A stretch of DNA of 62,415 bases, counting the filler, from Kipferlia bialata (taxonomy: Eukaryota), in NCBI GenBank assembly GCA_003568945.1. It is 5 parts of 5 records of this genome, joined end to end, with 100 filler letters (N's around TTAATTAATTAA, not from the genome) between each part and the next. Parts side by side here need not be neighbours in the genome. Positions count along the whole stretch, not along the records: positions 13,535 to 26,946 come from BDIP01000947.1; positions 27,047 to 40,441 come from BDIP01000949.1; positions 40,542 to 53,935 come from BDIP01000950.1; 2 more parts are not named here. One strand, written 5' to 3'. Shown here piece after piece: positions 1-62,415 of this stretch. A program made the translations under genes and the position numbers. Positions within the stretch are counted from its first letter, which is position 1; the number at the start of each line of letters is the position of its first letter. The notes under the pieces were generated by a model that was not told the origin of the DNA, made no database searches, and worked only from the letters and a program-made list of their open reading frames with translations.

Positions 1-17
1 CAGTTCTCTCCTCCCAG

Positions 18-1035
18 GATCTGCTGGCCAAGGTCACCCCCTGCATCCCCCCCCCCCCCCCCCCCCCCCTTCCCATTTATTGTCCTGACCCCCAGGGCCA
101 AGGCTGCTGAGGAGATTGACCGTGCCAGTGACCAGATGCTGACCCTGGTGCTAGACACCTGCAGACTGGTGGAGAGCAGGGCCAAGGCAGACGTGGGGTC
201 CGGAGACTCCATCCTGGGTGACAAGACTGAGGGCGAGGAGGGAGAGGAGGGCAGCAAGACAGACCTGCCCCTCTTTGTGCAGAGGAAGCTGGAGATGTCC
301 CGCTCTATTGTGGCTGCCAAGCGCATGCAGCAGAAGCAGAAGCACGCTGTGTCTGTGGCCTACGAGGAGAAGAGACGCCTAGACGCCTTCATCAGGCTGG
401 TCGACATGATGCTCACACACTCTATTGCATACATGGTGCAGGACGCTGCCAATGCCCTGGTCAGACGCACCCAGGTGGTGGACGAGACAGACAAGGTACG
501 GGGCGGAATATCTGTAGTGCCTCTATATACTCCCTCTATCAGTATATATATACTTACCCCCAGCAGAAGAGAGGCGGTGCCAGACAGAGACTGGTGCCCG
601 GTCTCATTGCGTGCCAGCTCAACATCCCAGACGATGCCTCTGCTGTTGGGTACGCACCCTCCATCCCCTCTGTGGGGGACACCCTCACACACTCCATCGA
701 GGAGCTCATCTCCTCCTCGGCCCTGTCTACCAGGCTCGTGCACCTCCACGCACTCAGGGGGTACTTCGTGCACCCCGACAAGCCGGGTCTGCCTAGGCCC
801 CAGTCCCTCTCGGAGGTTCTGTCCCTATACGAGCCCCACGTCACTGCTCTGGCATCTCTCAACAAGGTACATACTTGTACTCATTGGTGGTAATGAGTAG
901 TCATATATTTGTATTCCCACACTTATAGCTCCATACTCACTCCAGGTGTTCGAGGCCTCTGAGACCTCTGCCGCATCCTTTGCACAGGAGTTCGAGCCTC
1001 TGCTGGTGGTCGCAGACTTCAAGAGGTACGGTGTA

Positions 1036-1075
<40 letters not shown>

Positions 1076-3971
1076 AGATACACTCTCTCCCATCTCACCC
1101 CCAGGACCTTCGACAGAGAGGCCTTCCTCGCTGCCCCCCACCCCGTCACTGAGCTGGTGGATGCCCTGCAGAACTACCAGAAGTGGGTGGTGGCCATCGA
1201 GCGTGTGCCTGTCGGACACAGGCTGGTTGCTGTCCAAGCTCACTCCAAGGACCTCAAGGGAAACCTTCTCCCTGTCGCCCAGGGCGCCATCGAGACCCTG
1301 CAGGAGGCCGCCCTTGGCCAGCTGAGGACGCTGTGCTCGGATACTGCCACAGCCCTCAGAGGACACCAGAAGGCACTCACCCAGAAGGAGGGCGCCAGGC
1401 TGGATCTCCCCGAGTACGTCAACTACGTCAAGTACGTGGCCACAGTGGCTGGGGAGCGCAGGCGCCTTGCAGAGGACATTGCCCGTGCCGACGGCATCCT
1501 CGAGGTGCTTGAGAACAGTGGCGTGAGTGTGGATGTGACTGACAGGTCTAGGGTGCAGACCATCCACGAGGAGCAGGAGGAGACGACCCGCGCCCACCGT
1601 GCCGCCCGGGAGTACATTGCAAAGGAGAAGGCGTCCCAGCTGGGAGGGCTGGACAAGAGGCACGACCAGGTGGTGCAGCAGGTGTCGGACCTCAAGCTCG
1701 ACGCCACCTCCGGCCTTGTTGTGTCCCCTGATGCTGATGCCACCACTGCCCTCCAGAGGGTGAATGACATCAGAGACCAGCTGGCCACCCTCAGGACCAG
1801 GAGCGACACCTACAACGGGTATGCCTCTCTGCTCAAGGTGGAGGAGAAGGCAGAGCCCAAGGAGGGCGAGGAGGGCGAGGGCGAGGGAGAGAGAGAGGGA
1901 GAGGCAGAGGAGAAGAAGGACGTTGCCGCCCCTGAGAAGGACGAGGAGGAGGAGAAGGAGGCCGTGTCCACAGACTACGACTCATCATCCCTCGATGAGA
2001 CCATTGCCCTGGTCGACCTCAAGAGAGACATCTGGAGTGCTGTCGCTGAGTGGAACGACAAGTATGAGGAGATCACCAACATGGTACGTGTGGTTGTAGC
2101 AGCCTATATATGTGTATTAGTGGATCCTCTCTCTCTCTGACCCTAGGACTGGCGTGCCCAGGATGTCGAGGAGGTTGTCACCTTCATCCAGACCGCATAC
2201 AAGAACGCCGTCCGCTTCAGCAGGAGGCTCGAGGGAGACGAGGTGTCTCTGCAGCTGATGCGCACCATTGACACCCTCAGACTCAAGATCAGTCTGCTGC
2301 AGGACCTGGGCAACCCTGCCCTGCAGAACAGACACTGGTCTAAGGTGTTCTCCATCCTGGACTCCCCCTCCCTGTCCCCCAAGGTGTCCTTCAGCCTCGA
2401 CTCTCTGCTGCAGGCAGGGGCCCAGGCCCACAGGCAGGCCATCGGGGAGATCTCTGCCGTTGCCAGTGGAGAGTTCAGTCTCGAGCTGGCCCTCAAGCAG
2501 ATCACGGCTGCCTGGCAAGACATGGCCTTCCAGTGCAAGGCCCACATGCGTGGAGGCAAGGCCAAGCCCGACCCCAGCGTGGTACTCCCTCTCGAGGACC
2601 AGTACCACATCCTGGCCAGTGTGGAGGACATCACTCAGCTGCTCGAGGACAACCAGGTGACCCTTCAGACCATGCTTGCCTCCCGCTTCATCGTTGGCAT
2701 CCGCAAGACTGTCGAGGTGTGGGAGAAGCGTCTCGGCCTGCTGTCTGAGCTGCTAGACGAGTGGCTGCAGTGCCAGCTGTCCTGGCTGTATCTCGAGGTC
2801 ATCTTTGCCCCCGAGGACATCAAGAGGCAGCTGCCGGTGGAGTCCACCCAGTTCGAGGAGGTCAATGCCAAGTGGAGAGACTTCATGCAGAGCGTTGCAG
2901 CCACCCCCTCTGTCCTCTCTGTCCTCGAGACACCCGACATCCTCGCCACCTTTGTCGACCACAACAAGAGGCTGGACGGCATCCAGAAGAAGCTCGAGCA
3001 GTATCTGGAGACAAAGAGGATGGCCTTCCCCAGGTTCTTCTTCCTGTCCAACGATGAGCTGCTGGAGATCCTGTCCCAGACCACCGAGCCCAGGGCCGTG
3101 CAGCCCCACCTCCGTAAGATCTTTGAGAACATTGCCACCCTCGAGTTTGAGGACCACAAGGAGCCCCAGCCCTCTGCGGACGAGGCAGCGGAGCCTGTCA
3201 TCAAGACTGTCACCGAGATCACGCACATGGCCAGTACCGAGGGAGAGAGCGTCAAGTTCCTGAGGAAGATCAAGGCGTCTGGCCCCGTTGAGAACTGGCT
3301 CATGTCTGTGGAGGACGCCATGAAGGAGACGATCAAGTGGTACTCGGGAGAGACGCTGCGTGCCATGCACAAGGAGGAGAGAGAGCACTGGCTCTTTGCA
3401 TGGCCTGCACAGTGCGTCCTGGCCTGTGACCAGATCGACTTCTGCACAGGTGTCGAGGATGCCCTCACCGATGCCGCCCCTGGCCAGACAGATGCATCTC
3501 TCGGCATATACTACGATGGTGTGCTCTCCAACATCACTGGCCTGGTCGAGCTGGTCAGAGGAGACCTCACCAAGCTGCAGAGACGTGCCATTGGTACCCT
3601 GATTGTGGTGACTGTGCACGGCAGAGACGTTGTGCACGGCATGCTGTCTCCCAAGCACGAGAACTACTGCACATCCGTCAATGACTTTGGATGGCTCAAG
3701 CAACTCAGGTACATTCTACTCCACCCTATTGTATCGTATGTATGTGAAGATACCCTTTCACTGTACTGACCCCCCAGATACTACTACGACACCAAGTCCC
3801 AGGACGTCATGTTGAAGCAGACCAGCACCTCCTTTGCTGCTGGATACGAGTTCTACGGTGTCACTGCTAGGCTGGTCATCACTCCCCTGACCGACCGATG
3901 CTACATGACACTCACCACCGCTATCCACCTCCACCTGGGTGGTAGCCCCCAGGGACCTGCAGGTACTACAG

Positions 3972-4010
<39 letters not shown>

Positions 4011-7000
4011 CGCGCGTGCGCGTCTCTACATCTACACCCCTTAACACTAGGAACCGGTAAGACTGAGACTGTCAAGGACCTTGCCAAGGCCATGATGATC
4101 CAGTGTGTTGTGTTCAACTGCTCAGACGGACTCGACTACAAGATGATGGGTCGGTTCTTCTCCGGCCTTGCCCAGACCGGTGCCTGGGCCTGTTTCGATG
4201 AGTTCAACAGAATCGACATCGAGGTGCTGTCCGTTATCGCCCAGCAGATCCTCAGGTAAGAGAACACCCTCATTCACACATTCATCCATAGATGCCCCGC
4301 CTCCCCTTCACATACCCCTCTCACCCCCCAGTATCCAGCGTGCCATTATGGTGGAGGCCAAGACATTTGTGTTTGAGGGGTCAGAGATCAAGCTCAACCC
4401 CCAGTGCGGATTCTTCATCACCATGAACCCTGGATACGCTGGCCGTACCGAGCTGCCCGACAACCTCAAGGCCCTGTTCAGACCCATTGCCATGATGGTG
4501 CCAGACTACTCGCTGATTGCAGAGATCATTCTGTTCAGCGAGGGATTCAGCACAGCCAAGGGTCTGGCCCGCAAGATGACACGCCTCTACAAGCTGTCCT
4601 CTGAGCAGCTGAGTCAGCAGGTATATATATGCAATCATTATATATATATATATACTTGTAACTGTAGACTCACCCTCCAGGACCACTATGACTTTGGTAT
4701 GCGTGCCATCAAGGCCGTGCTGGTCATGGCAGGTGCCTGTAAGAGGCAGTACACAGACCTCTCAGAGGATGTCGTGCTGATCAGAGCCATGAGGGACTCC
4801 AATGTACCCAAGTACTTGAGCGAGGATGTGCCTCTGTTCATGGGTATTGTCCAGGACCTCTTCCCAGGTGTGTTTATATACACATTTATATATATGCACG
4901 TACTCTATTGACCTGGATACTCACCCCCAGGTGTTGACATTCCCGAGGTTGACTTTGGCATCCTGCAGGAGATGATTGAGACTGTGATGGCCGAGCAGCA
5001 CCTGCAGACGGTCCCCTCCTTCATCACCAAGATCCTCCAGTTCTTCGACACCCATGTCGTCAGGCACGGTCTCATGCTCGTCGGAGAGAGTGGCACTGGT
5101 AAGACTGTGGTTAGGGACGTGCTCTTTGAGACCCTGAACAGGCTGGCCAAGGACCCCGAGCTCTGCAAGGAGTCCAACCAGTACAGAGAGACAATCCAGA
5201 CCGTGCTCAACCCCAAGGCTATCACCATGGGAGAGCTCTATGGAGAGTTCAACCTCACATCCCACGAGTGGACTGACGGACTCGTCGCCAACATTGCCAG
5301 AAAGCTGACCCCCGGCGCTAACCAGGGCCTCAAGCAGTGGATTGTCTTTGACGGACCTGTTGACGCGTACGTACTTCCTTTCTCCCTCTGTGTTATTCTA
5401 TATTCAATATCTACTTTGTTCCCTTCACCCTCTAATCCCAGTCTGTGGATTGAGAACATGAACACTGTGCTCGATGACAACAAGATGCTCTGTCTCGCCA
5501 ACGGAGAGAGAATCAGGTGAGACGGAGATAAGACCACACATACTATGTTACGCTGTTTCTTGACCTTGAACATATTGCTAACATCAGGCTTCCTCCTATG
5601 GTGAATGCCATCTTTGAGGTCCGTGACCTTGCCGTTGCCTCCCCTGCCACTGTGTCCAGGTGTGACATGTTGTTATATAATACTGTGTGGAGTGTATACT
5701 CTGTGTACTGTATGCAGTGTCTGACCCCCAGGTGTGGTATGGTGTTTATGGAGGATGAGCACATTGGGTGGGCCGCCCCTGTCAGAAAGTGGCTGGCCGA
5801 GAAGAGGCGTCTGCTGATGCACCTATCCTGTGTGGAGGACCTGCAGCTGGACCTCACCCACTTCGAGCAGGAGGCAGAGGTGGCCACCTCCAAGCACCGC
5901 TCCATCGCCCTGTCCAAGGAGAGGACCGACACCGAGGCCATCGACGCCGAGGTCGCTGTGCTACCCGATGTGCAGAACCTCAAGACTCTCGACGAGCACC
6001 TCGGCAGTGTAGCTGACCTCGCCATTGCCAGGCTCTACGCCCAGCTGGAGGGGGTGGTACCCGCCCTCATCAAGTACTGCCGCAACAACGCCCAGGAGTA
6101 CATGGCGTCTCTCGATGCCCAGCTGGTGCAGGGGGTGCTGGATCTGATGGAGGCCCAGATTGCCAAGAGGATCAGTGTGATGGACGATAGACTCAGAGCA
6201 CAGCAGAAGAGGGCCAAGGAGAAGAAGGCAGCAGAGGCGCCAGAGGAGGACGAGGGAGAGAGTGAGAAGGACAACCGCCTGGACCTCTCCTCCCACCCCA
6301 TGGTGCTGACCCCTGTCCTCAAGAGGACTCTCGACATGCGCCTCCTCTTCTCTCTGACATGGTCCATGGGAGGCAACCTCGTGGGAGACTGCAGACCCGG
6401 CTTCGACGACAAGCTCAACTCCATCTTGAGGGACAAGGAGCTCCACGCCGCCCACCCCACCGCAGACATCCCTGCCCTACAGGCCCTGGTGCCTAGGGGC
6501 ATGGCTGACGGGAAGCCGATGACCGTCTTTGACTACTACGTGGACGAGGTGTCCCGCTCCTTCGCCCCCTGGTCCCAGGCAGTGCCCAAGTTCACCTACG
6601 ACCCCGCCGTGCCCTCCTACGAGTGCATCGTGCCCACAGTCGACAGTGTCAGGCAGACTGCCCTCGTGGCCCTCCTGGCCCAGGCCGGCAAGAACGTGCT
6701 GCTGTGCGGTCCCACCGGTACTGCCAAGTCTGTGGTTCTGTCCTCCTGGCTGAGGACAGGCGAGTGCGAGGAGGAGTTCAACACCGCCTCCCTCGGCTTC
6801 AGTGCCCAGACCCAGCCAGAGCAGACAGAGGGACTGCTGCAGGAGAAGCTAGAGAGGAAGAGGAAGAACCTCTTTGGCCCACCAGCTGGCAAGAGGCAGA
6901 TCTTCTTTGTTGATGACATCAACATGCCCGCCCAGGAGATCTACGGTGCCCAGCCCCCAGTTGAGCTGGTCAGGCAGATCATCGACCAGGAGGGATGCTA

Positions 7001-10000
7001 CGACAGGAAGAAGCTCTTCTTCAAGCACTTTGCCAACTGCCAGTTCATGGCTGCCTGTGCCCCTGCAGGAGGTGGCAGGAACGCCATGACGATGCGTCTC
7101 GTGAGGAGGTTCCACCTTCTTGCTGCCCCTGAGTTGTCTGAGGCCTCTCTCCGCACCATCTTCACATCCATCCTCGGTGGGTTCCTGGACACCCCCTTCG
7201 GACCCGCCAAGCTCAGCTTCAGCGAGGCCCTCCTCGACCTGTCCAGCCCCCTAGTGGATGCCACCATCAACCTGTACAACACGATGAAGGACACCATGAG
7301 GCCCACACCAGTCAAGTCCCACTACACCTTCAACCTGCGTGATCTGGCCGGGTCTGTGCTTGGCCTCCTTACTGCATCCCCCCTCACCGTGTCTAGCAAG
7401 TCTGACCTCACCCGTCTCTGGGTCCACGAGAGTGCTAGGGTCTTCAGAGACAGACTCATCGACGATGCCGACCGCAAGAGGTTCGACAACATTGTGGTGG
7501 ACCAGCTGACCGACACAGTCGAGATTGGCAAGTGGACCGAGATGGCCGTGCACCCCGAGCCCGTGTCTGTGCTCATTGGCGAGGGCGGTGTCGACGGCAT
7601 GATGATTGGAAGGTGGGCCCCCACCAAGGCCGAGACCAAGAGGCTGGTCAACATGACTGACGACACCCCTCCCCAGGAGAGGCTGTCTGTGCTTGAGTAC
7701 AGGCCTGTCGGTGATGCCGATGAGTACACACCCCTGCTACAGGAGCAGCAGGAGGACTACAACCTGTCCAACTCCGGTGCCGAGATGAACCTAGTCTTCT
7801 TCAGAGATGCCGTCAAGCACCTCTCCAGGGTGCACCGCATCATCACCAGGCCCAGAGGCAATGCCCTCTGTGTCGGTATGGGAGGCAGCGGCAGGCAGTC
7901 ACTCGCCAGACTCGCCGCCCACCTCGCTGGCTTCTCTGTCATCCAGCCTGAGATCTCCAAGGTCTATGGGTTCAACGAGTTCAAGGAGGACATCAAGCGT
8001 GTGCTGCTGCGGTCTGGTGCCGAGAACCAGGCCACGGTGTTCCTCATGTCCGACAACCAGATTGTGGAAGAGTCCTTCCTCGAGCTGGTCAACAACCTGC
8101 TCAACAGCGGAGAGGTGCCCAACCTCTGGGCCGTCGATGAGTTTGAGAACATCATCGAGACGTGCAGGCCCCAGGTGAAGGCCCTGGGCAAGCACGAGAC
8201 GAGGGACGCCATCTACCAGCACTTCGTCAACCAGTGCAGGGCCAACCTGCACATTGTGCTGGCACTGTCCCCTGTTGGCTCGGCCTTCAGGCGCAGGTGC
8301 AGGCAGTTCCCTGCTCTCATCTCCTGCATGACCATCGACTGGTTCAGCCCCTGGCCCGGTCAGGCCCTCAAGTCCGTAGCCAACGGCCTCCTCGCCAACG
8401 TGGACCTTGGCCCCGAGGGGCCTAGGATGCGTGACGCCGTGGCCTCTGTCATGGTCACTATTCACGAGTCTGTCATGAACGCCTCAGAGCAGTTCTTCCA
8501 GCAGCTGAGGCGCCGTGTGTACACTACACCCACCTCCTACCTGGAGCTGGTGAGGCAGTACTCGGAGATGCTCGCCAAGACGAGAGACGAGCTGCAGCAG
8601 CGCCACGACACCTTTGCTAATGGACTCGAGAAGCTGACCTCTACCCGTGCCCAGGTCGCTGATATGCAGGTGGAGCTGAACGACCTGCAGCCTGTGCTGG
8701 AGCAGAGTGCCGTACAGACGGACCAGCTCATGGTTAGGCTGAAGGTGGACTCCAAGGAGGCCAACATCGTGAGGGTGACTGTGGCCAAGGAGGAGAAGGA
8801 CGTCGCCCAGCTTACCCTGCGCGCCAAGGCTATCCAGGAGGACGCCCAGAGAGACCTCGACGAGGCCATGCCTGCCTACGAGGCCGCTGTGGTTGCCCTG
8901 AGGTCTCTGAACAAGGGTGATATCACTGAGATCAGGTCCTTCAAGACCCCTCCCGCTATGGTTATGACTGTCATGGAGGCCGTGTGCATCCTCCTCGGTG
9001 AGAAGCCCACCTGGGATGAGGCCAAGAAGCTGATGGGCAACACCCAGTTCCTGCCCAACCTGGAGAAGTACGACAAGGACCACATCCCCGCCAAGACCCT
9101 CAGGAAGCTGAGGAAGTACATCCAGGACCCAGAGTTTGTGCCCAAGAAGGTGGAGCGTGTGTCTGTCGCTGCCATGTCCCTGTGTATGTGGGTCATTGCC
9201 ATCAACACATACGCCAAGGTGGCTGCCACCGTGGAGCCCAAGAAGCTGCGTCTCAAGGAGGCCCAGGAGGAGCTGCAGCTGCAGCAGTCTGAGCTGGCCA
9301 AGAAGCAGGGCGAGCTGGCGTCTGTGGAGCAGAGACTGGCAGAGCTGCAGGGGCAGTTTGACGAGTCTACAGCAAGGAAGGCCGAGCTGGAGCAGCGCAT
9401 TGCAGACACCAAGGTGCGGCTGGTCCGTGCCAAGAAGCTTGTCGACGGTCTTGCTGAGGAGTACGACAGGTGGAGCGACGAGAAGGCGAGGTACGCTGCC
9501 GAGATCGGCGTGGTTGTGGGCAATGTGCTGGTGTGCAGTGGATACATTGCATACCTCGGCCCCTTCACCATCGAGTACCGCAAGGACCTTGTCGATAAGT
9601 GGATCAAGGCGTGTGTGAGGGCCGGTATCCCTGTCACAGATGCCGAGGGCTTTGGTCTGGAGGCCATTGCAGGTGACCCTGTGCAGACCAGGCACTGGAT
9701 GCAGTGCGGCCTGCCCTCCGACTCCCTGTCCATCGACAATGCCATCATCTGCACACAGAGCAGGAGGTGGCCCCTGATGATTGACCCACAGGGCCAGGCC
9801 GTGCAGTGGGTGCAGAAGATGGAGAAGGAGCGCGGCCTGCAGTGCGTCAAGCCCACCAACCCCAACTTCCTGCGTGTGCTGGAGAACTGTGTGCGTATCG
9901 GTACCCCCGTGCTGCTGGAGAACGTGGGAGAGACCCTTGACCCTGCCCTCAACCCCATCCTGGCCAAGGAGATCTACCGGTCCCAGGGCCGTCTGCTGAT

Positions 10001-12926
10001 CAGACTGGGAGACCAGGAGATTGACTACAACCCCGACTTCCAGCTGTACATCACCACCCGCCTTGCCAACCCGACCTACTCCCCCGAGGTCTCCATCAAG
10101 GCCGCCATCATCAACATGGCTGTGTCGACGGTGGGTCTGGAGGAGCAGCTGCTGGCCCTGGTTGTCAACAGCGAGAGACCTGATCTCGAGGAGACTAGGG
10201 ATAAGCTGGTTGTGGAGCTGGACGAGAACAGGAGAGAGCTCAAGTCCATCCAGGACAACATTCTGGAGATGCTTGCCTCCTCGACTGGTAACATCCTGGA
10301 CAACGAGGATCTGATCAACGCCCTCAACAACTCCAAGGTGACACAGATATCCATCGACGAGAGAGTGTCTGTGGCAGAGAAGACGGCTGCCGAGATCAAC
10401 ACTGCCAGAGAGCGGTACAGACCCTCAGCCGTCAGAGGCCAGGTCCTTTACTTCACCCTGGCCTCCCTGGCTGGCATCGACCCTATGTACGTGTACTCCC
10501 TCGGCTTCTTCAGACAGCTCTTCCAGCGCTGTCTGACCCTTGCACCTGCCTCTGACGACTTTGACGAGCGCATTGCCAACATCATCTCCTACACCACCAT
10601 GTCCACCTTTGAGCAGGTGTCTAGGGGTCTGTTTGAGAAGCACAAGAGCATGTTCGCCTTCCTCATGGCCTCAGCTGTGGAGAGGCAGAGCGGCATTGTC
10701 CTCATGAACTCCTGGGTGGCCTTCCTGAGAGGCCCCTCCGAGAAGATGGTGCACGCAGCCGCAGAGGACGCGTCCAAGCCTGAGTGGGCCACCAACGCCC
10801 ACTGGGGCGGTGTACAGTTCCTGCAGACTCTACCTGCCTTTGGGTTGGACTTTGCAGCCACTGTGGGTGCCTCTGAGGGGTGGAAGACGTGGATCACACA
10901 CGACAGCCCCGAGACTGAGCCCCTGCCTGATGACTGGGACGAGAGGCTGGGCGCCTTTGACAGGTTGCTGCTGGTTAGGTGTGTGCGGTCGGAGCGTGTG
11001 CTCTTCTCGATCCCCCTCTACGTCGGTGCCTCTCTTGGTGCTGAGTACCTGACCCCCCCCGAGTTCAGTCTGGAGAAGGCCTTCCAGGACACCACCACCA
11101 CCACCCCCATCATCTTCATCCTGTCCCCCGGTGCCGACCCCCTCACCTACCTCTTCGCCCTAGCCAAGGAGAGAGGCTTCACCGACAAGCTGCGCACTGT
11201 GTCTCTGGGCCAGGGCCAGGGCGAGGTGGCAGAGCGGATGCTCAAGAGGGCTTGGGCCCAGGGCGAGTGGGTGTGTCTCCAGAACTGCCACCTGTGTGTC
11301 TCTTGGATGACCTCCCTTGATAGGATAGTGGAGGAGATGCCCTCCAAGACTGACATCCACCCCGACTTCCGTCTCTGGCTCACCTCCATGCCCAGTGACA
11401 AGTTCCCAAGTGGTGTGCTTGCCACTGGTGTCAAGCTCACCAACGAGGCACCTAGGGGCCTCAGGGCCAACCTCCTGCTCTCCTACCAGCAGGTCGATGG
11501 CAAGGAGCACGAGGAGGCCGTGCCCCACACCAGGAGAGGTGCCTGGAAGAGGCTCCTCTTCGGTCTCACCTTCTTCCACGCCGTGCTGCAGGAGAGGCGG
11601 CGGTTTGGACCCATTGGATTCAACATCCCGTACGACTTCTCCATCACCGATCTCCAGGTGTCCATGAAGATGTTGAAGCAGTACCTCAACTCCCCAGGCG
11701 AGGGTGTGCCCTACCAGGCGCTTAGGTACCTGACTGGAGAGATTGCCTACGGAGGCAGGGTCACTGACGACTGGGATCAGCGGTGTGTGGTCTCTGTGCT
11801 GGACAAGTTCTACACGGAGGACATTCTCAGCGAGGGCTACGCCTTTGACACCACCGGCCTCTACAAGCCCCCAGCCGGCACCGCCTCCCTTCCCGATGTG
11901 CTACAGTACGTGCAGTCCCTGCCCCTGGCCGAGTCTCCCCTGGTCTATGGCCTGCACCCCAACGCAGATATCACGTACCAGGCCCTCGAGTCTGCTGCCA
12001 TTCTGGACACCATTGTGCAGATCCAGCCCAGGGTGGGTGGCGGTGAGGAGGGCCTGACTCCCCAGCAGATGGTGATGCGCAAGTGCAGAGACATCATGTC
12101 CCAGCTGCCCCCCAACCTGGATGTGTCTGACAACCCACACCCTGACTCCTTTGTTGTGCTCAAGCAGACGGGCACGCCCTCGCCCTTCTCCACCGTGCTG
12201 AGACAGGAGTGTGACAGGTACAACAAGCTGCTGAACCTGATCAGAGAGAGTCTCAAGGAGGTGCAGTCCGGCATCAACGGACTCACGGTCATGTCCGACT
12301 CTCTCGAGAAGGTGTTCGATGCCGCTCTGCTTGACAGGGTCCCCGAGGCCTGGAAGTCCATCTGCTACCCCTGCCTCAAGCCCCTCTCCTCCTTCGTGAG
12401 AGACCTGGTTAAGAGGGTCGCATTCCACAAGTCGTGGATCGTGGACGGACCCCCAGCCGAGTACTGGATTGGGGCCTTCTACTTCCCCCACGGTTTCATG
12501 ACTGGTATTCTGCAGCAGCACTCCAGGATGACGTCTCTGCCCATTGACTCCCTGGTCTTCAGCACCCACGTCCTGCCCTTTGGCGCCACCCCAGAGAGAC
12601 CCCCCTGCGGTGTCAACCTGAGTGGTCTATACGCAGAGGGGTGCCGGTGGGACCAGGAGAAGGGGTCTCTCATCGACCCCGAGCCCGGTGTGCTCATGGA
12701 GGAGCTGCCCTCCATCTGGCTGGAGCCCATCCCGATCCAGGGCGAGTTCTACCACCCCGACAACACATACGAGATCCCAATGTACACCACGACCAAGAGA
12801 CACGGAGTGCTGTCCACCACGGGTAGCAGTACCAACTTTGTGACGCCCCTCCACTTCCCATGCACCCAGCCCGAGGCACACTGGATCCAGAGAGGTGCCG
12901 CAGCATTCATCCAGAGCCCCAACTAG
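18..12926 (+). CDS. DNAH6: Axonemal inner-arm dynein heavy chain (DNAH6-like), 5'-partial, spliced. Exons: 18-32 (tentative), 96-495, 564-866, 946-1025, 1105-2083, 2147-3708, 3778-3962, 4051-4255, 4332-4620, 4681-4867, 4931-5366, 5442-5516, 5588-5659, 5732-12926
   Basis: GT-AG junctions join the ORF pieces in phase. Motifs: linker [28 protein letters not shown]1 [65 protein letters not shown] and [15 protein letters not shown] (DNAH6-type wording); AAA2 [11 protein letters not shown]3 [11 protein letters not shown]4 GMGGSGRQS; stalk, AAA5 [15 protein letters not shown]6; C-terminus HWIQRGAA, stop TAG at 12924-12926. Confidence 0.95.
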
Positions 12927-13280
12927 ATAGTGGGGTGTTAGCAGTGTGAGACGTGTATGTGTGTGTGTTGGAGTTGTGTGTTGTGTGTAACAGTAGGGTG
13001 CAAGAGCACTGAGAGTTGTTTGCTGAGAGGTTCCTTGCTACCTCTTAGGATGTACTATTTATGTGTACCGTCATGGTTGTTTTGATAGGCGGTTGTTTAG
13101 TGTTTAGCTGTGTGTTTTTATGTTAGCCACAGTTGTGAGGGAGGACCAATAGATGGATCTACCAGTCTTGATTAGGAATTTTATATTGGCGGGTGTGTGC
13201 TTGAGGTACAAGGATGTAATAGTGAAAGTACTCTAAGGAGCCTTCGAGGGCAACACTCATCGTTGATTGAAAAGGCATGC

Positions 13281-13399
13281 ACTAAAAATAGCAGTCCCGG
13301 CTGGGTCAGGCTTCTCCATAAGCAGCACTATTCGGCCATTGCATGCGTCCTGGCCAAAGGATCCGTACAAGAGTCCTCAACTAAAAATAGCAGTCCCGG
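13281..13399. repeat. Perfect 20-bp direct repeat ACTAAAAATAGCAGTCCCGG (13281-13300 and 13380-13399) near the contig end
   Basis: Two identical copies 99 nt apart, read directly from the sequence. Confidence 0.85.
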
Positions 13400-13434
13400 G
13401 TGAGAAAGTGGTGACTCATGGGTGATTTTCGATA

Positions 13435-13534
13435 NNNNNNNNNNNNNNNNNNNNNNNNNNNNNNNNNNNNNNNNNNNNTTAATTAATTAANNNNNNNNNN
13501 NNNNNNNNNNNNNNNNNNNNNNNNNNNNNNNNNN
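13435..13534. other. Artificial contig-joining linker (44 N + TTAATTAATTAA + 44 N)
   Basis: All-frame-stop 12-mer inside Ns; the same linker recurs four times. Confidence 0.97.
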
Positions 13535-13537
13535 TAC

Positions 13538-13779
13538 TAGAGGTGGATGAAACCGGTCACAAGTGGCTGAATTGTGTCTGAAAATTACTTAAAGTGGATG
13601 AAATCTCAAATTTTTCTTCTCCGGTGGATGAACTGCAATATTTTCTGCTCATAAGTGGATAAAATACGACAATTTCCGCTCTTAAGTGGATGAAATACCG
13701 TAGATTTCCGGTAATAGTAGATGAAATCCCCAAAATTTTCTCTCTCCGTGAGTAGATGAATGATTTCTCTGTGGATGAT
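13538..13779 (+). repeat. Phased array of GTRGATGAA motifs (about 31-bp period), possibly a DNA-transposon terminus with subterminal repeats
   Basis: Motif starts at 13543, 13563, 13594, 13624, 13655, 13686, 13717, 13752, 13771; the array begins TAGAGGTGGATGAAACCGGTC. Confidence 0.75.
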
Positions 13780-13937
13780 TTGTACGAGCGTTTAAACCGT
13801 TTGTTCTCTCAAGCCCTACCTTCTAGCTGCTCTAGAGGCTGGCCCTGTCCTTGTCACTATATCCTCTCTCTCTCTCTGTCTCTCTCTATATATATATGGA
13901 ACAACTTGCTCTCGTCAATATATCATCTTATCCCCAG

Positions 13938-13996
13938 CTGCTCTTGAGGCTGGCCCTGTCCCTGTCACCCAGATGAACATGAGTGGGGCACAGTGA
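13938..13996 (+). CDS. Probable terminal exon (...ALEAGPVPVTQMNMSGAQ*) of a gene truncated by the contig start
   Basis: Acceptor CTTATCCCCAG then an open frame to TGA; flanked by partial echo copies at ~13826, ~14049 and ~14121. Confidence 0.4.
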
Positions 13997-14302
13997 GATG
14001 TAACATGTAGTGAATAGGGGTGTAGAGAGAGAGAGAGAGATTGTCCCAGTCACCCAGATGAACATGAGTGGGGCAATGTGAGATGTATCAATAAGTTAAG
14101 AGAGAGAGAGAGAGAGTGGGAGATGAACATGAGAGGGGCAATTTGAGTGTATGACAGTGTGTTACATGCCATTTTGAGAGGTGTATTGTGACCAGTTATA
14201 CCGATTCAGTGTCACTGCTGATACTGATACTGAGTCTCTGAGAAACGAGGCGCTCCACTTTGGTTAACTACTCTTCTGAAACTACCTGTATTATTCCCCA
14301 AT

Positions 14303-14694
14303 AGAGTCTTGTTACAAGACTCTTGTACGTCACGCATAGTGTCTCTCGTCAGATTGGTGTTTCAAGAGTCTCTGTGTTGTGTATAGTAACTCGTGTTGAA
14401 TGCCCCATACAGTACAGTGAGTAATGTATATATTGAGTTATAACTTATAACTGTATATAGGATAATGCTATATACACTCATTAATTGAATGCTATTAGCA
14501 TTTAGTATGCAAATCAATATACTATTAATCTACTATTATGACCCAAACAGAACACCCCTGCACACACAACTGAGACGAAAATGATAGAGTCATTCGCGAG
14601 ATAGAACGGCCATAACACTAACGCGAAAGATGATAAAGATTACAGGTTTTCTATGGATTCTGTTCAAGGTTTCTATGGACTTAGTCCATAGAAA
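14303..14694. repeat. Single-base-centred inverted repeats upstream of the SPRY gene, including one perfect 7+8+7 footprint motif (14306-14327)
   Basis: GTCTTGT-TACAAGAC-TCTTGTA; AATGCTA-T-TAGCATT (14488-14502); TTTCTATGGACT-T-AGTCCATAGAAA (14670-14694). Confidence 0.85.
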
Positions 14695-15059
14695 GTCCAT
14701 TTGACTATGTTCTAGTGGTTCTGTACTGTCACACAGTTTTCAGCTGTGTGTAATACCCATCCCGTACAGAGTCCTTGTCGTGCAATTGTGCATCGGTGTG
14801 AGTCTGAAACGGTCAACACTAACGTTTCCAACGGAACGTTTGGAGCGTCTCAATCAGATCCTTTAAGGCGAGTACATATGGACCCACTCTCTACCACACA
14901 GACATAAAACGAAGGTAAAAGTAGTCTCCTATTGTGCTATTATGGTCGATATGGTCAAGGATAGGATTAGAAGTCAGAATCATATCCCTTTGGTGCTACA
15001 CATATACACTATTAGCATATTAATGCTATATTCTACTCTATTCTCTACTCACTCCACAG

Positions 15060-15290
15060 ATGTCCACTCTTGACATATCTGCAACTGGCAAGGGCTTTGG
15101 AGGCCTGCTCTCTACATCTGAGGCATGCGGACACGAGGTACTAAGTTATGTTTACTATGGGACATATACACACAAGGTCATTTGTTGTAGTTCTCTCTCT
15201 CTCTCTCAACTCTCCATCTATTTATTGCTGATGTGAATAGTTATATAATGGACGTACATGTTTCTTGACATATGTGGACAATGGGTATAG

Positions 15291-15333
<43 letters not shown>

Positions 15334-17863
15334 TTTCTTTCCCCCCCCCCCCCCCCCCCCCCTCATTCTCTCTCTCACTGTTGCTATTTCTCGTATTTCC
15401 TCTCACTGCCTCTCTGACACACGCCTTATATGTGTCTCCCTCCTATATATGTATGTGTATATGTATGTACATATGTATGTATATATATCCTCGTGCTCAT
15501 CCTCACCTCTAGGGATCAGCTGTCTGATGCCATCCGATCCATGTCTGTCTCATATGGTTACTCACACACACACATATATATATCCATTGTCCATACATAT
15601 TGTATTCTCTTACCCTAGGGATCAGCTGACTGATGCCATCAGGGACAGGACCCTGACACGGGGAGACGGGGTATGTCTATGCACTCCCATATACCTAAAC
15701 TCCATATACTCGTCATTTCGAATGAATAATGGTATGATGAATAATGGTAAGTATCCAACTGTCCGGCAGAGCCCTCCGTCAGAACACACTGTGCGGATAT
15801 CTCAATTTGTGACCTCTCCCATTTATGCATACTATTTGTAGAGTTGCCTTACTTGTCAGGCAGAGCCCTCTGTCAGAACACAGGTCGTGCCACAGCTGCT
15901 TCTCCTAGGTGAGTCTCTCTCTCTCTGTCATTCTCTCTCTCTCTCTCTCTCTCTCGCTAGGCAATGATATCGGCAAATGCTCTTCTCTAATGAGTGCACT
16001 GCGGTGATCAAGCCAGTCTGATAATCAAACTCTCCCCAATGTATTGTTCTCTTGGTGTTCGTACTCTATAGGTACATTTCGGTGGCCCTGGTTTTCTAAT
16101 ATATCCACATTAGTTGTACGTATCTGACTCTCTAGGTGCCTTCCGGTGGTCCACCACTCTCAAGGGTGACCAGTTCACAGTGACAGAGGACCCAACAGTA
16201 GTCACTAAGTCAGTAAGTACGTGTCGTCTTTGTGTCTTATATAGATATAGGTACATATACACTAATACACATATTTTTCACAGTGACAGAGGACCCAGTG
16301 ACAAATGGTGTTAGTGCGTCTATACTTATCTATCTATTGCATACTTGTTCCTCTCTTCCACTCCAGACAACGGCGGGTGGCAGGTTATAGCAGCCGAGGA
16401 GGCCATATGCCCAGCCAACAGGCCATCCTACTTCGAGGTGGGATAGATTAGAGTATATATCAATTACATCTGTAGAGGTCTTATCAGGCGACCCCATATA
16501 CACTTAATATGACTATAATAGTATTTGTTGAATGTATATATATACGAGTGTTTACATCTCTGTATTAACAATAAGGTCACCTTTGATGATCGAGTGAGTG
16601 GTGCCTACATTGGGGTCTGTGCTGAGTCAGGACTGGCAAACATCAACTACCAGACGTAAGGGGTCTCTCTCTCTCCCTACTCGCATATTAACGAGTGCTC
16701 TCTCTCTCTCTCTCTCTCGAAATCTACACCCCCCCCCCTATTACCAGACGTAAGTGCTACCATCCTTTCTATCTCACTCTCTTCTCTTCTGTCTATCACA
16801 CACACACTCTCTCTCTCTGTCTATTCTTATCCATATATCCATCTATATGTGTATGCCTAACTCCAGATACACCTCCTCCCCTGCCTATGTGGACTACTGG
16901 TACTTCAGTGGGGGGAACACATTTGCAATGAGGTAGGGTGGAGATAGTTCTCAGAATGAATATACATTATACCTATGAAGTGCTAGTGTGTCTGCCTCTT
17001 GTGTATATTGCGACATGCATCTATTGCAGTAGATATATCATCACTCTAACCCTAGGAACGGTGGCCAGGCTGTGGAGTCCTGGCAGGCAGGGGACAGGGT
17101 ACGTATATTAATGTATCTATAGATATTACATAGTTCATTCTTGAAATAGATAGTATACTTGCAATATACATCAATTTGAAATGTGCTGGCAGGCAGGGTA
17201 CGGATAGTGTGTTTAGGTTATAGATACAGTATATTGCATCTATACCCTCTCACCCAGGTCGGCATTCTGGTCGACACCCCCAACAACAGAGTCGGGTTCT
17301 GCAGGAATGGAAGGTACCCTATCTCTCTCTCTCTTCTCCTACACCCTTCTTCCACCCATGTGTTGATGCGCTCTCTCTACTACTACTTCTTGTGTCTCCC
17401 CCTCTCACCTCCCACACCTCATGTGGGCCTTTGAGAACACTGAGCTCTCTCACTCTCTCTCTGTCTCTTTCTGTCTATCCCCCCCTTCTATACACTTACA
17501 TAGGTTCCTGATGTGGGCCTTTGAGAACATTGCTGAGAACACTGCCTACAGACCCACAGTGTCATTCAACAGACTCAACACGTTCAGGTATATGCACAGT
17601 AGTAATACATATTTATGTGTCAATACATGTATACACATGCATCAACGAATTCAGCTAAACAGACGTATCCATACATATGGCAGCATTTATTAGTACATAG
17701 TTAGCGTATACATACAACGTTGTATGGATACCTATTACACCAGGTCTCTAGCCGTGGCAGAGTATTTGTATATATATGTAAATTTGTATGTATATATTGG
17801 TATATCCTGTTGTCTTACTCCAGGTCTGTAGCTGTGGCAGAGGACCCATACACGCTAGTGTAG
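15060..17863 (+). CDS. SPRY-domain protein, about 12 small exons (second exon uncertain)
   Basis: Spliced translation MSTLDISATGKGFGG...AFRWSTTLKGDQFTVTED...GGWQVIAAEEAICPANRPSYFE|VTFDDRVSGAYIGVCAE...WQAGDR|VGILVDTPNNRVGFCRNGR|FLMWAFENI..AYRPTVSF...DPYTLV*. YFEV, YIGV, GDRVGILVD, F.RNG and Y.P.VS are SPRY signatures. Confidence 0.85.
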
Positions 17864-18573
17864 GGGTGTATAGACTCTGGTGGAGATTAGTGAGAAGAAC
17901 AGTGTTGTAAGGGGAGACAATCAGAAGAAGAGCTACCATGATAGAGGATATGTAACCACACTAATGAGAGTCAGGCCGTTACTCAATATGTCGCTCACGA
18001 ATATATCGTGTATAATAGAACCTAGCACCTATCTGGGGGTGTTATTGTGGTATGTTTGAACTCATATATATACATCCTCTGGATTAGTAATGTAATCCTT
18101 ATGTCTCGTGACAGCGTGACGTTTTACACTTTATTGACAGCATACTAGATCCACACTATCATGACAATCACAACGAATGTACTCTATTGGACAAATAGTA
18201 TGAAAGAGCTGTTTCTCCTGCCCATTCTATCCATAGGATAGTCAAGAAATATTCTTCCTCAGAATGTTCCTCATCTGGGATACCACTCATGAAGTCAACG
18301 ATAATATACACATGTATGCCAGCCTCTCCGTGTCTCTTTCCATCAATCAAGAGAAACCTCTGGGAAAACATAATTCACTTCTTCGCAAGGGCATGACCTC
18401 TCCCCCTCCTCCCTCCATGAGTCAACGTGTGACTGGTTCTAATGACCATCTCTCCTTAGCCATCAAACGGTCAAGATTCTCTCTCACAGAGCATGCATCC
18501 CAATGTATCCTGATCAGAGAGGCGGCTTGTCCTCTTTGCACACGACTCTTCAGTGACATACGAACAGTCGAAG

Positions 18574-19710
18574 CTAGGGCCCTGATATGTGTGTCTTTGG
18601 GGTGACCGTGACAATGACAGCGCCCTGGAGTGAGATCTCAATATACTACCAATAGGCACTGGTACTAATTCTACTAAACATAGCCATGCAGATACACATA
18701 CAGTAGACAGAGAGATATGGTGACAGTGACAATGACAGTGCCCTGGGGTGAGATGGGACGATATTATATATATAAGCATGAGTGAGGTGTATTCCATACA
18801 GACTCTGTACACATGGGGGGAGATACTCTGTCTATATAGAGATCTATATATATGTATATATATCAGTATATAGCTGTTCCTGCATGGAGTCCTGGGCCCA
18901 CCTCCACTATTGATAGATGTATATGATACTTATGTCTCTGTCTATCAATCCATTCATCCATCCATCCATCTATCCATATCTATACATCTGTCGATACCTG
19001 CATTGAGTCCTGGGCCCACCTCCACTTGAGAGACTCCTGAGGGGTGAGAGGAGGAGTATAGGACTGTTCTGTACATGCGTAGAAATAGAGTTCATGAATC
19101 TACATACCCTAGTCAGGTACCCCATGAGCCATCTCCTAAGCAGGGATGAATGTATGTATATACGTATTCATATGTGAATTAATGAGTACACTTGAGTAAA
19201 CATACCCTCGTCAGGTATCGATCTGTGTATATGGGACATGGATATATATATACATACCCTGGTTAAGTACCCCATCAGCCATCTCCTGAGGGGGGATGTC
19301 TTAGACCTGAGGGGGTGAGAAGAAATCACACACACACATATATATATGAACAAATAGAGTGTTAACACTATATACGTACTTGCTGTGCTTCCCTCTGCCT
19401 GACACCACCTCTAGACATGCACTGCCATCAGGGTGGTCCCTGGACAGGGTGCGCACAAGGGACCTAGCATCAATATAGTATATATCAGTAATATAACAAT
19501 ATCTATATAGTAATATACATATATATATATTATAGTTGTCTCTGGACAGGGTGCGCACAAGGGACCTGACATCAGTATATTGTTAAGTATATAGTATATG
19601 TACTGTATTGTATAATCGGTTTCTCTGGAGAGGGTGCGCACATGATATACACCTGATAGCTGATGTCACCACTGGCTCTGCCTCTGCCACCGTGTATCCA
19701 TGTACTGTCG

Positions 19711-19741
<31 letters not shown>

Positions 19742-20394
19742 CCTCATACCGATATATATGAAAGTGTTATATACCTAATAGCGGCTGTAACTACGGGCTC
19801 TGCCTCTGCCACCGTGTATCCATGCAGGTCCACAGACACAAGGCCAGACTTGGATAGAGCGTCAGACATCCTGAGGGGTGAGGGCGAGTTAACATAATAC
19901 AATGAACAGTCATGACATATGCATAGTCTCATCCAAGAGGTCTGTCAAAATATCCCTACATGATACGTACACACAGACATCTCATACCTAACTCCATATA
20001 TCACACCCTTACCTATACCCCTTTCCAGTCTGACTGGAGAGCTCATATGACTAACTAATTACACATTTACGTTCAGACTATATTGAATATATTCCTCAAT
20101 ACTTCTACACTTGTCTTACCTGTCCCCCTTCCTAGTCTGTCTGGACAGCCCTGCCCTGCCCACAGCCTGGGTGGCACGGCCTAGGCCTGTATTGAGAGGT
20201 ACATTTGCATATGTATATACATATTCATATATATATATAGAGAGAGAGGGTGGCACGGCCCAGGCCTATGTTAGAGGATACTATACATATACTATACAAA
20301 CACTATAATCTATTTGTATATAAATACTGTGCATACATCACTATAGCCCTGCCCACAGCCTGGGTGGCACGGCCCAGGCTTGTAGGAAGAGGTA

Positions 20395-20447
<53 letters not shown>

Positions 20448-23400
20448 GCACGGCCCAGGCCTGGGTGTTAGAGGTATATATATAATATCTACTGAACATG
20501 GGTACCCGAGTGGGTCTCTATACAATAGTGGGTATACATATCCTAATATAATCATATACTCATACATACTCACCTCCTAACGACACCCTCCCGTCTTGAG
20601 CTGTGGCCCATCTCTCCTCGGCAGTCTGTCTGGCAGAGCGGGCTCTGGAGGCTAGGATGAGATAGAGCATCTCTGTAATATTTGTACCATTCCTTAAATA
20701 CTATACAGTATATAGACTGCTGCCTTACCTAGCACCTGTCCCTTCCTCTCAAAGTACTGAGAGGCCTTGGGTGACTCCTCATAGTGCCTGGGGTTAGTAT
20801 GGGGATATTCAACACAAAGTGTATGTATATATAGTCATATACAATTGAGGAAAAGGCATACATATAGATGTAAATGTATGCACTACTCTCTCTATACAAA
20901 CACATACCTGACTAGGTTCATGCACTTGTTGTATGCCTTGGTCAGGGCAAGGGCCTCGGCAAAGATGACACTCCTTGTTATGAGAATGAATATACATGTC
21001 CATATTCAGTTTCTTAGAGACTGATACAATACATATTAATTATGATTAGGACATTAGTCAGAGCAAGGGCCTCAGCAAAGATGACAGACCTGATATATAT
21101 GAGTCATAATTAAATACTATAACATAGTACTATAATACTAGGTACTGTATGACACGAAAAACATACATATGGTACATATATAGTATATGAATGATATCAG
21201 GGCAAGGGCCTAAGGAAAGATGACAGACCTGGTTATAGGGTATAACAATGATAATAATGTGAGAGAGAATAACTATATATGTATATATATATGTACATAT
21301 ATGTACAGGGTCTCGGCAAAGATGACATACACGCACAATGTCAAGGGGGTTCAACTAGAACAATAATTCTGTATTATCTGTCAATCATCAGATTATCCTG
21401 CCTTATCCTGGCAGTTCACTGATCGATACACATAGTGTTTACATGTATGCATACACCATATCTATACTTCTCCTACCTGTCAATCATGAGGTTGTCCTGC
21501 CTAATCCTGGCAGCCAGGTTGGGTGGTAGGGAGCTGGGCAGAGAGGGTAACTCTTGAGAGAGGTACCGAGAGGTACTGCCAATGCCAAACTCTCTCTCCC
21601 TCTCTCTCTCCCTCTGCCTGTCTGCCTTGTTACGCTGGGTCGGGCCATACTCAGGGACAGTCTGATATAAGGATAGTAATATAAGGATGCTTAATGTGTA
21701 CATAACATATATATATGTATGCTGGGTCGGGCCATACTCTGGCACAACAGACTATGGTTAGAGTACTAACATATGAGGTATATATTTATATGAGGAGAGT
21801 AATACATGTGTGTACCTGTATATGTGGTAAGTGTATATATACATATATATATATATGTGTGTGTGTGGGTGTGTTAGTCTGTGTGTGTGGCCATACTCAG
21901 GCACGACGGCCCATGGTCAGAGCAGAAAATACACAGTGTTAGTAGAAAGCAATATGAATAAAATAGAGACGTACTGGTTGGGGCCATACTCTGGCACAAC
22001 GGTCTATAGTTAGAGTGCATATCTAAATATCTTTGTGTATGTATGTATATATATGGGTATAGGTAGATGGGATACATTTTCACTATATATACTATACATA
22101 CCTCAAGGTGGAATGTCTGCCTATATATCCAGAGATCCCTATATATACATGTATACCTATTTATACATAGATCCCAATATATAGTGTACCCACAGAAATA
22201 CGAACTGGGACAAATTAGTCTTCTACATAGAGTACACATACCTCAGGGTGGTGGAATGTCTGCCTCTGCCTGTCTCTCTCCTGTGCCTGTACTAACTCAG
22301 CCTCTCTCTGTCTCTGTGCTTCTCTCTCCCTCTCCATCTCTCTCTCCCGCTCCCACATCTCATTGACCCTTGCAGTGGCTGCCTGACCATCTGAAGGTGA
22401 GGGTATATACATATATTTATATATATATATATGATGATGAGAGACACTTATATTGCTGACCATCTGGGGGTGAGGGCATATGTGCAAAAATATGTCAAGA
22501 CAGAGAGGAAGAATTACAGCAAGAGTATGCATGGAGGCGGTGACATACTAAGCCTGGTGACACTCACCTGCTGCCGTTGCAAATGGATCAACCCCATATC
22601 CAGCCTGATAATGAGACCATAATAGACTCTTGAAGATTGTAGGTTGATGGCGCAATATCACAGAAATATAGTAACAATGAGGGGGTCCCATATACCTGGC
22701 GGATGGCGCTCTTTGAGTTTGCGTACTCCTTCTCTCTCTCTCTCTCCCTTTCCAACTCTCTCTCCCTCTCACGCTGCTGGTAGAACTGTTGGTGAGTGGG
22801 ACTAATTCGTGTTTACACTATAACTATAGTATATATACTTACTCTTTGGGTGAGAGGGACTCATATACCTCGGGGTATTCCTTATATATAGTATATGTAC
22901 ATACCTCCTTTGCCTGCTGTGTCTGCTCCCACTCACTGGGGGCATCCTGAGTGTGAGGTATATGCAAAGATAACAGATATATATATATATATATACACAT
23001 ATATATATACAGATATATAGATATATTCCACACTCACCGGGGGCATCCTTAACATAAGTATACGTAAATATATATACATATATATATGCATACACGGGGG
23101 ACATCCTGGTATGAGGTATAGACAATCACATATGAGTATCTACATACACCCAGAGAGACATTTGTTGATCTTACTTGGTGCATTCAAAAACATACCTCCT
23201 TGAATGTGAATGTCTCCGGCTCTAAGAGATTCACAGAAGGCGGGAGGATGTCATCTGTGAGTGAGGGTAAGACTCCCATGGTGTATATAGAGATATATAT
23301 GTATATACTGCATGAACCTTGACCTTGTGAGGGTAGGACTCACATAGTGTATGACACACATATATACGTAATCGTATAAAATGCATATACCTTCCTCATA

Positions 23401-23984
23401 TGCCTCTCCCTCTGCCAGGCTGAGCATCAGCAGGAAGGACCTGGGGTGGGTGTATACACTTGAGTAAATATATAATATATAATATATATACTATATATAC
23501 ACTACCGTAGCAGGAAGGACCTGGGATGAGCATAATACGTCATATATACATACAGAGAGCATGGGAACAGGTATATATATATGTATATATGACTGAGCAC
23601 CAGCAGGAAGGACCTGGGGTGGGTTCGAATATATATATATAATGAATAGTAATATATGGGACATGAAGGACCAAGGGGTTGGTGCGTATTATGTATATGT
23701 GCAGTATAGGAGCATCCACCTCCCACATATACCTCATCCTCTCTCTCTCTATATATATATGTATCTATATGTATGTACCTAGCCTCCTCCTCTTTCCATA
23801 TGTGGCCATATAGGCACAAATACACATACACACACATATATATATAGATGTGGATGAGTAAACACAATAGTATACATTCACTCATATGCATATATACCTT
23901 GCCTCCTCCTCTGTCTGTGCCGACTGTGCCACATCAAACACAACAGAAGGGTCGATGCTCTGGGATGAGGTACTTAGAATACAT

Positions 23985-24030
<46 letters not shown>

Positions 24031-24123
24031 TTCGTATGATAAACAGCCCAAGACTCGGTACTACGTGGAGATATAGCCAACATACCGTCCGCCATCTCTT
24101 TGTAGCAAGGCAGAGAACAGTGC
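18574..24123 (-). CDS. CUE-like + Smr-domain protein (Cue2/NONU-1/N4BP2-like putative endonuclease); exact start unresolved
   Basis: N-terminal exons (23959-23898, ~23440-23390) give SIDPSVVFDVAQSAQTEEEAR|SFLLMLS (CUE-like). C-terminal exons give VSVDLHGYTVAEA...LEVVSGRGKHS...PLRRWLMGYL...MQ|GAVIVTVTPKTHISGP* (Smr motifs DLHG, xSGRGxHS, G.+.V). Confidence 0.75.
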
Positions 24124-24389
24124 TAGGGTATGAGCACCACAGCAGAGCGTTTCAGAGGTACATGGATACATCGGCGTAGTTTTTCGACGCATTTTCAAAC
24201 TCAGATCACACCATTTCCAAAAAGAACCAAGAACCAAGAAGCATACTAGGCCTAAGTGTTCCTTAATACCACTAGGCCTATACAACCACTTCAAAGACGT
24301 TCAATTCACGATTTACTTCACAAATACAGATTACAACACATCAATCCTATCATACACTAATCATACAATTCCTCTCCCTCTCCCTAGTC

Positions 24390-24422
<33 letters not shown>

Positions 24423-24424
<2 letters not shown>

Positions 24425-26248
24425 ACATTGCCATACACGAGTCGGGCCTCGGTATGCACTTGCACCTCTCATTGATCAGTCTCTCCCTAAGCTCGGCCTC
24501 TCTCGCCTGACTGTAAGCGCTCTCCTAGCTATATAATAATAAAATAATCTACATAAGTGTAGAGAGTTTGACAGAAGGAGAGATATATACTGCCTGTGTT
24601 GCCACAGGCTCCTCTTCCAATGTAAGTGATGTATGTTTGTATATACATACATATACCAATATACATACCTATATAAGTATATAAAAGATACTATATTCTT
24701 AACATGACATATTACCTGTGATGCTGCAAGATCCTCTTCCAGCGTGGCCTTGATCCTCTCCAGCTGAGGGTGAGTATAAACATGAACAGAGACATAGAGA
24801 AAGAGAGAGAGAAAGACAGTGTGCTTGAGACAGAGAGAAGCAGTGGGGGATTGAGCGAGAGTTGTATTGATCCTCTCCAGCTGAGAGTCAGATACCTACA
24901 TATTCATTCATCATACATATGGAGTATATTACTACCCATACCTTCCGTGTCTTGTTCCTCTCCTGTGACAGCAGTTCAGACAGGTTCTCCTGCTCAGCCT
25001 GGGCTATGACCCTGCGAGATAAGAAGGATACTTGATATACTGTGGTATATATGTATACATATATACCGATAGATAGATACATGGAGTTCACTGCGACCCA
25101 TGAAATATAGATTAGACTCTAGTATAACAGGTATATTCAAATAGTACCTTCTAGTGTTCAGCTTCTCATCCAACTCCCCAATACGGAGGGCTCTCTCCTA
25201 CAGTGAGGACAGAGGGAGTGGGAGAGGGAGAGGGAAGGGGAGAGAGAGAGCAAGGGCTGAGTAGTTGCAGCGACATAAAGAGGCTGACCCACCATATGAG
25301 TGCAAATAGAAGCTACACGAGACACACAGAGGGGTTTTGAATGGGATCTGACCTCCAAGTAGTATATCCAATGAAACATTCATCCTGTCTATACACGCTA
25401 CATATACCGTATGCACACCTCCAGGTCCTGAGACTGTATGTACAGGGTCTCACTCAATCTGGGTATATATATCTATATATCATTATATTATACTCTCTCC
25501 CTATATGTATATACATGTATATACCTCTAAGTCCTGAGACTGTATGGACAGGGTCTCAGTCAGTCTGGTGTTGGTGTCAGTCAGTTCACTCAACTCCTCT
25601 CTCAGTTGGCCTGGGATCAATGACAGAGGAGAGGTGGATAGTATAGATAGAGAGAGAGACTCAACGGAGAGGGAAGAGAAGACATTATAACGCACGGAGA
25701 GAGGTGGATAGCAGAACAGAGACAGAGAGTTCTCTCAGATGACCATGGCGATATTAGACATCGATAGAGAGAGAGATAGAGACAGAGAGAGAGAGGGAGA
25801 GAGACTCAACTCCAACAATTGGTCTGAGTCCAGGATGTACATACTCACCTATACCATCTCTCTGCCCTTGTCCATATGTATATATATATATACATTTGCC
25901 ATAATCCCACTATAATACTAACCATGAGAGTACAAAGAGACTATACTCACCCATCTGAGCCATCTCCTCTGCCCGTGTCCACATCTGGGAGCCCTCTCTC
26001 CGCATGCCTCTACCCTAGAGGTTAGAGAGGTATATACTAACACATGCAAATACAGGCGTAGACTGGGGAAACTAGGGTACTGACAAGTCACTGTAATAGT
26101 AACACCCACCACAATACTCACCCTTCTCTCCATAGTCCCTGGTAGTGGGGATGTCGAGAACCGGTTCATCTCTCTCTCTGTCTCTCTCTGTCTCTCTCTC
26201 CCTCTTTTTGTCTCTGTCTCTGACTCCAAGTCTACTCTCTCAATAACC
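24423..26248 (-). CDS. Coiled-coil protein ending in a CaaX motif (CMAM); 5' end unresolved
   Basis: In-phase exons ...QLREELSELTDTNTRLTETLSIQSQDLE|ERALRIGELDEKLNTRR|VIAQAEQENLSELLSQERNKTRK|LERIKATLEEDLAASQ|ESAYSQAREAELRERLINERCKCIPRPDSCMAM*. Confidence 0.65.
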
Positions 26249-26900
26249 TAAGGAGGTCACAGTTGCCTGTACTACTCAGTAACCGGCTAGCAAATGACCC
26301 AGAGTGGTAATAGAAGGACTTTAGCACCTATGGGAGCAGTGGCCAGCGCCACAGGTGCAGGTAGAGAGTGGCTTGACTATCATATGTCAGTAGTACATAC
26401 ATCTTCTTCCCACTGCACCCCTTTGTTTTTGTATCCTGTTTTTGCTCATTTGACAAAAAGGGTTTGCTTTCTCTATACCCAATCCCAATACCTCTCTTCA
26501 CTTCAGCTAGGGGCCTATATGGGTCCTGAGGCTGACTTCGAGCCCGAGTTAGGAGAGCTCTCGGTGTCCACGGAGATGTCGGAGAGTGTGGGGGATGAGA
26601 TAGGTGTGTGGGATGCCCCCAAGGGTGTGTTCTATATATGTATCTGGATACACTGTGACCATATGTTGGATATTGGGGAGTCTATCCATTCATATGTGAT
26701 CCAATTTGTCTCACATATGTATTTGGTTATACATAATGGGTTTGTGGATCCTTGAAGCGTATTTCCGGGGCAATACTGTTTCAGTGTAGCCTTCGCAGAT
26801 TCATATGATACCGTGCTCTCTCGCCACTATATATTTGGAGAGCTTAACATTTTTCTTATAACTTCCTCGTGATCACTTGGCCTTCTATGCCCTCTCTCTC

Positions 26901-26946
<46 letters not shown>

Positions 26947-27046
26947 NNNNNNNNNNNNNNNNNNNNNNNNNNNNNNNNNNNNNNNNNNNNTTAATTAATT
27001 AANNNNNNNNNNNNNNNNNNNNNNNNNNNNNNNNNNNNNNNNNNNN
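26947..27046. other. Artificial contig-joining linker
   Basis: 44 N + TTAATTAATTAA + 44 N. Confidence 0.97.
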
Positions 27047-27167
27047 AAAAAAGACTAAAGCAGCAACCCCCCCCCCCCCCCCCCCCCAATCATAGTACAG
27101 GGTTGGTTCCTATGTACGCTGCTTTCGATAGACATGACATCTAGATATGGTGTATGCCTCACTTCAG

Positions 27168-30100
27168 GGTGATCTTGTGTTGGAGGAGGCACCTCTGCTG
27201 CGGGTGAAGAGGTGAGAGTGCTCTACCCACAAGATTCGACGTGACTATCATTGTAGTATGAATATCTATGCTCTCCTTTCATTCTCACAACCAGCACAGA
27301 TGAGACCATCCAGGCCCCCTTCTCTCTGCTGACAGAGAGGGAGCAGGGGCTGTACATGGAACTGGAGGACGTGCACAGGTGCTGCACTCCCAACTCTATT
27401 CACTACTCAGTTCTGCTATCCGTTGTATGTCAACATTAATAGTATTTACAACTTCTCTCTCTCTCTATATATATATGTTATGCCGAAAGTCACTCTTCGC
27501 GAGCTCTATGTCAGGATGCAGTTTCGTATCAGATCTCTCTTCTCACTCTCAGGGCAAGTGGCGGACCCAAGACCCCTGAGGGCATATGGAAGACCAATGC
27601 ATACTCAGCCCTTGATGGAAACTCACATGTGTTCCACATCATATCTAGGTACATACCCAGTCAGTGTGTGACTACTGTTATGATACTCCTCTCTACTACT
27701 TCTCCTTCTGTGCTAATCTGTTATCACCTCGTGTCCTCTCCCTCTTTCCCCCAGGTTCAACCACTCCTGTGCCCCTAACCTCATGATGAGCTACCCAGAG
27801 GACGGGAAGGTGCGATGTATGGGCTATACTGTCTACTATTCTTTCCCTTTCTCTCTCATATATATCTCCCCTCACCCCCAGCACCTGTGCATGTGCCGCA
27901 TGGCTGTGGACGTGTGTGAGGGGGAGGAGCTCACACTCTGCTATGCCGACCCATGGTATGGCATCCATCTCATTCCTGTGATCTAATTTCATACTTCATA
28001 CTTCAATCCAGTATTTGCCACACATGCGTTCATGTAAGGTATCTAACTGAACAGGGAGTGTCGTGCCGACCGCCAGTCCACCCTATCTCGCTATGAGTTC
28101 ACATGTGGATGTCAGGTCAGGGGGGAGTATATACATCAAACCTTTTGCTTTCATAGTGATCCCCCTTGCCCCCCCCCCCTTCCCTCACCCCCAGGTGTGC
28201 TCCCTGTCAGGTGATGCCCATGTCCACAGTGACACAATGAGAGAGAGGGCAGGCGTCATCAAGGGGATGGTACGGAGGTGGCATAGTACTTCACTGACAG
28301 ATACCGGTCTGGTTTATTGGTATCGACTCACCCCCAGCTTGGAGAGGGTCTGTCCAGGCGACTCAGCATGACGTCCCCCCAGGAGCTCCTAGACGAGGTG
28401 GAGGAGGTGGGTCATATAGTATTGTATCTCATTACTAGATAGTCTCACGGTCATCTTCAACTAACGTCTAGTACCTCGAGATATACCGCACTGAGCTTGG
28501 ATGTGACCCCGCCATGCCCTTCGTGTGAGTGGCTGTCCTATAGCGATTCATGGGCACTATATGGTGTTTCCTGTTCATCAATTGTGTCGATGTAGTGATT
28601 CATCAGTTGTGCACCTATATTTGGACTCCATGACTCTATATCTCACCTCAGGCTTGAGCGTGCCTTGGTGACTGCTCTTCTGTGTGGAGAGCCAGAGTGG
28701 GCACAGAAGTATGCAGACGAGGCACTAAGGGTGAAGGTGTGAGTTACTAAACAGTTCTGTCGTCTATTGTAACCTTATTGTAATAATGGGAACGTCCCCT
28801 CGACGTGATACCTCTATTCTCATGTCCAGCTGTTGTGTGAGGGAGATCACCCCGGTGTCCAGAGGTACCGGAGATACGCTGAGGTATGCATAGTTAGATA
28901 TTTTTTAGATATTTCTATATCACCAAGGATACCTCTCATCTAGTTCTTCTATCCCACCGCAGTGTCCTTCCACCCACCCTGGTGCTCTCACGATGGGGGT
29001 AGGGCCTAGCGATGACAGGTACCGGTAACACACATACATTTCTATCAAACATTCTATTATTGTATAAGTGGTATGTATTTGGCTAACCCTAGTATTAGTA
29101 GAGTTCATTCGGCCAATCCACGTGAAGTTGTGGACACTCCAACAGACAACCCCTTTGAAATTGTCACTATAGAGGATGACCGACTGGGAGTAGTGGCTAC
29201 CAGAGACATTGTCAGGGTGGGGTACTGCTATACATAACAAACTATAGTGTAGTGATATGGTCGTCATAGATCGGTGTCCATTACTGACTACCTAGGGAGA
29301 GTTGATTCTGGAGGAGGCACCTGTTCTGTCCCTTTCTAGTGTGGCATGTAGACTGGGAAAGAACTCAGGAGCTAGGTGAGTCGCCTATCACTACACCGGA
29401 GAGGTCTATGTGTTCTAAAGAGAACCCCATATCCTATTGCACTAACCTCCAGCATTGGTTCACTCATCCTGGAGCGTCTGTCCTACAATGTGTCAGCTGA
29501 TAAGAGAGATGGGTTCTGGGGCCTTAGGAGGGACATCAGGTGCATGAGTCTTCATGATTACGCGGCATTACTTGTCAAGTCCTGTATAATTATGTATATT
29601 GTCTTCTATTCTGTGTCCTTACCGCCAACCCCAGTCCCATCGGCACCGCTGATGCAGCTGAGAGTGTGTATGAGTGCAACAGGATGGCTGGGGACGGCCA
29701 GAGTCAGAACATATACCTGCTCGGCTCAAGGTGAGTTGTTATATGCTGTGGACTGCTCTTCATACTCAGTACGCATCTATGTGCACCTTACCAACTCTTG
29801 ATACCAGGTTCAATCACAGCTGTCTCCCCAATGTGATCAACCTGGACATGTCTAAGGAGGTATCAAACTCTACACGTATATATCACTATATGTATCACAC
29901 TGTGGTCACCGTACACTTGATTGAGAGTGATATTGAGCGGTATAGTGAGGGATATATAGTGAATCATCTGTCTGACCGCCCAGCACCACATGTCGTTCCG
30001 AGCCCTAAGAGATATAGAGGAGGGAGAGGAACTGACAGTGTGCTACTTTGACAGTCGTGGGAACCTCACGTACGTACTTGAACTATTCTATGTCCATAAC

Positions 30101-31436
30101 GTGTTATGGTTTCTTTCTGCCCTGATGTCAGTATGGATCAACACGAGAGAGAGTCCAAGCTGATGGAACTGCGTGGCGTCAGGTACGCATCTCACCCATG
30201 ATATATCTCCCATTCACACTGTGTCAATATCATGCTCTGTCTCACTCAGCGGGTGTGGGTGTGAGCTGTGCTCTCTGTCTGGGTCTGCCCTGAAGAGGAG
30301 TGCCAAGAAGAGACTGCACATGCAGGCAATATACGACAGTATGGGTAACCGAGACCAAGAGCAGCTGGCCAAGCTCCAGGAGGTATGGAGAGGTGTCAAT
30401 CTCTGCAGCGAATGACAACACACCTAGTTGATAGGAGTGGTAGTGTACTGGCCTACTAGGGCCTTCATGGGTCTAACCTCAGCTGATTGCCTTCATCGAG
30501 GAGGATATGCAGAATCCTCACCAGGCCTTTGAAATGTAAGTGAATTGTTATGCAATTGATAAGTGACTGTGAAGTGAATGTATGTAGCTATCACATGTGT
30601 TATTATTCTTACCCCAGCCATCACCGGGCCATGTTGGTGTCTCTGGACAGCGAGCCAGATGCTGACTCTGCAAGATTCCACGCGACACAGGCGCTGAGGT
30701 GCAAGGTGAGCTATATTACAGACTGTCAGGTTGGAAGAACCGCCACCTTCTGCTATGGTCTTTGTGCAATCCCAAAGCTGTACTGAGTGTTACTCTCTGA
30801 CTTCCAGATGCTGTGCGAGGGAGACCACGCTGGTCTACACGCCTACAAGAGATGGGCAGAGGTATGTTGGAGACGTGTCATTAGTTCTCAGCCAGTACTT
30901 GTTCCTTTTGGGGAGTCAGACTCTGTCTATTGTGTCACTATTGAATACATACCCAGTGTTCTCACCCAGTGTCCATCCCTTGCCCATCCTACACTGCCGT
31001 CGGAGACAGATGCTAAGGTACTGAGCATCCATGCTGTGGATAGTTGTCTTACATATCAAGTGGACTCATGAAGACCCCTTTCCCCCACCCCCAGCCACTG
31101 GACTTCCCGTATGTTAGTAGGGACCCTGAGGTATCCTTTGCCCATGCGCTGAGACAGCATGAGGAGGAGGTAGAGGAGAGGGAGAGAGAGGAGAGAGAGG
31201 CTAGGGCCATGGAGCAGCCGAGGTGTGTAATATCTCACTATGTGTGCCTCAGTGTTTCTGATTATAATATGAACTATCGTATGCAGTCTAACACTAGTAA
31301 GAAGGGCGGAAAGGGTCGGAAGAGAGGTCAGAAGAAGGGAAAGAAGAAGGGAAGAGAGGAAGAGGAGACTCTGACGAAAACTAGTAATATGAGTGTTTAT
31401 AGAACCATGTCAATGTGCAAGTATATATGTGTTTAA
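27168..31436 (+). CDS. Protein lysine methyltransferase with two tandem SMYD/Set5-like SET modules, 5'-partial; frame of the last exon uncertain
   Basis: Module 1: GDLVLEEAPL...IWKTNAY...ISR|FNHSCAPN...GEELTLCY...YEFTCGCQ|VC...LLCEGDHPG. Module 2: LGVVATRDIVR|GELILEEAPV...GSR|FNHSCLPN...ALRDIEEGEELTVCY...CGCELC...MLCEGDHAG. Linker exons splice in frame with no stop. Confidence 0.85.
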
Positions 31437-31834
31437 CAGACCTTGGCACTACATCATCATAGAATAGAGTTAACGTTCTATTGTTGATACGCAAGTTAGT
31501 AGGGAAAGAATCTCTCAGTACATAGACTGAGGAAGAAAGACAATGTTCCAACTGAACATTATACATACACAAAACCACTATAACAGGTGGGTAACTCACA
31601 ATCATCTCATAGGATGTGACACACCACCGGTTGTCTCCGCCTCACACTGCTATATCAGTACCATGAGGCGGGATGACAAGTAATACTAGTAAATATGATA
31701 GGAATAGGATAGGGACTGCCGCATTGCAGTCCCTCAGTCCTATTAGGAATCTCACGTAGGAGTACAGGAGTATCCCCGTCAAACAGCACTGCCACTACTA
31801 TTGGCAGCGCCTGACAGGGAGGGACGGAGCGGAG

Positions 31835-34800
31835 CTAGCTGTGTATGACGCTGACTAGCACCACTCCGTTAACCTTGCTGTGTGTGGTGTCTACCACACG
31901 TACATGGAGGCAGTCGCCCACTGTCCCAACCTCATCCATAACCTTGGGAGATGGAACAGGGAGGTAGGAGGTAGGAGTGACTGGGACACTATCGAGGGAT
32001 GCCTCGGCTAGATGGTGGACATGGGACTTAGGGGAGGGGGAGTGGCCGAGGATGAGACTAGGTGTTGCTGGAGGCGTCTCGATCCCATCCACCTCCGTCT
32101 CCTCCCCTCTTTGGCTGTGGCAATCGGTGAGCAGGCCGATGTACTCGTCGTGTATGGCCTCAAACTCAAGAGAGGCCTCTGTAGGGGGCAGGGCCTCGTG
32201 AGACGTGTGGAGAGGAGGACTGGAGGGAGGGACGGCAGACACTACGCGGTCACCCCAGATGTAGCGCTGATGTGAGAAAGTAGTAACCTCCTCGTACAAG
32301 TATAGAGTGCCGACTGACAAGAGTATACCTGGTTGCTCTTGAGGAGTGCGTGTGAGTGCTTGCACACTGTGACGTGCCCCACAGGGGACACACCCTCCAG
32401 GGTGCGGGCATGGGTGGGGGCAAGGCCAAACACCTCGTAGCACACACGGGTGCGACCCAATACACCTGGGGGTAAGAAGGAACGGTGGGAAATGAGTTGT
32501 GCATTGGTCCAAAAGAAAACACCCACCTGCGAAGCCGGGCCCTATGGCCAGTCCGCATCTGACAGAGAGATCAGCCTCGACTGTCTCAAATACATCCAAG
32601 GCACACTGCAGCATCTCATGGGTGGCCTAGGGGGTGAGGGGGAGTGAGGGAGAATGGCCCGGTACATATGTATGTAGATAGACAGATGGAGAGTCCACCC
32701 ACCTGGGTCATGGCCGACACGGCACAGGCAACATCCTGGACAGTGCTGTGATGCAGCTCCGAGACACGGAAGGGACGCATCAACTCATAGGCATCACCGA
32801 CAGTCTTGATCTAGGAGTCAACGGTGAGGGGGGGGGGGGAGGGGGCAATATATCAATACATAATGCATCACTGCTACTACCGACACTGAGAGACTACCCG
32901 CCTACCTTTGTGACGCCTGAACCCTGGTACTTGTCCACTATACCATCGAAGGCCATGAACAACATGTTGAGCTGGTGTCAGTATCAGTATCAGTCCTATT
33001 ATACCTGATACATACATATTATCTCACTATACTGATACTGATACTGATACCGAGGCCAGGAACAGCAATATCCCGTAATATACATATCAATATCCTCACC
33101 AGAGACACCACATCGGCCCCGTTCACCGAGCAGTAGTGGGTGAATCCAACGATGTCCAGCTTGGAGTAGACGCACAGAGGCAGGAACTGGGGTGAGTATA
33201 TGGTGAGTATGTGTAGCTGTCAGTATCCATTGGAGACTAAGCGAGTAGTGCCCCTACCTCGATGCCGTTCTGCTGCATGATCCGGTGCTCACTAGGGGAT
33301 GCCAGGTGGGTAAGCACTCGGTCCTCCTCCTCTGCCGCAGCGTCTGGGAACAGTACCACCACATCATCAGCCCCAGCGAGAGAGACACCAGGTGGAGTGG
33401 AGTGGGGAGGGCTGCCGCTGGGCGAGGTGCATGGTGACCCCAGGGGTGTGATGCAGGGTGTGATGCAGGGGGTGTCGCCAGAGGGTGCCATCTGCCTGCC
33501 ATAGAGTGCGGCATACATGCTGGTGATGTATGCGTGCATCTGGGCCCGACAGAGTGGGGCCATGTCCTCAGACACAACGGGACTGTTCCCCCTCTCTACA
33601 CCCTCAAAATGGGACCAGACCATGGCTATCAGGCAGGTGCGGTCGATGGCAACCTGGCGTCAGAGAGGACACTGCATCTACAACATGTAGGCCTACACAT
33701 ATGATACACCATGCAGTAGCTAGATACCTTTGCCTCGGGGCATGTTCTGATCCGGGCCTTGATCTGGCTGGTCATGCGGGTGGTGAGGGGGGGTAGTACC
33801 CTCTCCACTATGCCAGACATCATTGGGTCCAACAACCTGTTGAAGTATGCGCCACTAGCAACCCTGGATACAAGGACCTGGGGGTGAGAGGGAGGGAGAG
33901 TAAGAGAGAGAGAGAGAGACTGATACAACAAGGACCTGAGGGTGAGAGGGGAGGGGGGGAGATGGGGGATGGGCGCAGAAAAATATGCACCTTAACAATC
34001 AGAGAGGTAGAGATACATGCCATACATAGACTGGTAGAGAGTCCGTTGTTATCTACCATCTCTACTATGAACTGGATGCCATGATAAATCACTATATGAT
34101 CACACATGTATACATACATACATACATATATCACCTTTGCTGCCACTGTCTCCACTATGAATCTGATGTTGAGGAAGAAGGATACCACTTGGGTGATGGC
34201 CTGCAGAGAGGCAAAGAGAACCACGAGGTTGCAGGCCCCGAAGAGCAGCGAGGACTCGATAGACACGGTGTACAGTACAGCTGAGGTGAGGACTCACATG
34301 GGTCATGTATACAGGACAGAGCCCAAAGGTATAGGGTGGAGCAACGACTAAGACATATTGGTATGTACCCCTCTTCCGACAGAGGCGATACCTGATGCTG
34401 GCAGGTAGTAGCACACACTGAAGAGCAGCACAGGAAGGGCAACAGTAGCGGGGAGGGCAAACAGGGTGATGTATGCCTCGAGGGTAATGAGGAATGGACA
34501 CACACTCATGAGGGCGTCCAGCATAGTGTGGATAACCTCGGTAGACGGGTCTAACTGGGGTGGGAACATTGTATACATGCTTGGGAGTGTAAGAGATGCT
34601 ACAATCAGGCTATTGACAGGACCGACCACACTCATATCTGAGACCGTACCTCTACGTGGGCCAGTATATAGGCCGCAGTGTACACCACTCCTGCCAGACC
34701 CAGCACCACGACTAGCTGGCAGCACCCATTCACAACACGCCCGTTTAGGTACGACCTCTGAGGGTGAGGTATAGCTGGTCGGACTGACTCTACTGGGGCG

Positions 34801-37098
34801 ATCACAGCTCCACTTACCATCCATCTCTCGTAAGGCCACTTTCTCTGACGTCCTGTTCCGTCAACGCCTAGTGCCCTGGTCGTCAGTACTATTAATATGG
34901 GTAAGCTTGCATAGAATGTATGGCGAGGCATATAGTCACCAGTGATGGCACCACGGACCTCAGTATGGACGCACAGCACGAGTGGATGCCAGCCCCATAG
35001 GTCAAGAGATGCGTCCCTATCCTGAGGACTGATACCACAGCCACCAGCCTGGCACTGTGCTTGAGGCCTATGAAGTTCCACCTGACACTCTCCAAGAATG
35101 GATACCGGGCAAAATCCACCCTGGGTTGAGAATATAGCCAAAGTGAACACGAAATAACAAGAAGCGTCATGATAGACATCCATTCACCTATTGGAAATGT
35201 CATAAGCGAAGAATGAGCACATGAATGCCTGGAGACAGAGGAAGAAGAGCCCAACACCCTTCTGGCTCTCAGTCTGAGGTCAACATGAGACAGTGAAATA
35301 GAAGGATACAGCAACACTGTCTCCAATTGGAAGAGTCAACCACAAAATCTTCAACAATCATACATATACCTTGTGCATGGAAAAGATGCTCAAGAGCGGG
35401 TTCCGTGCATAGTCGGCGGTGAAACACAGCCTGCGATGAGGTGAAATGACATGTAGGATGGAAGCCATACTGGGACTCCCAATATAGAACAATCGGAAAT
35501 GCTATACAGGGATGCCTATGTGTGAGGCTACCTGCTGATCTGGGGGATTGCCTTGAGCAGCAGCATGAGAGTATCCGTCTTGGACATCCTGTCAGGGGAG
35601 GGTGCAGCAGCGGCAGGACGCTGCACGGTTGGTGACTCGGGCCCACCCTCTCTCTGGGGTAGGCTAGGGCCTCTGACGTGTCTTGGCTTGGCCTCCAATG
35701 CCGAGGTCACACCACGCAGGCCATCAGCGAGCCTACGGTTAGAGAGAGCCAGGATACTCGGCAGATCAGATGCCAATATATATATCATGACTGCACATGC
35801 ACAATAGGGATAGTCACCTGTAGAGCGGGGAGTCCTCGGGGATACATGAAGACAGCCTCTCAAGAGCCTCTACCAGTGTTCTGTCGACTCTGGCCACCCT
35901 CTCCGACACGCTAAGGTGGCCAACGGTAGGCGTTGGGGCAAGAATACCACCACACCCACTGCTCTCTGATGCCTCGGGTTCAGACACACACACACACTTC
36001 ATACCGGACCCAGATATCCCAGAGCCTGCGGAGTCACACACTGTGAGTGGGTGGAGGGTGGGGCCAGTCTCGGGGGGCTGCAGGGAGGATAGGGACGACG
36101 AGTCCTCCCCGTCCACTGAGTCTAGGGACCCAGAGTAGTTGGGGATGCCGGCATAGAAGGCTGAGTCCGACTCAGAGTCTGATGTCCCCTCACCGCAAGG
36201 CAGCACATGCTCATACATGTCAATAGACACCTGCCGCACAGGGAGGTGGTGGTAGGAGGCAGGGCAGACACCCTCCTCAGGGGCACTGTCATGGTCATGG
36301 TCATGGGCGTCCCTCTCCAGAGGCAGACTCCCCATCGACTGCACCCTCAGCGTATGGGGCACAGAGGTGGTACGGACAGGAGACTCAAGGGGAGAGGGGT
36401 CGGAGGACTCGTCCTCGACATGGACAGGCCCCTCATGCACCGGGGCCATCTCACTGGGGGCACTGTACGCACCATTGGTACCACTAGGACCCTTAGTCCC
36501 GTGTGGGACACTGTCTCTGGCACCTCTGCAGGTATCGATGTCTCTGAGGGAGCTGTAGGGGCACTTCCCACCCCTGAAGTCAGCTAGACACGCATCCAAG
36601 TATATCATATAGTACACCATCTGCAGTGATACCGCATTATACATAAGTGGTCCCACCTGCTTGAGTCTGTGTACTGCCTGCTGTGCAGCCTGGCCACAGA
36701 GTGTATGCGGGCCTTGTCCTTGGGTAGGAGGAGGGGGGCCTCGAAGCTGGAGTGAGCAGAATGCACATGAACACATACACACACAGATAAGGGCACCTGG
36801 CGTTGATGACGTCCCAGGGTGAGTGCAGGATGGCTGCCACGGTCGTTATGCCAGTTGTGGATGCCTCCCTACCGCTGGAGGTGGAGGTCGAGCGCTCAGG
36901 TTCGCAGCAACAGCTGTCGCCTGGGTCAAGTGCCACGTGCATGGAGGCATCCACTCCCTCGGGCACCATCAGCTGGAGTGAGAGGACAGGTATGAATGGG
37001 GAGAGGTGTGGAAGATAATGAGCTCGCTAAGGGGAGGGGGGGGGGGGGGCATCCTTCAAAACCCATGCCATCGGGGGGGGGCGGGGGGGTGGGGGGGT

Positions 37099-37129
<31 letters not shown>

Positions 37130-37441
37130 TACCACTTGGGCAACAGGCTCCGCCACTATATAGTAATACTAGGTCTCGCTACACCCACTACAATACACAG
37201 CAATGTATATATACATGGTGTCGTATATGAATGGTACCTAATAGTGCACACCAGAGCACCCCTCTCATGTTCATGGACCCCCCCTCCCCTCACAATCACA
37301 GTACAACCACTGTATAGACTCAGTGGATGCTGCTGGGGGAGTACAGACTCTGCAGGGTGGGGGTATGCTCTATTGTGCTATGAATAGTGAAACCGGAAGG
37401 CGGTACCTGAACCCTTTTGTAGTTTTTGAATGTGAAGACAT
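31835..37441 (-). CDS. Membrane-anchored class III adenylyl/guanylyl cyclase-domain protein, multi-exon
   Basis: Probable start MSSHSKTTKGFR at 37441; Ser/Pro-rich N-terminal region; hydrophobic segments ~34150-35200; cyclase domain ~33186-32335 with KLDIVGFT, LNMLFMAFDGIVDKY, TK|IKTVGDAYE, VRCGLAIGPGFAG|VLGRTRVCYEVFG; stop at 31835. Confidence 0.8.
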
Positions 37442-37447
37442 CACGGA

Positions 37448-40099
37448 CACCGACCGTCGGTGACCGACGGTGTCACACCGTGATGTGTCACAGTGACCGT
37501 GATTCACGAATCTGCACTGAGGGCAGACTCCACTGTGGAGTACATTGGCTCTTCTTGTTTTCAGATGAGGATACCGCTATCCCCACTGTCGCATCACGTG
37601 ATCTTACTTGGAACAGGCCCTGTTCAACAGGCAGTAGTCATATGATTTTTCAATATTTTTGAAGCCCTAACAGGCAGTAATCATATAATTATCAGTTCTT
37701 GTTCATCAATCTCCTCTTCAATTGGAAGCGATCGGGCAGGTTGCAAATTGCATCTTGCAATGTCTCTGATAGTTGCAGACTCTGCAGTGGACATGTGTGA
37801 CAAACGGTTTGTCACAAACCCCGAGTGAAAGCACAAGTTTCCCTGATGTTCCGGAATTTCTCATCACTCTGGATCAAAATCTGAAGGTACCAATGGAACT
37901 TAACTGTATTCTGACAGAACATCTTCTCGTTTCTGGGACGCGAAGCCATATTCATGCTACCTTACCCCCAAATGCAACGCGACTCGCGTTACTAGAGGCT
38001 CACGTGTAGTAGTATTGCCAAGATGCTCTTAATACATGGAGACAAGTCCACACTGACAACCTATTCACGACTCGTGAATCACGAGTATATGGGTCATAAA
38101 GTATGGCACTTCAAGTCTCCCTTCAGGCCCTGAAGTTTCAAATGTAAGAGATAGCCCTGAATCAGAGCAATATCATATATTAGAGGTATAGTCTAATTTC
38201 TCGCCCTGGTAATATAAGCTGTATTTCTCCCCCAGTGACTTTGGTAGGTTCTACATAATCTAATGTCTTCAGACTAAAGAGCACTAAAGTTTAGTGCTCT
38301 TGTATTATACAAGTGGGTAGATTCTACTGGTAGAAGTTCTACCGTAGAACTTGAGCCTCAAGACTTGAGGACTTTACCATAATTAGTAAATATCTATTAC
38401 CATAATTCCTAGCTATTTTGAAATAGGGTAGGCTTAGTGTACCTGAAGAAGGAGAGAGAGAGACTGTGTTACCCATATCGAGTGACCTTCGGACCTCCGT
38501 CGCCGGAGAAGATCGGACCTATCCCTCGGTCCATGGTATCCATAAATATGTTTGTATTATATTGATTTTTTTATTTATTTATTTTTTTTTTTTACATGAT
38601 AGTGCTGGCACTATCATGCTGGGACATGAACGACAGTGTGCTTAGACTCCTAACTTAGGAGTCCTAAGATGCAATTGTAAGTGGGTAACAGTGTAACTTA
38701 CGTAGGGTGTTTACTGGACTACAAAATTTCTTTTGGTGTTACAGTTGTACTAAGCTTAAAAGGGGCTCACAACACATATCTATTAAAATGCCGGACTCCA
38801 ACTGACCAGCGTGACGGCCACTCCCACTCTCAGTTGGAGAGGAGGGTGGTGACTCACCAGCGTGACGCAAAGTGAAGACACTAAGCGTGACACAATCAAG
38901 AAGACTCTCTGAGAGGGTGATCCATCTCGACGGCTACATTGTCCATATACAATACGACCGCTACCACCCGCAGAGCCCCACCTATAGTGAACTACAACAA
39001 CGTCTCGAGTCCTTCACGCCTAGAGATTCTGGACATGATGCAGCTTGGAAGAGGCCTGAGGTTGGATAGAGTCTCTATCTCTAATAGAGCTAGTCTCTCA
39101 GGTGTATGTATATGTACTATTGTATAAACACTGTGTAATATTGTATATATAATATATATACATATGTGTATGTCACGCTATATATACTGACCGTCCCTAA
39201 GGGCAGTTACACGTATGAGGTTGGGAGAGTGGCTACTACTAGTAGCCTACTAGAGATGCCGAGTCGGCATTGCCGACTATAGATATATGTACGTATATAT
39301 ATATAAATGTATATCACCGACCCTCAGGGGTCTTCGAGCCTTCCCAGGGTGGGAGTACTGCCCCTGCTGCCTCGGTCACCCCCGAGACTATGCAGCAACT
39401 GGTCCAGCTCCTTACCGATCAGGTAAACCAGTCTGTGGCCAACCTAGGCGCCCAGCTCGCTCAGCAGCTCGGTGGTAGGCGCGCAGGGAACACCCCTGCT
39501 TTGCCTAACATCTTCCCGGAGTACCTGGAGTGCTTTCGGTTTCGCGTTCAAGTCTCTCTGAGATTTGTGATATATAGTATAAGGAATAATGTCAGTAAAC
39601 TATATACTAATAGTATATGACAGTATCATTGATACATATATCGGTCTATGTATATAGTCCTAAGTATATGTGACACATATTATGTATATGTATATACCTA
39701 TGTATGGGAGAGTGGCTGACACCATAGCCTGCCGTTCGCCGAACGGTTCGGAAGTTGAGGTAGATCTTCTAGCCTATAGAGTGAGTGTTTGTAGGCATAC
39801 ATACATACACACACACACATATAAATGTATATATTTATGTGTGTGTGTGTGTGTGTGTGTTCTGGTACCTATGGATATATATGGAAAGGGAGTGACTCAC
39901 ATACACGATATCCTGATCAATACATTCTACCAGACAATCAAATCATATGTATCAATATCATTTTTACGTGTATAATACAAGGTGTATCTATCTCATACCT
40001 ACACAGATGTTGTTTTGGTCGCGGAGTAGAGAGAGAGGCTCAGTAGAGAGGGAAAGAGAGAGAGAGATAGATAGGTTGTGTAGGACCTACACTGTAGGT
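37448..40099. repeat. Dense cluster of single-base-centred palindromes and 7+8+7 motifs (putative transposon excision footprints)
   Basis: Perfect motifs at 37448, 37799, 38064, 38647, 39232, 39256, 40078; one-mismatch motifs at 37611 and 38349; many single odd palindromes (e.g. 37527, 37976, 38121, 38277, 38334, 39065). Confidence 0.9.
38872..39790 (+). pseudogene. Decayed coding remnant of unknown origin (gene or mobile element)
   Basis: GC-rich exon-like blocks with acceptor CCCTCAG at ~39327 (GVFEPSQGGSTAPAASVTPETMQQLVQLLTDQVNQSVANLGAQLAQQLG...); I could not splice them into a complete ORF, and palindromic scars lie between the blocks. Confidence 0.3.
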
Positions 40100-40441
40100 A
40101 AGACTCAGCCGGCACTGGAGAGAAGGTGTGTAGAGAGAGAAAAGAGTGTATATACATCTACGGAAAAGAGGTAGAATGCATAGTACTCGATCTTATACTA
40201 GCAAGAGAGAGTAACATCTGATAGAACGTGGGCGTCTATAACGCGATTGCAATGGTCACAATATATACATATACCTATGTATACCATTAATAGTGATCAC
40301 AGTGTAATTAGTTCACGACTGAAAATGAGTAGTACCGTCTATATAACTACAAGCACTATACATCATACAATACGTCTTACCTGCACATAAATGTGAGTCT
40401 TTGGTCGCTGTGGGCAGACACCACTACGAAAACCCAGTCAC

Positions 40442-40541
40442 NNNNNNNNNNNNNNNNNNNNNNNNNNNNNNNNNNNNNNNNNNNNTTAATTAATTAANNN
40501 NNNNNNNNNNNNNNNNNNNNNNNNNNNNNNNNNNNNNNNNN
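40442..40541. other. Artificial contig-joining linker
   Basis: 44 N + TTAATTAATTAA + 44 N. Confidence 0.97.
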
Positions 40542-40562
40542 CCGCTACACCCTTAACACCAG

Positions 40563-40695
40563 GTGGAGGGTTGCTCTCTCTGAGTCTGATGTCGAGGAGT
40601 GGTTCCATTCCTATGGGGACAGAGATGGACTCGAGTACAGGTATAGTTCATATATACTATATATACTGTGTGTACTATATTATATATATACACAA

Positions 40696-40727
<32 letters not shown>

Positions 40728-40860
40728 GGAGAGTTGTTCCACTCCTATGGAGACAAGGACGGGATGGAGTACAGGTAGAGTATATGGATACACTATGTGC
40801 TCTGTCATTCATACTCTGATGTATCTTGAACGTAAGGGTCTTCTGCCCTGGATGGGTTGT

Positions 40861-40903
<43 letters not shown>

Positions 40904-43900
40904 CCGTAGGGACTTCTGCCTCCTGCTTGACAACGATGTCCCTGCCTGTGACACACGCATATATATATCACACTATATATATATCCTATATATACATACA
41001 GTACATTCGTCTTATGCCTCAGGGACTTCTGCCTTCTGCTAGACAACGATGTCCCGGCCTGTGACACCAGACCAGCAGTGGAGAGGGTTCTAGGTATATA
41101 TAGATACATGTATGTATATATTCTTGTTTCATGTCCAACTCCCCTCACCCCCGGAGGCCTCTCTCCAGTACGTCTCTCTCTCTCTCTCTCCCCCCCCCTC
41201 TCTCTCTCACTCTGTGTATCTCTGTAGTTATGTATATATATATACTTACACTCCCCTCACCCCCAGAGGCCTCTGTCCAGGACCCAGTAGACCACTTGAG
41301 ACAGGTATGGATACTGAGGTCTATATATACTTCAATGTATATAGAGAGAGAGAGGGAGAGAGACATGGAGATACATGACCCAGAAGACCACTTGAGACAG
41401 GTATGGATGTGTATGCACACTGTGATGTATAGAAATTCCATTGACTCTTTGAGTTAAGTAGTGTATACGTGTCATACACCAGATCCTACTTCCGAGGGTC
41501 TGGTGTGATGGCATCAATATACATATACATATGTATATCCATACTATAGTGTATTAACCTCAGGTCCTGCTGCAGAGGGTCAGGCGGGATGGCATCACTC
41601 TGCAGAGCCTGTGGGACTCAATTGACCAGGTATATATATCTCCCTCTCTCTCTTTATTTATTTTTTTATATATTTTTATTGTTTTTAGTATAGCCATCTT
41701 TGATGTGAACAAGTATTATATACCCCCCCCCCCCTGACCCCCAGGCCAAGTCCAATGTCCTGTACCCACACGACATGAGGTATGGGGTCTGTATACATTT
41801 ATTTGTGTGTGTATATACATTATTCTTTTGAGTATGAAAGTCCTACCCCCCCCCCTCCCACCACCAACACCGCCACTACGCCTCATTTACGTACCTATCT
41901 GACTCACTGACTAACCCTCTAGAACTGGTGTTGAGTCCCTTGTGGGCAGGGTGCTGTCAGGCAGACAGTGGGAGACAGTGGCTAGACACCTAGAGAGGTA
42001 GATAATATATATTAATATGAATATATATTTATATATATATACTTATCTGTATATATATATATATATATGTCTGGCAGACAGTGGGAGACAGTGGCTAGAC
42101 ACTTGGAGAGGTATTGTTCCTAGTCATATTGTTGTATCTCTCTCAACACCCTGATTTACTGCAACTTAGGCCTGCGCGAGATGGATTACTGTCAGGATGG
42201 CACTCATATACATATATATCCATATATATATATATATACATGTATATGTGTGTGTACTCACACCGAGGATGGACGGTGCCAGGTGGGTCACCCTGTCCAA
42301 GATGACAGATATATACAACATCATATATATGTATATATCTAGTACTATACACATATTCTCTCTCTCTCTCTACACCCTTATATCAGGATGGACGGTGCCA
42401 GATGGGTCACCCTGTCCAAGATGACAGACTACCTAGAAGGGAAGGGAGAGGCCACGGAGCAGACACCCAGGTACAGTGATATGGTAGTATATACTATATA
42501 TATACTGTATTATAGTAGGTATACCTCCTGGAGGGGTAAGGGGAGGCCACAGAGCAGACACCCAGGTATGGTGCATAGAGTATACATCGTGACATCTGTG
42601 TTTATTATTCAGGTAGCTTAGTTGACAAGCATGTTACTACATTGATCCATTTTTGCTTATGTTCAGGCTACCCAGAGAGGAGCGTCGCCGCAGACAGCCT
42701 GCATCCCCGACAGTAACTAGGTGTGTATATATACATGTGTATATTTCTGTATGTGTATTTGTATGCTATAAGCTACATACGCGGACGTAGCATGCATCGC
42801 TTACAACCACGTATTCTACTGGTATTGTGGTCAGGTATACTTACCTCCCAGACACACTGAGGAGGAGAGAGAGAGAGAGGCAGACACGGACACCATCCCG
42901 CCCTCCCCCTCCAAGATGGCCCCGCCCTCCCCTCCCATGCCTGTGTCCCTGGTGGCAGAAGTACACGATAAGCCTAGGTACGCGAGATAACATATATAAC
43001 TCACACAACAGACTGCAATATATATTATCGTATCCTTTACCCCATAGGACCCCTCATCCCCACCCCTCACACACACATATATAAATGTATGCCTATGTAT
43101 GCCTATATATTCTATATATACCTAACCCTCAGGACCCGTCCCTCCACTGCCACTGTCAGACTCTCTGCCAAAGTGCATATATTGTATTATACATCACGGC
43201 ATACGCATATTATCTCGTTCAGTTTGGTAACTTACCTCAGGACCCGCCCCTCAACTGTCTGCCACTGTCAGACTGCCAGATGTATATACTCTATACCATG
43301 ATGTACTGTATTTTCTAGTATAGTATGTAATATAGTATAACCATCAGGACCCGCCCCTCCACTGCCACTGTGAGACTGCCAGATGTATACACTCTATGTC
43401 ATTGTATACCATATCTATACTGAGTATTATATACTGTATATACTCTATAGACATGCCTAACCCTCAGGACCCGCCCCTCCACTGCCACTGTCAGACTGCC
43501 AGAATGTATATTACAAATACCACACTGTACTGTAATATACTAGGCCGAGTAGTATAATATAGTATAACCCTCAGGACCCGCCCCTCCACTGCCACTGTCA
43601 GACTGCCAGATGTATACACTATATGCCAGAGTGTACCATATCTATACTCTATTGTATATACTAGGCCGAGTAGTATAGCAGGGTTTAACCTCAGGACCCG
43701 CCCCTCCACTGCCACTGTCAGACTGCCAGATGTGGCAAACAGCCCATACCCAGGTATAAAAGCAGAGGCTAACCATACTACTTGTATGGTATGTAATGAT
43801 ATGAATATAGTATTATTTTAATAGTATAATTGATCTGGGGTGGAGGGGGAGTATGGACTGCCAGATGTGGCAAATAGCCCAGATTTGTTTAGAAAGACTA

Positions 43901-46900
43901 TCCATACAGTGTACATGTGAATTGATAATAGTTAACTTCATGGTGTATATAAACTGCCGGATGTGGCAAACAGCCCATACCCTTGGTGTATGCAGATAAC
44001 AACTTGTGACATACCTATAGTGTATCAGATCCTTACCTCTAGGCTCCATCAGCACTGTCTCCCTGTCCGGTGCCCCAGTGGGTCTGGCCAGCCATGATGC
44101 TAGGTATACTAGCATAATATATTTATATATACGTATGCTTACGACGCTAGGTGTACAGACGTGTATAATATTTGATAACAGTGTATACATATCTATAATA
44201 CATAGTGCGAGTATCTTGGTCTCACCCCCAGGTCCCTGGCCACTCTGAGGAACCTCATATCGGAGAAGATATACAGGTACGGGGTATATTAGTACTGTGT
44301 GTCTATATCACACTGAAATTCCCCTCCAACGTAGCGTAGAGACCTTTAACTGTTGTTTGGCACCGATGACGTTCTTTCCCCTCACATACCGACTTCTTAC
44401 TCGTTCTCTCTCTTTCTCTCTTTCTCTATCTCTCCTACCGCTTTTGCGCCATAGACACAACTCTATCTCCCAATGCGCAAATACATATATATGTATAAAT
44501 TTAGTATGTGTATATATACACTTACCCTCTAGGCACCACCGCCACCTCCGGTCCTTCTTCCTCCATGCCGACATGTCTAGGAGTGGGGGCATATCCACAC
44601 AGGAGTTCAGGTACATATATACAGAGAGAGTACATCTACATATATTAATTATATATATACATTATATACGTGTATAGTTTCCACATGCCGACATGTCCAG
44701 GAGTGGGGGCATATCCACACAGGAGTTCAGGTATACATATGTATATAAGTATATATCACATTGCAGTATATTGTTTAGTATATGAAGTAATACTGCATCT
44801 TACCCCCCAGGCTAGCCCTGGACAGGATGAACATTTATAGTATATATGTATATATATAGTATATATGAGTATATAGTATGCACACATTGTATTATTATTA
44901 TACTATGTGTATCTTACCCCCCAGGCTAGCCCTGGACAGGATGAACATTGCCATATCGGAGGAGGTATGGGGATACTGTCATTGTAGTATTGAAACTTGT
45001 TATCATTGAATATATGGATAGAATCTATCCGATAGATATACACGTACATGAAGCATTGAAATTCCCTTAATCCTTAGGATATCAACCAGCTTGTGTCCCA
45101 CTACACCCTGCTTGACCCCGATGGAGTTATATATACGGATATAATTATATATATATGCATATATATTGTAGTCTATCCTTATAACAGGATATCAACCAGC
45201 TCGTGTCCCACTACACCCTGCTTGACACCGATGGAGAGATATCATACGGCACCCTGAGGGACTTTGTCGGGAACACAGCAGGTGATTTAGAGATCGTGCT
45301 CTAGAGGGATAGTGTTTCGCGTTGTGTATACTCTTTGCTAACTCGCAGGGAGTCTTCCTAGGGCAGAGCGCAAGAGGACAGAGCCCAAGAGAGAGACCGA
45401 GACTGAGGGCGAGAGACCTCCATCTGGTGCTAGGTATATATATATATATAGTGTATATATAGTGTCTCTCTTTCGTTCTTCTCCCATACTTACACATACA
45501 GTAGCACTTTGAAAGTACTAATAGTACTGTACCTACATCTTATACTAGACATGGCAACCGCCCCCTCTCCGGTGCCGGTATGCATGACCTCACTAGGGGT
45601 GGGAGGATATACAGCATCAGGAGTCCACCTCCTAGGTATGTATCAGTATGTGTATTCATATATATATATTGATATTGATATTCTAATGTGTGTGTCTCTC
45701 TCTTCTATGTTGCGATACACATTACTGTACAGCATCAGGAGCCCGCCACCTAGGTATTGATCTTCCCCTCTCTCTCTCTCTCTCAGCAGTTAGTTCTCTC
45801 ATTGTGTGGATGCATATGTATATCTCAGTCTATTTGTCCAAACCCTAGTCATAATCATATATACCTCCTCTATTGTGTAAGAAATGATTATTTCTCAGTC
45901 TCTATGTCCTGACTCCTAGGCTGCGTGGCGATGAGCGCCCCAAGAGTGTCATAGACGGCGTCATCACAGGTATGGATATATATATAGATATATGTGTATA
46001 TATATATGTACACATATATGTATGAGTGTCATAGACGGTGTCATCACAGGTACATAACTATATATATATATATATATATATGTTACTGTTACTCAGTCTA
46101 CTGGTGTACGGGGTCTTCACAGGCATGGATGTTAATATTTCTATGTATATATATATATATGTGTGTGTGAGTGAGTGTTTACACATAGATATTGATGTAT
46201 AAGTATGTATTAGTATATATCTATTTATGTCAGTAGACGGGGTCTTTTTCTTGGAGATGACGTTGGAATATATGAGTGTCCCTAGTGTATATCCTTTAAC
46301 ATCCTAATCCCAGGCACCGGCAAGGGAGAGAGAGAGGGAGAGGTGGAGAAGGGCAAGAAGCAGATGGGAAACAGGGCAGCAGGTACTCAATTCCTACACG
46401 ACTACTATATTCCCACATGATGACCTCTTGTGCTATCTATGTTTCTTACGCGATTCACCCTTTAGGTGACTGGGCCTCCCCCAAGGGCCCCAGGAGGCGT
46501 ACCTTCGAGGAGAGTGTCCACACGCAGAAGGCGCCAACTAGGTATAGTCAAAGTATCATATGAGCGCAATAGCATGGTACTCAGTAGTACAGGGCATCTA
46601 ACCCTCAGAGCTGTCAGACAGCTGGCCTCCCACCTGAGGCAGAGGGTCCAGGGTGGCAACAAGAGTGTCTCCCAGGCATTTGCCAAGCTCGTGGACTTCA
46701 ACAGAGACGGAAGGGTCACATTCGACGAGATTAGGTATATGGTCTCTTCTTTTCTTGTCCTTCCTTGACCTTCCTTGATCCGTATTTGACTGTTTCTGAC
46801 CCATAGGTGGCTTGTGCTGCACCACTTCCACATCGACTCCATCAGCAGAGAGACCCTGGACGAGCTCTGTGAGGTAATAGTAATAGTGTAAATATTGAAG

Positions 46901-47206
46901 ATAATTGTATTATTATTGGCCAAGTATGTGAGATTGAAACATTGTTTCTGTACTACTTTATGTGGGGATACATTGTGCATTCTTCCTCTTGATAATAGTA
47001 TTGCCCTTCAGTACCTAGACACCAATGGCTCTGGAGGTGTATCCTTCATTGTGTGTATGTGTGTATGTGGATGTGTGGATGTGTGGATATTCCTACATTA
47101 GTTCTTCCTACTTGCTACCTTAAAATTCTAACTTCAGTACCTCGACACCGATGGCTCTGGGGATGTGTCCTTCATGGAGTTTGTCCACTTCATCGAGGCA
47201 CAGTAG
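40563..47206 (+). CDS. Multi-EF-hand calcium-binding protein, 5'-partial, many micro-exons
   Basis: Exons encode LRSFFLHADMSRSGGISTQEFR|LALDRMNIAISEE|DINQLVSHY..DTDGEISY, AFAKLVDFNRDGRVTFDEIR|WLV...LDELCE|YLDTDGSGDVSFMEFVHFIEAQ* (TAG 47204-47206). Confidence 0.85.
43128..43982 (+). repeat. Exon-echo tandem array: six copies of acceptor + exon start, plus two downstream copies of the exon end
   Basis: CAG|GACCCGYCCCTCMACTG...CCACTGTSAGACT at exon-start positions 43133, 43241, 43348, 43468, 43575, 43695; only 43695-43753 is complete, with donor GTATAA. Confidence 0.9.
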
Positions 47207-47611
47207 GTCCTATACGGCCCATTTCGTTTGACTGTGAGGCCGTAGGGGGCAGCGACTCTTTGAGGAAGGATCCTTAACGACCCTGAATACTGTCCCTGCT
47301 TTTGAAGTGTAAAACATAGTTGGTAGAGTCAGTGAATGGTAATGGATGCTGAACTGTGTGTATTTGTGTATATGTATATGTGTGTGTACTGTATATGATG
47401 TTGTGTCGCGTTGTCATTGGTCGATCACGTAGAGACAATAGATCAAGAAGATAACTACAACGTTGGTCTATTAACATTAAGAGAACAGGAAGAATATTAA
47501 TGTGTTCCATATGTACGGATAATTCAAGTTGGATGGAAGAAGAGCAGTTTTGGAGAATTCATCAGAGACTCGACACCAGAAAGCATTGCATCTAGATGAT
47601 AGAAACTGGTA

Positions 47612-49185
47612 TTAAACCCGGTCAGCTTCATCAAGCTCGGCATCCACAGCTGCAGGCTCAGAAGCAAGAGTGTTGTGTCTCTGGCTCTCTACATCCACCT
47701 CCTCCCCCTCTCCCTCCCCCTCTCCCTCTGCCTCCGTGTCTTCCACCTGCTCAGTGCTGGTCCTGACCATGTGGGACATGTACCACAGACACAGGGCTGG
47801 GGTTAGGGTATTATATAGATAGANNNNNNNNNNNNNNNNNNNNNNNNNNNNNNNNNNNNNNNNNNNNNNNNNNNNNNNNNNNNNNNNNNNGAGAGAGAGA
47901 GAGAGAGAGATAGGTATGTGGGACATGTACCACAGACACAGGGCTAAGGTTAGGGTTATATATAGATATATATATATATATATTGAGAGAGAGAGAGAGA
48001 GAGAGAGAGTTAGTTATGTGGGACATGTACCACAGACACAGGGCTGGATAAGAAGGATACATCAATGAACACTTCACATTGTAATATATATGGAATATAG
48101 ATACACTATATACAGTATCATGAATTCATACCTAGCCCTGCCAGCCCCGATGTCAGGTCAGCAAAGAAGAAGGCCTGCCACACACCGTCAACACCTGGGA
48201 TGAGCAATATATCATCATTGACATGCTATTGTTTATTGCCTAACCCATGAACAACAGGCCGAATGAAATACACAGTCACGAAATTATTGGAATCAAATGT
48301 TATAACACACATACAGGTGTAACACAATTGTTGTATATATCGTCAAGTCTTACCCACGAACACAGGGAGGATGAGTATCATTCAATCATAAGCAGTATTA
48401 GACTCTTAATACGTATTGAGTATATATCACGTCTCACTTACCCATGAACACAGGCAGGATGAGTATCATTGCAATGATGAGGGCTGGTCTGAACAGAGCC
48501 AGAGTGACATTGACCCACACGTGGTGGTAGACCTGGGGATGGGTATATATATACTCTGGTACTATCACGAAGAACCTTAATACATATGTATATACATAGT
48601 ACCACCCGTACCTGTGTGATGACGTTTGCTATCTGCACACTGGACTGCAGCCATGCGGCACCTAGCATGTACCGGGTCATGGTGGCAGCCACTGCTACAA
48701 CCTAGAGTTAGGATAGGGGTATATGCATTGTCTTAGAAATACTTCTATTCATATATGTGTGATTGTAGAAGTATATCTAAAGAGAGAGAGAGGCACATAC
48801 GCTACCTCAGGATCCTCCGAGAACCTCCATACTGCTATGGGATATATAATTATTAATAAATATCTTACTACAAATTCTCAGTACATATATACTCACCTCT
48901 GGGTCCTCTGAGAACAGCCCTGCCAGGTGCTCTTGGATATATATATATATACATACATTTATATACCATATATATACCACATATATATAAGTATACCTCC
49001 GGGTCCTCTGAGAAGAGTCCTGCCAGGTGTTCAGGGAATAGGACAGCCAGGATAGAGACACACAGGGTGAAGGCATGGGCTGCGAGGAGACCTAAGTATG
49101 AGAACGAGAGAGAGAGAGAGAGAGAGAGAGACACACACACACACACAGGGTGAAGGCATGGGCTGCGACGAGACCTGGGTATAAG

Positions 49186-49219
<34 letters not shown>

Positions 49220-49432
49220 GAAGGTATGAACAGCAAGGAGATGGAAGTTACTAGACATACTGAGAGAGAGGGAAACAACGCATGGAGAGAAATACGGTGA
49301 TGGCTGCATGGGTGGCAAGGAGACCTATGTATTTGAAGGGAGATATACATATATGAATGTATAATATATACCTAGTCCGTAGCGTGTCACATCATGTCTC
49401 ATCCGTGGATATCTAGTACAGTTCTTAAGTAA

Positions 49433-49469
<37 letters not shown>

Positions 49470-51732
49470 ATATATACACACCTAGTGTCGTTGCGTGTCT
49501 CATCCTGTGTCCCTTCCTCTGGCCATGGTTGAACCCTAGCACAGGGCCCATGCCCTGATGATAAGATAATGGTGTATGTATACATGCACATATATATATA
49601 TACTAGGATATCGAGAACAGTATAGAGTATATATAGTATAGAGATATATATGTATTCCACATCAGTGTGTTGAACCCAAGCACAGGGCCCATGCCCTAGG
49701 GATAAGATAATGGTGTATGTATACATGCACATATATATCATATGTTATAGAGATATATATGTATTCCATCAGTGTGTTGAACCCTAGCACAGGGCCCATG
49801 CCCTGGAGGGGTGAGTAATTAGTATATATATACACACACATATATATATGTGTGTCTGTGTAAGTATGAGTCTGTGTGTAAGGTATAGTACTATACATAA
49901 ACATGGTTGAACCCTAGCACAGGGCCCATGCCCTGATAATGAGTATATACACATGCATGTCGAAAGATATATAGATATACAGATACAAACACTGATATAC
50001 TCTAGAGAACCCAAATAATGCAAATATCACTCTGAATACACATATCCAATACCTGTGCTATACCGACCATGGGCATGAAGAGTATTGCTCTATAGGTGTA
50101 GGTAGGTACCTATATACATATACACATATACATATATATATATACATGTACTATCCATACCTGTGCTATACCGACCATGGGCATGAAGAGCATCGAGGCA
50201 AACCTGAATGTGAGATAGAAAGGGGGGAGAGATACCCATACATAACACATCCAAATGTGTACTCATGTAATAATAGAGAGACAGTTGTATACACATACTT
50301 AGCAGCCGAATATTGTCTACATATTGCTACATACAACATATACATAAAGCCTATCTAGCCGCCAGTCCATTAGCTGCAACCAGGATGTCATAAACATTTG
50401 GGGGTTTATACGCTTTCAATAATGCTATACTATACTATAGATGTATATGTAATAGAGCTATTCACCTAGCTGCCAGTCCATTGGCTGCCACCAGGATGTC
50501 TCCCAGTCTAAAGATATGTCACAATAATATATTCTNNNNNNNNNNNNNNNNNNNNNNNNNNNNNNNNNNNNNNNNNNNNNNNNNNNNNNNNNNNNNNNNN
50601 NNNNNNNNNNNNNNNNNNNNNNNNNNNNNNNNNNNAAGTCTGGGCTGATGCTGGATGATGTGATATAGATATCATGCATGTATATATATTTGGATTATAC
50701 ATATTAATACTAAATATACATCCACGTATCATTCCCTTAAAGTCTGGGCTGATGCTGGATGATGTGATATAGATACCATGTATATATATTAGGATTATAC
50801 ATATAAATACTAAATGTACCTCCTCTAACCATGCCCTTGAAGTCTGGGCTGATGCTGGATGTGGTCTTTGGTCTGAGGTAGAACCACAGGATGAAGGCGC
50901 CAACCAGGTACTGGGGTTGGATGGATAGAATACATATTGCAGTACAAGTAAACTTAGTGTACTGTAGAGTATTCCGGTAGAATTAACAAGAGAAATACAG
51001 TCAGTAATATGGGCAAACTATGCTCATTTACATGTGACAGAGATGTTGACACCGCTGCCCCACTCATACCAAGGTCCAGGGCACCCTTGTGCTCATGAAG
51101 AGAGGGTATATACACAATACTATTCTCATATATACATATATATATACATACATTCATACCTGAGAAAGGGAGGTAGATACTGCTGCCCCACTCATACCGA
51201 GGTCAAGGGTACCCATGAAGAGAGGGTATATAGTATATATATATATATATATACTATACCTGAGAGAGGGATGTAGATACTGCTGCCCCACTCATACCGA
51301 GGTCTAGGGCACCCATGAAGATAGGGTCACCAATCACATTTAGGATGGCAGCAGTGGCCTAGGGATAAGAGGGAGAGAGAAGGAATAGTGTAATGCAAGA
51401 GTAGCGTTCACAATATATAGCGTCCTACCTGTGCCAGCATAGCAATGGTGCCAACATATACCTTTACATATATGTATATATACAAATGTATATACAATAC
51501 AGTCCTGTGTATAGATGAGTATCCTACTAGTATGACACTCACCTGTGCCAGCATAGCAATGGTGGCCCTGTTCTCAACCCTGGGGGTCAGGGGGGGGGAC
51601 ACATATATGAATATGTATATAACCATTCACACCATATGTACATAGAAAGCAAAAGGATCTCAATACAAACATACCTCAGCAGTGGAAGCGTGCCCATGAT
51701 CAGGAAGTACCCGATGGTATAGAGTATATGAT

Positions 51733-51775
<43 letters not shown>

Positions 51776-52242
51776 ATAAGTATATATTAATATATACCCA
51801 TACCTAAGAAGGGGTAGAGTGCCCATGATCAGGAAGTACCCGATGGGGCTGAACAGAAAGATGACCCTGCTGTAGACAAGAGCAGTGGGCAGTACTAGGG
51901 TTAGAGTGAATATATGTATATATACATATATATATATGGAGAGAGAGGTGACCCTGCTGTACACTAGTGCAGTGGGGAGTACTGGGGTTAGACATACATA
52001 TACGTATGTATATATATAGAGAGAGAGAAACGAGAGAAGGGGAAGAGAGAGCGAGAGATGACCCTGCTGTAGACAAGGGCAGTGGGTAGTACTACGGGGT
52101 TAGACACTTGAATATTAATTAATATATGGAGAGAGAGAGAGAGAGTGAGAGCGAGAGAGAGAGACGTGTGACCCTTACCTTCCTCTGAGCACCCTAGTAC
52201 ATTGAGCAGTATCCACTCCATCTATATATAATACAATATCTA

Positions 52243-52275
<33 letters not shown>

Positions 52276-53911
52276 TAATATGCATATACCTTCCTCCGAG
52301 CACCCTAGCACATTGAATCCATGTATATATACTACCATACCTATCTATATCTATATGTGTATATATATATATATACCTACACATACAATTATACCATATA
52401 TATATACCTTCCTCTGAGCACCCTAGTACATTGAGCAGTATCCACTCCATGTTGGGGAGTAGCACCAGGGAGACAAGCACACCCAGAGACACACCAAGGC
52501 TGGGTATGAGATGATAAGAACATAGACGAAGAAGAACTGATTTACATGAAAACTATACTGAATGTAACAATTGTAGTAATACTACACGCACAGCATGAAG
52601 TGGCCCATCAGGAGCCTGGCCTCCTGGATCTTGTTCTGGGGGTGAATAAAGGGTGTAGAGAGAGAGAGAGAGAATACAATAGCAACTTGTCGAGTGGGAC
52701 TGATATCTTTACCTATGGCATCAATGGAACAAAGAGTGGATATACCTAAATAGTATCTGTGTATACATGTGTGTGTGTATGTACATACCTTGCCCAGCAG
52801 GACTGATATGAGAGCACCCGTGCTGACACCCTCCATGAAGGCAAGGGCTGGGGGTAAGTATATATACATATATATATACGTATATATAGAGAGAGAGAAG
52901 TCATGTGTATATATAAATACGTGCATGTATATATATAGATTAATATCCATGTGCTGACACCCTCCATGAAGGCAAGGGCTGAGGTCAGTATATATGTATG
53001 TATAGAATAGAGAGAGAAAACATATGTGAATATATAACATGTGTGAATATCCATGTGCTGACACCCTCCATGAAGGCAAGGGCTGGATGAGACGTTATTT
53101 ATACTAAACTATGTAGAGATGAGGTCTACACAATATATGCATAAACAAAATGATAACTATGTATATCTCCATAAAGGGCTGAGGCGAGGTGATAATTAGG
53201 TACAGATAAAATACAAAGCATCCATCAATTAATACAAGAAACAATCCATCTACACACAATCCATACCTAGTGGGAGCAGCATCTCCAGGGGTGATATGAG
53301 GGATATGGAGGTGAGACCGTCATCGCCAATGAACCTAGGGTTAGAATAGAAAATTGGAGTGAATTGATACTATAATTACTGTATTACCAACACCTTCTGA
53401 TGAAGTAGAAAGGAAGAGAGAGAGGATGGGGGAGAGAGACTCACCTTCCGATGAAGTAGGAGTCTGTCAGATACATCAGTAGATACAGGAATGTATAGGT
53501 ATACTATCAAGTCACAGAGTAATAATATGATACATAGTAGGATATACATACTTTTAGAGAGAGAGAGAGAAATACTTACTTTCCGATGAAGTAGGAGTCT
53601 GCCAGGTTGTAGAAGGCCTGGAGTTAGAGGGGGGTGGGGGTGGGGGGAGATAATATAATATACATATTCATATATAATACAAACATTGACACTCAGAGAG
53701 ACTGGTGCGTATATATAGGTGTGTGTGCCATGTTGTAGAAGGCCTAGGGTTAGAAGAAGAGGTAGGGGGGGGGATACTATACAGTCTGGTGATCACTGGA
53801 CAATACATATGTACTCACATTGACACTCATTGACACAGCTGTGGGTAGGCACAGCCACAGGAGAAGGGATCCCATTGGGGCAGTGCCCAGTCTGGCAGTG
53901 GCAGCAGTGAC
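47612..53911 (-). CDS. MATE-family multidrug efflux transporter (MepA/NorM-like), 5'-partial, highly intron-rich
   Basis: RLGTAPMGSLLLWLCLPTAVSMSVN|AFYNLADSYFIG|FIGDDGLTSISLISPL...EGVSTGALISVLLGK...AILNVIGDPIFMGALDLGMSGAAVST...GMGPVLGFNHGQRK...GVDGVWQAFFFADL...; acidic tail, stop TAA at 47612. Confidence 0.9.
47824..47890. other. Internal scaffold gap inside an exon-echo array
   Basis: 67 N without the linker 12-mer. Confidence 0.9.
50536..50635. other. Internal scaffold gap next to an exon-echo array
   Basis: 100 N without the linker 12-mer. Confidence 0.9.
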
Positions 53912-53935
53912 CTAACAGTTAGAGAGAGAGATGTC

Positions 53936-54035
53936 NNNNNNNNNNNNNNNNNNNNNNNNNNNNNNNNNNNNNNNNNNNNTTAATTAATTAANNNNNNNNN
54001 NNNNNNNNNNNNNNNNNNNNNNNNNNNNNNNNNNN
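53936..54035. other. Artificial contig-joining linker
   Basis: 44 N + TTAATTAATTAA + 44 N. Confidence 0.97.
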
Positions 54036-54087
54036 TTATAAAGAAGGGTTTTTCCCCCCCCCCCCCCCCCCCCCCCCAACCCCCCAG

Positions 54088-54500
54088 GGAATTGACATCC
54101 CGTCCATCACCCTGGTTGTTAACTTTGATGTCCCCTCCAGTGGGCAGGTGTCACCCCTCGAGACATACATCCACAGGTACACAGGGAGTATGTATATGTT
54201 GCATGTGAGTAGTATACCTACAGTGTCCATTTGAGTCTCACCGTCAGAGTGGGTAGGTGTGGCCGGTTTGGCCGCAAGGGCGTGGCTATCTCCCTGGTCC
54301 ATGACGCCAACTCATACAACCAGCTCATGTCATTCAAGGTGAGTCAACACAATTGCTATTCAATGTAGATACATCAATCATTCTCTGTTAGTACCACAGT
54401 CCCCCCCCTTTGTGTCTGACCCCAGCGTGACACTGGCGTTGACATTGACTGTGTCACCCTCGACAACCTGGAGGCAGAGTACGAGAAGTGGGTCAAGTGA
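54088..54500 (+). CDS. DBP5: DEAD-box RNA helicase Dbp5/DDX19-like, last three exons
   Basis: GIDIPSITLVVNFDVP...ETYIHR|VGRCGRFGRKGVAISLVHDANSYNQLMSFK|RDTGVDIDCVTLDNLEAEYEKWVK*; motifs V/VI with HR (not Q) and the Dbp5-type GVAISxVHD. Confidence 0.8.
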
Positions 54501-54964
54501 GGGGGGGGCCTCTTTCGTTCAGTTAGATGCTGGTTGGGAGAGGGCTGTCCAAGGATGCATTGTGTGTTTGAATTGTAACTGTCCCCTGTTATGCATTAGG
54601 GAGACACATTTATAGATGAAAGTCGATTGTTGCTGTGTTTGCTGCCACTACCACACATTCTACTAGTAGTCTGGCTGGCACTACTGATATGTCCACCTGT
54701 GCTAATTGCAATATATTACATACACCGAACACTGCGGGTGGGCCAACACAGAGTCTCAACCGACCACACCACTAGACCAAGTGTGGAAGTGACTCATGCA
54801 CCATCTACCACAGCTACTGGCTCTCGATCCGCACAAAGCACCTACGGAGAGCTATACGAACCACTAGGCCTTGGGATAACACCAGCCTCAGTGACATATT
54901 AGTCCTGGTAGGATCTCTCGCTCCCCCAGAAAGGACACTGGGCCATGTCTATCACCCTAACACC

Positions 54965-55352
54965 TCACTCAAAGTGGGACAGAGCAAACTCATAGATATC
55001 ATCAGGCTTGGCCACGAGGACAGAGCTCACAAAGTCTGGGGGAAGAGAGAGAAGGGTCAGAATAGTATGGAAACAATGAGAGAATGGAGAGAGAGGGAGA
55101 GATAGAGAGAGAGAGAGAGAGGCAGAGGTAGGCTATGGAGAAGACCACGATATAGGGAGACCACCCCCCCTCTCCCCCCTCCATTCCCTGTGTACCTGTG
55201 ATGATGTCCCTCAGCTCAGGGTGGATGGACAGGTACTCGGCATGCTCACGCTCCAGCTCCTCCTGCGTCCGCTCGTACTCTGCCACGTGTTCCACTGGGT
55301 ACCTCTCCTCCACGTCGTCAGGGACCTCAGGGGTCTCAGCAGTCTCACTCAT
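54965..55352 (-). CDS. Small RIIa/Dpy-30-type dimerisation-docking domain protein (CATIP C-terminus/RIIAD1-like), two coding exons
   Basis: MSETAETPEVPDD...EELEREHAEYLSIHPELRDIIT|DFVSSVLVAKPDDIYEFALSHFE*; matches the YL..HPE+..++.DF+..+L..+P.D+..FA..+F pattern. Confidence 0.8.
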
Positions 55353-55529
55353 CTGCACCTGAGTAAGAGAAAGACAGCACCAAAATCTCAGGTTTTTGTC
55401 GATGCTTAGCAAAAGGGTTTGACACAAGATATGCAAGCCTACACTCTTCGGTGCAGCTTGTGTGGAGGTCTATTACAGTACCTTCTCTCTTCAGCCACTG
55501 TGAACCAGGTGTAGACAACTGCTACTCAA

Positions 55530-58157
55530 ATGAGTGAGGCTAGCCATGCATTGCAGAGCCGTCCCCGGACTGTGGACGGGGGTGAGTGAGGGAGTGTGTC
55601 TGACCCTCTTGAGGACCCAGTCATCCTGCCCCCCTCCTTAGTGGGGGAGAGTGAGGTACCGAAGGGTGGGGCTGAGGCTGCCCCTGCCTCCCCTGAGGTC
55701 CCCCAGTACACCAAGCCCCGTGCTGTTGTGATGTCGATGGTGGCTACTATGCTGGGGTCCAGTCTGCTCAGCCTGTCATACGGGTACTCACAGGTAGGGG
55801 GACGGGGAGAGAGAGAGAGAGAGAGAGAAGTATGCGATACTATACCTTGCGGTAACTAATACCTTCTACGATGGTGGTAGGAGGTACAGGAAGTGATTAT
55901 ATGATCCATCCAATCATCCAATCAATCACCAGTCTCCTCACCTTCAGGCTGGTATCATCGGTGGTCCTCTGGTTGTGATCTTTGCGGCAGTCATCTGTGC
56001 ACAGACAGCCATCCTGATTGTTAGGTACCAGTGTGTGTCTCTTACCCCAAGATATGGGACGTCTGATCTGTCTCTCCTCTCCCTTCTGTTCTGACCCCAG
56101 GACAGGCGATGCCTACACCAGCGAGACTGGCCATGACGCAGTGGACTTCCCATCTGTGGCTGCACACTTTGTCGGGAAGTGGTACGTTCTCTCTCTGTAT
56201 CCCTCCCCCTCCCCCTCTCACGCCATAGGGCCATTGGGGCAGTATTATATTATCAGTATCACATCTGATACTCTCTCTCTCCCCCCCCCCCCTCTCTCAC
56301 CCCAGGGCCATTGGGGCAGGCAGTCTGGCCTCTCTGATTGTCCTGACAGGGGCATATATGGCATACTTGTACGTCAATCATTCAGTATCTGGTGTATAAT
56401 GACTGTACTTCCTCTCAGTCTCTATTTGTCTGTGGTCTATGATGTCTTCCCCCCACTCTATTACCTCTCTTTCCAGCTTCCTAACCCCCTCAGTGTATAC
56501 ATTGCCTCCTACCTGGGCAGTATCGGGACATGCTTCGGTGTGGAGGTGAGCATGATCCCATACTATCCTACTATAGTGGTCTGTTGGTATTCTCTTGTCC
56601 CCCCCTCACCATCCAGATCCCCTCCTACGTGTGTGTTGGTGTGGCCATTCTGACCCTTGGCGTCCTGTCCCTCCTTAGGGATGTGCGTAGACTGGTCTCC
56701 ATAGCCCAGATGGGCATAGTGTTCACGGCCATCCTGTCTGGGGTGGTGGTGTTGACAGGCCTCAGGCACATCCCACAGCAGACATGCAGCGTCAAGGTAT
56801 GAGGGTATGTATATACATATAGAGTGTAGGATATGGATACCCTGTCCCACCCCCAGGGCTATCTGTTCCAGAGGGGCGTGGCCAAGCTGTTTGGCATCAC
56901 CATCAGCCAGTTCATGCTGCACAACCTGCTGCTAGGTATATGGCTATTGTGGTTATATGGGTGTATGTGTATATATACTACTGATACTGATACTGATCAC
57001 TATCAGCCAGTTCATGCTGCACAACCTGCTGCTAGGTGGGTTGTAGTGTTATATCCGGTGTCGGTGTATCTGTATTCTATTGTCCCCCCCCCCACTCTAG
57101 GTGTTCTGAAGGGCACCCACCCCTCTGCCCGCACTGGCATCCTGAGGGTCACTCTGCTCTGTCTGTGCCTTGTCAATATGACTGTGGGCATGGCTGGATA
57201 CATGGGGTACAGGTGGGGAGGGGGGTGATTTACAGTGTACCATAGTTCTCTCTATGCATCCGGTGGGGCTCCTGAGACCCACTGGGTATGTTGATTGATA
57301 GTGATTCTCCTTCTGTTCACATGCGTACTCCCTTATCATCCCTGATTCAACCTCTCACCCAGGTGTGAGGGTGTTCCCCAGAACTTCAGCGAGCTCTTTC
57401 CCCACACCCCCATAGGCAGCCTCATATACGTCATACAGCTAGGTACGGACTGACATGAGTTATATTGTGTACACTGCACCATACTATCTCCCCCCTATAC
57501 CAGTGTACATTGTCTGTCAATATTTGTACCCAATATATCCTCCCCGTTCCCCTTATCAATCCACCCCCAGTGTACATTGTGTCTGTGTTCCCTCTGCTGC
57601 AGATGGTTGTGAGGGACAACATCGGGGGCCTGTACTTCTTCTACACATCCATGCGGGCTGAGTACACACCCCTCCCGGAGTCCTTTGAGGAGGAGGAGAG
57701 AGAGGGAGAGGGAGAGGGAGAGAGGGATGGCGACGTGGGAGACATTAGAGTGGAGGGTGGTGACTGTGGTACTGATGCCGATGCCCCCTCAGATGCTGAG
57801 CAGCCCAGAGCACGTACCCAGAGGGTTGATATCCTGATATCCGTCGTCATGCTGTGTATGGCGTCATTCATATCCCTCAAGTGCCCACAGGTCGGGGATA
57901 TTCTCGGGTACGGCAGTGTATCTATTTGTATATGACTCTATCCATACTTCGGGTACCGAAATTGCTACTCCACTTGACCCCCTCTCACCCCTAGCATCTG
58001 TGGTGCAGCAGGTGGCCTGATCTACGTGTTCATCCTCCCTTTGCTGTGCTACAGGGCACTGGAGAAGAGGGAGCACAGGTGGAACCCGATGAAGGCAGTT
58101 GGCACAGGCGTGCTCATACTGATAGGGGGGCTAGGGCTCTGTCTGCAGGCACTATGA
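55530..58157 (+). CDS. Amino-acid transporter (AAAP/SLC38-type Aa_trans family), multi-exon
   Basis: VVMSMVATMLGSSLLSLSYGYSQ|AGIIGGPLVVIFAAVICAQTAILIV...VDFPSVAAHFVGK...LSLLRDVRRLVSIAQMG...ISQFMLHN...VGMAGYMGY...VYIVSVFPL...YVFILPLLC...LQAL*. Confidence 0.85.
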
Positions 58158-58374
58158 GAGGATCTACAGTGTAGAGAGAGTGTCTGTATGGAAGAGGATA
58201 GGTCCTCTGATGTGCAGAGGTTTTGTGTGTGATAGTTGTGTGTCCCAGGCTGTTCTGGCCGGAGGATGCTCTTCGTTAATAATGTGTATATATGCATAGT
58301 GTGTGGGATGTGTGAGGATCCATCAATAGACTCATCAACCCCATGTCATGAATGATACACATGCCACTCCATGT

Positions 58375-60955
58375 CTATGTGTTGACTGGCCATCTGCACC
58401 GAGCCCACACCTCTCTGTCAGGGTCACTAGTGAATGATGTCTGCTGGGTCAGGATGTATCTCACCTCAGACAGATACCGGTACAGCATCTCAATGTCCTC
58501 CTGATAGTCAGGGACACGCAAGTAATATGAATACATCAATATCAGGTGTGAATCAATGAGAGACACTGCTTCAGCTACAGCCCTCCAGGCATAAGAAGGC
58601 AGTTCAAAACGAAATTACACCCAAAGAGTCCACTCATTCAGTGAGCTACTGCTCGCACTTGACCAAGCACTCACCTCTCGAAGTGCCAGTTCCTCATCCA
58701 AGACACCCTTCTTTAGGAACACAATCCATTGAGACATGATCTGAGGTGAGGTGTGGAGGGCAAGCAATTACATTGACTCTATATTATTAACATGTTGGAC
58801 CACCGCACCTTCTTAATTAGCCCTGATACTTCCTCTACGTCTTCTGTCCGCTGCCAGAACCTGAGGGGTTGGTAACGTGTATACAATAGGAAGAAGTCAA
58901 ATAGTAAAACAGAAGACATACTCAATTGAGTATCAGCACAATGGGTAGTCAAACTGAGTGTGAATATGACGGCTGCATTCTCCACGCTCCTAGCCCCACC
59001 TGTTGCACCCGATCCCCACCACTGTAGTGGATAGCAGTATACCAAATGAGGCCAGGTAGTCCTTGCGTCTCAGGGCGGCGGTGCCCATCTTGTATCTGGT
59101 GGTGAGTATCATAGTACAAGTACATACATACATGCAGTATCCACACTCTCCCCCTGTACCTGTCGTGCAGTATGCCTGTCAGGGAGTGGATGGCCTCAGA
59201 GGGGTCATCACCACCAGCAGCCTAGGGGTGGGAGATAATGAGTGTCTGATACATCTATACTCAGAGCCATACCATATACCTCGAACTACTCTTCAGTATC
59301 AGAATCAGTCAATATGTATCCATCAGCTACATGTATCATATATACTACTGTCCCATACCTCGAACCACTCCTCCTCGAACTCTCTGATGGCCAGCACTGT
59401 ATCCACAGGGACCAACATCCACAACAGGCTGGGGGTGAGGGGGATATAGATACCAGGGAAGAGTCATACGTCCTCAAGGAAAAATCAAAAACACTTCAAC
59501 ACGTCTTAAGGGATCTGTCACACAGACGCCAACAGATGATTCTTACAGAGAGAGGCTGATGGAGTGTCAACATACAACTATTACAATGCCCTCACCTCTC
59601 GACCTCCTGCTCCGTGGGAGTCCCTCCCCCTATTGGCGGCAGAGTGCACCTAGCGGCATCTGCCGACTCTGCCCTATCAACTGCGGCATACACAGCCTGC
59701 ACAGCTGGGGACACAGTGCCTAGGAGAGAGGCTGAGGCATCCTGGTACATGGGTGCAGGACTCATACATGGGGATGGGGAGAAGGAGACACAGGGGGAGG
59801 GAGACATGGTCGGGGAGGCGCCACCCCTTGAGTTGATCCCCATCTCTACACCCTTGACCCTGCCCTTGGATATGCCCCTAGCCATGGTGCTACTACCATG
59901 AGGCATGATGGGCAAGGGTGATGCGGACCCCGTCCCCATCCAGGCACTCCTAGGCGACATGGCAGTCCCACCCCCTGCACCCTGGGCATCGGAGTCTAGA
60001 GGGGGGACAGGCAGACACACACACGTCTTGGACCGCAGAGGGGCTAGGACTATGACCTTACACACTGGGTTGTGGGACTCCAGACGCAGCCACTCCTAAA
60101 GAGTGAGGAGACATGGGAAGGAGACACATAGGAAGTATGAGAGAGAGAGTGAGAGTGAGAGAGAGAGATATACGGGGGGGGGGGGTCAGCACCCATTCAC
60201 TAAACTACAGTACATGTAGTACTCCATACCGTTCCCAGCTCTGCCAGGTGGGTGTGCCCTAATACAGACACTACCTCCTGGGGGGTGGGGTTGGAGGAGA
60301 GGACAGGCTGCGTGGGGACAGCAACCGGGGGAGGAGGGGGGAAGGTGGGGATGGGCAGGACATCAGGCTGAGGGGCAGGAGGGACACTGGGTGCCCCCAC
60401 CCCTTGCCCCTGTGCCTCATGTATATCCCTTGGCCTGGTGACACCCGGAGGGGCAGAGGGGGTGTCGCCACCAGTATGTGCACCAGAATCAGTCACAGTC
60501 TTGGAAATCATTGGTACATCAGCATCTGTCACAATCTCACTGGCTGACTGAACTGCACAATACTCCACAATACTAGTGGCTTGTGCATCCTCCTGAACCT
60601 GGTTAGTGTCAAGTGACGGAAGCACCACTCCTGTCGTCACTGGCACTGCCTCTGTCCCTGTGTCTATGGGTGTCTCTACCACGTTAGGCACAGAGGGTAT
60701 GGGGGAGGCACACTCCACCAGGGCACTGTCATCGATGTCTATCACCTCCTCCCCCCCGTGTACAGGGGTGGGTCGGGCACCAGAGGGTGTGGGGGTCACG
60801 GGACGGGACTTGGGTTGGAAGAAGCTGTTCACCTTTTCCTGCAAGGGACTGATGCTCTGCGACTCAGATCGCTCCTCCCGCTGCCCCGAAGGGCGGCGTT
60901 TCGCCTTGGGCTCCTTATGTGTGGAGTGGGCACCGTGTTTCGGGTGCTTCCTCAT
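58375..60955 (-). CDS. Hypothetical protein with a Pro/Ser-rich N-terminal half and a helical C-terminal region, multi-exon
   Basis: Long exon ORFs 60955-~60230 and ~60095-59595, then in-phase small exons (LLWMLVPVDTVLAIREFEEEWFE|AAGGDDPSEAIHSLTGILHDR|YKMG...|DYQEDIEMLYRYLSEVRY...WPVNT*); no family recognised. Confidence 0.6.
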
Positions 60956-61076
60956 CCTGTGATGGGTGTATAGAGTATGTATATAGAGTGAAAGGTCCTA
61001 AACCCTTGATTCACTTGCTCAAACATGCAGCCCATGAGAGCACAGCAGACGTCTGCTCATTCATTGATCGTTCAGA

Positions 61077-62290
61077 ATGGCCAAGGCAAAGACTGCCCAG
61101 CACCCCGACAAGCCCAAGAGGCCTGCCTCAGCGTACGTGCCTACCCGCACCTTTCTTCACCCTCATACTCAATCCCCACTCACCGTTCTGCGCCTTTTAG
61201 TCTTTTCACATATCCTTTTTCGGCATCTTACTGTACTGTATTCTCCTAGAAGCTCTAAAGTGATCGTAATTGCCTGTGGTGTGTGTTGTGCTACCAGTAT
61301 ATACTCTACTCTTACCCCCAGTTACATCCTGTACATGAAGGATGAGCGTGAGAACGTCAAGAACAACCACCCCGACCTGCCACCCAAGGAGATCATCCGT
61401 GTGGTACGTCATTTCTGCCTCTGATCTCTGTGTATAGACCAATTACCGTGCTTATAGGGTGATGGTGTAGTCTTTGGCCGTTTTGACCTGGTATATGTCT
61501 GCATCTCCCTCACCCCCAGGTTGCCCAGCAGTACAAGGCACTCTCTGAGGCAGAGATGAAGCCATACGTCGATGCTTACGAGAGGTGGGTTCATCTGTCC
61601 CACCTTCTTTACTCCTATCTTCCCTATTTCAATTATGATTAACTCAATCCCCCTCTCTGCCGTCTGCCCTGAAGGAGTGAGGCACACCCAGTATCGTCAG
61701 TATCCCACTTTGTATATATGAGATGACCTCTACTGCATCTGACCCTCAGGGCCAAGGAGGACTATGACATTGCCATGGAGGAGTTCTTTGTGAAGCACCC
61801 CGAGGAGAGGGGCGCCAAGGGAGGTAGGGCCAAGTCTATGCATCCATATCGAGATGACTGTCACTTTTTCTCTAATTCCATACCCCCCCCCCCCCTAACA
61901 CGAGGGTTGTCTGCAATACTTCCTCACTATCCTCCTGTCTCTATCCACTCTGACCCCCAGCCGGAGGTGCCAAGAAGGGCGCTGCCAAGAAGGGCAAGGA
62001 GGACGGGTGAGTATGTTGTATTATGCTATTTGCTGGATACCACTACTCTACTCCACTGACCCATCCTGTCCCTGACCCCTAGGGATGACAAGCCCAAGAA
62101 GGGCAGGGCCCCCACGGCATTCATCCTCTTCAGCCAGGTACATGGATATGTATATGAGTATATACACGTATTTGTGTTGGTGATATGTGCTCTATATTGG
62201 CTGGACATACCATACCCACCGCCCCCCTCACCCCAGGCCTGCAGGAACAAGTACAAGAAGAAGCACGGAAAGTCTCTTGGCTTCAAGGAG
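61077..62290 (+). CDS. HMG-box protein (HMGB/Nhp6-like) with at least two boxes, 3'-partial
   Basis: MAKAKTAQHPDKPKRPASA|YILYMKDERENVKNNHPDLPPKEIIRV|VAQQYKALSEAEMKPYVDAYER|AKEDYDIAMEEF...KPKKGRAPTAFILFSQ|ACRNKYKKKHGKSLGFKE. Confidence 0.92.
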
Positions 62291-62362
62291 GTGCGTCAAC
62301 ATATATCAAGAGTGCATTACCATTCACTTTCACTAGCTAGAGTATATATTGATCTGTTTGTT

Positions 62363-62411
<49 letters not shown>

Positions 62412-62415
62412 AGAC

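Follow-up and report, generated by a model that had tools for sequence, protein, structure and literature searches.

The boundary-spanning architecture described below is already known from the mirages of amphioxus, which have been reported in Adh3, the globins BflGb6 and BflGb9, troponin C and PGBD5 (PMC3087553, PMC3902484). In the passages of these papers drawn on here, mirages are tandem copies in units of 10-160 bp across an exon-intron boundary, 5' or 3', many of which keep AG or GT; splicing is undisturbed, and unequal or intra-strand crossover is proposed as their origin (PMC3087553, PMC3902484). A comparable excerpt on human F7 describes a 37-bp VNTR in intron 7, which repeats the exon-intron border and gives rise to silent, functional pseudo-donors as in Kipferlia; it differs, however, in being one locus with identical donors, restricted to the donor side, of which the first is used, and 5'-3' scanning, the explanation given, would not alone account for the use of the last acceptor in Kipferlia (PMC1557585). 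In the Rogers model of intron gain, as portrayed in the sections cited, small intragenic duplications likewise carry splice signals (PMC3087553, bioRxiv 10.1101/051292). The duplicate there divides an exon, and a new intron arises between the copies. In Kipferlia, by contrast, the exon stays whole, existing introns lengthen and no new intron arises in the modelled cases; intron gain of the Rogers type was rejected, since frames close through one complete exon and the RNA agrees. Internal gene duplication was reportedly also advanced as a route to intron gain by Gao and Lynch in 2009. The tandem duplications produced by polymerase theta are typically larger than those found here. In the excerpts available on aborted homology-directed repair with this polymerase, overshoot and end joining yield head-to-tail duplications, described in animal repair mutants, for which the template need not be a diverged homologue (PMC8654963, PMC8951532). 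The strings 'duplicat', 'heterozyg', 'allel' and 'microsatellite' have no occurrence in the text of PMC5874029. The open literature, with subscription papers and bioRxiv supplements outside the scope, yielded neither a report of these copies in Kipferlia nor a match for a codon-position test on mirages.

Kipferlia bialata is a free-living metamonad relative of Giardia. The window, the whole stretch of DNA that was analysed (62,415 nt, filler included), was covered by 13 hand-curated models of 12 genes with 147 introns, after one poor two-exon model (54900-55358) had been dropped; a self-trained gene finder called too many exons and served as draft only. An echo was defined as a local alignment of an exon to either flanking intron with a score of at least 26, a threshold reached by 0.3% of 9646 foreign exon-intron pairs. 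Out of all counts are the MATE intron with a 100-N gap, including the copies at 50355-50507 and 50636-50765, as well as copies at 13825-14124; an intron with a 67-N gap was excluded from splice-site training and spacer tests. The RNA contig stems from run X2, whose RNA status is a guess, no matching run being recorded as RNA; the contig is plainly spliced and spans 40542-44790, the SPRY, Smr, CaaX and MATE models being founded on reading frames. The genes and selected echoes are as follows.

15060-17862, plus strand: SPRY-like gene, 11 modelled exons, 6 echoes in 6 of 10 introns
15513-15534 and 17744-17762, plus strand: example echoes of the SPRY-like gene
18575-23959, minus strand: Smr-domain gene, 17 modelled exons, 20 echoes in 9 of 16 introns
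21054-21327, minus strand: three 5'-half echoes of exon 20908-20973 of the Smr gene
24423-26014, minus strand: coiled-coil-like gene with C-terminal CMAM (CaaX), 4 echoes in 4 of 5 introns; differences show no excess at silent sites
40563-47206, plus strand: EF-hand gene KIPB_004439, 23 exons, 20 echoes in 11 of 22 introns, skipped by annotation and RNA contig
40731-40774, plus strand: 3'-half echo with GT, LFHSYGDKDGMEY against the exon's WFHSYGDRDGLEY, 6 of 9 differences silent
40910-40954, plus strand: 5'-half echo with branch point and AG; all three differences from the exon are silent
43133-43613, plus strand: five 5'-half echoes of the EF-hand gene in an array upstream of exon 43695-43753
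43695-43753, plus strand: sole complete exon, 59 nt, used in the RNA contig
44684-44835, plus strand: 3' echo (46/47 identical) and 5' echo (25/25) around an 80-nt core with GT, branch point and AG all intact
47600-53911, minus strand: MATE-like transporter gene, two modelled parts flanking the gap 50536-50635, 25 echoes in 12 of 15 introns
49669-49932, minus strand: three 5' echoes of exon 49482-49554 of the MATE-like gene
51942-52091, minus strand: two 5' echoes whose codons differ silently from one another at two sites; counting the exon, three states per site
52179-52221, minus strand: 3' echo, 43/43 identical to the exon, followed by a donor that is valid but shows no detectable resemblance to the real one
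56996-57035, plus strand: 3' echo, 39/40, in an amino-acid-transporter-like gene, outside the coordinates of the finding

Among the gene names given by the original prediction, EF-hand was confirmed, the curated model being identical to the public annotation KIPB_004439 at 543 of 543 residues; Smr is weak (Pfam E 0.13) and CaaX is seen as the C-terminal CMAM. SPRY, CUE and MATE, tentative labels based on motifs, had no match in Pfam scans of single exons.

Local alignment across the 147 introns revealed 77 partial exon copies, 92% identical to their exons, of which 75 lie in 42 of the 68 introns of the five genes; the other two, both in the amino-acid-transporter-like gene, are those found among the 79 remaining introns, and six further models with 69 introns contain none at this score. 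The five genes had been placed on separate contigs; they sit on two, 13535-26946 and 40542-53935, and the contig 27047-40441, which lies within the coordinates of the original prediction, has no echo at score 26 or above. Its description of the echoes otherwise holds: an exon end has one (42 ends), two (9), three (4) or five (1) copies, 14-68 nt long (median 29), the nearest 77-173 nt from the exon (median 111); all 43 upstream echoes are 5' halves and all 34 downstream echoes 3' halves, and in the curated models the reading frame is open solely through one complete copy per exon. The exon edge is reached within 4 nt by 42/43 upstream echoes (5' edge) and 29/34 downstream echoes (3' edge), and 12-mers of the wrong polarity occur in none of the 147 introns. 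Such complete polarity is no separate surprise, because junction-spanning duplication forces this geometry, and selection adds to it. Decayed whole-exon duplicates or mutually exclusive exons were rejected (0/77 echoes cover both edges, polarity 77/77), as were in-frame half-exon swapping and microsatellite-anchored junctions (30/73 next to dinucleotide runs, 29.2 expected). A generic repeat search of the window gave an output dominated by microsatellites.

Echo and spacer together make up 8000 of the 16742 intron nucleotides of the five genes and 64% of all intron length beyond 79 nt per intron, which supports the proposal that introns in this window have grown through duplications spanning a junction. 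Since the mean K. bialata intron is ~186 nt (arithmetic from PMC5874029 Table 1) against a basic 79 nt in the window, the process may be widespread; 124,912 introns are annotated in all. The filler between copies is TA-rich as predicted, with a GC content of 0.28 in spacer interiors and 0.37-0.42 in other introns.

Amphioxus mirages, in the accounts used here, concern single animal loci with whole units 81-100% identical. The Kipferlia copies share with them the head-to-tail arrangement across the boundary at both exon ends and the retention of AG (34/43) and GT (26/34), and splicing is undisturbed in the EF-hand stretch, where one RNA contig and the annotation agree; they differ in occupying 42 of the 68 introns in five genes of a metamonad, in a dependence of the differences on codon frame that exceeds the ceiling for one lineage, and seemingly in flanks that have diverged much further than the exonic portion. 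Mirage copy number can also vary between haplotypes or cells. Eight arrays are ordinary tandem repeats (period 85-227 nt, 72-89% match), in which the units of one array have a common junction, and mosaic spacers are observed. The expectation that echoes are better conserved than their spacers was borne out: flanks are detectably homologous in 24/77 cases in an anchored test, with a median score corresponding to about 35-40% substitution plus indels, and a stricter spacer test, which understates homology by ignoring higher-order units and echoes lacking AG or GT, finds 6/57.

In the mRNA checked, the spliceosome passes over the decoys, as foreseen: 15 of 15 echoes of the EF-hand stretch are skipped in one spliced RNA contig, in which rare products are not visible. 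Decoy acceptors score 12.8 against 15.1 for real ones (background -3.6), and decoy donors 8.7 against 9.9 (background -0.7); the signals are valid but mostly unlike the real ones in sequence, their likeness being barely above that of unrelated introns. Of the 12 introns with echoes on both sides, 8 retain both signals in the inner core. In the array at 43133-43613, whose spacers are mosaics of one another and whose three private differences are all silent, three decoy acceptors score above the real acceptor and yet are skipped. Recursive splicing, one of the two solutions originally suggested, is unsupported for want of ratchet-point enrichment, since intact decoy acceptors are followed by GT at the same rate as real ones (7/34 and 30/147) and 1/26 decoy donors is preceded by a branch point and AG. 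A strict exon-length ruler was likewise discarded: would-be exons are all at least 119 nt, but among the 134 real internal exons 25 are longer than 120 nt, and three of these adjoin long introns. Site choice is likely to proceed via recognition across the exon or of AT-islands. In canonical exon definition, SR proteins bridge U1-70K and U2AF35 across the exon. A published search of the fragmented K. bialata proteome found SR proteins, U1A, U1C and U2AF65, and did not find U1-70K, U2AF35 or SF1 (PMC6679479 Additional file 9).

Retained splice signals and coding-type divergence could also suggest that echoes are kept by present selection, either through coding use in minor isoforms or through recombination into the exon that purges damage. 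This is improbable: the letters of the RNA contig match the complete exon copy, use of the nearest decoy leads to a stop or frameshift in 39/46 cases, GT at the echo end (14/41) is no more frequent than the background rate of 0.36, two echoes contain stops, and the echo alignments hold 17 gaps. Recombination at a purging rate would, it can be argued, also erase silent differences unless diversity were very high.

The differences between echo and exon are concentrated at silent positions. They affect 95 of 454 four-fold and 60 of 1573 zero-fold sites, a zero-fold/four-fold ratio of 0.18 (CI 0.12-0.26, bootstrap over 47 exons); simulations with the same detection rule give 0.47-0.60 if the echo is neutral and the exon under full constraint, and 0.14-0.17 for two working alleles. 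The silent share (111/179) compares with 47-57 under base- or trinucleotide-matched neutrality and exceeds the 0.42-0.48 that full constraint on the exon allows at most (p 3e-8 and 1e-4). The effect persists in alignment interiors and is gone in shifted reading frames, and divergence falls from intron flank (about 35-40%) to four-fold (21%) to zero-fold sites (4%). Between echoes, 51/237 four-fold and 29/665 zero-fold sites differ, a ratio of 0.20, or 23/91 and 13/260 with one pair per family. Among replacement changes, no significant bias towards conservative ones is seen (BLOSUM p 0.20).

As the differences track the codon frame more closely than selection acting on the exon by itself can produce, plain tandem duplication, the origin first proposed, does not fit if followed by decay; the expected ratio would be ~0.5, and the decoy signals are valid yet mostly different from the real ones. 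Gene conversion was also raised in the original prediction; from the exon of the same chromosome it could not, it can be argued, yield differences that follow the frame either. A classical mirage, in which slippage or sister-chromatid duplication on one chromosome is followed by neutral decay, the AT-rich spacers being hypermutable and silent change in the working exon unusually fast, is unlikely. It is favoured by the ordinary arrays with their common junctions and by the unevenness of the signal: an excess of silent differences is slight or absent in SPRY and CaaX (four-fold 3/22 and 1/16, zero-fold 5/85 and 6/69), the second MATE part has 15/86 and 19/283, and once the most different echo per family is dropped, private changes (7 silent, 11 replacement) are not significantly silent. 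One lineage, however, has one working copy at a time, so that the ratio cannot drop much below 0.5, against the two values observed; moreover, the zero-fold divergence caps the age of the echoes, yet the flanks are strongly diverged and carry valid signals, and two extra accelerations would be required.

Because of the low ratios and the diverged flanks, in which 60/77 echoes nevertheless keep AG or GT, both copies seem to have evolved as working junctions. Echoes are probably, though by no means securely, fragments of further working alleles of the exon that remained after homologous chromosomes had exchanged DNA, or been repaired from one another, out of alignment. Initially, one homologue up to mid-exon would be joined onto the intron of the other about 110 nt back, by overshooting homology-directed repair with microhomology joining or by unequal crossover. 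Later out-of-register crossovers inside the common exon half would demote the working exon end and its splice site to an echo, and could also add or remove units. Survivors would be single-junction events that leave an AT-rich spacer of at least ~45 nt, because the spliceosome then likely still takes the site beside the complete exon, chosen by cross-exon pairing or AT-island marking; reciprocal deletions would presumably be purged. Echoes would thus have no function of their own and record past alleles. The population diversity required would be ~0.15-0.2 at four-fold sites. K-mer peaks suggest that K. bialata is diploid (PMC5874029), and the portion of PMC8516963 Supplementary Data 2 used here lists PolQ, Rad52 and Spo11 as present and Ku70 as absent. 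Allele capture alone does not predict spacers more AT-rich than ordinary introns, and the unevenness of the silent-site signal, which the SPRY and CaaX genes lack, speaks against it, as do the non-significant results for private and for replacement changes. At 93% likeness, neither run contains other letters over 4249 nt that would mark a second allele, in contigs, which drop variants. A metagenome contig scan for a close relative on which to calibrate intron against silent divergence gave 177 pattern matches, none of them confirmed.

That no second allele is seen today, and that echoes cluster on two of five contigs, would agree with the same capture from diverged paralogues or from subgenomes of an old hybrid or polyploid that have since been lost, which would also yield intron over silent over replacement divergence. 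Such donors are nevertheless improbable: four-fold divergence between echoes (0.215) equals that between echo and exon (0.209) and some sites have three states, so that at least three donors would be needed, and the echoes vary among themselves in how far they have diverged (p 0.02).

Two alleles of a heterozygous strain stitched in tandem by the assembler would look similar, with silent-biased exon differences and diverged introns; the published assembly was made from short reads with SPAdes and the strain is probably diploid (PMC5874029), and run X1 may be the very sample from which the window derives. Such an artefact is highly improbable, as a separate k-mer assembly bridges 9/15 echo junctions with 0 differences at a depth of 231-441, one piece crossing four echoes in 1104 nt. 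A graph of two alleles offers no path that would join a half-exon to mid-intron, and more than two haplotypes would be required for arrays of 3-5 copies in which some sites have three states.

Parasitic relatives of Kipferlia have lost nearly all introns. Allele capture is a candidate mechanism for the lengthening of introns in a lineage whose parasitic relatives are nearly intronless; if true, a single genome would reveal the diversity of its population, and a mechanism for mirages would be at hand. Tentatively, and with rather less assurance, introns may grow by capturing the exon ends of other working alleles, so that the genome holds a fossil sample of the alleles, coding and intronic, of a population with silent diversity near 0.2, while a reduced spliceosome, apparently without U1-70K, U2AF35 and SF1, ignores nearby decoys of equal or greater strength by reading AT-rich spacers; highly polymorphic marine animals may owe their mirages to the same capture. 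The echoes provide a natural series of equal-strength decoy sites before a reduced spliceosome, which could serve to separate exon definition from composition-based intron marking. In practical terms, naive gene finders turn echoes into false mini-exons, as seen with the self-trained finder here.

Thirteen curated gene models with 147 introns, from a window of five linker-joined contigs, were searched for echoes, i.e. partial exon copies inside a neighbouring intron, by aligning each exon to both flanking introns with a cut-off that 0.3% of 9646 foreign pairs also reached. Among the 77 echoes detected, 75 lie in five genes (SPRY-like, Smr, CaaX, EF-hand and MATE-like, the last modelled in two parts), where they occupy 42 of 68 introns; a sixth gene carries two, and six other models have none in 69 introns. 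Searching with 12-mers revealed polar copies in 4/79 introns outside the five genes (null 1/4225), so the echo process touches other genes too, at a low rate. The original prediction of polarised exon copies in introns stands: every one of the 43 upstream echoes is a 5' half and every one of the 34 downstream echoes a 3' half, a polarity that is the forced outcome of any one-junction duplication, given survival of the complete exon. The nearest copy lies at a median distance of 111 nt; spacers (median lengths 74-77 nt) are seldom shorter than 45 nt, with an interior GC of 0.28.

Introns of the window have AG|GT-type donors and, in 136/146, a CTNAC-like branch point 4-6 nt upstream of the AG. 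The basic intron has a median of 79 nt, and intron length medians are 190-315 nt in the five genes versus 72-137 nt in the others. Two exon queries matched Kipferlia bialata KIPB_004438 and KIPB_004439 at 100%, and 543/543 residues of the EF-hand model are identical to the public annotation. According to the genome paper, the assembly was built from short reads, the organism is probably diploid and its introns number 124,912; no mention of intron-internal copies was found in the portions of it consulted (PMC5874029).

That decoys, the splice signals on echoes, are skipped was also predicted, and is borne out over 40542-44790 (the EF-hand stretch) by one plainly spliced 1757-nt contig from a run taken as RNA. 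It aligns there as eight listed pieces with no differing letters; the five between-piece gaps equal single complete exons of 38, 35, 54, 59 and 45 nt, and its loose end runs on into the complete copy of the following exon. All 15 echoes are skipped, 13 of which retain AG or GT and five score at least as high as the real site; rare mis-splicing is possible, since contigs lose rare products. Among the matches listed, DNA contigs of another run cross at least nine of the 15 junctions between echo and spacer (depth 231-441, no differences); this run may be the source sample of the window, and the junction words are nonetheless present at full depth.

The used sites adjoin the complete exon, the donor being the first and the acceptor the last, and site strength is not decisive. 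Recursive splicing, which the original prediction had offered for decoy skipping, came out unsupported, and a strict exon-length ruler fails. Cross-exon pairing and AT-island marking, the latter familiar from plants, remain, and both fit the 45-nt spacer floor. In introns that contain echoes on both sides, the inner core has both signals in 8/12 cases, so that nested splicing would be possible. U1-70K, U2AF35 and SF1 are partners in exon definition. A published search, as far as its accessible part goes, found SR proteins and U2AF65 in K. bialata and did not find these three (PMC6679479), an absence that is soft because the proteome is fragmented.

Echo-exon differences fall at codon positions 1, 2 and 3 in the numbers 42, 26 and 120, and divergence is 95/454 at four-fold and 60/1573 at zero-fold sites, a ratio of 0.18 (0.12-0.26 when bootstrapped over 47 exons). 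Selection that acts on the exon alone should produce some silent excess; on a single chromosome lineage, the ratio has a floor of ~0.5, because at most one of two copies works at any time. Simulation under the same detection rule gave 0.47-0.60 for the single-lineage case and 0.14-0.17 for two working alleles followed by a short neutral phase. Neutrality is not rescued by base or trinucleotide context matching, and the silent effect is lost when frames are shifted. Echo-versus-echo pairs, in which neither member is the exon, show 51/237 four-fold versus 29/665 zero-fold differences, and two sites carry one silent codon in one MATE echo and a different one in another. Two points count against two working copies. 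The signal is uneven across genes: Smr, EF-hand and the first MATE part show it strongly, the second MATE part moderately and SPRY weakly, and it is missing from CaaX. Strictly non-nested private changes, moreover, comprise 7 silent and 11 replacement.

Decoy dinucleotides are retained in 60/77 echoes with scores near those of real sites; position by position, the resemblance between a decoy and its own real site barely exceeds that seen for unrelated introns. Flank homology is detectable by anchored alignment in 24/77, with a median score equal to that of simulated 35-40% substitution with indels. Post-duplication decay would leave flanks at most ~8% apart, because zero-fold divergence is just 4%. 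Intact signals, with divergence highest in the flanks, lower at four-fold sites and lowest at zero-fold sites, are what two working copies show. At 20908-21240, the used acceptor is an unusual AAG opening a serine AGT; the corresponding CAG and serine TCT of two upstream echoes look nearer consensus.

Exchange between diverged homologues is, by a modest preference, our favoured origin. An out-of-register event would fuse one homologue, through mid-exon, onto the other's intron; later crossovers inside the shared exon half would convert working exon ends to echoes, and could also lengthen or shorten echo arrays. The five-unit EF array has one common junction and mosaic spacers, as crossover turnover predicts. 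In the part of the source covered, Ku70 is missing from K. bialata, and PolQ, Rad52 and Spo11 are present (PMC8516963), which fits, without proving, homology-directed repair that ends in microhomology joining. Allele exchange is weakest in the diversity it requires, itself inferred: run contigs aligned over 40542-44790 contained no second allele, and a search of metagenome contigs for a close relative found none. To account for the added AT-richness of spacers, selection or a biased filler must be invoked as well.

The echo architecture is shared, according to the sections available, by amphioxus mirages, which are junction-spanning minisatellites (PMC3087553, PMC3902484), and by the 37-bp repeat in intron 7 of human F7 (PMC1557585). 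Kipferlia echoes have three of the five mirage features considered and work like a mirage; their density, lineage and allele-like divergence set them apart.

Further observations concern the models and their surroundings. An exon-like piece upstream of the SPRY-like model (13825-14124) has a 5' echo and 3' echoes of period 85. Additional MATE echoes surround the 100-N gap (50355-50861); the two sides do not connect in frame, so a true exon perhaps lies within the gap. At the left end of the second contig (13543-13760), seven GT(A/G)GAT(G/A)AA copies, mostly ~31 nt apart and absent elsewhere in the window, may represent a degenerate minisatellite or the end of a transposon. A GA-rich stretch in a modelled CaaX intron (25610-25850) would encode a plausible plus-strand peptide and contains short repeats of its own; an exon may be missing from the model here. 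Long C or G runs (15291-15360, 23985-24029, 26902-26946, 37073-37128 and 62366-62411), several of which sit at a contig end or in a branch-point region, are likely unreliable in length. The adenylate/guanylate cyclase model departs from KIPB_004438 at two exon boundaries (34126-34140, 34818-34875), with 1141 residues identical. The dynein heavy chain gene (1-12926) has 12 introns of 60-88 nt, a last exon of 7195 nt, GC3 of 0.80 and no echoes. At 27168-31222, one gene contains a pair of diverged SET-domain units that resemble each other in exon layout and have no echoes, an old internal duplication.

Follow-up and report, generated by a model that had tools for sequence, protein, structure and literature searches.

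Clustered 22-base forward-inverted-forward motifs in Kipferlia bialata as probable scars of hAT-type transposon excision

Organization of the locus

The window, meaning the whole 62,415-nucleotide stretch of DNA analysed here from Kipferlia bialata, a free-living fornicate protist, is made up of five contigs joined by linkers (N44, 12 bases, N44) at 13435-13534, 26947-27046, 40442-40541 and 53936-54035; adjacency across these linkers carries no meaning. An axonemal dynein heavy chain gene at 231-12926, unusually intron-poor given the ~125,000 introns in the genome, includes one open frame of 2464 codons (5532-12926). Two tandem intron-rich genes at 27100-30870 each carry an NHSC-type motif, presumably that of SET-domain methyltransferases, and a further intron-rich gene at 61074-62290 contains what we take to be an HMG-box motif.

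The motifs described below are concentrated at the right end of the third contig (27047-40441), next to the likely first exon of a neighbouring gene, which reads like a signal peptide. Sequencing run X2, whose material we guess to be RNA, yielded a contig with one end at 37367 that departs from the window sequence at the minus-strand GT at 37237. The X2 contig splices from 37238 to sequence absent from the window, so the genomic contig is probably misjoined at a poly-G run (within 37030-37238). The cluster likely starts ~80 nt upstream of the probable 5' end of this transcript, the start site itself being beyond what such contigs can fix.

Since the mean intergenic length in K. bialata is 597 bp, the 3 kb at this contig end, which lack an intact gene, are long for this genome. 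A truncated copy of KIPB_009618, likely a pseudogene piece, lies inside the cluster (39327-39560) and covers no motif. KIPB_009618 is a hypothetical Kipferlia-only protein of 233 aa with a Gly/Lys-rich tail; Pfam and Atlas returned nothing informative on the family, which might be retroelement gag-like. The features are as follows (strand given where one applies).

37446-37481: nested pair, a younger perfect motif (8-mer CACCGACG, 37448-37469) within an older one (8-mer GACACCGT)
37611-37632: one-substitution motif
37740-37761: one-substitution motif, 8-mer GTTGCAAT
37799-37820: perfect motif, GACAAACC
38064-38085: perfect motif, TTCACGAG
38329-38350: perfect motif, GGTAGAAC; overlaps the motif at 38349 by 2 nt
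38349-38370: one-substitution motif
38647-38668: perfect motif, CTCCTAAG
39232-39253: perfect motif, GCTACTAG
39256-39277: perfect motif, ATGCCGAC; 2 nt from the motif at 39232-39253
39617-39635: 7-mer variant (6+7+6) with one substitution
39666-39687: one-substitution copy in AT-rich DNA, less certain
39733-39751: perfect 7-mer variant (6+7+6; CGTTCGG)
40078-40099: perfect motif, GTGTAGGT
38277-38313: unpaired odd palindromes, arms 12 nt and 7 nt; likely one-sided or decayed motifs
14306-14327: perfect motif on another contig, within a second patch of odd palindromes
45016-45037: perfect motif on a third motif-bearing contig, apparently intronic (read by eye)
37238-37367, minus strand: likely first exon of the neighbouring gene, GT donor at 37237; end of the run X2 contig
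39327-39560, plus strand: truncated KIPB_009618 copy, 83% identity over 78 of 233 aa
13535-13818, minus strand: contig start with a 31-nt-period array and a TAGGG-starting terminus, candidate end of a transposon
37627-37677: possible element remnant or plain 22-nt tandem duplication, weak; 35 nt between two ACAGGCAG copies

Form and frequency of the motif

The stretch contains about 15 identically built "forward, inverted, forward" words of 8 bases (twice of 7) in 3 kb of non-coding DNA. Each consists of bases 1-7 of a word X, the reverse complement of X, and bases 2-8 of X, giving 22 bases, 14 of them constrained. The 8-mers are unrelated from one motif to the next, and with no sequence common to the motifs the binding-site and RNA-structure readings were rejected.

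A first-pass annotation had described seven perfect motifs, one-mismatch copies at 37611 and 38349 and a 7-mer variant at 39733, all of which we recovered. It had overlooked three perfect motifs (38329, 14306 and 45016), one-substitution copies at 37740 and 39666, the one-substitution 7-mer at 39617 and the older motif at 37446-37481. Between 37446 and 40099 we count eight perfect motifs, one nested, four one-substitution motifs at k=8 and two at k=7, or about 15 events, where the annotation had estimated about ten or more; up to four two-substitution candidates would come in addition.

The length of the word is sharply defined, as the annotation had anticipated in proposing a peak at k=8. The whole window holds 10 perfect motifs at k=8 (eight of them in 37448-40099) and one at k=7, with none at k=6 or at k=9-14, and 30 local dinucleotide shuffles yielded no perfect motif at k=8 or anywhere in k=7-11. 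Shorter words occurred at or near the shuffled level (16 vs 15.5 at k=4; 3 vs 1.1 at k=5). When k=8 matches were assigned by parsimony, 10 were perfect, five had one substitution and nine had two, against 0, 0.08 and 0.42 in 12 shuffles. Four of the 14 imperfect matches, at 43258-43708, proved to belong to a single native repeat, and we dropped them. A scan of the window for k=9 and k=10 motifs, perfect or with up to two substitutions, found none. Eight of the 10 perfect motifs fall in 3.07 kb of the 48 kb of non-dynein DNA (binomial P ~1e-8, for a region chosen post hoc).

Palindrome anatomy and nesting

Each motif can be decomposed into two palindromes 7 bases apart, both with arms of 7 bases around a single central base. 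The annotation had tied the motifs to palindromes whose centre is complementary to the base adjoining the element, and the palindrome content of the region agrees with this. Between 37368 and 40441, palindromes with a one-base centre and arms of at least 5 bases number 42 against 3.7 in shuffles, whereas even palindromes with the same arm threshold are unenriched (2 vs 3.5) and palindromes with a two-base loop number 5 against 4.1. Pairs of odd palindromes 7 nt apart number 11 in this stretch, compared with 0 in 100 shuffles. Arm lengths peak at 7 and tail up to 12. A second patch, at 14200-15000, has five odd palindromes with arms of at least 6 bases and no even ones; the excess is absent from the dynein gene and from the genes left of the cluster.

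When the motif at 37448 is collapsed to its 8-mer, a neighbour with two mismatches becomes perfect, revealing an older motif that spans 37446-37481. The alternative collapse, which retains the first 7 and last 7 bases, likewise exposes the older motif. A random left flank combined with the real right flank completes it in 7.5% of trials, two bases being discriminating, and the nested motif thus lends modest support to, and does not prove, an ancestral site with a single 8-mer. We found no allele or paralog spanning a motif, nor, in a weak search, a paralog for the 7-mer motif. The cluster also has 20 offset 7-mer repeats, 16 of which contain a spacer; not one of these 16 matches the pattern of a short P-nucleotide footprint.

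The 8-mers show a slight preference for T at position 2 and A at position 7 (15 of 32 half-sites; the 16 8-mers behind them include one from the dropped native repeat; P=0.02 uncorrected), a bias that is lost on correction for four positions. Three pairs of motifs touch, a non-significant excess (P=0.07).

Presence of the motifs in sequencing data

That the motifs were made by the library or the assembler seems scarcely credible, even in a fragmented draft in which this contig was likely misjoined around the poly-G run (near 37030-37130). Logan contigs from run X1 contain 0.97 of 347 sampled 31-mers from 37140-40440; had each of the eight perfect motifs been a single 8-mer, 0.91 would be expected. 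An assembler artefact is therefore unlikely, an argument that holds in aggregate and cannot vouch for any single motif. The two sequencing runs on record derive from one sample, and X1 is possibly the source sample, so the containment is no biological replication. No X1 contig aligned to 37140-39100, an absence that may be false, and the motifs were accordingly not seen in an alignment. Decayed and nested copies point to age, contrary to an artefact; the published assembly used TruSeq libraries, for which an amplification step is not described.

A model of hairpin-mediated excision

Transposases of the hAT group, like RAG, are reported to produce hairpins on the flanking DNA, and hAT target duplications are reported to be chiefly 8 bp, with a preference for promoter and intergenic DNA; the elements themselves have short terminal inverted repeats and subterminal repeats. 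Ac/Ds footprints are reported (PMC5873905, PMC1978519) to contain palindromes whose single central base is complementary to the one adjoining the element, with arms up to 20 nt in yeast, and the joints form mostly through microhomology. The annotation had suggested that two opened hairpins annealing through the inverted target duplication would yield the present motif. We modelled this product with an 8-bp duplication and annealing via the shared 8-mer at nick offsets of 0, 1 and 2 bases, and only an offset of one base reproduced the 37448 motif, letter for letter. As modelled, the geometry of the motif is that of hAT excision.

We therefore consider, with a probability of roughly 0.78, that each 22-base motif marks where a cut-and-paste transposon of hAT type departed and the empty site was repaired by annealing through its own 8-bp target duplication. 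Insertion of the transposon would duplicate the target X. Excision would then nick one base into each flank, the nick being sealed as a hairpin in a step already established for Ac and Hermes, and a host nuclease, likely Pso2/SNM1 or Mre11, would open each hairpin at least 8 bases beyond its tip. The opened hairpins would end in two 3' overhangs, one bearing X and its partner the reverse complement of X; these would anneal along 8 bases, a longer match than any other available. Once the flaps were trimmed, Pol theta would likely fill the two 7-base gaps and Lig1 would seal them, for a net gain of 14 bases. An alternative 6-base match would restore the site exactly and leave no visible trace. 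The cluster would then represent ~15 rounds of insertion and excision upstream of a gene, at a site that is accessible and where selection tolerates change.

The 8-bp duplication is deduced from the motif itself and not from element flanks, and the two 7-mer variants, which would require a 7-bp duplication, count against a strictly 8-bp model. The T2/A7 bias runs in the direction of the Hermes preference (nTnnnnAn). No transposase domain was found by Pfam in 106 window ORFs, comprising 20 long ones and 86 of the 117 listed from non-coding regions. The 20, picked from 86 long ORFs, had only dynein domains and the 86 short ones gave two weak, unrelated matches; 39 ORFs of the cluster had no domain of note. 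Within the window we found neither an intact element with 8-bp duplications nor an empty allele, and neither the literature search nor the supplements of the genome paper turned up a mention of hAT elements in Kipferlia.

The concentration of motifs at one site fits accessible upstream DNA, local hopping, neutrality and re-targeting of existing scars alike. Other gene-upstream stretches in the window have no perfect motif, so promoter access by itself fails to explain the hotspot.

Repair genes and the uniformity of the product

The annotation had pointed to end-joining genes as a check on the model. In the portion of the published table that concerns K. bialata, a survey of a fragmented draft with 84% BUSCO, Ku70, Ku80, Lig4, XRCC4, DNA-PKcs, Artemis, Lig3, XRCC1 and CtIP are absent, while Pol theta, Mre11, Pso2/SNM1 and Lig1 are listed; classical NHEJ is thus reported missing and Pol theta present, an outcome in the model's favour. 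Pso2 is described as the hairpin opener in Ds excision in yeast. Given the reported absence of Ku, Lig4, XRCC4, DNA-PKcs and Artemis, short and variable footprints like those of plants and yeasts would not arise, and we infer that the uniform shape of the scars may be caused by loss of classical end joining. The 8-base annealed core fits a product of Pol theta or alternative end joining, gene presence and absence being taken from the published table.

A broader proposal, which we hold only tentatively, is that in eukaryotes without Ku, Lig4 and Artemis hAT hairpin ends are healed almost only through the inverted target duplication, making the 7+8+7 form a lineage-level signature. If true, one assembly would yield a count and a map of past transposition, and both the duplication length of a vanished element and the break-repair pathway of its host could be read from the scars; the process would also keep adding perfect micro-palindromes to upstream DNA.

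Alternative origins

The element class was assigned from scar geometry, no transposase having been identified in the window, and a Mutator-like or other DDE transposon with an 8-bp duplication might have taken the same route of flank hairpins and annealing. MULEs in general make duplications of 8-10 bp, 9 bp being common, and those of the Trichomonas type exist in metamonads. Muta1 in particular is reported to form flank hairpins and 8- or 9-bp duplications (PMC5499845), yet its hairpin was sized at 43+43 nt, suggesting no offset, its excisions in yeast were more than 90% precise, and the 9- and 10-base motifs that such elements might leave are missing from the window even with two substitutions allowed. 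Merlin elements (8-9 bp) were found only in Preaxostyla among 24 metamonad genomes, Kipferlia perhaps not being included, and a hairpin goes unmentioned for them. We regard an origin from a non-hAT element as unlikely. No more favoured, and to our mind distinctly unlikely, is an origin without any transposon, in which replication template switching or templated insertion by Pol theta copied 8 bases of the opposite strand and then returned. Template switching does create paired inverted repeats in primate genomes (PMC5453318), Pol theta is reported present in K. bialata, and a palindrome-rich region could promote further events of this kind; however, neither process gives a reason for a fixed length of 8 or a one-base centre, and the 8-mers lack the internal self-complementarity that would prime snap-back. 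In our mapping to the four-point notation, return point 4 would lie before switch point 1, a class that the human-chimpanzee data, as reported, never contained.

The strong local clustering and uniform product might also suggest a domesticated or programmed system that deliberately cuts and reseals the locus in the manner of RAG in V(D)J recombination, an alternative raised in the annotation. We found no support for it. There is no common signal beside the scars, their 8-mers are unrelated, copies are decayed and nested, scars occur on three contigs, and a pseudogene piece sits within the cluster. RAG coding joints contain even palindromes, formed from a nick at the element border; here even palindromes are unenriched, and an offset of 0 fails to reproduce the motif, which argues against a RAG or Transib coding joint. 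We consider purposeful excision very improbable.

Relation to known systems

The hAT reading shares its elements with several described systems. Ac/Ds footprints from S. cerevisiae, Arabidopsis and Candida albicans (PMC5873905, PMC1978519) have complement-centred palindromes, hairpin opening with subsequent microhomology joining, and the 8-bp duplication, but those reported are heterogeneous, with 28 types among 128 in C. albicans, mostly short. In Kipferlia one product dominates, the whole 8-mer serves as the annealed core, and the scars stand in the genome consensus of the natural host. Hermes (PMC6900584, PMC10512250) is likewise reported to leave flank hairpins and an 8-bp duplication, with intergenic targeting and the nTnnnnAn preference that is weakly echoed here, whereas neither a transposase nor an element was identified in the present window. 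Muta1 resembles it in flank hairpins and an 8- or 9-bp duplication (PMC5499845) and differs in that its excision is reported as mostly precise and that Kipferlia has no k=9 scars. The four-point template-switch mutations (PMC5453318) also place an inverted local copy between direct copies as paired inverted repeats; unlike these, the Kipferlia motifs are constant in length, and their switch points follow an order that reportedly was not seen in primates.

The chemistry of flank hairpins is thus already known, and it is the fixed, stereotyped fossil form that we did not find in print. Our literature search, which stopped short of the older Tam3, Ascot-1 and yeast Ds footprint papers, found no description of the fixed motif; those papers may show the product as one class. 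Footprints of excision usually vary so much that they go unrecognised unless the element or an empty allele is also known. A 22-base scar that is diagnostic by itself, with 14 constrained bases, makes the insertion-excision history countable from one genome. With it one could test directly what repairs hairpin ends where eukaryotes lack classical NHEJ, which the metamonad repair survey did not settle, and whether the shape of the scars follows Ku/Lig4 loss across lineages.

Candidate element ends and other observations

At the start of the second contig (13535-13818, minus strand), a subterminal 31-nt-period array of GTGGATGAAA-like words ends ~50 nt before a terminus starting with TAGGG. This is a candidate DNA transposon end, to judge by its sequence, with no apparent tie to the scars. 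Its second end is absent from the window, where no paired ends were found, and its terminus had 0 matches in metagenome contigs. Screening for inverted ends flanked by 8-bp duplications returned ~75 candidates, almost all of them AT-repeats or chance matches. The only notable one was at 37627/37670, where 35 nt starting with TAG and ending with CCCTA lie between the two ACAGGCAG copies. The 8-base terminus that 37627/37670 has in common with 13818 is at chance level in 62 kb. At the end of the first contig (13270-13402), two 34-nt repeats, 82% alike, are 99 nt apart.

Introns in the window very often carry near-copies, 25-45 bases long, of a neighbouring exon or splice junction, several times over, in TA/GA-rich DNA. 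The following were noted by eye, with many more elsewhere.

43130-43740: intron near-copies
44560-44730: intron near-copies
49500-49940: intron near-copies
20140-20470: intron near-copies

These near-copies might have arisen by templated insertion during repair, reflect a way in which introns are gained, or come from errors of assembly.
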